A stretch of DNA of 63,310 nucleotides, the filler included, from Asterionella formosa (Eukaryota), in assembly GCA_002256025.1 (NCBI GenBank). It is 14 parts of 14 records of this genome, joined end to end, with 100 filler letters (N's around TTAATTAATTAA, not from the genome) between each part and the next. Parts side by side here need not be neighbours in the genome. Positions count along the whole stretch, not along the records: positions 1,148 to 18,002 come from NKIB01004711.1; positions 18,103 to 19,149 come from NKIB01004712.1; positions 19,250 to 20,296 come from NKIB01004713.1; positions 20,397 to 21,442 come from NKIB01004714.1; positions 21,543 to 22,588 come from NKIB01004715.1; positions 22,689 to 23,734 come from NKIB01004716.1; positions 23,835 to 24,880 come from NKIB01004717.1; positions 24,981 to 26,026 come from NKIB01004718.1; 6 more parts are not named here. One strand, given 5' to 3'. Positions 1 to 63,310 of the stretch are shown here, in pieces. The notes under the pieces are model-generated. The model searched no databases. It saw nothing but the letters and a program-made list of their open reading frames with translations, and had not been told where the DNA came from. Numbering within the stretch: position 1 is the first letter of the stretch; the number at the start of each line of letters is the position of its first letter. The position numbers were made by a program, and so were the translations under genes.

Positions 1-25
1 GAAATCTACAAAGCTAGATCGAGAA

Positions 26-730
26 ATGAATAGGCTATCAACAGGCCTTGTGACCTCGCCTACACCTACTCGTGCAGGTACACGTCAGCAATCATCCGCA
101 GCACGCACGCTTAATTTGGATGACGACACGAATGAAAACCTCCAAGAGCACGAACCTAACGAGGAAGCACATTCAACGAGCCTAGCTTCCGACCCACTGG
201 AACCCAAGAGCTACAAGCAGGCACTACTAAGTAACGAAAAAGACGAATGGACCAAGGCAATCAAAGCTGAAATTGAAAACTTCTACTCCCGCAAAGTGTG
301 GAAGCTACATCCTCGTAAGAATCTAAATGGACGAAAGCCACTTGGAGCAAAATGGGTATTTAAAAAGAAGAATGAGCACGACAACACTACGCGCTACAAG
401 GGCCGCATCGTGGTAAAAGGCTACGTGCAGATACCAGGTGTCGACTTCACAGACTCATTCGCACCTGTTGTTACGGATACAGGCCTACGTATTTTGTTTG
501 CGCTCACCCTACACAGAAAAGATTTTGTTTGTGAAATTGTGGACATCGAAGCGGCATTCCTCGAAGCCGACCTCGACGAAGAAATCTACATAGAATGGCC
601 AGATGGAATCGCTGACTTCCACTACGAAAATGAAACGACTATGACTGACAACTGCATCCGACTGGACAAGGCAATGTACGGCACGGTACAAGCTGCACGG
701 CAATGGTTCAAGAAACTCCGAGACTGCCTA
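26..730 (+). mobile_element. Ty1/copia LTR retrotransposon reverse transcriptase (RVT_2) fragment, truncated at ~730
   Basis: ORF 26..775 carries Copia RT motifs: EPKSYKQAL, KWVFKKK, RYKGRIVVKGYVQIPGVDFTDSFAPV, DIEAAFL and LDKAMYGTVQAARQW. Homology stops after ...KKLRDCL, before the YVDD motif. Confidence 0.93.
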
Positions 731-910
731 CCGTATACTTCATTGTCCTGGACCCCCCAATGTACACTGCCGTGACTGAATTTGACTGATTTTACTTAAG
801 GGGGGCCCAGGACAATGAAGAGATTTCCCTTATAATGGACCTAAGTAAATTTCTTTAGTTCTACAGGATAGCGCACATTTTTCTAAGATGTATTAATATG
901 ACAATTATTT
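731..910. repeat. Dispersed repeat / DNA-transposon end with a 21-bp internal inverted repeat, interrupting the Copia RT
   Basis: 738-758 CTTCATTGTCCTGGACCCCCC and 800-820 GGGGGGCCCAGGACAATGAAG are reverse complements at 20/21 positions. Segment 772-910 has a diverged copy at ~45995-46142. Confidence 0.6.
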
Positions 911-1047
911 CCGTCTTGTGAAAAATGAGAGAGTTCTTCACCTCGCAAGAAAAACGCGACTTCATGTTGTTATCGGCGATCTCAATTTTCGTTGTCATTA
1001 TTAGTGTTATTACTTTACTTCTTTTACGATTGTATTTTCCATGTCGT

Positions 1048-1147
1048 NNNNNNNNNNNNNNNNNNNNNNNNNNNNNNNNNNNNNNNNNNNNTTAATTAAT
1101 TAANNNNNNNNNNNNNNNNNNNNNNNNNNNNNNNNNNNNNNNNNNNN
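1048..1147. other. Artificial contig spacer N44-TTAATTAATTAA-N44 (first of 13)
   Basis: The same 100-nt spacer, with stops in all six frames, has its 12-mer at 1092, 18047, 19194, 20341, 21487, 22633, 23779, 24925, 26071, 27217, 44141, 45286 and 46431. Confidence 0.97.
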
Positions 1148-1866
1148 GTAGATAATTCGGCAGTCCAATTTTAGGTTTGAGCAGGAACCATTGAGCAACA
1201 TCAGGAGTTTAGAAATATATTCATCATCAGCCACATCAAAAATGGATAGAGCCCTGAATAGTAATATGCATGATAAATGATCACACAAGAATGATTGTAA
1301 CAAGCATCAAAAGAGATGATGTTTTTAAGCAACTAAAGTATGAAACGGAAATCAAAAGATAGAAAGCCACAATGATGAGCAGGGAGTAGAATAAATTGTG
1401 AAAAAGAAATTGAGCTAGCAAGTAAGTGGAAAATTCGTGTGAAAAAATGTCAATGCATGCTGTTCATCAACAATTGTTAACTTACACTTCTTTCATGTCG
1501 TAGAAGCAAAATGAAATATCTGTTTGCGTTGTCTTGATGCCATTGCCATGAATTCCCCAACTGTAGTGTTTGTGTCAAATGCCAAATGAACATCTATGCG
1601 ATCGCCGTTTTATGCTGCTCCTGAAATAAGCTTTGTCTGCTTTTCCATCTCCCCCTCCTCTTCCTGATCTCTTTTATCTGAATTCATTCCTATCTAATGA
1701 TTCTGTCCCACATGAATGATTTGTTCTTTCGTTACTTGGTTGGCCGCTTGGATAATGCCTTTTGTCATGGTGAATCAGTCGTTTTTAGTAATTATTAACT
1801 ATCAGGACCCGGACGTTTCCTGTAGCTTGAATACCACCAAATTCTGTGATCAGCGCTGTAGTACAG

Positions 1867-2704
1867 TACCAGTAAAAAAATGCATTGACCCACTGGGAAA
1901 AATTTCGAACTGCATTGACCCACTGACGGTATAAAAAACACGTTTTGTTTTGAAAAATCATTCATTCTCTATTTCTTAAGCTCCAGAATGTATCTTGTGC
2001 ATATACCGGATGGAGTCATACTCTTAGTTCTCAATCGATTGGACGTCGATCTTTCGTTAATTTAGGTCAAAAGTGGTGATCGGAAAAAAAGTGAAAAGCA
2101 CGGATTATCCCAAGTTTGGAGTTCTCATCTTACATTGTGTACAACGATAAATATAAATTTCTCGCATTTTGTGTCTTATCCATAACCTTGTCAATAATAA
2201 TTCAGTAAATAAAAATTGATGAAACCCGGTGCAGCCGTGTAATACCAGTATCTATGTAGGCAGACCATTATAATTGGTACGGAGTACCTTGTACCTGGTC
2301 TATAAATATGTACCAATGGCTGTGCAGAAAACTCATACTGTACATCTATTGTACCTGGTACCAGGTACCGGTATCATGTATGGAGCATCATGCATTTTAT
2401 GTCTTTTCGCTTTGAACCAAACAGGATAATCCGTGTTCACCAACGAATATAAAATTACTTTCAGGTATGGTAAAAATTTCATATACTGCATTGACCCACT
2501 GAGACTGAATTTTACGTCTAGATGTATATAAATATCTTCTGAACCATAAGATATGTTCAATTTAACTAGGAAAAGGATGCTAATGTACCGACGCCTTATG
2601 CCATCAATACTTCCGAACAGATTTTAGAGAGGGGATCTAAGTGTTAGTCGAATTAATCAAACGAATGGGATAAAACAGTGGGTCAATGCAGTTTTTTACT
2701 GGTA
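1867..2704. mobile_element. Non-autonomous TA-flanked DNA transposon (MITE, Tc1/mariner-like), ~0.84 kb
   Basis: Left end TACCAGTAAAAAAATGCATTGACCCACTG (1867-1895) and right end CAGTGGGTCAATGCAGTTTTTTACTGGTA (2676-2704) are inverted at 28/29 positions, including the flanking TA. Internal copies of ACTGCATTGACCCACTGA lie at ~1909-1926 and ~2485-2502. Confidence 0.8.
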
Positions 2705-3495
2705 GTAGTCTTTCGTAAACTCGTCTTTATACTTGGCAAAAAAGTGTGAAGTATTAAAAAATACTTTTTGTATGACAATCGAGTAAAATAAAACAAGTGA
2801 GGTTTGAGGGTAAAAAATCTTCATATAAAGATTTAAAAAGTATACTGAAAGACAACATTATGAGTCAAAATGGATAAAATTAAATGGCTTAGATATCCAT
2901 ATCTGTATGTTTTACTTCAGAACTGATTAAATGATAGCTATCCCTACCGGTAGCATTCTATCGACTACAATAAAGTTCATACTCGTCGGCTGTTTCGAAT
3001 TTTATCATTTAAGAAACTTCGATAATTCTAATCAGAAGAAGGAGTTATTAAACGTTGATGGGCAATGTAGTACAGGTTGTGAATTGCCAAGCTAAGCCCC
3101 TACTTGGCAGGAGTCTGCCTACAACTCGTCATCTAGTCGTAGTGGCTTGGGAGGCGTGCGAAGGTTTACTACAGAACGAGGGGTGCCCAGCAACAATCTG
3201 GCCGTCACTCGTTCTTTTATACTTGATTTTTTGGATCATGCATTGTTACGGTTTTTGTTTCTTCCTTCTCGTGATGCCACGCGCGACTAGAGGAAAATTA
3301 CCGGTACTGCTATTATGTGTGACGACGAGGATGGATGATTTTTTCACATGTACGTGATGAAACTCTGCCTTTTTGCTTGATGCCGTTTTTCTCGAGAAGT
3401 CAAAAGCGCACGGTAATATTGTCAGTAGGAGTATTGCTATGACTTAGTTGACTTATGTTTCATTAATGAGCAACAGCAATGATCACGGCGAAAAA

Positions 3496-4572
3496 ATGGC
3501 AACATTTCTGAGAGTCCTCGTCGCTGTTCTCGCTATTTATCCAGCAAAAGGATTCAATCTTCCCACGCCACGATTTTCTCAACAAAGATTCCACCTGACG
3601 AAAGGCACTAGAAGTAATGCAGCCACGTCCCTTTCCAGCGCCTCTATTTATGGCAGAGGTGCCGAGATTTGGCCAGAATGCAACGAAGATCCAGTGCAAC
3701 TCAAGGATTCCTTTCCTGATGGGATTATCCCTGAATCTGCTCTGGAAGCATTGCAGATACCGCGACCTCCCATTCCACAACCTTCTGGAAATCTTTTTCA
3801 AAGGATTCTAGCACGAAGATTACTAGGAGTTGACGTTACTCCCACAGTCATTGCCTCTCTCTTGTTTCTTCGTGGTCTCGTGAGACCCCTAGATATTATG
3901 ACTGTGATTGCTATAACCGGCTATTGGACTATCCTGCAAAGATATGCACAATCGACTCGTGCGGACGGGCTTACGCCAGCCCTACCCGCCCTTCCACCAC
4001 AAGGCCATGTTCCTGATCTTGTGTCCAATCCCTTGGGAATTTCATTCACCAATTCCAATGATTATGATCAGTGGCTCAAGATGAGTGCTCTACTTAGCCT
4101 CGTTCTACCCATTGGGCTTATTGTAAAACACTTGGCCGAGCAACAACTACTTGCTGCTAAACTCTTCGCTGGGCCCCTCTTTTTGCTTTGTTGTCAAGCC
4201 ATGAGCGAATCAATCGCAAGAAAAACTATGGTAAGAAGAGAAATTTGCGTTTGTTACCTTCGTTCGCATGAGCTTACCCGAACAAAACAACCTGTTCCCT
4301 CCTAGGCTCCACTTCCCATTCGCATCTTGATCCCTGTCTTGTACAATGCTGTCCGGCTGGTACCCCTATGGGCATGCGCATCATTTGGAATCATGGGAAG
4401 ACTAGGACGACTGGTAGCTGCCGCCAATTTGGGATACTGGGCTCTTAATCTCTTTGTTTTTTTGATACCACTTGCGACTATGAGGTACTTGCGGGCTCAT
4501 TTTTATGGCGTTGAAGCTGAAGAAGTTAAGTTGCGAAGTGGTTTTGATGCGTCTGCTGGTTTGTTGCCATGA
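3496..4572 (+). CDS. Probable plastid-targeted multi-pass membrane protein (~333 aa), similar to an uncharacterised plant membrane protein family; exons 3496-4230 and 4306-4572
   Basis: A 75-nt GTAAG...TAG intron (4231-4305) joins ORFs 3448..4305 and 4327..4572 in frame (..RKTM|APLPIRILIPVLYNAVRL..). The N-terminus is a hydrophobic signal ending AKG|F, followed by an S/T/R-rich transit-like stretch. There are several hydrophobic helices, including GRLVAAANLGYWALNLFVFLIP. Confidence 0.8.
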
Positions 4573-6351
4573 TTGCAGGTAGCCTTATCTCAATAGGAGT
4601 AAGGTTGTTTACTGCGCCAATTTCAAACTGCCAGTAAGAATAACAACTTATGCAATGTTTTGAAGTTGTAATATATAGAATTAGGAGTAGCAGGCCGAAT
4701 CTATTTTTCACTTGAAATATATTGGTACTTCTCCAGAGCACATGCCCACACAGCATGACTGAACATTGTGGTAACATTGAGATGCTGTGTTTCAAAAACT
4801 AAAAGTCACACCATAGCAAGCATTGCTCAACTCTGTGGAATTGTTTGGGAAAAGGATTCAAACTGGCATTTTGCATAATTTGTTTGCCACTAAATATTGG
4901 GCAAAAGAATACAAAATATTTCTTTTGTGTAATGAAATCACAAATTTGTGTACCTGTAAGTATGATTGCCAAATGAATGGGTGGTCACTCATGAGCAGTC
5001 TGAAGCATTTCCAGATAATGTTTAAACATGTACTTCACTTTGTTGAAAGGTCCGCCAATGCAATAAAGTGACAGAAAAAAAGAGGTGAACCGGATTGCCC
5101 TCCAAAACTTAAATCTCTTAAACCTGCAAAACAGATATTCAGAATGATTCAAGAGTGAGCTGATTCAACAGGTGCATTGATCAATCGGATTTAGGAATTG
5201 TTGATGAGGGTTAGGAGCAACAGCAGCAAGCAAGTAATGCCAGTGCGACACTGTAGCTGGAAGAAGGAGCACCACAACCTCCAAGCAACCCTGTTCTTAG
5301 TGGGGTCTCCGCAGATGAGTCATTGCATGCAGCCATGTCCAGGAAAATAGTTTCTCCATCAAATGTCGAATTTGGATAACATTTAGGGTACTACAGAAAT
5401 AAGTTTGTTTCATAGCTAATATTCATGGGTCCATCCATTGCATTGTGAACTGTGTTGATAGAATGAGGCAGGCAGGTTTACTGATGGATAACCTGCTAGC
5501 AGTCTACTTAATGTATTAGAAATGAGGTGATCATGTCATTATTGTCATCACACTACCAAGTACTTTGTGTATTCTTCATAACAACCTCACGCTCTGCACA
5601 ACCACCTTAAGCTCAGTCCAAGTTAATTTTGAAACGACTATACCGGTAAGCAATAAAATGGTGTGCCATAGGATTTCAGTAGATCTACATAAAACAGATT
5701 ATCATTTATTCAATTACTAAATATTACCTTGCTTTCCATATTTTCGTCTTCTCTTTTGTCAACTGATGTAACCTAATTTTGCAAACACATTATCACTCAT
5801 CCATCCTCACCACATCTTCATCCTTGTCAGCTGAGGCCATAATTGCTGCTGGTGGCGGTCTGCTTTCGAGACCTAAGTCAGAAGCGAGGTTAGGAGAAAT
5901 AAGTGACATAAGCGGCAAGGCTCGCTCAGTTGCAGCTTCGATGATATGTTGGAAAGATTGGTTGCCTTCATTGAGCCATTCTCTTTCACATCTTTGAGCA
6001 TGCAAGCCTCTTATGTTGCACTCTCAGCCAACAAGCTGCTGAAGCGAATCTTCGCAAATGCATCAGATGGAGGCTTGCCATGTCAAACAATAAGGATGCT
6101 ATCAAAAAAATTTCAATTAAATTTCATTGTACGTTAAAGCTATCCAAAAATCGCACTTGGGCCCTAATAAATGGACACAATGATTGCAAAGTGGAAACGT
6201 TGTTAGCGATTGTACATAGTAATGCTTTGGCAAATTTCATTGGCCAGAAAAAAACTGAAATGAAAATAAATTCTTCATAAAATTCTTTACATCAACTATG
6301 GTGGATTCACTACAAGCTGTCTTCTAAATCATGCGTAAAACACATGAATTC

Positions 6352-7855
6352 TTCATAGTAAATATTGTTGTATCGCTAAATTGAAAATTTTCGTTGGTAC
6401 AAAATGTAAGATTACCCCGTTATAGTGGTCTGAGCAGCAGTTCATAGTGGTCTGAAGCAGTTTTTGACTGGTAGCAACTTATGGGAAGTGTACTGGTACA
6501 TATTCCTGTATTGTTCTTTACCGGTTCATTTTCCACTCCCGCATATGTACAAATTTGCTCATCACTTTGGCAGCCAATTTTTCCATTCCCAGTTTAAAGC
6601 GTCCAGCCGCCACATGAAGTTCTGCCTTATACCTTTTATTTTGCGCGATTGCCAATAGCGCCGACTGGTGAGCCATCTGATCAAGATTGATGCCGACCAC
6701 TTACTTGTGGTGCTAAAGGAGGNNNNNNNNNNNNNNNNNNNNNNNNNNNNNNNNNNNNNNNNNNNNNNNNNNNNNNNNNNNNNNNNNNNNNNNNNNNNNN
6801 NNNNNNNNNNNNNNNNNNNNNNNNNNNNNNNNNNNNNNNNNNNNNNNGTTACTTGTGGTGCTAAAGGAAGTTTGATGGTCTAAGTGGCAGCACTTTTTTG
6901 TTTGTATTTGTCCCCTCCACCCTTCTCACAGGTTAGTTGTGTTTGTTGAGTCTCGTGCTGTTCTGGTCTATTGGTTAGATTATTGTTTCTCACACTGCTG
7001 ATTTCATCTGAATTACATGTAACTGGTGTCAAATTGGATGATGTAGCCAGTAGTGGTGGCTCTGGTTCCAAAGGTAAGTGTACTGCTAGTTTCAATTCAT
7101 TGTTCTGCTGGGGAACAATCCAATAGCACTAAAGAATTTAACCCCCTTACGGGCTAAAGCACTAGATCTTTGTTGTCGTTATTCAATTTCTTCAAAGGGA
7201 ACTTCACCATGTCTTTTGTTAGCCATTGTGCCAACTTTGTCTGCTACTAATTTAGCTAATAGTAGCACTGTATGGTAAAAAAGCTCCTCCATTGTTAGCC
7301 TTTTTGTAGCTTCTAGTTCTCTGCCGTGTTGTTGAGAACAAGATTTACTAAATCCTTATCTAGAGTCTTATAAACAACTCTGTACTTTGCTTATAAATAA
7401 CTCTGTACTTTGCTTGAGGTTTGGTGCTTCTTCGGTTAATTATACTAAGTTGTGAGATCCGAAAATATGAAAATATGGTATGGTGTGATGCTCATCAGAG
7501 CATTTCAGGATGCATATATGTTGACAGTACAAAATCACTAATTGCTATGATGTGAACTAGTGTTCATACATGTATAAATTGTTATGTCGCCCACAATCTC
7601 GCCATAATAATAATCCGACCGAAGAAAAGTGTGAAAGGAAGCTATATTAATTTGAGTATAAAACATAATGAATATCGTATATCAAGATGAAATGTCGGCC
7701 CAGCTCAACGATGTAATTTATTTTCTTCCGATGTGCATGACTTGTTCATAGTAAATATTGTCGTATCGCTAAAATTGAAAAACTTTGTAGCACAAAATGT
7801 ACGTAATAGTCGTCTAAAGCAGTTCATAGTGGTCCTCTTACGCAGTTTTTGACTG
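6352..7855 (+). repeat. Pair of diverged ~115-bp direct repeats (6352-6470 and 7745-7855)
   Basis: Both copies read TTCATAGTAAATATTGTyGTATCGCTAAA...CAAAATGTA...GCAGTTCATAGTGGTC...GCAGTTTTTGACTG. Confidence 0.75.
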
Positions 7856-8054
7856 TTACCACCTGGTACCAGGTACCAAGATATTCGACGCGAAGATGAT
7901 ATGAATTGCTACTTCACATGATATTGGTATTAATATTAAGCGGCGGCGCAGCATGAAAAAATGGAATTTTTATCGCGCACAGTTCACAAAGATGGTTCCC
8001 TTTTTCTAAATCACACCATTATCACCATCGTTGCCACCAAATCAAGGAAAAATA

Positions 8055-11000
8055 ATGGATGAAACGACTCAATTCGCTATGTTTACATGTGGTGAAGGGC
8101 ATCAATGTTTTCCGGTGAAAGTAGAACATGAACTCGAGGTGGATGTTCCTTTGCCTCCTGCTGCAGAAATGCCGCTTCCAAACACGATTGACTCATCCGC
8201 CACACCTGTGACCGATGGGGCAAAGTACACTTTCATGCAACGCCGAGCGCGCTGCGTGGCTCGAAATCCTTGGATACATTTCAATGTTGCTATGGGCGTC
8301 GCCCTAACTTTGTCAGTCATCGGAATGGTAGTTGGAAACTTCACCGTGTCGGTCGACAACGCGGGGTGGCAGTCGCGTGGCACTTTGATTGCGGATCGCC
8401 AAACTCAAATGTCTCTTGCATTGTACGCCCAGAAACTCATATCTCAGGAGAACACTGATGCTGTTTGGGACAACCTGCTCAACAATGTGCAGTCGGGTTG
8501 GGAAACGGTTCAAACTAGTACACGACGAAATTTGGGTGGCCAACAATCATACGATGCATCGCAGATATCTTCCTTTGGGAATGCATACCCAGCCATATTC
8601 CACAACCCTCAACTGGAAAAAAGCCCATCAATTATGAGGGACGATGGAATTGAGCGAAATTTTCAAACGAGTCAGCAGTCCGGCTCATTGCAGGACTGCG
8701 ACGTGGGATGGTACTCTGATGGGCGGATGTTCAACGAAGAACACTTGTGGCCTATCTGGAAGACAAAGAGCTCGTCGATTTCTGTTTTGGACTCTCAAGT
8801 ACTTCGGGATGTTTGCATTGCAGAAGAAACTACGCAAAAGATCCTCGAGGAAAACGGATTGTGTTTTGGGTGCAGTGGAAATCGCTGTTTGCCACCCTAT
8901 TCCATTGTGCTTTTCGCAAGGTTCACACTTGACTCGAACTTTAACATGTCATGTGAGGAGTTGGCAACAAATTGGGAGGGATATGCTCAAACAGCAGAAA
9001 AAAACATTACAGATTGTGCTGATGCCTTAAATTCTGACACTTTCACGCTTGGCAATACATTACCCGAGTCATGTCCATTTGGTATTAGCCCCACATTCCT
9101 TGACAGGTTCTTTGGCTCTAACAACGCAGTCAATCGCTACTCATCATCCATATTTGCTTCGAATGTAGCAACCGATCAAGTCAAGGCCATGTATGACATT
9201 GCTGGCAAGTTTGACAGAGCAAGCGCAAGTAAACTTGTAGCAGGAACATACGACACGCAAGTGGAGTCTTTTGTGAACTACCAAGTCGACGCAGCACTCT
9301 ACAACGATATGATTCTAGCTTTGGGATCTGCTGTTGTTACTACCGTAGCCATGATTGTCCACACTCGAAGCGCATTTTTGACGCTCATTGGTTTAGTCCA
9401 GATCATTATCAGTTTCCCCATCTCCTATTTTTTCTACACAATAATTGGCCGACTGGAGTTTTTCCCCTTTTTGAACTTCATTGGGGTTTTTGTTGTGTTT
9501 GCGCTGGGCGCTGATGATGTATTTGTTGCTGTCGATAAATGGAAAAATGCTAGATTAGCAAACAAAAATGGTTCTGTTGAAGATATTGCCGCGGCAGCCT
9601 TACCAGACGCTGCATTTGCCATGTTTCTCACGTCTATTACTACTGCTGTGGCATTTTTTGGAACTGCAATTTGCCCCGTGGCACCACTGAAGTGCTTTGC
9701 GATCTTTTGCGGCCTTTTAGTATCCTTTGAATACATTATGTGTGTCCTCCTTGTGCTGCCAGCGCTCTGCATCTACGACAATCGCAACCGTCATGGGCGC
9801 AACTGCTTTTTCTCCTGCCACTTCTGTCATAAATCTGAAGAGCACAGTCCAGACATTGACGGTGAAGAAGCCAAGCCAAGTTTGATAAAACGAATTCTCA
9901 CTTCATTTTACAATGGGCTGCATTTCATACGATGGCCACTATTTGTGGCGTGCTTTGCGGCTTTGGGGGTGTGCATTTATTATGCCATGAAATTGCAGCT
10001 TCCCAATTCTTCTGATGTTCGCTTGCTCGATCCCAAACGTAGTCAGTATGAGACCAACTTCGAGTGGCGCCTAAACCTTCTTTTTGACACACTGAACAAG
10101 AAGGGAGGTAGTCAAGGCTTTGTTGCCTGGGGACTCTCGCCTGCTGACACTGGAAATCACAATGATCCCAACACTTGGTCTCAACTCAAGCTTGACAATA
10201 GTTTTGATCCATCATCCATTGATGCGCAGTTGTACCTTGCTTCATTTTGTGACAATTTGTTATCCACAGATTTTGCCTCCAAGACTGATGTGAATTACAA
10301 TTGCTCCATCAACAACTTTGACATCTGGTTGCAAGAACAGGCTAACTCCACATCTCCAACCGATATTTATCTCGACAAATGCAATGGCACCGCTGGCCTT
10401 CCAGTACCAGAGGCCATTTTTAATCCTTGTTTTTCAACGTGGGCAATGGCCTTTGGCGATACTACCGTTTTATCAAGAAATGGCATCGTTGAAATCATGT
10501 ATTTTGAATTCCAGTGCCGTGTCCGTTATGACAGCCCATACGATACCCTGGACAAGGAGTGGCATTTGATTGAAAGCTGGATGTCTAATGAAAGAGCAAT
10601 AGCCCCTTCTGGAGTGAATGCATTGTTTCACAGCAGCGAGGATTTCTGGTGGTACGACACAAATGGTCAAATGTTGTATACAGCGTATGGAAGTGCTGCA
10701 ATTGCCGTGGGTGCGGCTGCCTTTGTTGTCCTCTTCTCCTCACGATCAATCATGTTAACTCTTTTTGCCCTTATCACGATCATGTATATCCTTACTGCTA
10801 CAACTGCCATGCTTGTTGCTAGTGGATGGACGCTTGGTTTCCTGGAGGCGATTTGCTTTGCTATCCTAATCGGAGTGAGTTGTGATTTCGTTCTTGTAAG
10901 TAGGCAACGCATTATGGTGTGGTCAAAAGTGATAAAAATATTTGATTTCGAGATTTGCTGACACATTTCTGTGAAACCGATCATCAACAGCACTTTGGTT

Positions 11001-11362
11001 ACTCCTACGCATCTCTGAAAGGTGACGTAGATCGTCACGAGAGAAGTAAACATGCATTAATCACAATGGGACCGAGCATCCTTGCCGGTGCCTTCACAAC
11101 CATATGTGCCGCCTTGATCATGCTATTTTGCGTGATCACCTTCTTTCAACGATTTGCAACTATTTTATTTTACACTATTCTCCAGGCCACTGTCGCATCT
11201 TTTGTCTTCTTTCTCACATTAACTGATACGATCGGCCCCTCGCAACCAACCTACTTGGCGGATCAATGCGCTCTCAGGCTTAGCAAAGTGGATTGCAAGG
11301 AGAAGATAGTCGTAAATAACGACTTGGAAAAGGAGACAGCCTTGAAGGCAACAATTGCCTAG
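8055..11362 (+). CDS. Dispatched/Patched-family (RND superfamily) sterol-sensing-domain membrane protein, ~1070 aa; exons 8055-10895 and 10991-11362
   Basis: The topology is TM + Cys-rich luminal loop + 5 TM, present twice. It has the SSD motif FVVFALGADDVFVAVDKWK and AMFLTSITTAVAF. A 95-nt GTAAG...CAG intron (10896-10990) restores IGVSCDFVL|HFGYSY, followed by MGPSILAGAFTT. Confidence 0.92.
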
Positions 11363-13010
11363 TGGTGCCTTGCGATCATGAGATCTAAACTCCCCTCGAG
11401 CAGAGAATTTTGCCTCTATATTTGTAATCCTGATAATTATGTATATCGAGGGAAAGTTGGAACGCAACGTACTCTGAAGAATTCATGCAGACTCCAGTAC
11501 TAACTGCATGTATTTTTCAGCGTTCATTCCTTTGCCAATACACATGGTTGGTGTGGCTTATATTATTGAGTTACAGCTCAGCTCAGGACAACACTCACAT
11601 TCGTTTACAATTTCATGTTATCAAAATTGTATCCACTTCGTCTGAGGATTGTATTGTCGCCACCAGTTTAGATGATCTCTTGATGTAGGAATTATCAAGC
11701 TTGTTTCTCCTTGAGTAATAATAATCAAGAGTTGACATTCTTTCATTCTATCTTCCTATAGTGGCGCGATGATCGAGGTTATATAAGTCGTAGAGATTTA
11801 GTGGAGGGTGGTGGGATTCAACTGGGATACACTAACAGGTACCGGTAATTGGTGACTTTATCGTTGCATACCGGTAGTTAGTCTATATTCATATCTATGT
11901 ATTTGCTATACTTGTTGAGAAATTAAAGATTTATTTGCTTCTTTTAAATGTATGAAAATTGACTGACATAGAAAATCAAGACAATAACATAATGTATACA
12001 ATAAACTTTGGCACTCTTGCAGCACAGAGGAAAGCAACAACAGTGAAAGTATTATTAATTTGGTCCTGTCTGACCTATAGTAATTTGTACTTCACAACAA
12101 ACATGTAAATAAATAGTACAAGTCCTATTATGCTTATACAAAATCATAGATCCGTCTGCAAGGACTACCAGTAGAATACTGATTCATTCTGATTCTTACT
12201 CTTAATGTAGAAACTAACTCAATCATATATACGGGTATTATGTTGCTGAAAGGTCACGTACTCCTTCCTGTCTGATTGGTATCTTCTTACGTAGGTCTTA
12301 CCTGAAGTATTATTGTGATGGTTGCTTTACTAGGAGATCAGGTATTATGAAAAGAGCTGATAGGTGTTGACTACCTGTATCTACTAGGTACCTGGTCTAA
12401 TAATATTGTACCTGCAAGTTGCAGTGAATCTGCTATATCTAGCAGTGCTACACACAACAATGTGCAGGAAATCATGTATCAATTTTTGATATCCATGAAA
12501 AAACCGGCTGACTTGTTGTTCCAATTTACATTTAGCTTTAATCTGATTTAGCCTGAAATATTGAGACAAATCTGTTTTGCTTATTCTGCCATTTGCATCT
12601 ATTGGTTTTCCTAAACGTAGCACTGTTTTGTTTAAATTAGCTTTGCTTAAAGTACTGGTAGTTTTGCTTGAAGCAAGAAGCAAAATTACTGCAACCGGTA
12701 CCAGTATGTGATATTACTCAGAGTACACCTGACTGTGTGCCATGCGCATGATATTGCTCTTGAAAATGCGCCTACATATGATTTACACCAATATCAATGA
12801 GAAGGAATACTCCTGGTGGTGTCCCAGGTACTCCGGAGTAACAACTGCTGAAGGCAAGACACACTGGAGGTGGTGGTCTCATGCCATCTGGTAAACATGT
12901 ACTCGGCTGGGATGGCACTCATAGGGTGACCTTCTTGCAGCACTAGAGGCGCCACTCATACGGTAAACCTCCATGCGCCACCCAGCCTCGAACGCATGTT
13001 TACGAGAAGG

Positions 13011-13820
13011 CAAGTAGCCGCCAAGAAGGGTACTGTTGAAGCAATTCACAACCTATCTATCGTCTCGCCATTCTCTTAGTACCTACTGCTCACAAGTAAA
13101 GCATAAATGTCATTTTTAGGTTGCTATTGTCCATCATTTAAAATGTATTTTTTGTTTTTCCAATATTCTCATCAAATCTTGCCAAAGGTCCGATATTGCC
13201 CATCATAACAATATATTTTATATCTTTCATGTGTTTTCTTTTCGGCAATCCAATTTACGCCAATGAACCCTCGGTTCTCCACTCCTGGGATTGCTGAAAT
13301 TGGCAAGGGGTCTACTTGGTGAGGAACCCATTTTTATATACTCTCAAGTAATATTCACCTTGTTTTTGTTCCTCACCTGAAAAGTGACTCCAGCAATTTG
13401 CCTCCTGTCATCATGCCGATCATCGTCCATCATGACCAGTCTGAAGCGAAATAAGTTCATTGATGACGCCAGCAGTGGCGATTTGTTGTCAAACAGATGC
13501 GGTTGGTTGTTGGATTGCTTGTTGTCTTCTCATGGGATTCATATACTTGCATTGTCCATATTTCTTCGGACGAACAATGATTTCGGTCTATCTGATGTTG
13601 GAAGCAAGTTTTTCCTCCGGTCATGCATGTGATGATGCTTAACAAATATTCTAGTAATATAGCCTACATATGTTTGGGCTTGCAACAGGGACCTTCCAAC
13701 TTTGGATAGCTAGATCCAATTGGATGCTGCTTGTTATGCTAGTTAGAGAGGATTGGTGAGTACAACAGTGAAACACTGAATGTGGAATGAAGATACTATT
13801 TGCCGAATTTCCGATTCCAG
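13011..13820. repeat. Dispersed repeat, homologous in reverse orientation to 23857-24880
   Basis: Example matches: 13011 CAAGTAGCCGCCAAGAAGGG vs the reverse complement of 24861-24880, and ~13725-13790 vs the reverse complement of ~23880-23950. Confidence 0.8.
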
Positions 13821-14331
13821 TGTTGTTTATTGTTCCATACTGTCATTTTGGTTCTGTTGTATCTATCTACACAAGAAGGGCCAATGTATGTTTCAATGCC
13901 TACTCTTTGAAGATGTATTGTGCCATTGTTGGTCTTATTTGTTGATTGGTATAGTCATTGACCATGATGTCAATATTGCCACCATGCAATGCTTTTCTGG
14001 CTGTCTTTCTAAAATCAGCAATTTTCATGCGGAAAAATTCGATGTGCCCCACATTGCCCCTAAAAAAAAATTACTTAAAGCCTATAAAATACTTAGAAGT
14101 ACCCGAGTGGCAAGACGATAGCTGGAGCGGGAATTGCCGAGATGATGTGTCTCCCACCACCGATCAACAAAGTAAAAAACCAGCAAGATGAAAGAAAATA
14201 TTATTTGTACCTACGTGACTACCGGGGAGGTAGCAACATCACATCACAACGGTACCTGGTACCTGATGGTTTATTTGTCCAGACAAAAGACTATTATTAC
14301 CGGTGGTTGTCCAACAATGTTCGATCTTACC

Positions 14332-15537
14332 ATGACGGAACAAAACTCCAGCAGCAACGACGAGGAAGCCGCGAAGAATGAAGAAGAGGGCCACAAGATG
14401 TTTGTGTCACGAATTCATTCTAGTTTTGATGAGGCAACTGTACTCCGATTGTTTCAAGACAAGCTTGGCGCAGAGTCCATTGTGGAAGTGGCGCTGGTGT
14501 ATGCAAAGCCCGAAGACAGCGGCGAGGCAGCTGCAGCAGCGAACGGCGATATCGGCAAAGGAAATGAAATACTAGAGCATCGTGGGTTTGCATTTGTTAC
14601 GCTGACTTCGAATGAAGCAAAAGAAAAGGCGCTGGAGCTAGGAACCATCCGAGGCGGCGCTAAGCCGAACTCTTCGAAAAAGCACACCATGTACCTTCGT
14701 CCAATTGTCAGAGAGGACGAACGAGAGTCAGAGAGTCTCGACAAGGGAATTTGCTTTCTCTGGACCAAATTGCGGTGTCCGTACGGCGACACTTGCAAGT
14801 TTAACCACGAAGGCGAAGGGGGTTGCTTGGTGAAAAGTAGCTCGCACGAGAAGAAGAAAAAGTGTTTTGATTTTAAAAAAGGGAAGTGCAAACTCGGAGA
14901 CAAGTGCCTATTTTCTCACGATTTTACTGTCGAAGTGAAGAAAGACGCAGTCACTGATACGCGCCCTCAGAATGAAAAGGACTGCATCAATTGGAAGACC
15001 AAGGGAAAGTGTCGAAAGGGTGACAAGTGTCCCTACCGTCACGAAGAAGCAGTTCGAGAAGCAGTATTGACGAAGAAGGGAATGAAGAGGCAAAGAGGAG
15101 ACGAAGAGGAGGAAAAGAGGAGGCAACCGTTATCGGTCCGCGTCTTTGGATTATGTTATGAGACCACAGAGCAAGATGTGAGGGCTTACTTTCAGGAATG
15201 TGGCACAATCGTTGAGATTACATTCCCAAAGTTTGAGGACAGTGGTAGAAGTAAAGGGTACTGTGGGGTACTCTTCCAATCACCAAAGGCCGTCACCAAG
15301 GCGGTAGAGAAGGATGGATCGGAGTTGCATGGAAGATGGTTGTCGGTGCAGCCTGGTAAGATGTATTTGAGAAAATGGGAAGCTCACGAAGATGCTCGAA
15401 AGGATGGTATCACCAACAACGAGCATGGCGATGATGAGACTAATGAGCTCTCGAATCAGGAAAGAGAGTCTCAAAGGGTCGGAGAGTTCGGCCAAAAAGT
15501 CAAAATCCGAAAGAAGCACGGGTTTGCAACAGAATAA
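14332..15537 (+). CDS. RNA-binding protein with RRM - 3x CCCH zinc finger - RRM architecture (alternative start 14317)
   Basis: RRM1 is MFVSRI...RGFAFVT. The CCCH fingers are CFLWTKLRCPYGDTCKFNH, CFDFKKGKCKLGDKCLFSH and CINWKTKGKCRKGDKCPYRH. RRM2 is VRVFGLCYETTEQDV...SGRSKGYCGVLF. The ORF has no intron. Confidence 0.92.
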   Translation: MTEQNSSSNDEEAAKNEEEGHKMFVSRIHSSFDEATVLRLFQDKLGAESIVEVALVYAKPEDSGEAAAAANGDIGKGNEILEHRGFAFVTLTSNEAKEKALELGTIRGGAKPNSSKKHTMYLRPIVREDERESESLDKGICFLWTKLRCPYGDTCKFNHEGEGGCLVKSSSHEKKKKCFDFKKGKCKLGDKCLFSHDFTVEVKKDAVTDTRPQNEKDCINWKTKGKCRKGDKCPYRHEEAVREAVLTKKGMKRQRGDEEEEKRRQPLSVRVFGLCYETTEQDVRAYFQECGTIVEITFPKFEDSGRSKGYCGVLFQSPKAVTKAVEKDGSELHGRWLSVQPGKMYLRKWEAHEDARKDGITNNEHGDDETNELSNQERESQRVGEFGQKVKIRKKHGFATE

Positions 15538-15769
15538 ATGTATTAATGTCAAAGTTCCAACTTATTTCGCCCCGAACATGTTTTGTCATCATTCATCAAC
15601 TATGATGTGGCTGTCCAGCAAGGAATTGCGGCGTAAAAAACTACTCCAAGAGAAACCTACTATGATGCTGTTATAAATAAGTTTGTTTACAAAAGATTAG
15701 ACAACAACATAAATTCCGACGAGCACAGTGACTATACATATATTGGGGATCGCGATATGAGCCTTTTGA

Positions 15770-17124
15770 TTACGTCAGACCAATATCAAGGAAGGCATTT
15801 GAAATTTGATTCATGGCTTGTGCTTGAGTTCGCAAGGAAGGCAGCTCTCCAGACATTTGACCGCTGTCTTCACTATATAACTCGGAGGTAATCGCTGCGT
15901 CTCCTGCTACTAAATGAAAGCTGAGTCGAGCAATCACATTTTTGATCCCATTCACCACCCTATCTCTTTCCTCATAGGAACTGGTCTCGAACAAATACAC
16001 GTCTCCTTTAATCGTTGTGACCGAGAAGAAGCACATATCTGCAATTTCACCATCATCCCTGACATCATCTCTATCCGCGGAATCCAAGACGTTTTGAATG
16101 TCCAACAAGTCAACTTCTACAGTAACAGGCTCAGCATTACCGCCACCCATCGAGGTCCATGTCAATCTGGGCTGGACTAATTGGGTTGCATGTGAATTGC
16201 CCAACCGAATATACATGGTAACTGATCTACCGGTCCAGACTTCCTCTTTTGACGTGTTTGCGAGATGGTAGAGCAATGGTAAGCCATCTTGAGTAAGTTC
16301 CTGTGGTCGCGGAAAGAGGGTGCGGGACGATGAGCTAATTGAGAAAAAAGAAGCGACAACGGCTGCGGCGTATTCAAGTCGATTCTCACCTTTATAAACG
16401 TGAGCGTAAATTCCCTGTTAAAATAGGGTCGCTTCGAGCTCCGTTTATGCAGTTCTGTTCCGCACATGGTATCGTAAAACGATTCCATGATTCTACGACT
16501 TGCATCCATGGTTGTACTGGATTCGCAGTTAAACGCGCCCAACAGGCGTCGCGCCAAAGCTTCTGGCAGGGGTGGCGGTGGAGGGGGTGGTTCGTCGTCG
16601 TCATCTTTCATGGCGTGTAGCTCCTTGGATGCCGCCTTCTCAAAATCCAAAATGGTGGGATCTTCTGGCCCACGGAATTCCGCCTGATCAAAGGGCTCCT
16701 CCTCCTCTTCTTCCTCTTGGTAATCTGGAACATCCTCACTTGGTGTCACTTCCACAGCAAGCGGTGATTCGTCCACGAGTGGCTGATCCGTGACGATACC
16801 TTGAATGACAATTTCTAGAGATTCCTCGTCCCTCTGAGAAACAACATTCAGGGAGGCAAGGACAGGACTGGGAGTTTCTGCTTCCGTCGCAGGTGTCGTG
16901 GGCAGATCACCGCTTCCTGCGACTACGGGAGTACCGAACTCCTTGGAGTGCACTTTGGTGAGTCCTCCACTCTCGTCAGGGACATTTTCACTGACTCTCT
17001 CAGGTGAGTTGTCAGCGACAGCAGGTTCGGGAATGGATGCATTCGGTACGAGTGTCGTCTTGTCTAACACAGCTTTTCGCTTCTTTGCGCCATTTTTCTT
17101 TTTGCCAAATCCCAAGAATTTCAT
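15770..17124 (-). CDS. ~421-aa protein with a long acidic/Pro-rich disordered N-terminus and a C-terminal PH-like domain; exons 17124-16390 and 16300-15770
   Basis: An 89-nt GTGAG...CAG intron (16389-16301) joins ..LTFIK|ELTQDGLPLLYH.. in frame. The C-terminal beta-strands and helix (FSVTTIKGDVYLFETSSYEERDRVVNGIKNVIARL) are typical of a PH fold. Confidence 0.78.
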
Positions 17125-17798
17125 AATGCTGGCAATTCACAGAACCGAATTTCGAGCCTCGCGAAAAAAATGACAATGGATTGTGTTGCGATGCTTCCGC
17201 AATGGATGCTTCCACTCGAGGTCAACGGGATGTTTTTGTCAGATGAGTAGAGTGGCAGATGTGTATAGCGCGATGATATTATTCTGATGTTGTGGGTCTA
17301 CTACTGGTGTTGGTACCCTATACACCGTATTAGTCTGCATTAGTCTTGGGTAAACCTAGGAGGACTATTTAAATAATAATACATTTTTGTGGAGGGCTGC
17401 AATGTTGAGTGAGGCTGGTACCCTTGTTTATGCTTTGATATACATTTATATATATTGTATATAAATCTATAAGTACTTATGTATTATCATTGATAAATAG
17501 GGACGCATCGTCATCAATCACAGGTAATCAATCAATGAAAGAGACATCAGCTTTGCTGCACGCCGTCCTCATGCATGATGTGTGGAAAAGCAACAAAGCT
17601 GGTATGATGTTGAATTGCTAACCAAAAAATAAAAACAGGGTTTGCTCGTCAGCATTCATGACAATTGTAAAGCGAGACAGTAAGTCGTTTCAGACAGTGG
17701 CGTTGAATATTGGCGGAAATTGAGTTTTCCCCACAAGACTCGACAACCTGCCGAAATATTTCAGTTTTCACGAATCAATATCAGGTTTGACCGCTAAT

Positions 17799-17993
17799 GT
17801 ACCGGTACCGGTAATGTCATTGTGAACTTCTCGACGTAGTACCTGGTACCTGGTACCAGTACCGGTAAGCGTTATCATGCTTTGTTATGTGTAGTCTACA
17901 TAAACATTGGGGTACCAGTACCAGGTACCTGGCACCTGGTATCACATTGAATGTACAACACAAATTACGGGTACCAGGTACCAGGTACCGGTA
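17799..17993. repeat. Cluster of chained TA-CC(W)GG-TA palindromic units
   Basis: 17840-17867 reads TA-CCTGG-TA-CCTGG-TA-CCAG-TA-CCGG-TA. 17966-17993 reads TA-CGGG-TA-CCAGG-TA-CCAGG-TA-CCGG-TA. Confidence 0.85.
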
Positions 17994-18473
17994 GTTTAGT
18001 CTNNNNNNNNNNNNNNNNNNNNNNNNNNNNNNNNNNNNNNNNNNNNTTAATTAATTAANNNNNNNNNNNNNNNNNNNNNNNNNNNNNNNNNNNNNNNNNN
18101 NNATTTAGACCGTTCAATTGCCGCAAGGGTTTTGGTAGCAAATTGTTTAAGCCCCTTTTTTGGTTGGGAGCTCTTCATGTGTACCGGTACATCATATGAC
18201 AATAACAATATATCATATATATATACAGAGTACCAGTAGCAGGTAGTAAGTGATATACTGGGGGTAGTCGGAGTAGTAAACTAGCAACAGAACACCATAT
18301 GTACAGGACTGTTGCTACTGCAGTGGGACAGTAAATCATCATAGTTTTAGGATCATATGATCGTAAAACTAAAAACCAATAGAACACCATATGTAGGACC
18401 AGGCTGACGAGTTACTACCGGTACCAGGTAGTACGTCTACATCTTTTGTCAGCACCTTTAAGTAGCACTTACG

Positions 18474-19016
18474 GTTATGGTGGTACTATGTTTTTCCCTA
18501 TTATTTTCTGTCGCAGCTCTGTAAAGGCTGCGATGTACAGTTATGGTGGTACTATGTTTTTCCCTATTATTTTCTGTCGCAGCTCCGTAGAGAGGCTGTG
18601 AAAGTCAAAGCGCTGCCCCCCCCCCCACCCATTACTGTGCGTTGCAACGGCCCGCAACAGGGTGGCTGTGGTTATGGAGCAGGGGGTAGAACGCCACAAC
18701 ATGACGAAGTCCCAAGGATCATGAATGGGAAGAAAACTTTGCTGCATTCTGGTGGTACCATTGGACTTGGGAAACAGCGAGGAAGGTTGTATCCCGCCGT
18801 ATCAAACGGTTTCGAATAAGAGGAGTTGGAACGAAGAGATGTGACAAGAACTGCCCTGACACTTCTGTCCGACTTGGTCGATGGATGTCTCCCGCCTATT
18901 TGTGACTTCCTACGCAACACAACAAAACTTGCCAAAACGACGAATCAAACGGGTTTCGAATATGAGGAGTGGTTGGAACGAAGAGACTTGTCATAAACAT
19001 GACACTTCTGTCCGAC
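18474..19016 (+). repeat. Two local tandem duplications (18474-18530/18540-18598 and ~18801-18873/~18944-19016)
   Basis: GTTATGGTGGTACTATGTTTTTCCCTATTATTTTCTGTCGCAGCTC occurs twice with a 66-nt period. ATCAAACGG..TTCGAATA..GAG..TTGGAACGAAGAGA...GACACTTCTGTCCGACT also occurs twice. Confidence 0.8.
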
Positions 19017-19249
19017 TCAGTTGATGGCGCAAAAGACCCGACACCAGAGTCCGGTTATTTGCAAATGGCTGTACTTGATTAAAAACAAATAACCATTTTG
19101 TTAGTAACTATTTATGAGTAAATACAAATTCTTACTTCCATCTTTCCCCNNNNNNNNNNNNNNNNNNNNNNNNNNNNNNNNNNNNNNNNNNNNTTAATTA
19201 ATTAANNNNNNNNNNNNNNNNNNNNNNNNNNNNNNNNNNNNNNNNNNNN

Positions 19250-20296
19250 AATGGTCCGTTGCCTCAAACTTGCTTGGCGTGTGCGTGCACACACTGTCGA
19301 CTTGTTTTCAATGGTATGTTGTTCTTGTATTCACTGTTGAACTTGTCCGCATCTTTGTTACCATCAATAGAGCGACGCAGACGAAGTGGGTCTCTTCATT
19401 GTTGTTTGCTCCTGGAAAAGTCGGTGTCCGTGTCATCCTCATCAATAGAGAGACAAGTTCTTTCGTTGGAAAAATTGGTACCGTATCATCATTCGCTCGT
19501 TCGAGCCACTGTCCGTTGCCTCAAACCTGATTAGCGTGTGAGTACCGGTATGTGCACTGTCGACTTTAGTACATTACAGGCGGAGTGACTTCGCAACTAA
19601 ATTGCGTGATATAATAATATACCCTGTAGCACGATGCAGAATACCGGTACAGTTGGTTCCCAATCATCTCATCATGATTGATAAGATGACACTGTGATAT
19701 CATGATAAGGTTACATCGATGTTTACATCACCAAAGTATGATACGTAATATTGAATTAAGTACATCACATAGCTATGATACATTGATCATAAAACTATGA
19801 TGATTTTATCAAATGTATATGATATAATTTTGATCAAAATATGATCATGTAAAAATAGTACAATGACAATAAAATACGATAAAATATCTACACAAGTGTT
19901 GTTAAGACATCATAGAAAATAAATCAAGCAATCATAAAGTATGTTAATTAATATATGTGTTTGTTGTTTAATGTATACAGTTGAAGTCAACACTTAATAT
20001 GATAGTATTTTACAGTGGATAGGATCTAAGTATACGGATGCGTTGATACCGGTATGTACATCACTATAATATGATTTGTGATACGGATTGATGAATATCA
20101 CATACCGGTATCCTCAACAACCAGCCATCACGTTCATTGTCGTGTCGTCTTTCCTTGTTTTAGCTATACATGTGCCAGCATGTGTATTGTGTAAACACTA
20201 CGCTGGCGGAACATGCATATTACACTGTGCTCTGTTCAACAATTACTACACTCGGTTACCATCACACCAGTTCCACCTCCACAGGCGCCGCAATAA
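19250..20296. repeat. ~1-kb dispersed repeat, homologous in reverse orientation to ~58660-59700
   Basis: Spurious ORFs pair up between the copies (19259..19534 vs 59395..59751; 20088..20348 vs 58657..58887) and nucleotide similarity is collinear. An internal unit beginning CCGTTGCCTCAAAC recurs at ~19256 and ~19513. Confidence 0.88.
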
Positions 20297-21542
20297 NNNN
20301 NNNNNNNNNNNNNNNNNNNNNNNNNNNNNNNNNNNNNNNNTTAATTAATTAANNNNNNNNNNNNNNNNNNNNNNNNNNNNNNNNNNNNNNNNNNNNGGGC
20401 AAGAATTCGTGGTTCTGTTCTCAGCGTATCTGCATGTTTAGACATGATGAAAAGAACAAGGACCGCGATTCATCGTGGAAGGTGCCCAATTTGTAATAAC
20501 AAACTGATGGAAGAAGTAAGACGGCGCTCAATTTGCTTCGTTGTTTGACATCATACATACTAGGTATATGTCATACCAGTGGTATAGTCCACATGTCTAC
20601 ACGCGCCACATAATCATAAATGAATACCGGTACATGAATTTCCTGTTCCATCAAAAATGCATTGCTCTGCGTCTTGTTCATCATTTTAGCATACCGTAGT
20701 CGTAGGCGGAATACGGTCGACCTCGTTTGTTATCTCTCCTACGCAGCTACAGTCTTGGTCCGTTTTAAATTACCAAGAAAACAAAAGCAAGATCTAATAT
20801 TCAAAATATGGTGCATACATCTATAAAATAAGGAGTTGGTAAATTTGTCAAGCTTTGCCAACGAGACTGAAGGTTCGCCCCTTCAGAAAGTTGGTTCATT
20901 TTAAGTATTTAAAGGGAACATGACGCAAAATCGAATAGAAAGAATACCGGTAGACAACTATAGTAGGATTAGCACTTGATGAGCAATTAGCGAGAATTTG
21001 ACAGAGGGATGGTCAAAAACACAGAACTAATAAGCGATGGAAGAATCCGTGGTACACAACACATCGCACAACCTATAGCACTCTAGAAGTGGAAAGATCG
21101 TGTCGGTGAAAATTACTAACTGTTTTACATCAGTAGCGTGCCGTGACCAAGGTTGATCCATGTAAATTTTCTCAATGAAAAGACGGGGGCATGGGGCTTT
21201 ACTTCTTCAAGCAATGCGTTCATCACATTATTTTGCATTCCACCTTGAGCTCATGAAACCCTTGGCTCTACATCAGTTCTGTTGGAGCAAAAGTCTTAAA
21301 TGGGAGTTTTGTATACATTCAATGATGCAATTTCATTTAGTACAAAACATCCTTGCCTCCCAAGACAACTAAAACAGCAACAGCAGCCATGATGTAAAGC
21401 AAGACGTTGGTTTGGGGTTTGTCAGCATCCAAGCCAACCTGANNNNNNNNNNNNNNNNNNNNNNNNNNNNNNNNNNNNNNNNNNNNTTAATTAATTAANN
21501 NNNNNNNNNNNNNNNNNNNNNNNNNNNNNNNNNNNNNNNNNN

Positions 21543-21630
21543 TGAGGGCGGGCTTACCCGAAAAAATACGTTTTAAATGAGTTACAGCCATAGACATAAT
21601 TAAAAATTCTATTTCTGTAATTAAACTATT
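21543..21630. repeat. Short diverged dispersed repeat, inverted copy at ~34671-34753
   Basis: CGAAAAAATrCGTTTT..ATGAGTTACA..TAGACAT...TTTCTGTAATTAAAyTATT is shared between the two sites. Confidence 0.55.
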
Positions 21631-22104
21631 AAGATATAAATAAAGTAATCGAAATCAATTTAACATACATAAATTCATTGGGTACATGTTTACATCAAGC
21701 AATACTCATGCATTGATGTTGCTGGTATGATGATTATCATCATCATCATTTTTGTCAAAATGGATACTGACATGCAAAACATGATGACTGTCCCTCCCTG
21801 ATGGTCATATCATCCTTGGCTTGATGGTAATCAATAATGGTCGCAGTTGTGATCATCTTCACTGTTGCGGATCAACAGTGAAAGGTCGATCAGTGTTTCA
21901 CTTCAATTTATGAGGTACAGTCCTGGACGAGGTCCTCCAAAAATTCGAGGACACAATGAAGGTGACAAAAAACTGTGATATCTACCCACAAGGTCAAAGG
22001 TGTAGAGTGAGTATCTTTCCAAGAGGATTGCACATGACGTGTTTGTGGCAGTACAGAATGTTGATTGTACTACTGCTGTAGTATTTGAACTGCTAAAAGG
22101 GAGT

Positions 22105-22500
22105 TAATACTTGTCCTTTTGTCATCCAAAAATTTCAAAGAGGATTGGATCAATGGTTCTTGGAACAACCGGTACATTGGGAAGGTCCCATTCCCCAACC
22201 GGAGGATGTCATAGGTGAAGCCACCTTTTCCAAATCAACCGGATGATATAGGTTGGGACCAAGCTATGAGGGTCAAATTAGCAAATATTGGGGCAAAGCA
22301 AATGCGCTATATTGTAGGGCAAGGGCAATTCAGAATGCAACGGAATTAGACACTCAACGGACAGTGAAATTTATAAAATTTTTGCGGAATTTTGGAATTG
22401 TTTGTTGGGCATCTCCAAACTCCCTGTTATATGGAACCTCCGACGAGGAGAAGGATCAGAAGTTGACACAGGAGGTTGATCAGGTTAAAATTTGGTTATG
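22105..22500 (+). pseudogene. Frameshifted remnant of the C-terminal region of a non-LTR retrotransposon (LINE) ORF
   Basis: Read across frameshifts it gives TCPFVIQKFQRGLDQW...QPDDIGWDQAMR/GQISKYWGKA...FIKFLRNFGIVCWASPNSLLYG. This resembles the Q-x-x-IGW-x5-G-x-x-S-x-x-W ... W-x-x-RN-x-x-L-x-G pattern I recall from diatom LINE C-termini. Confidence 0.5.
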
Positions 22501-22688
22501 GGGAAAAAGACGAAAATGTGAGTCCTCTACTAATCACTGTTCTTCTGCCATGCAGCGTCCGTAGACACTGCTGGTACAACTTTCCCGTNNNNNNNNNNNN
22601 NNNNNNNNNNNNNNNNNNNNNNNNNNNNNNNNTTAATTAATTAANNNNNNNNNNNNNNNNNNNNNNNNNNNNNNNNNNNNNNNNNNNN

Positions 22689-23722
22689 GCGGCTCGTCTC
22701 CGGGATGACTTCATGGGTCCCATCTCATGGTTCCTTGGTATCTACTTTGCCTGGCACCCCAACGCCTCCACTGGTCACCTCAGTGTTCATTTATCCCAGG
22801 AGGCTTACCTTCGCAATCTCCTTGACCGGTTTGATATGGTGGATTGTCGCCATACACACCCCTACCCCTTATCGCTCTGGCCTGGTCTATGACCGCATTG
22901 TGCCTGATGGTGCTGAACTTTCTCCCAAAGCTCGCGCGGCCATTATTACACAATACCAGTCACTCATTGGGGCTCTCAATTGGCTGCCTGTCAGCACACA
23001 TCCTGATGCCTCTGTTGCCCTCACTCTCCTGGCTCAGCACAACTCCTATGCCACCCCCGCTCACCTGCTTTTAGGTGCCATGTATGTGTTACGATACCTG
23101 GCTGGCTATGCCAATCATGGCATCGCCTTTACCTCGCAATTTGCTTCCTCATACCTCTCCACCACCATTGGTTGTTGGCCCAAGGACACTCCCACTCTCA
23201 CCACTTACACCGATGCCAACTGGGGCCCGCAAGATGCTTCCAAACCCAACCCCACCGACATCATCTCTCTTGCCGAGTGCTGCTCCCTTCTTGGTTCCAT
23301 CAGTACACGTACAGGTGACCCCATCGCCTGGCATGTCATTCGTGAACCTTGCATGAGCCGCAGTACCTGCGAATCTGAAATCAAATCTGTGGATGAGGGC
23401 ACCAAGGTTACCCAATTCATCCACCATATCCTTCGTGACCTGCACATGCCTGATGTCACTCTCCCCCACCCCTCTTTGGAATGACAACAGAGGTGCTGTG
23501 GACTGGTCCCACAACTGTGCTAACAAAAAGATGCAGCATATTAATATCCGCAACATGGCTGTGTGCGACGCTCACCGGTTTTCCGAAATCTTTGTCACCC
23601 ACCTCCCAGGGGATACCAATGTTGCTGATCTGTTCACCAAAGAACATAAAGATGATGCCCATTTTCTCCGCCTCCGCAATATTATTGTCCTGTCTCATGG
23701 GAATTTTCTCACTTGAGGGGGG
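22689..23722 (+). mobile_element. Degenerate Ty1/copia 3' end: RT C-terminus, RNase H and polypurine tract
   Basis: Motifs in order: FMGPISWFLGI..HLSQEAYL (frameshift), TPYRSG, YQSLIGALNWL, YTDANWGPQD, SRSTCESEIKSVDE (frameshift), LWNDNRGAVDWS, HINIR, NVADLFTKE. The stop at 23716 overlaps the purine tract GAGGGGGG (23715-23722). Confidence 0.9.
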
Positions 23723-23856
23723 TTTTGGTACCATNNNNNNNNNNNNNNNNNNNNNNNNNNNNNNNNNNNNNNNNNNNNTTAATTAATTAANNNNNNNNNN
23801 NNNNNNNNNNNNNNNNNNNNNNNNNNNNNNNNNNCAAAACAAACCACGGAAGCAAT

Positions 23857-24880
23857 CAAATCGGAAAGTCGATAAATACGATCTACAATCCACATTCAGT
23901 ATTTCACTGTTGTACTCACCGATCCGCTTCAACTAGCATAACAAGCAGCAGACGATGGGATAAAAGAAAGACGAACATTGCCTACTATTGCAAGCCCGAA
24001 TAGAGCAAAGGCAGGCAAGATAGAGTGAGAACTATATTTGTGAGGACGAAATCGGGCATACGGTACGTAAAATCAATGAATATGTGAACGATATAATTCA
24101 ACATTTCAGGTCTCGTAAAAATAATACCGAGTCTACAGTGATAATATTATAACGTGTTCAAAGTAAGCGTTAAAGCATGCATGGTTGTTTTTAGTACCAC
24201 GTACGTATGTAGACTAGATGACTGCCGGTTCCGGTAGAATATCCGTTAAGCATCATTACATACATGACCGGAGCAAAAACTTGCCACCAACATCAGATGT
24301 ATCGATATCATCGTGCGTCCGACGAAATATGGACAATGCGACTACATGAATACCTCGAGAAGACAAGCAATCCAACAATCAACCGCATCCGTTAGGCAAA
24401 GAATCGCTCCTGGCGTCATCGCGGAACTGATTTCGCTTCAAACCGGTCATGATGGACGACGATTGGCATGGTGAAAGGTGAATTGCCGGAGTCCACTTTT
24501 CAGGAGACGAACAAAAACGAGGTGAATTCTAGATATAAATTATTAAAATCTGAATAGTATATAAAATGGTTTCCTTAAGTAGACCCCTTGCCGATTTCGG
24601 CAATCCCAGGGCTGGAAAACCGAGGGGCAATTGGTGTTTGTTGTCTTGCCAAGATGCGAACATATGAAATATACAAAATATATTTTAATGATGGGCAATA
24701 TCGGACCTTTGGCAATTTTCGAGGTGAAGATAGGAAATATACAAAATATATTTTATATGATGGGCAATAGTAGGCTAAAATTGACATTTATGCTAAATTT
24801 GTGGGCAGTAGGTAAGCGAATGACGCGACGATAGCTAGAGCGGGAATTGCCTCAACAATACCCTTCTCGGCGGCTACTTG
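23857..24880. repeat. Dispersed repeat (second copy of 13011-13820, inverted, with an extra internal segment)
   Basis: Collinear reverse-complement similarity to 13011-13820. Confidence 0.8.
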
Positions 24881-24980
24881 NNNNNNNNNNNNNNNNNNNN
24901 NNNNNNNNNNNNNNNNNNNNNNNNTTAATTAATTAANNNNNNNNNNNNNNNNNNNNNNNNNNNNNNNNNNNNNNNNNNNN

Positions 24981-25252
24981 ATATTTGCCATGCTGCCAGC
25001 TCGTCTGACACATATATGTTGATTGTATGATAGGGTATATAAACATTGAGCGATGGAGAACGTTTATGTATATATTTATTGAATTCGAAAAGGAATCTAT
25101 GTATGTATGCGCAAATTTCCAGTGATTCAAATATTTCAATTGGAATCACGTCATTCAAAATTAACTCATAAAAATTCTTAGTTCCAGGGAATTTCGGCAA
25201 CCTTAAGCAATATTTTAATTTTTGCCTAGGGGTTCAAATGCAGGAACCTTAA
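24981..25252 (-). mobile_element. Terminus of a young TTAA-targeting DNA transposon (Kolobok-like end)
   Basis: 25025-25252 is the reverse complement of 63083-63310, with about 2 mismatches in 228 nt. Identity ends exactly at TTAA|GGTTCCTGCATTTGAACCCC. Confidence 0.7.
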
Positions 25253-25373
25253 ACCCAAGTTGTTTTTTCCTGTAGGCCTCTGGCATGTGTCTACTGGATC
25301 ATTATAATGCTGGCACGGTATTGATCTGAAAATACTAGTGGAAGCACCGTGTTACAACAGTATTTGCCATTAG

Positions 25374-25418
25374 AAAAATTAAACCCCCGGGGTTTAATTT
25401 TTTGGTTTAATTAAACCA
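25374..25418. repeat. Two abutting perfect palindromes
   Basis: AAAAATTAAACCCC-C-GGGGTTTAATTTTT (25374-25402) is followed immediately by TGGTTTAATTAAACCA (25403-25418). Confidence 0.8.
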
Positions 25419-25707
25419 TAACGGTACGCACGATCATCGTAGTAGGAATATACACTGTACGAGTACATAAAACTAGCTATTACACTCTACTACTGGTACC
25501 ACCTGGTACCTGGTACCGGTCGTTCACACAAATTAAACCCCATCCTCATTCATGTACCGGTACCAGGTACCAGGGTACCAGGTACTCGGTATTTCGGTAT
25601 GCAGCAGCGGTAAGGAGAGGAAGGTGTGACTGATGGGACACCAACAGCAGGTGAAGGAGGGAAGTATGAGAAGCGTGGAAAAATGGGTAGAATGTAGGAG
25701 ATCCTTG

Positions 25708-25840
25708 TACATTTTTGGGGAGAAATTCTCCCCTTTTTTCTGCGCTGACGTTTATTCCCCTCTAGCTTTTAACACGTATGTTTTCTGCGGCCCCGTCAGC
25801 AGCGGCTTTTTGGGGAGACTTTTCTCCCCAAAAACATGTA
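25708..25840. mobile_element. ~130-bp TA-flanked MITE-like foldback
   Basis: TACATTTTTGGGGAGAAATTCTCCCC and GGGGAGACTTTTCTCCCCAAAAACATGTA are imperfect inverted repeats. There is an inner GCTGACG/CGTCAGC pair. Confidence 0.6.
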
Positions 25841-26126
25841 GAAACAGCGTTCAATTTTGTACCATCGTAGGACTCGGATTGACAGTACATGCATGATATC
25901 TACTGCTAATAGCTGTACCGGTAGTACTAGGGGTTCCGAGGACTCAGTCAATTATGAACATCAACTGAGAACAACAACAATCAACAATATACCTATGGAA
26001 GCGACCCACTGCCACATCAAAACATCNNNNNNNNNNNNNNNNNNNNNNNNNNNNNNNNNNNNNNNNNNNNTTAATTAATTAANNNNNNNNNNNNNNNNNN
26101 NNNNNNNNNNNNNNNNNNNNNNNNNN

Positions 26127-26345
26127 TAGCCACAGCATTAGTAGAGGAAACTCCAACCGCCTAGGAAGGCGGCATAAGCTGCTTGTAGGGGGGAAACCCA
26201 CTATTGCTTGCAAACCAGGCAAGACCGTGCGAGACGGTCAGGAGTGTGGTATTCGAACCCAAGAATAACTTCTAAAAAATCGCGGAAATAAAACCAAACA
26301 AGCTCAGATCAAAGGCAACGTGCTAAACCACTAAGCCATTCCCTT
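26127..26345 (-). mobile_element. tRNA-headed SINE-like element / structured RNA (truncated by contig end)
   Basis: The minus strand has an A-box TGGCTTAGTGG (26338-26328) and a B-box-like GGTTCGAATACC (26259-26248). A run of GC-rich hairpins follows (26223-26239, 26157-26172). A complete cloverleaf cannot be built. Confidence 0.55.
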
Positions 26346-26367
26346 AAAGTTTGATTCTTATATCCTA

Positions 26368-27172
26368 CTATCGCCGGTGAGGGTTAGGGTTTGGGGTAGG
26401 GTTAATACCACTCGGGTCGGTAGGGTTAGGGGTAGGGTTAGGGTTAAGCACCCTCAGTGGTTGGGCGGTGCCATCGAGGGCGGGAGAGACCGGGAAAGGT
26501 GTACAGGCATCAGGATCAGGGAGAAGGGGGATAGTGGATGCTGTGGTTGTACCGGGCACCCTCAGTGATGGAATGGGGTGATGCAGGAGGGGAGCAATGG
26601 GTAGTTGGTTGAGCTCAGGCGGTGAGAGAATTTCAAGGAGCTGCTGGAGAGCAGCTTTGTGGGTTGCAGTGAGTGGTGCAACGGGAGACCGAGTGGTGGG
26701 ATGTAACAAGGCATAGGCAATGTCCTGCAAACTGGTTGTGATGAGGTCAGTGGATGAATTACAGGGTAAGTGGACTTTGGTTGGAAACCACGAGACAGTA
26801 TCGCAGATTCTGATTGAACGTGTGTCCCACATCCAGATGCGGTAGCAGCGATAGGAATCCACAGCAGGGCCGACATACCAACCATCGAGAGCATGCGGAG
26901 CCCATGTGGTGCGGTGTTGGGGCTTGGCATGAACAAGGACCCGACAACCGGGTGGAGCAAGGGGGACACGGTTGTAATCATAGGTTCCATTGACCTGTGC
27001 CCAAGCAGACAGTTTGGGGTTGATGCGTGAGCCACGGAGGAGGTTAAGAGTAAGTTCGGCTTGAACTAGTAGTTGGTCCCACAAGTGGAGAGGAAAGTGT
27101 TTGTCGACACTGCATAGACCGGCAATGAAATGATTTTGAAAGGTGCGAATTGCACGTTCAGCGGCATTGCGA
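26368..27172 (-). mobile_element. Ty1/copia (diatom CoDi-type) integrase C-terminal fragment
   Basis: RNAAERAIRTFQNHFIAGLCSVDKHFPLHLWDQLLVQAELTLNLLRGSRINPKLSA...PLAPPGCRVLVH...TWAPHALDGWYVGPAVDSYRCY, followed by a Pro-rich linker with LRV motifs. Confidence 0.88.
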
Positions 27173-28210
27173 NNNNNNNNNNNNNNNNNNNNNNNNNNNN
27201 NNNNNNNNNNNNNNNNTTAATTAATTAANNNNNNNNNNNNNNNNNNNNNNNNNNNNNNNNNNNNNNNNNNNNTGATTGTGGCATAAAATCTTGCTATGGT
27301 CTTGTCATGATAACAACCAAAACGGACATTTGAAACATATAGAACTTTCTTGTTTTTTTGTAGCTGAAACAAGGACTTGAAAGGCAAGTATTGGTGCCTT
27401 CTCCTTTCCCTTGCATGTAGTGAGTAGTCCAGCAGGACAGCAATTCCAAAGGAAAGGAATTCATCAATAGATCCAATGCAACTAGGGAATCCAATGGTAT
27501 GATAGTGGTCTTGAATATGTTTAATGGAATAAACTGATTCAGGAAAACTGTGACTGAAAAAGATTGAGTTTTGGAAATCAAAACCAGGAAAACTCAAGTT
27601 TCCGATGTGGCAAGAAATGGAAAGAATGCGCAACATAGCTCCCAGTCGGCAAAGTTTACAAACTTGAGGTCACCAGCACCATGCTTGCTTAATTCAAGGC
27701 CACAAGCTATTAGCCACCGAATATCAAAAGGCATTGCCATTGGACCTAACGCTGATACCGTGACCTTGTTGTGGATGCAGGGACAGTCCAGTGTTGCCAT
27801 AGAGCAATAGGTTCATTTACTTTACTTTCGTAATGGCATTATCTGATGTAATATTGATGTACCAGAGCAATGGCATTTTGTTGCTTTGTCATGAAATTTT
27901 CATCCCTCCATAATGGCAATTCACTTCTATGTACATTCTACGTCAATTTCCATGCCATTTCGGTGGCACGAATGCCACATAGCTCTGCATCCAAATGAGA
28001 ATGACAAATATGCACAAAACAGAGGTTGGCAATTGATACTAAAGAAAGTGCAAATAGAAATGATGTTTGGAATTGTCAGAGTGAATTTTTTAGCAATTTT
28101 ATCTTGTCCTACATTCTCACCTTCATGGTTGTCGATCTGGCACCTTAGCGCATATTGTAGCCTAAATTTTGTAGAGTAGTCTTGTCATTTAAAAGGGCGC
28201 TCACTCACTG

Positions 28211-30916
28211 TTATGTCGGTTTCATAGTATGTCTCATCATGGCAAGATTGACAAGTTTGCTATATAGCAAATGATTCCACCAGTCCAATGGACCTGGAAG
28301 TGCATAATGCAGACTGCAATGCAGAGTTAGGTTATAGAAAACAGCCTCACAAGTACGTGCTACATAGATGTCAATGAACATACCAATCATCATTTTTGCA
28401 ACTTGAGCAAATGGGTGCACTTGATATATGTCCATCCTTTCGCAGCACAGTCATAGGATATACATCAAGAATTTCGATCTTCGTTTTGTTCTCTTGATTC
28501 CTGGCAGTGATTGATTGGTATACTGTAGAAAGGAACACCAGGTTATTAAACCTCCCAAGGAGTCAAAAATTTTTTAAAAATTGCACTTACATTGATCATT
28601 GAATTCAGAATAGAGGTGCCAAGAATGAGAATCAGCAACAAGCTCAGATTCAAATTCAGCATGACTCTCATAAGGTTTGACGTTGGGTTCTTGGCAATTT
28701 TCATGACCAGGGACTGTCGTTCGAAGCATAACTATATCACTCTCCTTTTGGTTGAGATCCATCATACTGAAAAAAGATTGCAAAACTACTGGGAATGCAT
28801 CAACATCATGAAGGTGAGATCCAGCATTAGCAATCAAAAGAGTTCCTCCTTCGTTGTAGTCAGCGTAATTGACTATCCATGGCAGACAGTAATCAGCAAT
28901 GCCACAGTTGAAAACGTATCCATCCTTGTCAACCTTGTAGTTCATATCAGTGTTGTTGTCGATGAGATCATTGCGAGTAAATACGAAATCAATTTCATAT
29001 CCATTACAGTCAACGATGCGAGCCCAATTGTTACTCATCCATTGTCGCAATGGTTGACCTTTTGGTCTTTCTACGGGATCATCGCTGTTTCCTAGTAATT
29101 TCCATAAAGACATTGCCATTTGCAACTGCAGCGAGTCACCAACCAGGTAGATTCTAGTGAGAGCCAATTCTTTCATGACCCCACAAAATCCCTCCATAGT
29201 CATCAGATCAACAGGACACATAGTATCCACCCACTTATACATGGTTGATGGTCTGAAGGGCACCTGTATTGATGGAATGAAGTCGGGAAAGTCTTGAAAC
29301 CGTTCCAATGGTGTAAAATATTGGGCAACAACACCATATTCGGTATTGTACTCCCACTTTCCTAGCCTGCCTCTCAGAGCCTCGCATGTTTTACTACTTC
29401 CACTGGGTTGTTTGACCAAAAATGGTTGCAATTCAGCCATGTTGTGAACGGGTCTTGCCAAAACCATTTCTGCCCCAGTAACTTCAACTTGAATGTGAAA
29501 TGTTGTGATTGCCGTTCTTACTGCAAAACGAAACCAGGAGAAGAGGGCGGGAGAGTCCCCAATGAATGTCTTGTGGGAAACATCCCGCATGAATGATGGC
29601 AGTAAGCAAGCACTGGTTGGTGGACATAGAAGATATGGTGCTGTCATTATTCTAGTATATACCAATGCGGTGGATCCGAGAACTTCAAAATGTATAGTTG
29701 CTCGTGGATACATTTCACGCAAGAAGGTCACAATCATTTGACCATGCTCTACACAGATGACACACTGTTGATGGACAAGTACAATAATAGATGAAACTGA
29801 CACTGGAATTCTCTCTGCATACCAACTCAATGGCATAGACATGCTGGGATGTTCAGAAGATTCCAAGTCCAAGTATATTACTGCACCTCCGGAACTTGCT
29901 GTTGGCAGGCCAGCAGCATTTTCCATTCTTCTTGCCTCTTTCACAGCCCATTGAACATTGTGTCTAAATGAAAGAATGCGGTTGCTGACTTTTACTGGAT
30001 TGACTGGAGGATCATTGACACCCACAATCGGCAACCCTAAACACTCCAAAGTACCATCGCCCTCCAAACACACCTTGCATATATCACTCACAACTTCTAC
30101 GCCAGCACACATGCCCAAGAATATATCCTGGGGTAGGAGCTGCTGAATGGTGGCCTCGTTTATGTCTGAAGGCTCACACGTCGGTTGATATTGTAGCCTC
30201 AAAAAGCCTGCCGCTTGGGCTATCATGGTTGATGCCATTATCGTGAGCAGCGACCTGAAGCTGTCGTTGGATCTGCAAATATCAGAAGATTCTCTAACTA
30301 TGAAAATATTTAAGACTTTCTCTGGATTTTCTCTTCGTTTGATGAGTTCTTTACACAGTTGAATGTAAGATGGCAACGATGAGTCACTTGGTGCTTCTGT
30401 GACCTGAGGGTTTGTAGGTGATGCAAACTTTTGCTGAACTTCGATTTGTCCTTGCTTCAAATCAAGTGAGTCCTCTTGACTAATAGCTGACAATGAAGCT
30501 GTATCTGTTTCCTGTTGTTGTTGCTGCATGACAACGAGGTTCTCTTTTGTGCTAGGCGCGGCTTCGATATTCTCGCTTCCAAAAGCCGGTGCAATTTCCG
30601 CATTTATTTTGGGATCGAAATCTGTCTTTTCCGGGTCCACAAGTAATTCCTTCGATCCATCAACTTTTCCCTGCATGCCCAAAATCTGATCTCGTATAGA
30701 TAGTTCTTTTTGATCATCTACCTGATCAAAAGAATGCCTAAAGGCCGTGTTGCTATGAGGCGGAGGAATTGACGACTTCAATTGGACGGTCTTTGGATCC
30801 CTTAGGCTAAAGTTATAGCTAGTTAGCCGTCTACTCCGTCTGGGCTTATCTAACGAGATGAATGCAAGCAGTATGGTGCAAGCCGCAAGGAGGAAGAGGC
30901 GAAAAGGGGGAGTCAT
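28211..30916 (-). CDS. Type II membrane protein (~855 aa) with a C-terminal SGNH/PC-esterase (TBL-like O-acetyltransferase/esterase) domain; exons 30916-28591, 28522-28384, 28313-28211
   Basis: N-terminal TM anchor followed by RRL. Motifs IYLVGDSL, IANAGSH and LRTTVPGHENC are present. Two GT-AG introns (28590-28523, 68 nt; 28383-28314, 70 nt) restore ILDVYPMTVLRKDGH...DDCLHYALPGPLDWWNHLL, containing the catalytic DxxH motif. Confidence 0.88.
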
Positions 30917-31274
30917 GGTGGATGGAGCAAAATAAGGCTCAAAATAACAATAAATGCCTATAGCAGTGCAGATCATTCGATCATTGATATTTACTACCGG
31001 TACCGGTATATTTACTTTTTCATTATGGCTACAGCACAGTTATCTGCAGCTGTAGCGGTATAAAATGACCAGGTACCGGTATTTATAAATGCATGATTAA
31101 TTATACTCACGGTAAATATTCTAGCTACATAATACATAGAGAATACTTTAGTCTCTTCATGCTTGGCAGGCTTATTTGAAGCCCATTGTTGGACTATGAC
31201 GGTAACAGGTACACAGCAACAGGTATACGCCGGAGTACATACCAGGTATTGTTTATTCATCGTAGACTTTTCTG

Positions 31275-31936
31275 GCAAGTTGCGGTCATTTTGCTTAAAT
31301 AAACAATTTGATATGGGATAAAGAAAGCTAAAGTTTCAGTTTCAGCACAATTACCGAAACTTGCTTGATGTTGGGCAGCAGTATGATATCGTTGGTATGA
31401 CCGGTTGTGTTGGTACCTGATTCCATCTACCGGTTACTCCGAATATCCTACCAAGATTCCTGTAATTGTTTAATTCCTGTAAGTACTTTCCCCTTCAGAG
31501 CTGCTCAAATCCTACTTTGGAATCTCAGCTCATTGTTAATGTAGCTGCCGCTGGCATCCGTTGCAAGCTTTCTCCCTTTCTTCAACACTCAGTGGCATAA
31601 ACCAGCAAGTTGCGGTAATTGTGCTGCTACTGAATGTTTAGCTACCAGGTACCGGTACATATTATTTTTGATACTCGTTGTCACACCATGCTCAATGCAT
31701 CGTTCTTGGTTTCAAAAAAGCAGTCATTATCCATTGACCAGGTACCAGGTACCAGGTACCATTCTTGCAACTTGCAGGTACCAGTGTACCTTTGGAAGGT
31801 CCGGTACCCGATACCGGTATTTTAGCAAATATTGTCCTAAGTAAAACCAGTGTTGATCAGACCTTCCTGGTACCAGCAAGTTGCGGTCATTTTGCTTGAA
31901 CGAACATTTCAATCTGGGATTAAGAAAGCTAAGTTT
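31275..31936. mobile_element. Cluster of copies/fragments of a ~96-bp MITE (31275-31364 near full length; partial copies at ~31602-31625 and 31871-31936)
   Basis: GCAAGTTGCGGTmATTTTGCTT...GGGAT.AAGAAAGCTAA...CAGCACAATTACCGAAACTTGC. Same family as 50684-50779. Confidence 0.78.
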
Positions 31937-32374
31937 GGTTGACTCCTATGCTGGCTTGATACCACCAGGTACCTGGTACATGGTAGGAATACCAATTCAG
32001 ATGTGTATACCGGTAGGGTTATTGTTATATCATATACTGTTACATCAGAAGCAACTCAATAATGAGAGAACTCGACTACCGGTAACCCTTATTGTATACT
32101 TTGGTGTCGACTTCGAGAACATTTTTGCACACAAGGATTAAGTAATAAGCTCATATATTCAACAAATACTACTACTTCTAGTTAGCTTCTTCACCAGGTA
32201 CCAGGGTTCCAGGGGTACTGTGTAGGGTGCCTGATGGTACCGGAGTAGCTGGGACTGATTCCATAATGGCGATGTGCTGTGCTGTCTACAATGCATATCA
32301 TATTCGATCCCTTGTAACTTTCTAGCTATGGTACGCATAGTATGTGTATGTATTGTGGCCATTTTATCTTTGGT

Positions 32375-33296
32375 TTAAATATCATTGTCACTACTATCAT
32401 CGTCGTCCATATCTAAGAGAAGCGCGTCTTCCATGGACATCGGTTGTTCTTCAGTTTTTGTTTCTGCAGCTGCAGCTACTTTCTGATGCTGATCGTCCAC
32501 AGGAGGTTGCTGTGGTTTGCTTTCGATAATGACATGTTCATCCTTACTGGGAACCAATTCTTCCATCTCCACGTCAGGAAGATCTTCTGTTGTTGAAATA
32601 TTACTTTCTAGAACCTTGGAGGTAGGTTCAATGGAATCAGCCATGTTTAATAATGGCGGATTTTCCAAAATGGCAACTGATTCTGCATTGTCTTCGGATG
32701 TTATTTCCATTTCCTCTATCATTTTTGCTTCATCTTCTTGTTGTTCCTCACTAGTTTCCTTGTTGTTGGATTCCACACTATTAGTATATTTATCATAGTC
32801 TTCTTGTGCCTGCAATGCTGCATTTCGTAACAATTGATCTCGATCGCCAATTCCCAAGGCTGCAGCATTTTGTTGTGACGAAATCCCTCCGACAGAATTT
32901 GTTTTCGAAAGAAAGAATCCGGGATCTAAGCCTGCTTGTGTTCTGGCATGATGTGCTGCCAAAACATGTTGTGGAAGAAGGGGACCACCAGCATCATTGC
33001 ATGTTCGCAAGGCAGCTGTGACCAATCGTTGCGCATATGCTTTTGCCAACGTTGAGACAATTAATGTAATATCTCCTGCTTGACCAGGACAAGTTAAATC
33101 CACGAGTTTATTACTGCTCGACGCACCATTCTTTTGTCCATGGTGCTCATGATTTTGAAGCAACACATGAGCAATCCAATCACTTACGGCAGTACTAGAA
33201 AATGTGGCACGACGATATGCTTCAAAGCGAGATGTTTCTGTACGATTCAGAGTTCGTAATACCTGTGTCATGATTAGACCTTCGGCAGTTGCAGTA
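32375..33296 (-). CDS. TAF11: TFIID subunit 11 (TAFII28-like histone-fold) protein, main exon; upstream exon probably ends at ~33420
   Basis: MTQVLRTLNRTETSRFEAYRRATFSSTAVSDWI...ITLIVSTLAKAYAQRLVTAAL...GPLLPQHVLAA matches the TAF11 pattern RYE-x-YRR-x-x-F ... AK-x-F ... PL-x-P-x-H. It has an acidic tail. An acceptor TTTACAG| lies at 33297. Confidence 0.78.
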
Positions 33297-36200
33297 CTGT
33301 AAATAGTTCGTATGTATAAGAGGATGCATCTTGTGTGAGTGAGGAAACGAAAGTTTTTGTTCCCGTATGTATACTTCTATACACCTATCCAGCACTATAT
33401 ATACCGCTGTTGGACCTACCTTTCCAGCGAAGTCGACGATGTGGATTCCTTGTTCTTGCTGTCAGAGAAATCCTTGTTCTTATTGCCTTTGATCTTTTTC
33501 TTCTTTTTTCCAGGTTTTTTCGTCGCTTCTGCGGGACATTTGATATAGGGTTAATAGCATGCGATGATTGTCCCATGTTTGACAGCTATACAGCAAATAC
33601 ATGTTCTGACATGGTGACTGTTGAGAGATAAAGACAAAGGCGTACCTGCTATAAACGACTCGCTCCTGGGTCGTTTAATCGATCTATGGTCCATGTTGAC
33701 CATTTTGAGAGATGGAGTAACTGATGAGGAGTATTATTGGCTACTGCGGATTGGAATGGGTATGTTTGATGGAAAATAACAGCGGCTCGATTTTAGGATT
33801 GTTGCTAGTTGTCTTGACAACTAAAGGATGGAATAAAACGTCCTCCGTGTGATGATTTCTAGCCAAACCTGTGAGCCAAGGATGGAAATCGGAAGCGGAA
33901 TGCGGAATACCGAGGTACCACTATTGGGAAACCTGTTTATTTGATTTCCATCAGCCGCACCAACAAGGCTTGAGGACGGCTGCGTGGTTTGGAAAACAGC
34001 AACAGTTAGGTACCAGGGTACCAGATACCTAGTACCCTGGCACCGAGGAGATTCGAAGAGATTCTAATTTGTTGATGACGTCATTTTTCCTTTCGTTTGT
34101 GAATGAAAAAATTGGTACATACATACATGAGTACCGGCATGATGGTCTCTCGTTTGTTTGCACGCCCTGCTTCTTTGGAGGTTTCGTTTGGTCCCTCCTC
34201 CATACCTGGTACCCACTTGTGTACCAGTAGGTTGTTGCTTTGGCTCATGAATCATCATCAGATCAGGTAGGAGGTAGGTGTGTGTGATCATGCAAAGTTC
34301 AAATCATATAACGGTAATGGTAACCTGGTAACTACTCCCTCTGGGTGAAAACAATTGCCTCTATTCTTAAAAATTTATCTGGGGCCATTTCGACTTGTAC
34401 GATTTTCTCTGGCTCAATTGCCTAAAGGTGCGCCATCCTCAAAGCTACAGCAGATCAATAAATAGCTGTATATATTAATCATTTTTATTGCGCATTCTTA
34501 CTTTTCTATGTCTAGAGTTGCCGTCATTGCGCTCCATGGCCCATATGAGGTGGTGCAGTGGAAAGCCATTTTTTAGAATCCAGGAGTCAGTCAACTGTCA
34601 TTGTACATATATTTATACTCAAATACTATTGTATATGTTCCACATGTTTAGAATAATTTATTCGGATGCTAATAATTTAATTACAGAAACATAGTTTATG
34701 TTCATGTCTATGTAACTCATAAAAACGCATTTTTTCGAGCAATCTGATCCTCACGCAAAAAGATGGTATGTTGGCCAGCACGTAATCCTTCATATGCGAA
34801 CAGTGAAGACACTAGTGGTGCCGGCGATTTGACGCAATTGTTTCGCCCAGAGGGAGTAGTAGTAACCATTTAAAAATGGATCTGAGTTACTTAACAATAT
34901 AATATTCACAGTATATACATAGATTTTTTCTAATTTTCCAGTGATGACTTCTTAAGTATGACAAAGTTGTTCCTGATGTTGCGCCGGATACAGCATATCT
35001 AGTTGTCGATTAGGTCTTGTGCTTTAGATAATTAGACAAATGTGTTGGAAAGTAGCGATTGGCCCGAAAGTGGCAAAAACCCCAAATTTTTATACAATTG
35101 AGCCGGCATTTCCTGGAAATACACATATACATTTGTGTAGAAAACTTAATATCTAATATATATTTAGTTGTGTTTAACCGCCATGGGCCATGTATTATAG
35201 CATTAAATGAATCAATTATTCACTCTTAGTAAATGAATGCAATATATCTTCAAGGCCAAAAATTGAAACCATATTTTGATGTCTGAGACCGTAACTCACA
35301 GCAAAAATTGCTTCCGACACACCACAAAATGAAGCAAATCGCATTCATCTCATTAACAACGATGAAACCTGCAGCAAGAAAACAGCCTAAACCATCCAAA
35401 AAGTACAAGGTGATGCATAATTCTTTGGATAAGACATAAGTGTCACTTATTTTAAACAATATAGTGATGGCATTAGAAACTTGAAAGGCAAATAACAATG
35501 GCAAACTACCATANNNNNNNNNNNNNNNNNNNNNNNNNNNNNNNNNNNNNNNNNNNNNNNNNNNNNNNNNNNNNNNNNNNNNNNNNNNNNNNNNNNNNNN
35601 NNNNNNNNNNNNNNNNNNNNNNNNNNNNNNNNNNNNNNNNNNNNNNNNNNNNNNNNNNNNNNNNNNNNNNNNNNNNNNNNNNNNNNNNNNNNNNNNNNNN
35701 NNNNNNNNNNNNNNNNNNNNNNNNNNNNNNNNNNNNNNNNNNNNNNNNNNNNNNNNNNNNNNNNNNNNNNNNNNNNNNNNNNNNNNNNNNNNNNNNNNNN
35801 NNNNNNNNNNNNNNNNNNNNNNNNNNNNNNNNNNNNNNNNNNNNNNNNNNNNNNNNNNNNNNNNNNNNNNNNNNNNNNNNNNNNNNNNNNNNNNNNNNNN
35901 NNNNNNNNNNNNNNNNNNNNNNNNNNNNNNNNNNNNNNNNNNNNNNNNNNNNNNNNNNNNNNNNNNNNNNNNNNNNNNNNNNNNNNNNNNNNNNNNNNNN
36001 NNNNNNNNNNNNNNNNNNNNNNNNNNNNNNNNNNNNNNNNNNNNNNNNNNNNNNNNNNNNNNNNNNNNNNNNNNNNNNNNNNNNNNNNNNNNNNNNNNNN
36101 NNNNNNNNNNNNNNNNNNNNNNNTTCCAAGGCATCACTGAAACCCTTGTTGATCAGGTTGTACAGTATTGCAATCATGAGGAAGATAACAGCAATGGAAT

Positions 36201-36595
36201 CATAAATCTGGACGAACTTGCCTGCCAATGAAAAGTTACAGCACCAAGGGTGATTGCAAGCTAGTCTTCATGTCGCTGCAGGCAGGTACATGCAGTTGTC
36301 CTTCCAACAGCCAAAAACCATCTGCAGCAGGCTGTCTGGCTGTTGTGTTGGCTGTGGAGATGGCAGTTGACAGCACCCTCACTTCATACTATGCAGTAGT
36401 TTTTTTCTGTTGGCTGTGTAGATGCTATGTCCCGTGGTACCCGTGGTACGTACGTAAAAATCTTGGTTCATTGTTTCGCACCACTGATGACGAGCAATAC
36501 AATTCGTTCATTTTTCTGTTTCGCGATCATATACCGGCAGTCTATAATCTACCAAATCCATCGCTTTGTCCATACACCAATATAAACAAATTATA

Positions 36596-37141
36596 ATGTC
36601 AGACAAGATCGAACAAAGTGATTACAAGCATGGGACACCTCCAGATGGGTGGGAATGTCTGGCGACCATGGACGAAATTACGACAGCAGACGGCAATTAT
36701 GGTACGTCGGAGTGTGTGCGATGTTTGATTGCTCCTGTCTCTTTCTCTAACAAAAGTAATAATATAGTCGAGTACCAATCATTTCCATCACTGCAATGGC
36801 AACCTGCCAAATTTGAAGAATCGACTATTGAAGAATTATTGAATCATCAATTTCATAATTACTTGGAGAAAGTGAAAACAACCGATTGTCAAGCTGAATT
36901 GCGACGATTACTAAAGACAGGGCCACCCATTTACATTTTTGATAAACATGCCTTGCCACTCTACTCAGACGATGACACACATGTTTGTAAATTGTGGTTC
37001 CAACGAGATAATATAGAAACGAGTGCCAAATTAGATGGAGCTGTAGAAGGAGAAGAACGAGAAAAGTTGTGGGAAGAACTTAGATCTTTTATTATTTTGC
37101 AAGGAAAAGAAGAGGGCGATGACGATGATAACAAAGAGTAA
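36596..37141 (+). CDS. Small hypothetical protein (~159 aa); exons 36596-36701 and 36768-37141
   Basis: Protein-like ORF (PPDGWECLATMDEIT..GNY|VEYQSFPS...CQAELRRLLKTGPPIY). It has a 66-nt GTACGT...CTAAC...TAG in-frame intron candidate. Confidence 0.75.
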   Translation: MSDKIEQSDYKHGTPPDGWECLATMDEITTADGNYGTSECVRCLIAPVSFSNKSNNIVEYQSFPSLQWQPAKFEESTIEELLNHQFHNYLEKVKTTDCQAELRRLLKTGPPIYIFDKHALPLYSDDDTHVCKLWFQRDNIETSAKLDGAVEGEEREKLWEELRSFIILQGKEEGDDDDNKE

Positions 37142-37180
37142 TTCTTATTATATGTACTAGTGCGAACATATATACACTTT

Positions 37181-38107
37181 TCAAGCGGATGGTCTTTTAC
37201 TTGTGATGGTTGTCAACAATACACTCTTCCTACTACTAGTATCAGCTCCAGCTCCAAATACAAACATAGTAACAATGGCGGTTGGATTAATGTCCCATTG
37301 TGATGAGAAGAATGAATCGAAAATTGCACCCAATCTTGTACCAATCCCTTGTTGTACTTTTTGTTCAATCGATTTCTTGACCATTTTCTCCGTCCCTCGT
37401 ACTATGATTTCATGACAGTAGGTGTACCAAGAGTGACTCCACCACCATACCGACGACGATTCATTGTTAATGTGCTGCTGCTGCTTCTTCGTAGTTATTA
37501 CTTCACCAACTCGAGTCCATACATTTCGCCACACTTCCATCCATATCATTTTTTCTAGTGTCGTTGTTACCACACCCATGTGTTGGAGAATCCAATTTCG
37601 AATGAATTTAGCATGGCTCATAATTGAAACAACGACGTCCTCTGCAACAAGTGATGCTGGTGATGGCAGTATGCCTCCTGTAACAAGTGGCATTGCCAAC
37701 AATGCAACCACAACTACAAGCGTTCCCATGATCGCCAACTCGTTTCTTGTGATTTTGGAATCATGCTGATGGTGATCGTTGTTGTCATATTCTACCACCA
37801 TTTTTGTTGTTGCTGTCTGTTCGGTTGGGAGTAGTAGTCGTTGTTGTGACTCGACAATATTTTCTATTGGTAATGCTGGTTCCATAATATTTTCGGTTTT
37901 TCCTTGCGTCATTGGAACAATGATGGAACGTATTACTGATGCTGTAGATAGCTGTTTCTTTGTAAGGATTCGTTGGTTGCATGTTGTCGTCGTTGTAGTG
38001 GCGTGGCAGCAGCAATATAATAAGAATGATGGAGAAGTGGTTGATACTGTGAAATGAACAATCATCATTATGATTCCCGTCCAACATTTCGTTGATTGTA
38101 TCAACAT
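37181..38107 (-). CDS. Hypothetical membrane protein (~308 aa)
   Basis: Long ORF with a hydrophobic N-terminus, a central TM segment (LAIMGTLVVVVALLAMPLV) and low-complexity T/H/Q runs. I recognise no domain. Confidence 0.55.
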   Translation of the reverse strand: MLIQSTKCWTGIIMMIVHFTVSTTSPSFLLYCCCHATTTTTTCNQRILTKKQLSTASVIRSIIVPMTQGKTENIMEPALPIENIVESQQRLLLPTEQTATTKMVVEYDNNDHHQHDSKITRNELAIMGTLVVVVALLAMPLVTGGILPSPASLVAEDVVVSIMSHAKFIRNWILQHMGVVTTTLEKMIWMEVWRNVWTRVGEVITTKKQQQHINNESSSVWWWSHSWYTYCHEIIVRGTEKMVKKSIEQKVQQGIGTRLGAIFDSFFSSQWDINPTAIVTMFVFGAGADTSSRKSVLLTTITSKRPSA

Positions 38108-38459
38108 TTTAGTTTTAGAAAAGAAAGGTTTATATTTATATGTATGCAATGTATCCTCGAAATGTATGCTTTGTAGATAGATAAGGTAGAAAGATGGAAA
38201 AAGCTTTGGTGCCGATGAGAGGGAGAACAGACTGAATTTAGCACTTAATTCACCCACAGCAGCAGAAATAGGAAAACGTGGTGGAAACGGCAGAGCAATT
38301 CCACAATTCCGCCATGGTGTTCGTATCAAGCAAACAGCGACCCTGACCCGACTGGAAGTGTACATAACGAAGGATGCTGACGCAACAAATTCAATACTCC
38401 GAGTACCGGTACATTATCATTTATTTTTATTCGTACATATATGAATTTGATTGCTCTAC

Positions 38460-39960
38460 AAATTTATGGTAATCGGAGTTCTGTACCAGTTGGCAGATTC
38501 ATACTGGATTTGGTTCTTCCCCACAGAAACCACCTCCTTGAATACATACCGTACTTCTCTTGTTCTGGATTAACAAGAGATGAGGATCTTCTTATATATG
38601 TTGAAAAAAGTCAGGAACCAAATGTTCCTGAGAAGGACATTGAATAAACTAAATGCATTCCATTACCAGGACATTGATGAAGCCATTGATTTTGAATGGA
38701 TGTAACAGAATCCAACAACACAGCAATAGTTTCATACTAGTAAGCAAACCAAGAAATAACAATTCAGTTAGTGAAACAAATGATTCCACATATATTGTCC
38801 ACCTTTGTAAATGATGTTTTCCCTTCACAGACCATGATTGAATTGTAGTCAAATACTTATACAGTTGTTCAAATCTTATGATAAGCATTGAGGAGAGCTT
38901 ACGCTAAAAATCCACGTTACTTTAGGTACTAGTGGTGCTCATGTGTGAAGATATTCCTACACAACATCTATTTTTACAAGTCATGTGATAATTTGAGTTG
39001 CATAGTTGGAGTGATGACAGTTTTTCTTTTTTATTTCATTTTCATTTTCATTCTAGTATGCGCCCTTCCTGTTTATATTGTTACTCAGTCATCAGTTTAT
39101 TTCCGACGTCTTTGCGGACACCATTGCAATGGTGTTTCCTGTGTAACTAAATTTTTTGGAAGAACATTGCCCCGACATTTGAGTCTCACAATCAAAATTG
39201 TAGCAACCAATTTTTTTCTGTATATGGTGGTGGTAACTGTCAACATACAAATTACCAAGCAAGATCAAACCGCTTCCTCCCTAAAGGAGCTACTATGATG
39301 ATGCCACTCCCACAGGAATTTGAACATCTGAAGAACCATTCACTTAACATGCATCCTATCGAATTGTAACTTATTGTATTCCTAAATGAGAACTATCTTT
39401 CCCCCATTTGCCATGTACTTCTTCGATCATCTTAGCTATGAAACGGCTATTCAAGGCAAAGGCAATGAAATATTTTGAGGGAATGTATCAAGATCCATCG
39501 CACCAAACCTTGAAGAAACGCATGGATGTTTCATTTCTAGCACCATTGACTGGTGGTGACTTTTTGACAAAACAAATACAAATTGATTATAACTCAGATC
39601 TTGGCATTCCACGCCTTTAATTTCGATCCAGTACAGCTCATGGTATCACAAATGTGCGATTCCGGCATTATGCAACATTTTTTGTATCACAGAAAATTAA
39701 AATACAGAACTTGTAGACAACAAGTATACGATGAAGTAACATCTGCGAAAAGGTTTGAAAATTTTCCAGCATCAGAAAATGGAGCCTTGTTGAAGACAGG
39801 GTGTTTATTTTTTGCCCTATAGCAGTGGCTGTTTACAACTAATGACGATTCACCTATTGATAAACAAATGAAACACTCCAAACATTCCTTTCTATTGATA
39901 ATATTAAACTTATCATTACAATGGAGGAGATAAGTTGATGCCTGGCAGCTAGTATCTCGG
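38460..39960 (+). pseudogene. Highly decayed, internally deleted second copy of the Plavaka-type element at ~52870-54490
   Basis: Shared blocks include AACCAAATGTTCCTGAGAAG, GATTTTGAATGGAT, peptide KRLFKAKAMKY vs KWLFKAKAMKY, and PASENGALLKTGCLF vs PASENGVLKTGCLF. Confidence 0.75.
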
Positions 39961-41329
39961 TCGTCTGCCAGATTTAATTTTATATATATATAATATTTAT
40001 AATTTACATTAAAAACTGCGTATTATTAACAATCAACGTTTATAATAATTACAATATTTCTATATTTATCATCGTCTCATCATCATCACACATCAGCCGG
40101 GTTTCTGAAATCAGCAAAATGATGATATTGTAAAATAGAAACCCGGCTGTTCCATCCAATAATGTCAATAAACCTTTCCCATCAGGTCATGAAATTATTG
40201 GAAAAAAACCTTGGCTGTTACATTGTCCAAGAAACCCAATAGACCTTTCCTTTCAGATCGTATATCTTTATTGATATTCTTGGAGATAGACAAAGGATCC
40301 GGATATTATCAAATCTTGCAAATTGACATTACTAGAATAAAATAAATCCCGGCATTTTTCAAATTAAGTCAATAAAGGAATAATGACATCATTGGAAAAT
40401 AATGTAGCCCTACGTTCTTTCCAGTAATGTCAATATACTTTAATTGAGTAATAATCATAGAGTAAGGCATTTTCTTAGTAGCCCAGACATGACATAAGAA
40501 ATGACAATTTTTGAGAGAATTCAAGGTTAATTTACATTATTAGCGAAGAATTATGTGTTTACTTTTTCGGAGCTCCAATCATAATGCTGTTTGACATTGG
40601 CAATGGTTCCAGTAAGGTCAAATGTTCCCTAATAATGTCAACATTGGCTTGTTGTGTACATTACCAGTTACCGGGTGCTTTGATTCTAAATTATAGTATC
40701 ATACATACAGCAAGCAAGATTTCTGAAGTAACAAATTATCACGTTTGTTACCATTTCCTTAGCTCAAGGCAGAGGAAGATTGGAGCATACCTCTGGTATC
40801 ATCGTTCAATGGTGAACAGGAACAGTAAGTAGTATGGTGATGACATGTATTGAACAATGTATGACCAATACGTATGTATGTGGCCAAACTTGAGTGAATG
40901 GATTTATGGGAGGCTGCCTATTGCTACTAGCAGTATGTATTTCCAACAGGGCAGGTAATAAATTTATAGAGCACACATTAGTAATCAACTAGCTCACCCA
41001 GCCATCAGCGCACACTCTCTCTTTTCGTAGTTCATCTATAATACTCCTATAATAAACGTGTAAAGATTGTATTACATAATATATTTATGCACTCCACGGA
41101 GTCTAATATCGTACATGGTCAGGGTTTGGGTCGACGTTTTAAAATTAACATATTGGCATTTGGTGGGGTCAAACCGTGTTTTTCTCCTGTTCAGGGTCAC
41201 AGCGGTTGCAAATTTTTTTTAGTGCGTCACAGCAGTATTTTACTGGTACGGTACCGGTATAATTGATTTCAGAGGAATTGAAACTGATGCATTGCTGCAT
41301 GGTATTCACCAAACACTGATGCAACAGTT

Positions 41330-42967
41330 ATGTTCTTCGCGTACAGAGGCATTCAGCATCACTTGTATCCTCGTAGTCGAGTGATATTTCAACAAAGATG
41401 GATAGGGAGCGTCCACCAAAGGGGAATTGGAGGAAAGTATGCTGTGCTGGTTGATTGTGATAACATCGCGAGTACAAAAATCAATTTGGTTTTCGAAGAA
41501 CTCAGGTCGCGTGGGGCGAAGGCGACGATTCGTCTACTTTTTGGAAACTTTAGATTGGCAAAGTTCAAGCCTTGGGTAGTCACAGCGTCCAAATGGTCCT
41601 TTGACAAGGTGGATACGCCATCAATTATCACGGGGAAGCCGACTGTCGATGCTGAACTTTTGATCAATGCTATGAAAGTTGCTGATGAAGTGGACGGCTT
41701 CGCGATCGTGAGCTCCGACTCAGACTTTACACAACTTGTATCGCATCTTCGAAATTCTGGAAAGTACGTAATTGGGTTCGGAATGAAGCATACTCCATTG
41801 AACTTTGCCAAGGCGTATAGCGATTTCAATTACCTTGACCATGATGCAACCATTACATCTGACGATAAATCATCAGAGATCGTTGAAAATGTTGCAAGCA
41901 ATAATTCCACCGAGGCCAAACCCAAAGTTCTGAAAAAGAAAAAGTTCAAGATCTTGTCCAAGAATCTTCCCAATGAATCGGTCAAAAAGGAACACCCTGC
42001 AACGAAAACCATTGTTCCTGGTCCAAATTTGATCAATGAAAAGGTTTCTGCCTTGTCGCGACATGATTCATCAGCAGCACACGAAGTTTTCAAACCTATT
42101 TTCGAAATAAGCGCAAACAGTGATGGTTGGACAACTCCTTCCACGGTTGGAAATTTGCTGACACCATCAGCAAGAAAATTATTGGGCATTCGTGAAGGCA
42201 AGTTAATGAAACTTTTCAAAGCCTCAAGGGATATATTTGATGTGTCACCTAATGGTTCGGTGCGCCTGAAGTCATCTGCAGAGGTCATATCTGACCAGAA
42301 GATCCGTCCAAAACGAAAAATCAATTCCGTCGATATCCCGTTGCAGCATCCACAAGCCCTTCAAAACCCCCCACCATTACCACGCACTGCTCCATTGCAT
42401 GTGGAGATCACAAGCATTATCAATAGCAGTCATTCGGATTCCGAAGGATGGATTCCACTTTCGCAACTTAAAAAGGCAAAGAAATTCGGTAGGGATGAGT
42501 TGACCTGTGACAACGAAAATCTAGTTCAGTTTATCAAAGAGCCTAAGCCAAGAGGTCGAGGCACCTATCATTATCATGTCCGGATCAAATTACCAGCTAA
42601 CGATAATTGTCAAGAGGGAAAAGATTCTTCTCTTTCTTCCATGAATATCAATGCCGAGCAATACATTACTGTGCCGCCAGGGAAGAAATTTGATGCATTT
42701 ACAAGGCTCTTAGAAATCATTAAGGATGAAGCAGGTATTGATGGATGGACACCCATCAATGCGGTAATAGAAAATTTACCGAAACCCGATAAGGGAGCAT
42801 TGGGTATAAAACAAAGGAGGCCAACAAGCAAGGACATGGCCTTATTCTTTGATAAAGCCTTGGATTGTTTTGGTGTCAATTTGGAGGTCAAAAGTAGACA
42901 TCGAGTCCAAGTGAAACTTTTAAAACAAGATCAAGTGAGACAAGAAGATCAATTCCTGTCCAACTAG
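41330..42967 (+). CDS. NYN (LabA/DUF88, PIN-like) ribonuclease domain protein with C-terminal OST-HTH/LOTUS-like repeats, 545 aa
   Basis: NYN motifs: AVLVDCDNI, IRLLFGNF, GKPTVDAELLINAM, FAIVSSDSDFTQLVSHLRNSGKYVIGFG. Three segments begin (D/E)GW: DGWTTPSTVGNLL, EGWIPLSQL and DGWTPINAV. The gene has no intron. Confidence 0.88.
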   Translation: MFFAYRGIQHHLYPRSRVIFQQRWIGSVHQRGIGGKYAVLVDCDNIASTKINLVFEELRSRGAKATIRLLFGNFRLAKFKPWVVTASKWSFDKVDTPSIITGKPTVDAELLINAMKVADEVDGFAIVSSDSDFTQLVSHLRNSGKYVIGFGMKHTPLNFAKAYSDFNYLDHDATITSDDKSSEIVENVASNNSTEAKPKVLKKKKFKILSKNLPNESVKKEHPATKTIVPGPNLINEKVSALSRHDSSAAHEVFKPIFEISANSDGWTTPSTVGNLLTPSARKLLGIREGKLMKLFKASRDIFDVSPNGSVRLKSSAEVISDQKIRPKRKINSVDIPLQHPQALQNPPPLPRTAPLHVEITSIINSSHSDSEGWIPLSQLKKAKKFGRDELTCDNENLVQFIKEPKPRGRGTYHYHVRIKLPANDNCQEGKDSSLSSMNINAEQYITVPPGKKFDAFTRLLEIIKDEAGIDGWTPINAVIENLPKPDKGALGIKQRRPTSKDMALFFDKALDCFGVNLEVKSRHRVQVKLLKQDQVRQEDQFLSN

Positions 42968-43894
42968 TTCAAATTTTTAATGTAAAGAACAGACAGTTTA
43001 AAGGCTTGGCTTGTACCCACAACCAGGTTCATTTCCTATTATGCATCCTCCATTTGTTGGGTTCACTACATTTCCGCTTCAATCAAAAATGTTGAAGTTC
43101 CAGAAATTGCATATTCTTATTATTTCATTAATGCAATAATGTATAAACTCTCTTTTGCTGAATGTTTTTACAGTTTCCACCTTCACCTTGTTTGCACCTG
43201 TTGTCCTATCATTCCTCTTTTGGTGCCACTTCTTCATCCAATCAATAAAGATGCTGCATGTCTATGACCTGATTTCATCCCATGTTTCCAAATGCGTTGC
43301 AGATTCTCTCCATTAGCAAGCTCAATCCACGAGCTAGTACTTACCATTAGATTCTTCGCCATTGATTTCATTTCATGTTCCAAAATGATTTACAATTTGT
43401 CAGAACAGAAAGCATGAACAACATTATTTGATCATGAATTTGTTATAACACTTTCTGCCGCCTGGCTGTCCCACAGTTTCTCTGCATATGGATAGTATGA
43501 CTTTTCAAGGAGCAATTTCGCCAAGTTGTAAGCCAATTTGACATCTTCTCACAGATGATGAATCCAAGCACTAAATGAAAACAAAGAAAGCGGCCCTGAA
43601 TGATCAAGATTCAAACACAAAAGACCAAATTCTGACAGCCTGGTGAACGCCTCAAAGAACGAAATGATGATCCAAACTCAGTGAGAGGGGCTTTTCAAAC
43701 AAGAAATAGAGGTTTTACTTACACACATATCTGTCTGCAAAACCGTGATGCTTGCAAAAGAGGGAGTCCACTAGAAACTAGAACACACGTTCAACGATTT
43801 TTCACAATAATGATGACAATGGTAAAATATATATATTATGCATATGATTCCACTTCTTTCATGTCGTCTAATTTGAGCATAAAACACATTTTAT

Positions 43895-44096
43895 GGTATT
43901 TGAAAATATTTCATATAAATTTAGGAAAGAGATGGATTGTCCCCTATTTCGATGTATTGTCCCCCTAACCCTAGACTCTTCCATGGTACCAGGTAGCATC
44001 TGATTATAAGGGTTAGTGGGACGGACGATTTATCGAAATGAAGGGGGAACAAATATCTTTTTCCTAAATTTATCATGTACCGGTGTAAAAAAATAC
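43895..44096. mobile_element. ~200-bp imperfect foldback / MITE
   Basis: ATAAATTTAGGAAAGAGAT (43915-43933) and ATCTTTTTCCTAAATTTAT (44055-44073) are inverted at 18/19 positions. Inner pairs are ATTTCGAT/ATCGAAAT and CTAACCCT/AGGGTTAG. Confidence 0.62.
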
Positions 44097-44850
44097 NNNN
44101 NNNNNNNNNNNNNNNNNNNNNNNNNNNNNNNNNNNNNNNNTTAATTAATTAANNNNNNNNNNNNNNNNNNNNNNNNNNNNNNNNNNNNNNNNNNNNGTGC
44201 TAATGCCGGTGCTGGTACCTGGTATATTCCAGGAAATGCATTTCTACTGCCCTCGTTCAATATTTTAATGCGCCGGTTTGCATTTCAGTGAACAAGCCCA
44301 AACTCGTACTAAAAGTTCGAACACGTATCGCAATCCTGTACAGAATTTCTGACCATTATCGGCTGGTTATCAACAGGTCGTACAAGGTACACCTGGGACC
44401 TGGTAATACTGGTATACCGGTACATACCGGTACTATCAATTAGCAGGTTGCCTCTAATCTTTAACAACACCAAATTCTGTCTTAACAAGAAGTGGTTGTA
44501 CGTATAACATATAGTACGGTACCTGGTAATGCCCTATTGGAAAATTCATTTTTAGTATAGTTTTTCAATTTTTGGCATTCATTATACCGGTATATCCACG
44601 ATGCTTCATTTTATCCAAGACCCAGATCAGACATGCCAAACTATATTTTATGCCAACAAAAAACAGTTTTGTACCCAATAATTTAAAAAAACAGTATAAT
44701 ACCATTGTAAAGAACAGGAAGTAATAGTAACAGTAATAAATAGTGTACGTCCCATAAAAATATATTTCCCCTTCCGTGAACAAGAAACGAAAGCAGCAGA
44801 ATCCCTTAACAACATCTCTCAACAAACAAATTGGAGACCAAGCTGAAATA

Positions 44851-45241
44851 ATGACTTCCTTTCCGTCCTCGCAACATCTGCCTTTGGTGCTCTTGTCACT
44901 TGCATACCTGCTAACGTCGACGGCTGCACTCAATGACTCGTCTACGCCCTGGCAAACATTGCAACAAACTACACAACGTCATCTGGAAGTGGGAGACTTT
45001 GATAGCATCAACGGCCTCATTCAAGATATTGCTGTCACTTTACCAGACACCGTCCTCACTCAGTCACTCTTAGGAATTACACTCACTCTTGATCTGAAAG
45101 AATTGAAATGCTTCGGTTTCAATGTTGGCGACATTGAAGTGAATTATATTTCGTCGGTCACCACTTCTGCGGACTTCGATCTCAAAGTCATCCAACTTGA
45201 CACTACGTGTACTTTCAACTACAATTATGACTATTCATTCC
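44851..45241 (+). CDS. 5' fragment of a secreted/membrane protein, possibly with BPI/TULIP-like beta-rich domain; truncated by contig end
   Basis: Signal peptide (HLPLVLLSLAYLLTSTAA), an RHL processing-like motif, then amphipathic strands ITLTLDLKELKCFGFNVGDI...LDTTCTFNYNYDY. The frame is open into the gap. Confidence 0.65.
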
Positions 45242-45711
45242 NNNNNNNNNNNNNNNNNNNNNNNNNNNNNNNNNNNNNNNNNNNNTTAATTAATTAANNN
45301 NNNNNNNNNNNNNNNNNNNNNNNNNNNNNNNNNNNNNNNNNCTTTTAGAATTTCCCTTTTTCGTCGTTTCCTTGTTCTTGTTGGTCTTGGTCATGATGAC
45401 TTGTCGCTGCCTTGGTTATTATGATTATGTGCGATTGTTGTCTTTTTCTTTCTACCGTGCTTGATTAAGAACGCTTTCAATATATTGTTATTCTGAAGAA
45501 ATCAAAAAGGTACTGACGAAGGAAAGGTAATGGTACAGAACAAGCACTCCCTCCCAAGTCCAGAGTTTGTTGAATCGAGCTTTTTGTTGGACCCTTTTAT
45601 CTACTTCAATAATCTATAAATTATTGTGTATGCTGTACAGTAGAGATTGTTATTGAGTAGTGGTCCTCGATTCTTTGCATCATCGACGCGGACGAGCAAT
45701 GATGTGCTTCG

Positions 45712-45750
<39 letters not shown>
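45712..45750. repeat. (TGA)13 microsatellite
   Basis: Perfect trinucleotide run. Confidence 0.95.
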
Positions 45751-46713
45751 GCGACGTTCCTACATTACATATTGGCGACTTGGATTTTTTGGATAAAAGG
45801 CGGCGGACGAGAGGCGGAGGATATCAACAATTATATTTTTTTTTACCTACCGGTAGGTACCAGGTAACAGGTACCAGTATCAAACATAAAACGGAAAACA
45901 TAAATTTTTTTATGTATGTGTAGTATGTATGACAGACAAGGTTGATTGGCCATGACAGCACCACCATGTTGATGTACGCATATACCACATACTTGTGACT
46001 GAATTTGACTAATTTTACTTAAGGAAAATGAAGAGAATCCTTCATATGTACCGGTAATTGACCTGCCTAAATTTTATCGGTTCTACAGGATGGAGCGGAT
46101 TTTTCTAAAATATGTATTAAGCAATACCACGACAACTATTTCTAGCAAGGAAGAATAATGATTCAACATGACACAAGATGTTACTCCAATCTACGTATTA
46201 CATACTCCTTATAATATAATGTTCAGTTGTGATGGCCTTCTTGTTGTCAATCATTGCTGCTGCAGTTGTGTACGCATGATGGCTCCAATATCAACGTCAA
46301 AGATTCTGACAGTCTTGTCGTCACTTGCTGAAACCACCACAGCATTCTCACTATCCACAAAGCACACGACCATATCATTAATCATANNNNNNNNNNNNNN
46401 NNNNNNNNNNNNNNNNNNNNNNNNNNNNNNTTAATTAATTAANNNNNNNNNNNNNNNNNNNNNNNNNNNNNNNNNNNNNNNNNNNNTCATTTGTCAATAA
46501 GTAAACATCTCCAGTCATTTGTCAATAAATGACGAGATGTTTTTGGGTCTTGGTTTCTAATCACTACTAAGAATATTGATTCTCGATTCGTTGGATTCCA
46601 TATATTTTATCACTCCTTTTCAGGCCGAAGTGCTGAAAACAACCAATAATGAATGGTTCTATATCAAGTATGATTTGAATATTCACATGCTACTGGTACC
46701 TGCTGAAGTATCA

Positions 46714-47722
46714 AACTAGAAGTATTACATATTTGTTGAATATATGAGCTTATTAGTTAATCTTTGTGTGCAACTCGATCTCCAAGGTTGAAACTAGCTA
46801 CAGTATTCAAATAGGTGTTAGTCGAGTTCTCTGCTGATAGAGTTCTGATGTAATCTATGTAAACCAAACCCAATTGGTGTGTCTGAAGTTGAGCGAGATT
46901 GCTCACTCTCCCACACCAAGGGAAAACCTTTCACCTAGCTATGAAAAGGTTTGATATGACAAATATTAATTCGTTCAGCAGTAGGTATAGTTTGGTGATA
47001 TCATGCATGGGATATATTGAATCCTGCTATACAATGGAAATATCCTGCATTTACAAAAAAGGCAGTATCCAGACTGTAATTATCCTGTCAATAACAACTG
47101 ATATTCATGTGATGACTGACATGAGACATATTCAATGTTTCATCATCTATGTATAATAATAGCATTGAAATTTTCGCACATGTGCAATCTGTTCAGCATT
47201 CCGCTGGTTTTTATTAGACACATAGGCTCTAGCTGACCAATAGGAGGATTAGTGACCACTCAAATTTCTTGGGTAGATTCATAAAAGTTGGCAGGTATCA
47301 TGGCCCTTGGCACACTACCCTAACCAGACATCGTCATAGGATTGCCCCATGGATTTGTAGAAAACATGCATGCAAGAAACATGAACAGGGTTACCGGCTC
47401 TGAATTCCATAACCAAAATGTTAAATGTCCTGTTAGGTATAAGAGAAAAGGTCTGAGTCTTGATGTGAAGTATGCTGTGATCCTTGATCAAAGAGACCAA
47501 GAAAACTTGAAAGACATCGACATTGTTAATTCTAATTTGAATCTTTTTTGATTTCAAAGTGAAGAATCTAACTAGAAGTAGTAGTATTTGTTGAATATAT
47601 GAGCTTATCAGTTAATCTTTGTGTGCAACTCAATCTCCTAGGTTGAAACTACAGTATTCAAATAGATTTTAGTCGAGTTCTCTCATGATAGAGTTCTGAT
47701 ATAATCTATGTAGACCCAACCC
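46714..47722 (+). repeat. Pair of ~155-bp direct repeats (46714-46871 and 47570-47722)
   Basis: Both copies read AACTAGAAGTA...TATTTGTTGAATATATGAGCTTAT.AGTTAATCTTTGTGTGCAACTC...GATAGAGTTCTGAT.TAATCTATGTA. Confidence 0.85.
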
Positions 47723-47732
47723 GATACATATT

Positions 47733-49187
47733 GGGCGCGCACTGATATTAAAAAATTATTATATCATGTGTGTATTATAACACAAATTATTTTGGCGATT
47801 TGATACAAAAAAACGTCGTCGCACTCTGATAATCAAGATATTTTAGATTAGTCATCGGAAATTTTATATAAATTTAACTTTAATTTATAACAGTTATAGT
47901 TTCATAGCGATGGATCCTCTTGCGTGTTATGCAGCCTCTTGTTCATTGTCCACACGAATTCCATAATTTCACCAGTGCCAGTCACTGACCAGCATATCGG
48001 CTTACCTCTCCTCATTTCCTGATGAAAAGGATGATGCCATGAGCGAACTTAAAACATGATACAGATACATAGAAGTTTCAGCTTTTCTCAAGAAGCAAGC
48101 AAGCCTTTGATCGTCAAATCAGGCCAACTGAACTTTCACAACGAGGTATGATTGCTCTCCAAGAGCGAATGAAGACAGTCAGAGGAACTTGCATCGTTTG
48201 TTTGCCCATGCCATGGACTGAGCCCATACTATTCCCGCTTTTTAAAGACTAGTTCTTATCAATCCCCATAGGAATGGAGGTGAAATCAATCAAGTATTTT
48301 ATGAAATTAAATGTCAATTTCATCAAAGGCACGAGCGATTGGCAGCAAGCCCAACTTATTCCCGACTTTCAACGACAAGATCGTATCAATTCCCATGGGG
48401 ACAGAGGTGAAATCAATCCAATCTTGATGACATTGAAAATAAATTTCAACAGCTGCGAGAGGAATTGGCAGCAAATCCAAATGTATTGCAGCTTGTAGAT
48501 GGAGATGATCATGAGGTACCAGTGGAGAAATTCAGTGGACTGCGTTTTGTCTGGAAAATAAGTTTAATGCTGCAGACGACATTGTACAAAGGATGCTACA
48601 GTAACAAAGGTCGTAGTGAACACAATATCTTCATTTACAAGACAGCAAATGTATTTTAGTTTATGGCAGTGTTGATGATGACGTGACATGATCATTAAAG
48701 CTAACAAACAAATGTATAGAATGATATAATGTGCTCTGTTTCTTCATTTCACCTTATAATCATCAATCAGTGCAGAAATTGCACATGAATTAATAGTGGC
48801 TAGAAGACATGATCACAGCAAAATTGGAAGCAGACGATTGATGATACCTTTAGGATGATTGATGTGTATATGTATATGCATATCGACATCTTTTTTTGGT
48901 AAGAGCAAGCCATTTCGGGTATGAGCGAGCAAGTCTTGAAATATTCCAGGAAATTATATGTAGTCATTCATGCCTAAACATCTTCTTATATAATGCACTG
49001 TTATTTATGACTGTAAAGAATTTGTGTTTGTGTTGACCAAATTTGGTAAACCTGGTAGGCACCCCGAGGTGCTTAACAGGTTTACCAAATTTGGTCAACA
49101 CAAACACAAAATTTGGGGTTATGGGTACAACGATTTGTGTTAAAATACACATGTTAAAAAATAATTTTTTAATATCAGAGCGCCCCC
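47733..49187. mobile_element. Non-autonomous DNA transposon with ~55-bp TIRs and a 3-bp TSD (PIF/Harbinger-like), 1455 bp
   Basis: The left end is GGGCGCGCACTGATATTAAAAAATTATT...AACACAAAT. The right end (reverse complement) is GGGGGCGCTCTGATATTAAAAAATTATT...AACACAAAT. ATT flanks both ends (47730-47732 and 49188-49190). Confidence 0.8.
49021..49110. repeat. 90-nt near-perfect hairpin
   Basis: Perfect 34-bp arms at 49021-49054 and 49077-49110, then one mismatch, 8 more pairs (one G-T) and a 4-nt loop CCGA. Confidence 0.93.
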
Positions 49188-49311
49188 ATTAGCTATATAC
49201 AGCGATCCTACTAGCACTGGTAAGCACCCCCTCTCACCCTGGAGGGCGATGCATATTTACAGCCGCATAGTCAAATCAGAACTCACTTGCTAACCAATCT
49301 CTACAATACAT

Positions 49312-49623
49312 GCAATGAGCTACAAACATATGAAAGAATCAATAGAAACAACAAGAAAGGAGCTTGATGAAAATGAATGAAGCGCAACAGCATCCATCAT
49401 CCAATTGAAGAGCTCATTTTTCAATGTCCTGGCATCGGAATCGGGTCTGCATCCGGGCTTTCAACTACACAGTAATGACAGCGTAGGCAATGAGCTACAA
49501 ACATATGAAAGAATCAACAGGAACAACAAGAAACTCAAGGAGCTTGATGAAACTGAATGGAATGCAGCAACTTGCATCATTCAATTGAAGAGCGCATTTG
49601 TCGATGTCCTGGCATTGGAATTG
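49312..49623 (+). repeat. Tandem duplication, period 175 bp
   Basis: GCAATGAGCTACAAACATATGAAAGAATCAA...CAATTGAAGAGC.CATTT.TC.ATGTCCTGGCAT occurs at 49312 and 49487. Confidence 0.85.
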
Positions 49624-50683
49624 CCCAGATTAGGTACCGGTACCTGGAAGGCCCGGTTGCGCACATTTTATGTGCACATATTCAGTTTCGACTACCAATG
49701 ACTCGTCCCATGCCTACCAGATGAGATTGGCTGGCTTTCCATTCCAAGCTCTCTTAAGTAAATTTCTATAATGCTAATTCATCAATCATTAAATCCAAGT
49801 CATGCTCTGATCATCGAAATCGTGTTCAGCCACCTACTACTACTGGTAATGGTATTCAGCAATTGGAAGACGGTTTACTAATGGAATTCACCAATCAGTA
49901 ACTTCTAGTCGTAGTCAGCAATTTCTAGTCATTGTCAGCACATGCATTCCAGTCGTTTTCAGCAACTTCTAGTCATTGTCAGCAGATTTCTAATCATATG
50001 TAGTCACCAACTGGATCAGTAATCATAAACAAACGAGTCATTTTGAAAATGTCAATGAATTATAAATTTTTATTGTTATATAGAGAGAATCAACAAAAAT
50101 TGGTATGATCTACAGATCAATGTAGTGTAGAATGTCGCATATTGTGAAAGTGTTAAATCTTGTCGTAACTTCATCGTTTTGAATCGTGCATCCTTTAAAG
50201 TGCATGACGAAATGCGTCATCAGCAACTTCAATTTTCGTTGTCAATATTATTTGATTGTAGTGTGTTGTATACTGTGTAGTTACGGTGTGATGGAAACGG
50301 TCTGTCTGGATCGGATTTGGGTGTATGAACATCATCAATGCCTTAATCAATTTAATGATGCTGTTGGGTGGATGTCAGTCATTTTGGTCTATCTCCATGA
50401 GTTTCTTGTCAATTTCTGTGGTTCTTGCAACTGCTTGTAGTGTGTTGTATAGTACTGTGCCAGTATTGATAATTAATTCTACCCCCAGTACTACCATTTT
50501 TTGTCGTAGTGAAAGCTAGTGCACTAGTTAACTATCATGATGCATGTACAAAGCATGCACTGTGTGTGAGTGGGCGGTGCCACCGTTGCTGGTACCTGGT
50601 ACCAGGTACCGGTACCTCGTGTCACCAGGGGCGATGCTGTTACAATGCATGAAGTACCCTGGTACCGGTTACTACGGTATGTA

Positions 50684-50779
50684 CCAGCAAGTTGCGGTAA
50701 TTTTGCTTAAACTAACAATTTAATATGGGATAAAGAAAGCTAAACTTTTAGTTTCAGCAAAATTAACGCAACTTGCAGG
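50684..50779. mobile_element. Complete 96-bp MITE with TA target duplication and CCAG.../...CAGG ends
   Basis: TA|CCAGCAAGTTGCGGTAATTTTGCT...AGCAAAATTAACGCAACTTGCAGG|TA, a 24-bp TIR with 2 mismatches. Other copies lie at 31275-31936. Confidence 0.85.
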
Positions 50780-52261
50780 TACCAGCACCTGGTGTTGCCG
50801 GATTTTGCTAGCTTCGTTATGTGTGATGCTGATTCAACTGGTCTGGTGTTTATACCGGGTAAGAAGCAGGCAATGAAATAACAAGGTACAGTATATTGAA
50901 AATGAAATTTGAATTTAATATAGTAAGTATTTATGTTATTATTTAGTAGTATATGCATTTATCTAGCTTAACACGGCTGTAGTTGTGGATGCCCACCACC
51001 ACTGCAACCTTTCAACATTTGGTTGACGAGAATGTGAGTAACAGTCTTATCCTGACCATATGTCTCATAGATTTAATACAGGGCTACTACATGTGCCATG
51101 TACCCACTCAAACTAGCTAGAGTTGCTACTGCATCCCAGACAACCTTGCGCTGCCAATAGTAGATGCATATTTCCTCATCCTGCTCCCTGCCTGCCCTGC
51201 TGCTTGTAAATAGTAGCCTTTCTGGTCTTTTGTTCTGTGATTCCAACTTCCCATTCTTACCAAAGCACAAATATAATTTTGGTGTCTTGGAAGATTACTT
51301 TCATTATCAGGATCCACATCCATGTTTGCTTGTTTGTCCGCAATACCTGCTTGATTGTTGGTTTGTTGGTTCCTAGAGCAAGCTGTGTGACGTGGACCTA
51401 TGGTAGATTGCTTGGCTGGGTAGCCTACACATGTGGCTATTTAAATAGTTACAAAAAACATAGCAAATGTTGGCTATTCCACAAGCTCTACTAAAGTAGA
51501 ACTTCAGCTAGCTAAATCCCCAATGTCTTGCGCATCATCATGGGTACTCTGGCTAGGTGACCAGAAAGGTTCACAATGACATACAGGGCTCACATCATCA
51601 TTTTTCCAAGCCCAGCTCAACCAAGCGATCAAAAATAGTTTTAAAAAACTTTTTAGCTCACTTGTTTTAATCGTTCAACTTTGTTACTTCTGAACTTGTT
51701 TAGGATGGAAGAAGTGGCTGGTGTGAGCAAGCGAATTGGAATTGGAATTGGAACTGGGACTGGAACTGCAGTTTCTCGTCTCCTTCCCATGATGAGGGAA
51801 GTAGAGCGAGTCGAAAGCAGGAAGGAACGAACGAGACGAGACGAGACGAGCAATTCAATTGACGAAAACTTACATTATTTGTTTGGCAAAAAACACTGTT
51901 CGTCGTATTCTATGAGCAAAACCGTGGCAAAGCAAAAATTGAATAGAGTCAAGGCAAGCAAAAGGCAACCACATCAAATCGAAACGGCCACGATTCAAGT
52001 TGATATATATGGACAATGTACAATAAATAGCTCGAAATACTTCAGTCTAATAGGCTCCCCTATTTTATTTCTGCTATATCTATACTGTACTAACCGGTAT
52101 GGCATTGAACTTTAGGTCTCTTCTCCAGATTGGCTATGACTGATGATATTTTTGGACTGCTTGTAGATATGTATACGTCATATACATACATCTTTCTACC
52201 GTTTACATATTGACAGTATATGGTATTTATTTATTGGCACATAGACCATCATATTCTATAT

Positions 52262-52394
52262 CAGGTACCTGGTACCGGTACCTGATACCAGGCACATGGT
52301 ATCAGCCTACCCACGGTACCTGGTACCAGGTACCGGTAACTGAATTTGTGTGCAGCGATATACATACTGGTACCTGGTACCTGGTACCAGTACC
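52262..52394. repeat. Dense cluster of chained TA-CC(W)GG-TA units
   Basis: GGTACCTGGTACCGGTACC..., GGTACCTGGTACCAGGTACCGGTA and TACTGGTACCTGGTACCTGGTACCAGTA all occur within ~130 bp. Confidence 0.85.
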
Positions 52395-53381
52395 TTCCTT
52401 TGCGTCGTCATTCTTGCTTTATGACATGTGTATTTTAGTGCCGATGCAAGAAAAACAGTGCCGTCATGGTGGGCGATCTGTTCAAATGCATCTTCACAAA
52501 TCATCGTGATCAGTAGTCTAATAATACCGGTAATAATAATGAGAATATTATTTCCGGTACACTTTTGCACTTTTGTTCATAAAATAAATAAAAAACCTAT
52601 AAAATGTAAAGTACAAACAAACCATCTACATGCGAAATCTTGATGCTTTTTTAAATATCGCATCTAACGCTTGTCTTATACACAGGAAATTTCAGAGAAC
52701 GATATTCGTCATTCTACTGATTTTGTCGACATTGGTGGGAAGCCACTTATCAAAAAAGTGTGAGGGAAGAAAGTTCAGTTTCAAATGGTCTCACTGATCA
52801 ATGGACTGATGATTTACTTGGTTATCATAAGGAAATCTACACTGGACTTTCACAAAAGAATCGATCTGAATATGGAAGGAATCCTAGTGGAATTGCTCCT
52901 TCCACAACAAATATCATCTACCCCCACTCATACTTCTCATTTACCGACGTAAGTAAAGAGAGGATATGCATCAATATGTTGAACCACTTCAACCAAATGT
53001 TCCTGAGAAGAATATTGATTAAAATGAACGCATTAATCAATGGGACATTGATGACGACGTTGATTTTGAATGGATCTAATAGAATCCAATGCATACTTAG
53101 TAGTTACATAATAAATATAGTTAATGTGAGACTTCTACAATGCACAAACCATATCATAGATGTTAGGAAAACATGGATGCTGCTCTATACTACTAGTAGT
53201 GGCGCCTGTACTGTATGTAGCGGTATGCTTCCATTTTTACTACTATGGAGGTGGAGTGATCATTTCATGACTCTGTATTGTTCAGCACAGCATGATCGGA
53301 GTGCTGGACAAATTATTATTAATAATTCATTTTCACTCTATCCTGTTCATATCCTGACTTTGTCATCATTTGAAATTTGCA

Positions 53382-56300
53382 ATGTCTTTGCGGACATTGC
53401 AATGGTGTTATCTGTGTAACTACAAATTTCGGAAGAACAAATCCCCATCTCAGGAGTCTCACAACCGAAATTGTAGCAACCGTTTTTTATGCATATGGTC
53501 ACAGTCGACATTGCATGCAAGAACATCGAGTTATAATGAAACTATGTATTGCGGTAGTGCATCGAATCATTCAAGCAAAGAAGTTAATGGCAGTGTAACT
53601 GCTGCAGCATTTAGGGAGAGTATACAACAAGAAGAGATTATGTGTCCTATCCTTGAATCAAGTGGCCACAATCATCCATTTCAAGACGAAAGCGACGATT
53701 CAGTTTATAACAATATTCAGTCACAACAAGACGAACAATTGAGACTAAAAACTCTCCAAGGATTGAATTCAGAGACCATGCAATATTCAGATTTCCAAGA
53801 TCACACCGGCTTTCTCCCTGAAGATGCAATGGAAATGCCCCTTCCTTCTCAATTTCAACTTCCAAGTGAACATTTCCTAAACATGCATCCAATCGAATTA
53901 GAACTCATGTTAATCCTTAACGAGAAGTATCTTCCACCAGCTTACTTTGATCATCTAATGAAATGGCTGTTCAAGGCCAAAGCAATGAAATATTTGATGG
54001 AAGGTATCAAGCTCCATCCTACCAGACTTTGGAAAAACGCATGGATATTAAATTTCCACCAACATTAGCTGGTGGTCAACTGTTGACCAAAAAATACACA
54101 TTGATAACAATTCAAACATGATCATCCCACTCACAATCCATTATTTCGAACCAGTACAGCTCATGGCAGGATTGTTATGTGATTCCCATGATATCATGCA
54201 ACATTTTGTTTGTCACCCACAAATGAAACTTACAACTTCTGGAGAACGCATGTATGACGAAGTAATTTCCGCGACTTGGTTTGAAAATGCATTTAACAAT
54301 TCTCCTGCATCAGAAAATGGAGTGTTGAAGACAGGGTGTTTATTTGTTGCCCTAGCAGTTTTCAGTGATGGTTCACCTATTGATAAACAAATGCTACATT
54401 CTGAGCATCCGTTTTTGTTGACAATGTTAAACTTAATGTTAGAAGGAGGGATTGTAGAAAGTTGATGGATGGCAATTTGTATCTCTTTTGCCAGACACTG
54501 AAGCAGGTCAGTGATCTGGAGTAACAAATGAATAATAAGTTATCTGGTGACGACTTGTCCTTATGTAGACTCAAATTATATCACTCTGTTACAGGATTTC
54601 TATTGTCGCCTTTCGAAGAGCGATCCAAACAAGTCATACGATATTTGGGTTCATGGTCTTGGTATGACAAAAGTTTATTTCCAAGTTGGAATGATCATTG
54701 GTGATACAGAAGAACACAATAAAATTTGTGGCTTCAGGGGTGGTAATGGATTATATCGACGATATGTTTGTCGTGATTGCCTGGTTTCAACTGAGGATGC
54801 TGATAATTCTGATATTGGATGTGAACGTCGTAAAGTGTCAGATGTTAAAATGTTTTAAACAAGTTTCTTGACAAAAATGCATATCCCGATGGAAAATTGC
54901 CATGTATCCCACCTGAGTATTGTGTCTCCCAATCTAATGGCAAATACGCAACAGCAAACGAGTGGTGCCATGTTATATCGCATAATCCTATCATGCCTGC
55001 ACTAATAAATCATTTTTTTGGTGGTGACTTAGAAGGATTATTTGGTGCAACTCCATTTGAGGTTCTTCATCAATTACTACTTGGAATATTTAAGTACATT
55101 TTGGAATCATTGTACAATTATCGGACTATCCCTGAAGAATGGACATGTTCTTTTAAAGAAAGAAAATCTCCAGATATTCCAGAAAACATCTCCAATCATA
55201 TACGTAACACTGAAACAACTGACTCTGCTTTTCTTGATCAAGAGCAACCGAAGAAACGGGCAAAGACCGAAAAGGACACACGCACCAGTTATCAAAAATA
55301 TCTACACTGGCAAAAATCAAGACCCAACACTTGTAACAGCACCAGAAATGCATGTATTTTCGAAACTATACTTCGAACAAAGTGCTAGATATATCAATAG
55401 TCATTTGGAAAGCAAGGCAAAGCGGTCGTGATATTCCGAAATTGTCATACAGATCTGGGATGACATCTTTGTCGAAAATGTCAGGGCAAGGCAAGAAATT
55501 CCCGAATTATGTCTGTTAACTATTTTTTCAATGGGTGGAATGATGGGTTCAGAGAACATGCACCTAGAAAAGGATTTCACATTGCTGTTATGGTTATGTA
55601 TATTTATCAATGACACTTTATTCATACCGCAGTATACATCAACATGTATTGATATTTTAGAGGAAAGGGTTAAGAGATAGATTTTGTCAGTTACTAAGAT
55701 TATGATTGGTCCCCAACAGGAAATGATATCTCAAATCGGCTTACGAACGGCAAAATTTCATGGAATGAAACATTACCTCATCTAATTAGGAAGTTCGGAT
55801 CTCCTCTTAATTTCTTTGGTGGATGTTTGGAGTCTTTTTTGAAAGACAAATTGAAACGATCAATTCAGTAAGCGTGTCAATGGACAGAAAATTACATCGA
55901 TTAAAGCATGACATTATAACAAGGTCATATGAAACAAGACAGTTTTCCTTGGCACGAAAAATTGTTTTTGCAAGTGATACATTACAAACAGAAAACAAAC
56001 AAAAAGAAGATGAGTAAAGTAGTACATATGAATGTAACTGAGGGTATTTCAACAGAAATTGATTTCGAGGGAATGATTCAGGATGCAAGGATTTTGCCTA
56101 GTACGTCGCCTGATAATTTGGGAATATCGCCTACCAAGATGCATTCACCATCCCTTCCTGTTAAAGTTCAATTCTCTGAAAAAACCAACTGAAATGAAAA
56201 TTCATAAATGTATGTTTTTTGCAAGAGCGAGGAGACACCTTAATTGAGCGTTGTTGAATTTCATAACATACTTTTGGCAGCATTTGTTGTTCCTGCTTTG

Positions 56301-56445
56301 AAACCACAGGAATCAAGGAAATCTCTGAAAACGCAAGAAGTTTTGGAACAGATACGGAAATATAATTTTTATGTTGCCATGCCTCCACGTCATTTATGGA
56401 AAAAATCAATCGGTTGGGACCAAAAACTAACAAGCGAACGTTGAT
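53382..56445 (+). pseudogene. Decayed Plavaka-type (CACTA/EnSpm-related) transposase gene, multiple frameshifts and stops
   Basis: N-terminal CYLC...H...C finger, then ALAVFSDGSPIDKQMLHSEHPFLLTMLNL, FQVGMIIGDTEEHNKICG...CRDC, GLFGATPFEVLHQLLLGIFKY and GLRTAKFHGMKHY/IRKFGSPLNFFGGCLESFLK. The motifs are spread over ORFs 53370, 54118, 54547, 54897 and later fragments. Confidence 0.75.
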
Positions 56446-56661
56446 AAATACAGAAGAAAAATATAAATAAAAGTGATAATATAGTTTCACATACTAGTTA
56501 AGTTATTAGAAGGTTTTCACAAACTAAAATGTCCTAAGGAATGATGAAATTGGATGATCCCAATGGTCCATGCATTATTTGTTCTTTTTCACTCCCAAAG
56601 AACCTAAGATGGTCATTCTCGTTTCGTCCGAAATTTTTCTTCTCCACTTTTCAACTGCAGT

Positions 56662-58588
56662 TCAATATGAGTCTGTAAACTTTTTCAATTTGATCCCAGA
56701 AAAAGAGCTATCATCAGTTTCAAAATATTTTTTCAAATTTTTGTCAATTTTGATGCATCCAGAAATTTGGTCAAGAGGTGCATGATTATACCACTTGAAG
56801 GGAGCAACTTTTTCTTTTATTTGTTGGATCATGGATTTCACGTTGATAACATCATCCTTCTTGAAAGATGAATTGCAAGGAAATCGTCCAAATACTTCGT
56901 TCAACATTTTTAAATCTAAATATGAGCTCAAAATTTTGTCGATACAAAATTGAAGAACAGTTATTTCCAACTGAAACATATCCTCACGAATGTTGGTCGT
57001 TGTCACTTGAGGCCAAACTGTTCCAAGACGAAAGTATGTTGACTTTGTTATTGGGTCAGATGTAACAGATAACAAATCGTCTGTTCGATCAGTTGCTACC
57101 ACCTGACGTTTTAAAACTTTCCATGGTGCCAGTATAGAAAGATTCCGATAAACCAATTCTTCAGGTGTATGGTATTCTTGTGGGAGATATCCTGTATCGG
57201 TGCATAACAATTCCAATTGTTTCGTGCATCCAGGGATAATGAAGCACTTACGGGCAAGGTGAAATACTTGATCATAATGTTCATCCAAACTTGCATCTTT
57301 TCCTGGATCACGGACTTGACATAATCCATCATTTATAGCAAAAAGATAATGCACAAAATGGTTGTTTTCCTCCTCATCTGATCTTTTACAATAAAAAATT
57401 AGCAAATAGCAAGTTACTGTCTGTCATGATGAAGTAGAGAACAATCATCTTGGTATATATGCGGTTTGTCATTACCCTTTTCTGGGTTCTCATCCAGATC
57501 AAATATTGTAAAACCTTTTCATCAGTTGGATGAAGTTCATGAATTATATCATGGATCATGGAGCAAGGTAATTGTTTCAAGGTCCCAATATGCAAGATCT
57601 TTAAAATCTGAAGATGATTTTTTGATACCTTTGACTCCATAAAATACAGGGGCGTAACTGCATATTTCTTGTGGGGTACGTGTGTACAAATACTTCCACA
57701 ATTTTAGTTGTCCATGCGTTTTCGGCAAACTCAAGGAAATTCAGTTTGCTTTGGCATAATAACTCTACACATTTCACATGCTGACTTGTCACAAAAGTAG
57801 CTGCCTTCGGGATTGTTCTCGATGATTTTACAGAGAAATTCTTTTTCGTCCATGAATGATTTGGAAAAATATTCAATTTTTTTCTTCAAACTTCGTTCCC
57901 GACTCACTGCATCCACTGCCTTAGCCAGCATGGTCATAACATCTCTGTCTGCATTGATCTTCTTGAATTCGAGGTCTTGATCTATCTCGCTCAGACTTTT
58001 TCTTGAAATATAATTTCTTTAAGAAATGCAATAATGTCTCTGCTTTCATGATGTTTATCTTGATGTGCGTTCTGGACGACTAGTGAGACATATTTCTTGG
58101 TTTTGCAACTTTTCAACCATTTCTACTTCAGAAGTGATGTCTCCCACATTTCTGCCGGTATTTTCATTCATCGCATGAATTTTTTCATCAAATGAATGAG
58201 AATCACTGAGTTCTTCTTCATTATCAGCGATTTCAGGAGAATGAGGAGCAAAATATGACACTGGATGGAACTGTGACTCTGTAGGAATAGAGTCTTCATC
58301 CGATACACGAAGATCAACTGTTTGGTTTTCCTCGCTCTTCGAAAGCAATCTTTCCTTCTTTTCAATCTCTGCCACTATTGTATCGGAATACTTCATTTTT
58401 CTTTCTGGAGTATTATGAATCTGTTCAAATTCATTTGTTATTTGAGTGTATTCAAAGGAATCTTCGATTGATTTCATAAGTTTCTTCATCTTCTTTTCCG
58501 AAAACATAAAGTCGTGTAGTGTATACAATGGAAGTAAGTCACGTTTCTTGTTTGACTCGTCCTTTGCATGAAATCCATGAAATGCCAT
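56662..58588 (-). pseudogene. Fragmented second gene converging on the Plavaka transposase; C-terminal part resembles a degenerate Ulp1/C48 cysteine protease
   Basis: A chain of same-strand ORFs (58055..58588, 57731..57937, 57549..57734, 56662..57405) with charged coiled-coil-like text and a CDKSACEMC Cys cluster. It then gives NHFVHYLF...VRDP...WPQ...DMFQLEITVLQF, in the H..D..Q..(C) order of C48 proteases, but with no Cys at the expected site. Confidence 0.45.
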
Positions 58589-58659
58589 TTAGAAAGCAAG
58601 TTGTCAAAGGGCCAGAAGACTATGATGTAAAACAGTGGAAGGGAAACGCAGAGCTTTTA

Positions 58660-59820
58660 GCGCCACTTGTGGAGGTGCAGCTGGTGTGATGGTAACCGAG
58701 TGTAGTAATTGTTGAACAGAGCACAGCAGTGTAATATGCATGTTCCACCAGCGTAGTGTTTACACAATACACATGCCGGTATCAATACAGCTATAACAGG
58801 GAAAAACGACATGACAATGAACATGATGGCTGGTTGTTGAGGATACCGGTATGTGATATGCATCAATCTAGCTATATCACAAATCATATTATAGTGCTGT
58901 ACATATCAACGCATCCGTATACTTAGATCCTATCCACCGTATAATACTATCAAATTAACCGTTGGCTTTTACTGTATACATTAAAAGTCGAATTTATATA
59001 TTAAGTAACATAATTATGATTTATTTATTTATTTTCGATAACACTTGCGTACATATTTTATCGAATTTTATTGTCATTGTATTATTTTAACATGATCATA
59101 TTTTGATCAAAATTATATAATAAACATTTTAAGAAATCATCATAGTTCTATGATCAATGCATCATAGCTATGTGATATACTTTATTCAATATTACGTATC
59201 ATACTTTGGTGATGTATGAATCGATGTAACCCTATCGTGATATCACATTATCATCTTATCAATCATGATGAGATTGGGAACTGTAGTATTCTGCATCACA
59301 CTACGGAGTATGATATTATAACACGCACTTTAGTAGCTAAGTCACTCCTGTATTGTACACAAGTCGACAGTGCACGAACACACGAAAACACATATTAATC
59401 AGGTTTGAGGCAATGGACAGTGGTTCCAACGAGCGAATGATGATACCACGGGTACCAATTTTTCCAGCGGCAAATCGCAATGATGAAGGACACTTGTCCC
59501 TCTATTGATGAGGATGACACGGACACCGACTTTTCCAGAAGCAAACAACAATGAAGAGACGCTCTTGTCTCTCTATTGATGGTAACAAAGGCAGATGCGG
59601 AAAAAATCAACAGTGAATACAAGAACAACATACCAATGAAAACAAGTCGGCAGTGTGTGTACGCACACGCCAAGCAGGTTTGAGGCAACGGACAGTTCCA
59701 ACAAGCAAATGACGATACAGATATCAAATATTTCCTACGAGCAAACAACAATGAAGAGAGCCACTTGCTTTCGCTCTCTTGATGGTATCAAAGATGCAGA
59801 CAAGTTCAATAGTAAATACA
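58660..59820. repeat. Dispersed repeat (inverted homolog of 19250-20296), with internal tandem units
   Basis: Collinear reverse-complement similarity. CAGGTTTGAGGCAA.GGACAGT and AGCAAACAACAATGAAGAGA each occur twice. Confidence 0.85.
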
Positions 59821-60179
59821 AGTAAAGCATGCCAAATGCAGAAACGAGCGACATGAAAAAGAAATTGTAATCAGAATCATTCTATTACTATAGCTATGTG
59901 GACAGTAGTCTGTTACGCACATTTTCGTATCTCCTTCTATGCTGAATCTCAATAGTAGATGTTGTATCATGTGAGAATTGAAAATGTCAACGAGAACAAG
60001 TAGAATGTGGTCGACGAAACAGATAAACGGATTTATAATGTGCGCTGTGTGCAGAACAGTTACGAGTTCGAATGATTTCTTCTATGAAAGCGGTAGTGAT
60101 GATGAATAAGTTTAATAAATAAAGTTAATCTAAGACTTTAAACATTATTCTAAGACTTATATGCAAATAAGGCATGTAC

Positions 60180-60530
60180 TAGACCGAAGCAACTTGATTC
60201 TAGCTGACTTTACTGGCATGAAATTTCTATAGTAAAACAATCATTTTGGAGTATTAGTATCCTTTCACCATTCTCGTCATAACCAAAATTATCTTTCAAC
60301 CTGGGAAACAGCCCCTGAAGATACCTCTTTCCCCATTCAGACAACTGTCTGACTGATGTTGCTTGAAATTTTAAGTCAAATCTTTGACGAGGGTTACCAT
60401 TCTTTTTAACATTGTTTTGGTGTGATTTGATCATTGCATGTGACGTCTTTAATGTAAATGCAGAGTCTACAACAATTTTCTTACCCATTGCACTGTAAAC
60501 AGTTTCAATTTGGTCTTGTAATATACACCA
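60180..60530 (-). pseudogene. PIF/Harbinger (DDE_Tnp_4-type) transposase C-terminal remnant
   Basis: GKKIVVDSAF...IKSHQN...ATSVRQLSEWGKRYLQGLFPRLKD, containing the second catalytic D (DSAF) and the E (RQxxEWG) motifs. Confidence 0.78.
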
Positions 60531-60778
60531 TTCAATTCGGAATAATTTTTTAATAGGAGGGGCTAGTGTTACCAGGGATCTATCAGAACTTGCACTTCAT
60601 GAAAGCTTACACGGTAGAGTTTGATTGCAACTACCGGTACACACATACCAGAACCGTGGGAGTAGTCTATTGTTACAAGTCCAGCGATGATACTGGGCAT
60701 ACAGGAAGATAGTTACGAGTACCCATTTGAAAAAGTTCTGGGAAAAACCCAACATGTCGTATTTAATCGATTAATATA

Positions 60779-61771
60779 CTATAAAAGCTCAGCTTCAAAA
60801 TCGTTCATGAAATTTGTAAGGTCATCTTCAAGTGACGATAGATCTGATTCTACCGTCACAACCGATTCGTGCTCCATTGGAAGTGGCTCGTCATCGAAGA
60901 AATCAAACGATGAGAAGGAAACATCAGGGGCAACATATTGCTCTCCAGTTATGGATCGAATATCTACACAGTTTGGAATGCTAACAGATAACTGGGTCAT
61001 AGATGGCAAAGTAGGGACGGAGAAGACTTGCTGTTGCAACATCATGATGTGCTGCTGTTGTTGTTGAATCATGCTGGGAAGTCCCATCAAGCTTTGCATT
61101 TGTTGCTGGCTCATGAGGGCCTGATGTTGTAGCATCAACTGTTGATGAAGCAATTGGTTTCGCATTCGACTTGCAGACATCATGGAAGCGAGCGAGGGGT
61201 GGGTGGCACTCTGTATCTTAGCAGACATTATTCCCTTGGGAACCTTTGACTCATCATTTTTTCGACTCTTCATCCATACTTCAAGTTCCGCCTTGTAACG
61301 GACTTTCTCGACATCAGCTTGTGTTTCATACGTAGAACGTGAGAATTTATCGATCAACTTCCATTGGTCTGCGATACTTCGGGCAAGATCTGCAAAACCA
61401 ATTTTTCCATGCGTCTTGCGATGACGTCGTCGTCTCATCTCTTCGGTGAGACCGTCGCTGACATCAACCGTCGCCATATCATCGGAGATTGAGGAAAGAA
61501 TTCGCTCCCGCTCTTCCTTGAAGAACAAGTTGTAAGCGGAAAGCGGGCGCTTGGGCTTGTCAAAAGGCTTCTTCCAAGTGCGCTTCTTCTGAGCTTTGAC
61601 CCCCTTATGCGCCAAAGGTTTAGTTGAGAAGTCGAGACTAACAGTCTCATAAGGCATAGAAATGTTATCCGGGAAAGTGAATGGCTTCACTCTGTTGTTA
61701 TTCAGGAAACTGTAACCGTCGTCGGAAGCTATGCTTTGGGCTTCTTCAAGGATGACAATGAGTTTCTCCAT
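60779..61771 (-). CDS. HMG-box DNA-binding protein (diatom type) with Gln-rich and acidic C-terminus, 330 aa
   Basis: DKPKRPLSAYNLFFKEERERIL...HRKTHGKIGFADLARSIADQWK...YETQADVEKVRYKAELEVW, followed by a Q/M-rich tract. The gene has no intron. Confidence 0.93.
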   Translation of the reverse strand: MEKLIVILEEAQSIASDDGYSFLNNNRVKPFTFPDNISMPYETVSLDFSTKPLAHKGVKAQKKRTWKKPFDKPKRPLSAYNLFFKEERERILSSISDDMATVDVSDGLTEEMRRRRHRKTHGKIGFADLARSIADQWKLIDKFSRSTYETQADVEKVRYKAELEVWMKSRKNDESKVPKGIMSAKIQSATHPSLASMMSASRMRNQLLHQQLMLQHQALMSQQQMQSLMGLPSMIQQQQQHIMMLQQQVFSVPTLPSMTQLSVSIPNCVDIRSITGEQYVAPDVSFSSFDFFDDEPLPMEHESVVTVESDLSSLEDDLTNFMNDFEAELL

Positions 61772-63082
61772 TTTTTCTCTGACGAATGTTAGCTTCCAAG
61801 ATTTGGTAATAGCTGAGGAACAGCAAGAGATCGGTTAGAAAGAGGGACTTTGTACTGGATGAGAGTGAAGAGGCCGATGGTCATGGCGGACACTAAGCTA
61901 TTGTGATTACGTTTCAATAGATACGGGAGACTTACTAATGGTTAAATTTGGAGAGCAGAACCGGGATTTGTGTGCGATTTTGCAAGTGAAAGTGTCCAGG
62001 GCGCTGACAGTAATTGCTTGGGTATCTGCGAATATTTCTTGAAGATGAGGAATCAGTACACCTTTTAACCGATCTCGAATGGTCATTTCAACAAACGTTG
62101 TTTCAGTGAAGCTGGTACAGGTCGACCATGTACCGAACCGTATGCCGTATTGGCTACCTGCCCTTGCAGAAAAGTCGTCCGAGTCACGCGAAATCCTATT
62201 GACCGTCTTTTCTCATTACGAGTAGCGGTCCAATCTACAGCACTAATTTCAAAGCACCGATTCATTTAACGTGATACTACAGAGGAGTAATTTCCCTCAT
62301 TGGACTAAAACACCACTTTTCATTGGCGCATACAAAGGGCCGATCGAAACGGCGTCGCTTAAAAATCTTGGTTATACCGCGCAAGTTCATTCGAACTGTC
62401 GCATGATGAAGTACGTATATTGGGAGAAATCTGAAACATCCGTTCTCGTTACTCGATTCGATTTGATTGGTTGTATGGATAGCTAAGAAATTTGTTTAAC
62501 GATAACAAAAGACGAAGGTACGGGATCAGCGTAGCTGCTGCCAGGTGGCCATCCAATAGATACAATGGTACTTGGTACTGATCACGAGCAACCGTTTGGA
62601 TGGTCTTTGGCTTAAATATCATAGTTTCTACGTGTACCCCTAATTTCACGCGTTGCCAACAGAGGAAATTGCAGAAAAGACGGTTCTCACTATTGAGAAA
62701 GCAAAGCAAAATTGCTCATTTACCGAAACTTCCCCAGGGGGCACTGAGCGATAACGTGCATTCATATACTAAGATATGAATCAATAAGTAAATTTGAAAG
62801 TAGCAACAGATACCTGTTAGTTTGCACGTTCAGGACATTAAAAAGAGTTACCCCGGTAGACTAACTATGGCGAAAATCACAATAATGGTTGCTCTACGTT
62901 AAATAGATTATGATTATGTCGTACCATCCGAAACACTCTGGCCCTTCAGGTAAGCAAGACTCGGGACTGAATTGTCCTTCAACTGTGGAACTGTAACAAT
63001 GCTGTGTTCGTCGTTTGCTTTGCCCAATCAAATTCGTGGCTCTGTTACGTCATTTCCGTTGTTGAAATGAGGAAACAGTGCG

Positions 63083-63310
63083 TTAAGGTTCCTGCATTTG
63101 AACCCCTAGGCAAAAATTAAAATATTGCTTAGGGTTGCCGAAATTCCCTGGAACTAAGAATTTTTATGAGTTAATTTTGAATGACGTGATTCCAATTGAA
63201 ATATTTGAATCACTGGAAATTTGCGCGTACATACATAGATTCCTTTTCGAATTCAATAAATATATACATAAACGTTCTCCATCGCTCAATGTTTATATAC
63301 CCTATCATAC
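63083..63310 (+). mobile_element. Terminus of the TTAA-targeting element (second copy), running off the scaffold end
   Basis: TTAA (63083-63086) is followed by GGTTCCTGCATTTG..., and the segment is ~99% identical to the reverse complement of 25025-25252. Confidence 0.7.

Follow-up and report, generated by a model that had tools for sequence, protein, structure and literature searches.

Chained TA-x-TA units in the diatom Asterionella formosa: probable stacked excision footprints of Tc1/mariner-type transposons

Short units of the form TA-x-TA, in which x is chiefly CCGG, CCAGG, CCTGG, CCAG or CTGG, crowd the non-coding DNA of the diatom Asterionella formosa, where they chain through shared TAs into mixed arrays and are probably stacked excision footprints of Tc1/mariner-type elements. 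We analysed them in a window of 63,310 nucleotides, filler included (assembly GCA_002256025.1), which is the whole stretch under study, a series of unlinked scaffolds with N44-TTAATTAATTAA-N44 linkers between them. The footprint reading comes from a preliminary description of this DNA and is supported here: the units are enriched, indels are anchored on TA, the arrays recur in independent assemblies, elements with matching ends are present, and the arrays are heterogeneous.

Under Markov models of orders 0-3, the word TACCGGTA is expected 0.31-2.65 times in the window and is observed 41 times. The same models give 0.14-0.48 for TACCAGGTA (16 observed), 0.14-0.58 for TACCTGGTA (14 observed), 0.7-1.9 for TACCAGTA (10 observed) and 0.7-2.1 for TACTGGTA (nine observed), while TACCWGGTA occurs 30 times against about one expected; units with a CCGG or CCWGG core are thus abundant beyond Markov expectation, as had been claimed. 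Unit words with these cores also come first in an unbiased ranking of the window's 6-mers and 8-mers by over-representation, and the cores are enriched only between TA and TA (41, 16 and 14 occurrences; the 15 other palindromic flank pairs give 0-2 each). Seven types of x had been proposed; CCGG, CCAGG, CCTGG, CCAG and CTGG are enriched, whereas CCG and CGG are not enriched on their own (TACCGTA and TACGGTA occur five times each in the window against 1.5-4 expected). The spectrum of x in the window is CCGG 40, CCAGG 16, CCTGG 14, CCAG 10, CTGG 8 and CCSGG 1, with CCATGG absent (TACCATGGTA has a count of zero). The middle base of a five-nucleotide x is therefore A or T; it matches position 3 in most element tips, and the two bases are nearly equal in number (A:T is 16:14 in the window, 22:26 in metagenome loci). 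Three of 19 occurrences of TACCAGTA are element tips and not scars. The window has about 1.5 units per kb, and related contigs have up to 12 per kb.

With the five enriched types of x, the window holds 90 units, which form 68 chains (54 singles, eight doubles, four triples and two quadruples); with all seven types, the number of chains is 75. There are 22 adjacencies between units, against 1.99 ± 1.37 expected and a maximum of seven in 2000 simulations, which puts chaining at 11 times the level given by random TA targeting. Chains also lie close together, 26 of 57 gaps between them being 100 bp or less where 6.9 ± 2.4 are expected. Their flanks are unit-like, with C at +1 in 53 of 108 cases against a 25% background, and this could reflect target preference or old, decayed units. 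All nine example sites of the preliminary description are present, the one at 7857-7878 as a single strict unit (7867-7875) with adjoining half-units. The array TA-CCTGG-TA-CCAGG-TA-CCGG-TA at 2352-2373 is a 22-mer that is repeated at 50593-50614, as a three-unit array 70 bp left of an element described below, and at 52317-52338, within a group of three arrays and nine units spanning 52266-52392 (the others are 52266-52280 and 52365-52392). Four arrays with 11 units cluster at 17800-17993 (17800-17813, 17840-17867, 17913-17927 and 17972-17993), an interrupted three-unit array lies at 45848-45879, and a 1-kb scaffold carries units and arrays over 44216-44592 (44216, 44407-44432, 44515-44528 and 44585).

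Such arrays might instead be palindromic, microsatellite-like (GGTACC[W])n sequence seeded and grown by slippage or hairpin misalignment, which elements merely favour as a landing site, so that the likeness of x to element tips would come from target choice or coincidence. Like micro- and minisatellites grown by slippage, they have a tandem period of 6-7 nt and are polymorphic in length among close relatives; TRF detects arrays of period 6-8 in the window, and elements frequently abut arrays. In the metagenome loci, same-type neighbours number 18 of 37 against 9.7 expected and there are homogeneous runs of four to five identical 7-mers, from which it follows that slippage also acts; some indels within arrays, moreover, are one copy of the adjacent unit (CCTGGTA, for example, twice). 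In the window, however, neighbours are no more alike than chance (six of 22 against 6.2 expected), which upholds the earlier claim that the arrays mix unit types and is unlike slippage, and most chains are single units. Of the two marks of slippage, alike neighbours and indels that copy a neighbour, the window has neither and the related loci have part. Units also arise at naive, lone TAs without a prior unit, in two versions of a locus one and the same unit occupies different adjacent TAs, and the tip bases belong to the interior of two unrelated element families and do not change from locus to locus. We regard growth by slippage as an unlikely origin of the arrays.

The ends of resident elements agree with the footprint reading: the five enriched types of x are what the footprint rule gives for tips CCAG, CCTG or CCGG at one end and CTGG or CAGG at the other. 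Family 1 is represented by a 96-bp MITE at 50684-50779 (plus strand), with TA at 50682-50683 and 50780-50781, ends TA-CCAGCAAGTTGCGG...CGCAACTTGCAGG-TA, tips CCAG...CAGG and TIRs CCAGCAAGTTGCGGTAATTTTGCT and reverse complement CCTGCAAGTTGCGTTAATTTTGCT (22/24 matched); copies in the metagenome loci share about 90% identity with it. The representative of family 2 is a non-autonomous element of 834 bp at 1869-2702 (plus strand), with TA at 1867-1868 and 2703-2704, ends TA-CCAGTAAAAAAATGC...GCAGTTTTTTACTGG-TA, tips CCAG...CTGG, TIR CCAGTAAAAAAATGCATTGACCCACTG (26/27 matched) and no ORF of at least 100 codons; the array at 2352-2373 sits inside it. A family-1-related element of 288 bp at 12411-12698 (plus strand) is flanked by TA at either end; its left tip is CCTGCAAGTTGCAG and its right tip is degenerate (reverse complement CCGGTTGCAGTAATTTTGC). 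Bases beyond the TA differ at the ends of all three elements, so that no longer duplication is present; no empty site was seen, and the TA itself is presumably a duplication.

Remnants of both families lie among the arrays. At 31272-31367 (plus strand) is a decayed family-1 MITE copy, 90% identical to 50687-50776, whose tips are no longer CCWG or flanked by TA. A solo left TIR of family 1 (31602-31626, plus strand) is followed 17 bp further on by the array 31643-31657, a solo right-TIR remnant (31761-31778, plus strand; ATTCTTGCAACTTGCAGG, then TA) comes immediately after the array GGTACCAGGTACCAGGTACC, and a diverged family-1 copy (31873-31965, plus strand) abuts a unit, as its left junction reads CCTGG-TA-CCAGCAAG. 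The arrays and single units among these remnants, over 31643-32084, further include 31743-31758, 31812-31819, 31970-31978, 32008-32015 and 32077-32084. A family-2 right-end remnant (GCAGTATTTTACTGG-TA) with the units CGG-TA-CCGG-TA directly after it occupies 41232-41259 (plus strand), 71 bp upstream of the ATG of an NYN-domain ORF, and a family-2 tip (CCAGTCAAAAACTGC, then TA) at 6457-6471 (minus strand) has a paralogous remnant at 7842-7856. TIR remnants abut arrays at 31761-31778 and 41232-41246, and the one at 7842-7856 is 8 bp from the array 7865-7877.

The elements have at least five matches in the window, and further copies, about 77-94% identical, are present in some 15 metagenome contigs of eukaryote-like character; tips differ by 1-2 nt among element copies. 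The window and 15 loci together contain 37 element core matches, of which 11 have an exact TA-CCN junction, and six of these 11 clean junctions abut a unit; the junctions of the other 26 are not TA-CCW-GCAAG, about six of them being chance matches. The element family that had been sought is thus present, as two families with CCWG tips and TA flanks, but its DDE transposase is not among the ORFs scanned: 53 ORFs of the window, a 61-kb sample of the genome, and 96 ORFs of 17 loci include no transposase of any TA-targeting kind, so that only non-autonomous members are demonstrated, and Pfam gave no match in or around the element copies of the metagenome loci. Element copies and remnants number about ten against 90 units, and many excisions per resident copy would therefore be required.

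Near-identical copies differ by whole units, and where the preliminary description expected indels of exactly x plus TA at an existing TA, several comparisons bear this out. The CCGGTA at 20049-20054, part of a single unit at 20047-20054, is missing from a paralogue near 58.94 kb, where the sequence is a plain TA, and the CCGGTA at 32079-32084 is absent from two paralogues. Contig L003 (96% identical) is without 21 nt and 9 nt of the arrays 25491-25515 and 25555-25584; the 21-nt difference equals three units, and the next 96 nt are identical. An rDNA-spacer locus exists in three versions, two of which, L010 and L016, are 98.7% identical over 1277 bp with 11 gaps; five of the gaps are strict units of 6, 6, 7, 7 and 13 nt, four further ones are unit-related by our own reading, and the two versions carry CCGGTA at different TAs that neighbour each other. 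Across six pairwise comparisons with 46 gaps, six gaps were scored by script as strict units and one as unit-like, and by our own reading eight more touch a unit or array; the pair L011 and L027 (99.6% identical over 1195 bp) has no unit indel. In a 10-copy MITE alignment, CCAGG-TA-CCGG-TA occurs at the TA of GCT-TA-AAC in L016 only, and units occur at GC-TA-AATC in the L010/L030/L016 lineage only; judged from this alignment, the lineage-restricted units are derived gains. No site was found with an element-filled and a scarred allele, and when contigs of four runs were placed on 46487-63310, none passed cleanly over the MITE, in a stretch that is high-copy and with joint sides of only 19-30 nt.

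Long ORFs are depleted of units, in line with the earlier statement that arrays are absent from exons: 11 long ATG-ORFs spanning 23.9% of bases hold one of the 90 units (binomial p = 6e-10), and the frames open for 100 codons or more, 50% of bases in all, hold 20. The best named matches of a 976-aa SSD/Patched ORF come from Synedra, Epithemia and Nitzschia (about 47-51% identity) and mark the window as diatom DNA. Several units lie 19-180 bp upstream of ATGs, including a two-unit array at 30995-31008, 19 bp upstream of the ATG of an 800-aa minus-strand ORF. Together with the palindromic form of the units, this distribution would suit binding sites of a dimeric transcription factor, maintained in promoter clusters. 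We find that reading very improbable, as array number and type are not conserved and change between copies whose flanks remain 96-100% identical, units occur within MITEs, other repeats and the rDNA spacer, and gains are exactly anchored on TA; a literature search on palindromic GGTACC in diatom intergenic DNA found no paper. Scars could nonetheless acquire such a role secondarily.

A large number of the scaffolds are tiny, unplaced pieces of about 1.05 kb, as might be expected if the arrays were a sequencing or assembly artefact, a concern already raised in the preliminary description. The arrays and the element family nevertheless recur in contigs of several independent metagenome assemblies, with L003 matching parts of the window arrays base for base, and we give an artefact next to no credence.

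As we picture the footprint mechanism, cut-and-paste elements with tips 5'-CC(A/T)G...C(A/T)GG-3' would insert at TA and duplicate it. Staggered excision cuts would leave the outermost few bases of each tip attached to the flanking TAs, and end joining would then give TA-CC+GG-TA or TA-CC(A/T)GG-TA, a five-nucleotide x arising where tip overhangs anneal around a central A/T mismatch, as in TAC(A/T)GTA of Sleeping Beauty; a less frequent scar would retain four bases from one tip (CCAG or CTGG). Each scar would bring a second TA in a G-TA-C context, and because elements would re-insert at or beside older scars and then leave again, scars would chain into mixed arrays and the arrays would cluster. 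Selection would exclude scars from coding sequence, and replication slippage probably adds some homogeneous runs. Excision as the source of the units, and the length of the stagger, we infer from sequence. That the elements prefer such targets, and that a scar is itself a favoured one, is suggested by the chaining statistics (22 adjacencies against 2.0 ± 1.4) and by the six of 11 junctions that abut units; these figures agree with what had been proposed, though no excision was seen directly.

The units might also be micro-insertions made by a transposase, through abortive integration or through cleavage and repair at TAs that resemble abutted ends, with no full cycle. The evidence that ties x to element tips serves this account too, units greatly outnumber elements, TA-CC..GG-TA mimics two joined ends, and the scars are unusually uniform; the present data fit it and ordinary footprints equally. 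TIR remnants beside arrays point instead to real element occupancy, we know of no precedent for micro-insertion by a transposase without a cycle of insertion and excision, and we consider this origin improbable.

Stowaway-like MITEs are TA-duplicating, non-autonomous and mobilised by Tc1/mariner transposases. The 96-bp and 834-bp elements are likewise short, non-coding, multicopy and often near genes, with TIRs and TA on both sides; unlike Stowaway-like MITEs, they have tips that vary among copies and no cognate transposase was found, and the TIRs CCWGCAAGTTGCGG... and CCAGTAAAAAAATGC... matched none of the sequences compared. Tc1 and Tc3 cut with a two-base stagger. In Tc1/mariner footprints the first or last 2-4 transposon bases are enclosed by the duplicated TA, as they would be here, and the TACAGTA and TACTGTA footprints of Sleeping Beauty are end-joining scars whose central A/T alternative, expected from mismatched overhangs, is matched by our units (PMC6943129). 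Unlike canonical Tc1/mariner footprints, the putative ones described here are the top over-represented words, link into mixed arrays by sharing TAs, are very uniform and have a diatom host, and neither a transposase nor a direct excision was seen. In rice, where comparison of closely related genomes likewise brought excision scars to light and excision is viewed as a genome-shaping force, eight of 94 excisions were perfect and most gave deletions or filler DNA (PMC4423477). The putative diatom scars are far more uniform than those, and the rice account, in the part considered here, mentions no stacking (PMC4423477). A literature search found no description of stacked excision-footprint arrays.

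More tentatively, the arrays may form a self-feeding mutational system and a ledger of transposition. A scar TA-CC..GG-TA would recreate two TAs in the preferred G-TA-C context and mimic abutted transposon ends, and would for these reasons attract further insertion and excision, so that arrays grow stepwise. They would gather in promoters and reach even the rDNA spacer, change much faster than the sequence on either side, and steadily supply regulatory variation in a group of diatoms that includes freshwater and marine forms.

Excision footprints are well known from textbooks but are usually rare, messy and invisible genome-wide. Diatoms are ecologically dominant algae, and their DNA transposons have been little studied. 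If our reading is true, footprints would here be the most over-represented short words of the window, stacked and differing between near-identical copies, and past cut-and-paste events would be directly countable. The arrays would then be a natural example of scar-guided re-insertion, hint at an unusually uniform end-joining repair pathway, offer high-resolution strain markers, and represent fast-evolving promoter-proximal and rDNA-spacer variation in diatoms.

Short units of the form TA-x-TA are strongly over-represented in the window, which joins unlinked scaffolds (many of ~1.05 kb and three of ~16.8 kb) through N44-TTAATTAATTAA-N44 linkers. Relative to Markov models of order 0-3, TACCGGTA occurs 41 times in the window (0.31-2.65 expected), TACCAGGTA 16 times (0.14-0.48), TACCTGGTA 14 times (0.14-0.58), and TACCAGTA and TACTGGTA 10 and 9 times (~0.7-2); TACCATGGTA has no occurrence in the window. 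The unit words and their overlaps head an unbiased over-representation ranking of all 6-mers and 8-mers, and GGTACC reaches 74 copies where eleven other palindromic hexamers have 3-26 each. The CCGG and CCWGG cores are over-represented solely with TA...TA flanks (41, 16 and 14 occurrences, versus 0-2 for each of 15 other palindromic flank pairs). All nine arrays cited in the preliminary description are present; the CCG and CGG unit types that it also listed are not enriched on their own (TACCGTA and TACGGTA, five each). A census of the five types CCGG, CCAGG, CCTGG, CCAG and CTGG yields 90 units, which form 68 chains; 54 of these consist of a single unit, 8 of two, 4 of three and 2 of four.

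The avoidance of exons, earlier judged by eye, is borne out by counting: only one of the 90 units lies inside 11 long ATG-ORFs, which together make up 23.9% of bases (p = 6e-10), and open frames of at least 100 codons, covering 50% of bases, contain 20. Start codons follow several units at a distance of 19-180 bp, and one could read the units as transcription-factor sites, which we consider very improbable.

Units share their TAs far more often than independent insertion predicts. When 90 scars were placed at random on 3966 TAs, newly made TAs included, 2000 runs gave 1.99 ± 1.37 shared-TA adjacencies with a maximum of 7, against 22 observed; likewise, of 57 gaps between chains, 26 do not exceed 100 bp, where 6.9 ± 2.4 would be expected. 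Because neighbours in the window are of the same type no more often than expected (6/22 versus 6.2), these arrays did not grow by copying the adjacent unit. At the first position beyond a chain, C stands 53 times out of 108 where the background is 25%; preferred targeting of G-TA-C would account for this, and so would old units that have decayed.

A string that recurs in the flanks of the arrays pointed to a 96-bp MITE at 50684-50779 (family 1), with TA on both sides and terminal inverted repeats (TIRs) CCAGCAAGTTGCGGTAATTTTGCT and CCTGCAAGTTGCGTTAATTTTGCT. Other copies or remnants of it occupy 31272-31367, 31602-31626, 31873-31965 and 12411-12698, and a solo right TIR at 31761-31778 has an array directly before it. 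An unrelated, TA-bounded 834-bp element at 1869-2702 (family 2; TIR CCAGTAAAAAAATGCATTGACCCACTG, 26 of 27 positions matched) has left remnants at 6457-6471, 7842-7856 and 41232-41246, the last of which passes directly into array 41241-41259. Elements of both families start with CCAG and end with C(A/T)GG, as predicted for an element family with matching ends; three of 19 TACCAGTA occurrences are family-2 tips rather than scars. A TIR-pair scan for further TA-bounded CC.G...C.GG elements returned these two families and array self-matches, and nothing else. In an alignment of ten MITE copies (that at 50684 and nine others), one or two bases vary between CC and GCAAG at the tips (CCAGCAAG, CCTGCAAG, CCAAGCAAG and CCTTGCAAG; opposite end CTTGCACAGG), and from these sequences it looks as if the tips are also remodelled during transposition or repair. 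At 49021-49110 a 90-bp foldback has 43-nt arms with 95% complementarity and a 4-nt spacer between them; this, too, may be a small inverted-repeat element.

These tips suggest how the units could arise. According to one study, end joining after Tc1/mariner excision leaves 2-4 bases from the start or end of the element enclosed by duplicated TAs, the Sleeping Beauty scar being TACAGTA or TACTGTA (PMC6943129). Elements with CCWG...CWGG tips would then be predicted to leave CC+GG and CC(A/T)GG scars, with a stagger length and repair route that we infer. The observed x spectrum is CCGG 40, CCAGG 16, CCTGG 14, CCAG 10, CTGG 8 and CCSGG 1; A and T are nearly equal as the middle base of CCWGG units, and CCATGG is missing, in agreement with the zero count of TACCATGGTA. 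Hairpin (P-nucleotide) footprints of the hAT/Mutator type were dropped from consideration, since they would mirror the flank (GGTA abutting TACC) and not carry element tips. Units outnumber elements by about 9 to 1. Among the listed matches of Logan contigs from four runs to 46487-63310, which were swamped by the high-copy repeat 46487-60511, no clean empty site or scar allele of the MITE could be made out, and so no filled allele could be paired with a scar allele. Micro-insertions made by a transposase without full transposition would be a different origin for the units, and one that we hold to be rather unlikely.

Public runs that share window DNA (shares 0.2-0.73) mostly carry freshwater, lake or river metagenome labels, and an ORF of 976 aa that encodes a sterol-sensing/Patched domain (Pfam) has its best named relatives in the diatoms Synedra, Epithemia, Nitzschia and Seminavis (~45-51% identity); we accordingly take the source to be a diatom, and probably a pennate one from freshwater. 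A family-1 TIR scan of metagenome contigs gave 32 loci. We set aside 15 as unrelated chance matches, all of them bacterial-like or other contigs that fall into groups with identical flanks; 14 of these have no unit, and one (L019) has 2 units in 20 kb (0.10 per kb). The other 17 contigs, eukaryote-like with a GC of 0.35-0.53, carry the MITE at ~77-94% identity and up to 12 units per kb; among the adjoining genes are a ubiquitin-L41 fusion, a V-ATPase c subunit and LRR proteins. Counts leave out L030 and L027, which represent the L010 and L011 loci a second time; L007 is also left out of the neighbour-type, chain-flank base and x-spectrum counts, and L016 of the latter two. The window and 15 loci together hold 37 TIR-core matches, ~6 of them chance; 11 of the 37 have the exact junction of TA with CCN-GCAAG, and in 6 of these 11 a unit lies immediately outside it, as where GGTACCAGG-TA meets CCAGCAAG.

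In the metagenome loci, same-type neighbours number 18 of 37 against 9.7 expected, with runs of 4-5 identical 7-mers, indicating that slippage acts as well. Slippage of a palindromic repeat that the elements merely target could be proposed as the whole explanation, and we think this unlikely. That the arrays are an artefact has a negligible chance of being correct, because independent assemblies show them. Joints between arrays in the four-run contigs (50609 to 52370, 52332 to 52367 and others) rest on sides no longer than 19-21 nt; they may be paralogues or mis-joins and are given no weight.

Close copies differ in places by x+TA at an existing TA, as proposed for stacked excision footprints. 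Among window paralogues, GCGTTGA-TA-CCGG-TA-TGTACA pairs with GCGTTGA-TA-TGTACA, and CGAC-TA-CCGG-TA-AC in one copy corresponds to CGAC-TA-AC or CGAC-TA-AA in two. Three loci (L010, L030 and L016) are versions of one rDNA intergenic spacer, 98.7% identical where aligned (93-97% by BLAST with gaps counted). This spacer carries the MITE together with dense arrays, at 8-11 units per kb, some 1.7 kb upstream of the 18S rRNA 5' end, with which L030 and L016 close. Unit indels account for most of the differences among the three. Between L010 and L016, a script classed 5 of 11 gaps as strict units (CCTGGTA twice, CTGGTA, CCGGTA, and CCGGTA+CCTGGTA). Read by eye, four more are unit-related, among them a CCGGTA whose place in GACAAA-TA-AA-TA is the first TA for one version and the second TA for the other, a 7-nt change inside an array and a CCGCTA unit; of the last two gaps, one is a TATG insertion and the other a 5-nt tandem duplication. 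L010 and L030 differ by 5 gaps, 1 of them unit-like, and L011 and L027 (99.6% identical) by no unit indel; six pairwise comparisons pooled gave 46 gaps, 6 strict and 1 unit-like by script. L003, 96% identical to window 25249-25670, has arrays from which three units (21 nt) and a further 9 nt are missing, followed by 96 nt identical to the window. In the ten-copy alignment, CCAGG-TA-CCGG-TA at the TA of GCT-TA-AAC occurs only in L016, and units at GC-TA-AATC only in the L010/L030/L016 lineage; these are therefore gains.

A Pfam search of 53 window ORFs and 96 ORFs of metagenome loci found no TA-targeting transposase. The cognate DD(E/D) Tc1/mariner/pogo gene would be bounded by TA followed by CCWGCAAGTTGCGG or CCAGTAAAAAAATGC. 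The search did find a Copia-type reverse transcriptase fragment at the window start (26-775; RVT_2, E = 4e-34), a retroviral-polymerase SH3-like domain in ORF 26371-27171, which includes a telomere-like tract (26376-26446; GGTTAG/TAGGGT, 4-5 copies, on a 1-kb scaffold), and a weak Plavaka (CACTA/KDZ-type) match at 54052-54462 (E = 2.6e-05, below the cut-off); none of the three is of a TA-targeting kind. The Plavaka match belongs to a plus-strand ORF run (52721-55385) within a stretch at 46487-60511 that is a high-copy repeat in the public runs and whose summed contig depth in X1 is 1.2e5-3.3e6, versus 874-1893 for 60512-62755; the repeat has a paralogue at 38552-39958 (71-77% identical) and could represent a large DNA transposon. 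Directly upstream of the ORF run lie the arrays at 52266-52392. A 228-nt inverted pair (25025-25252 and 63083-63310, 99% identical) starts right after TTAA in both copies (GGGTTTAA and GCGTTAA, each followed by GGTTCC). At this point L003 diverges from the window, and an element that targets TTAA could have its end here. A 66-bp tandem duplication (18470-18598; 1.9 copies, 93% matched) and a (TGA)13 microsatellite (45712-45750) are ordinary repeats unrelated to the units.

Our literature search, with subscription journals and supplements outside its coverage, returned no description of arrays of such scars, and matches to TACCGGTA were mostly primers or barcodes. In a rice study, 8 of 94 excisions were perfect (PMC4423477); the scars here are much more uniform. 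The excision chemistry is already known; what is new relative to the literature found is the scale, the uniformity, the shared-TA chaining, the fast turnover and the host. The rDNA spacer of L010, L030 and L016 could serve as a fine-scale strain marker.

Follow-up and report, generated by a model that had tools for sequence, protein, structure and literature searches.

TA-flanked CCGG words in the diatom Asterionella formosa as probable excision footprints of resident pogo-type transposons

Footprints of the transposon Sleeping Beauty read TACAGTA or TACTGTA. For Tc1/mariner elements at large, the footprint is described as a duplicated TA around two to four terminal element bases, arising from end-joined 3' overhangs (PMC6943129), and the word TACATGTA is cited as the Tc1 footprint in PMC3520976. 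Within the pogo family, footprints were reported for Passer and Emigrant (PMC9976928; PMC1636448), those of Passer comprising 0–4 bases (PMC9976928). A study in rice, which likewise compared filled and empty sites, found that most excisions leave deletions or filler DNA, with perfect footprints in 8 of 94 cases (PMC4423477). The products described below are, in contrast, highly stereotyped, and judging from rice such stereotypy is not the rule (PMC4423477). The kind of event is known from Tc1/mariner footprints; its density in the genome studied here is unusual.

Palindromes of the same or an analogous TA-flanked build are very abundant in the non-coding DNA of oomycetes, a group related to diatoms. 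Those found upstream of oomycete genes include TACATGTA (motif-1/AM-20) and GTACCGGTA (motif-9/streme-5), the latter being listed as a candidate regulatory motif (PMC10031896). A study of Phytophthora considered TACATGTA as a footprint and discarded the idea because of the abundance of the word (PMC3520976), which is bound by the Phytophthora MYB protein PsMyb37 (PMC11134190). The oomycete palindromes are read as transcription-factor sites, unlike the footprint reading proposed here for A. formosa.

Here, we analysed a stretch of 63,310 nucleotides (the window; 14 parts joined end to end, filler included) from an A. formosa assembly (GCA_002256025.1) of 68.4 Mb in 15,436 contigs. The window is eukaryotic, has a GC content of 39%, and contains the word TACCGGTA 41 times, compared to 0.7 copies expected under an order-2 model, as well as 16 copies of TACCAGGTA and 14 of TACCTGGTA. 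Genome-wide, TACCGGTA occurs 28,528 times vs. 1,718 occurrences of the reversed word used as control. None of the 41 window copies lies inside a long gene frame, where 9.3 would be expected by length; as such we counted the 11 frames of the window taken as host genes, which contain 14% of all TA. We consider it probable, at roughly 85%, that TACCGGTA is the excision footprint of resident pogo transposons (Tc1/mariner superfamily) with CCG...CGG ends. As in known Tc1/mariner footprints, TA stands on both sides of two to four terminal element bases; unlike in these, the core would be CCGG from CCG ends, by a two-base CG anneal, and CC(A/T)GG from CCA ends, and in contrast to footprints seen in assays the word is fixed in the genome, where it recurs tens of thousands of times. 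The literature searched, which covers few subscription journals, gave no description of these words as footprints in a diatom. What the present analysis adds is the polarisation of the events, the matching of elements to scars, and a second, more frequent scar class consisting of a 2-base duplication plus G, C or GC.

Several other features of the window were annotated. A protein with an NYN domain and weak OST-HTH repeats is encoded at 41288-42967 (+), and other host genes encode Patched/sterol-sensing (8010-10961), CCCH-RRM (14176-15537) and HMG box (60779-61834) proteins. Coding fragments resembling LTR retrotransposons lie at 22645-23571, 26368-27171 and 13011-13816, the second with a match to SH3_retrovirus.

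Gains and losses were polarised in a host repeat of which the window holds two copies:

19250..20296, plus strand: copy A, a 1,047-base contig from the interior of the host repeat
52678..60089, minus strand: copy B, a truncated host-repeat copy

Contigs of 1,046–1,047 bases occur in runs at 18003-27272 and 44097-46486, with gaps of constant make-up between them (44 N, then a spacer of 12 bases, then 44 N). They stand in for collapsed repeats, so that the position of copy A among them is a guess of the assembly rather than a firm placement. The truncated end of copy B adjoins a decayed frame (60210-60596, minus strand) without a Pfam match, which presumably resembles a Harbinger-type transposase. 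In searches with copies A and B, the first look gave 715 and 657 candidates, respectively; 40 per search were scored and 30 fetched, and after removal of 3 duplicate rows, 59 host-repeat copies were aligned, a sample biased to copies resembling A or B.

Over 145,321 aligned bases of host repeat, we counted 2,683 substitutions, 340 insertions and 127 deletions, all distinct. TA became TACCGGTA at 9 of 244 TA sites and the unit was lost at none; eight of these gains come from a scripted list and the ninth is the unit at 19642, which BLAST had misplaced. Deletions involving CCGG were absent from the 127 distinct deletions of this alignment. An earlier note on this DNA, whose quoted strings were all found where it placed them, had claimed that units are gained or lost at TA after the repeat copies diverged, of which the gain was borne out and the loss was not. 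Among distinct six-base insertions in the alignment, 8 of 32 are of the TA-CCGG-TA type, a pattern that appeared in 0 of 20,000 simulated random six-base insertions and in 27 of 20,000 simulated tandem duplications (0.14%). The sites that carry the argument are the following:

20047..20054, unstranded: TA-CCGG-TA scar private to copy A (unit in 1 of 59 copies, TA in 56, TT in 2)
58898..58911, minus strand: empty TA site, the counterpart of 20047
19642..19649, unstranded: TA-CCGG-TA scar private to copy A (1 of 59; plain TACA in the other 28 A-type copies)
59281..59294, minus strand: TA-C-TA allele, 3 bases longer, of a second scar-like class (23 of 30 B-type copies)
19543..19550, unstranded: TA-CCGG-TA scar inherited in part of the A subfamily (20 of 59 copies)
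20103..20110, unstranded: ancestral TACCGGTA of the repeat family, with its counterpart at 58844-58851 (39 of 59 exact)
19479..19485, unstranded: TACCGTA produced by a 4-base deletion, no scar (short in 9 of 59 copies, all A-type)

The pair at 20047, proposed as one filled and one empty copy, is clean. At 19642, the proposed gain is indeed private to copy A; its partner allele TACTA is, however, not the empty state but belongs to the different insertion class. The pair proposed near 19476 fell away, the long TACCCGTGGTA form being the majority and the short one a deletion shared within the A type. "Scarred versus empty" also describes these pairs better than the original "filled versus empty", as the filled state is a whole transposon. 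A gain that the earlier note did not list is that at 19543, where all 20 carriers fall into one 29-copy clade and none into the other, of 30 copies; support for the 29-copy clade is 100/100 in a tree built without the tested columns, a bootstrap that is not settled. On this tree, the 19543 unit needs six changes, of which the starred branches force only one, and four of the carrier copies have a second, nested unit (TA-CCCGG-TA) at the same place.

These sites bear directly on the proposal that TACCGGTA is ancestral or selected, e.g., as a protein-binding site, with short alleles arising by deletion between the two TA or with units arising by slippage. Its avoidance of gene frames (0/41) would suit such a role, and so would the oomycete parallels, in which the same word lies upstream of co-expressed genes as a candidate binding site (PMC10031896; PMC3520976) and a MYB protein binds TACATGTA (PMC11134190). 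What speaks against it is that the gains are private and fall on terminal branches within a transposon family: at 20047 and 19642 the majority of copies lack the unit, so that both sites contradict an ancestral unit shortened by deletion. Where the unit is ancestral, at 20103, the non-exact copies differ by point changes and none of the 59 has returned to TA, in line with the lack of CCGG deletions noted above, and slippage is disfavoured by the rarity of the pattern in the duplication simulations. We regard this proposal as very improbable; a later regulatory use of TACCGGTA would be compatible with the footprint reading, without bearing on the origin of the word.

An assembly or library artefact, e.g., linker or restriction-site remnants, might be suspected from the fragmented assembly and the fixed spacer word inside the gaps. 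TACCGGTA-type units are, however, inherited by related copies on different contigs, avoid gene frames, have class-specific flanks and decay by CpG transitions (8.7% vs. 2.7% for other C>T changes), which makes such an origin barely credible. The same CpG decay of scars explains part of the CCAG/CTGG variants.

Candidate makers of the footprint were sought with a DDE_1 profile search of the genome, which gave 93 matches. Among them are four full-length, TA-flanked elements with CCG...CGG termini, belonging to family 1 (L081 and L086; 82 exact ends in the genome) and family 2 (L122 and L135; 306 exact ends), i.e., at least 388 exact CCG ends in total, and a third family with CAG ends (L062). The CCG-ended elements encode, between terminal inverted repeats, a DDE_1 transposase with a DD35D triad; in L081 this is an open frame of 421 residues (Pfam DDE_1, E 1e-21) in which 35 residues separate the third aspartate from the second, and elements of this type also show a weak Brinker/HTH match. 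Ten copies are 99–100% identical over 1.95 kb while their flanks differ, which points to recent pogo activity. Comparison with five paralogous empty sites shows that L081 duplicated a single TA, and TA duplication was likewise deduced for L135 from empty paralogous sites. A search for the DDE_3 family gave no match, yet the L081 frame passes the DDE_3 cut-off on direct scan, and a search for Transposase_1 was silent together with its PF01359 control, so that neither result implies absence.

In the description of Passer-type DD35D pogo elements, DDE_1, the DD35D spacing, a length of 400-odd residues, short inverted repeats and TA duplication recur (PMC9976928); unlike Passer, L081 has an additional frame, and the likeness to pogo is one of domains and ends rather than of a tree. 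This second frame (L081:781-1218) comprises 145 residues on the opposite strand, is also found in L068 and has no Pfam match. The window includes one family-2 end and a decayed relative of it:

729..1047, plus strand: left end of a family-2 CCG pogo, cut by a gap and containing site 831
45995..46120, plus strand: decayed relative of the family-2 CCG pogo end; TACCGGTA at 46049-46056 is part of its compound gain

The copy with site 46049 stands alone against eight relatives in having about 9 extra bases that include CCGGTA. The proposed contrast between 46049 and plain TATA at 831 holds insofar as a private gain including CCGGTA is present; the gain is compound, and the two copies are only about 70% alike.

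A possible further tie between element and scar is one TA site in another repeat, which occurs empty, filled by a CCG element (L135) and scarred (L176, CACCGGTA). Of 35 aligned copies, 34 lack the unit: 32 read TA, one AA and one, in L068, CA. As the scar in L176 is one base off, with C instead of T as its first base, and as L176 and L135 are not sister copies, the site would show a shared target rather than descent. It is the one such case among 31 complete elements tested. L122/L190 was considered as a second case and not counted, its scar lying on the neighbouring TA.

The proposed course of events would start with the insertion of a CCG element at TA and the duplication of this TA, as observed at the empty sites above. 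On excision, the non-transferred strand would be cut about 3 bases inside the element, as known Tc1/mariner chemistry suggests, leaving a CCG-3' overhang on each flank. The overhangs could then anneal by their CG pair, be filled and ligated, yielding TA-CCGG-TA with a net gain of 6 bases, while other annealing registers would give TA-CGG-TA and TA-CC(C/G)GG-TA; the minor-register words CGG and CC(C/G)GG are seen in L043, L007/8/12/14 and L154. Scars would subsequently be inherited and copied together with their host repeats while decaying at CpG, as the alignment documents. Overhangs of CCA...TGG elements offer no two-base pairing, and a one-base overlap with an A-A mismatch would give TA-CC(A/T)GG-TA, whereas CAG ends would give CAG/CTG as for Sleeping Beauty; one TA-CTG-TA gain occurs in the host alignment. 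A single rule, 3-base overhangs plus end joining, fits both scar types.

The gain at TA, the identity of its core with the ends of resident TA-flanked elements, the TA duplication and the match of flanks by class are direct observations, and it is from them that we infer the excision step, the overhang length and the family assignment. About 27,000 excess words face at least 388 exact CCG ends, and this high ratio of words to elements requires long turnover and passive copying within repeats. At odds with the proposed overlap rule, and unexplained by it, is that CCAGGG (n = 50) far exceeds the predicted no-overlap product CCATGG (n = 2).

CCA-ended elements are of special interest as the possible source of the longer word. 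The window, which was not selected for CCA or CCG elements, includes one of them:

1867..2704 with its TA, unstranded: a non-autonomous, TA-flanked element of 834 bases with CCA...TGG ends (element proper 1869-2702; 28 exact ends genome-wide)

A chain of scars lies inside this element at 2352-2373, and a second CCA family (32 exact ends) was found tail-to-tail with the first. In the two CCA families, the TA is preceded by GG at 15 of 27 and at 19 of 28 ends, respectively, whereas the CCG families have GG there at 1 of 34 and 0 of 11 ends (Fisher p 3e-6, first CCA family vs. CCG family 1); the commonest outer flank letters of CCA elements are ACCTGG. Flanks of CC(A/T)GG units in the window end in GG in 45 of 59 cases, against a background of 7.2%; the CCA-element profile gives them +158 bits, the CCG profile −59. 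The 61 solo (non-GG) CCGG flanks behave in the opposite way, receiving −176 bits from the CCA profile and +6 from the CCG profile, a fit that is small in absolute size over 61 flanks but better than that of random TA in the window (−21 bits, p 0.0006) and not equalled in any of 2,000 random draws in the loci. The match of target preference is thus strong between CC(A/T)GG and CCA ends and modest between CCGG and CCG ends.

CCA elements mostly sit at GG-TA, a flank created by scars as well as by their own ends; scars would therefore draw in new CCA insertions, by which chains could grow. In fact, 21 of 30 CC(A/T)GG units in the window stand in tandem chains, where neighbouring units mix A and T (TA 41, AA 29, TT 23, AT 18, i.e., 59 mixed pairs of 111). 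Pure slippage fits these mixed neighbours poorly and was rejected as the sole origin of chains, to which it may contribute. Likewise, CpG decay of CC(C/G)GG was rejected as the main source of CC(A/T)GG, given 307 CC(A/T)GG vs. 24 CC(C/G)GG units and a different flank. The 145 kb host alignment contains no CC(A/T)GG gain, and the few polarised cases lie within 13 CCA-element copies. Decayed frames adjoin CCA ends in L198 and L173; Pfam gave no match for them, nor did BLAST against the L081 CCG transposase, the far terminal repeat of the element was not found, and an embedding search (DDE_1, 0.95) is the sole basis for their label as DDE_1. CCA elements lie tail-to-tail with one shared TA in L159/L143, L175, L179 and L180, those of L180 being split by TA-CCCTGG-TA or TA-CCAGGG-TA units.

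It could be argued that CCA-ended, or extinct, families also make most of the TACCGGTA copies and that the CCG pogo elements are bystanders, which would leave the footprint reading itself in place. Of the 41 window copies, 14 stand in chains with CC(A/T)GG units, GG flanks are found at 17 of 78 CCGG units and hence above the background, and CC plus GG is the 2+2 product of CCA...TGG ends, so that CCA elements could leave CCGG if one base were trimmed per overhang. At none of the nine polarised gains, however, is the left flank GG or the right flank CC, the solo flanks disagree strongly with the CCA profile, and the three-state site is filled by a CCG element. We therefore consider this assignment unlikely and retain CCG elements as the probable makers of TACCGGTA.

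Apart from CCGG, the host alignment contains a second scar-like class, in which any dinucleotide is duplicated around G, C or GC and which accounts for most of the small insertions that are not duplications. Of the 37 three-base insertions that include a 2-base duplication, 33 have C or G as their core, and four-base insertions are of the form XY-GC-XY in 38 of 98 cases vs. 3 for XY-CG-XY (0.9% each at random). The class is about ninefold commoner than TACCGG gains in this alignment, and the TACTA allele at 59281-59294 fits it. Two features of copy B belong here:

58864..58878, minus strand: private TA-GC-TA insertion in copy B, of the second scar-like class, from the alignment
54052..54465, plus strand: fragment of a Plavaka-like transposase frame (PF18759, E 2.6e-5)

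The PF18759 match lies just below the cut-off (24 vs. 26.3 bits), and this weak match makes the host repeat a candidate Plavaka-type (CMCT) DNA transposon. Two complete copies are bounded by terminal inverted repeats that begin with CGTCTG and have duplicated 2 bases of their target (AC in L004, TC in L215). In the description of fungal Plavaka elements, duplications are of 2–3 bases, with which the host repeat agrees, and ends are TGT..ACA or CATCA..TGATG, in contrast to its CGT..ACG (PMC12730594). An LTR or Helitron identity was rejected, the repeat being longer and its ends consisting of inverted repeats with a 2-base duplication. Plavaka-like elements with C...G ends, including the host repeat, are candidate makers of the second class, and a hairpin step with inversion of the terminal base might explain why the core is GC and not CG. 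A TA-flanked element of 520 bases with CTCCCTC ends (34333-34858), which we take to be Stowaway-like, could be the source of TA-C-TA or TA-G-TA scars. Among the other loci, L250 (G000:C13149) has the same element end and flank a second time, in inverted orientation, at a distance of 8.5 kb, and L249 differs from other copies by an internal inversion of 240 bases; either aberrant transposition or assembly error could account for them.

With both classes in view, CCGGTA could also be written after TA without any transposon, by a self-copying micro-unit or by insertions, templated or not, made as breaks are repaired. The great surplus of words over resident elements, the excess of insertions over deletions (340 vs. 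127) and the unexplained CCAGGG type would agree with such a process. Against it, the inserted letters are those of the ends of resident TA-flanked elements, the two word classes follow the flank preferences of two element classes, and the private gain sites of the 59-copy alignment showed no evident local template; we judge it quite improbable compared to excision.

More broadly, it is possible, although we put it forward only tentatively, that in this genome much of the small-insertion input stems from transposon traffic instead of polymerase error, via at least three signatures, and that the oomycete promoter palindromes have the same origin. The signatures would be CCGG from CCG pogo elements, CC(A/T)GG from self-targeting CCA elements, and dinucleotide duplication plus G, C or GC from hairpin excision of Plavaka-like elements. 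If this is true, some TA-flanked palindromes of oomycetes were adopted by transcription factors later. The abundance-based dismissal in Phytophthora would be reopened, since a word of the same build with 28,528 copies enters here as an insertion at TA, and motif-discovery studies in such genomes should control for footprint words. Moreover, with pogo copies that are open and nearly identical, a direct assay is feasible.

For A. formosa itself, an over-represented word would turn into a mutational process that can be dated and for which candidate enzymes are named. Scars would record transposition where no element survives, implying an activity far above copy number, and a target preference for an element's own scar would offer a simple route to minisatellite-like chains.
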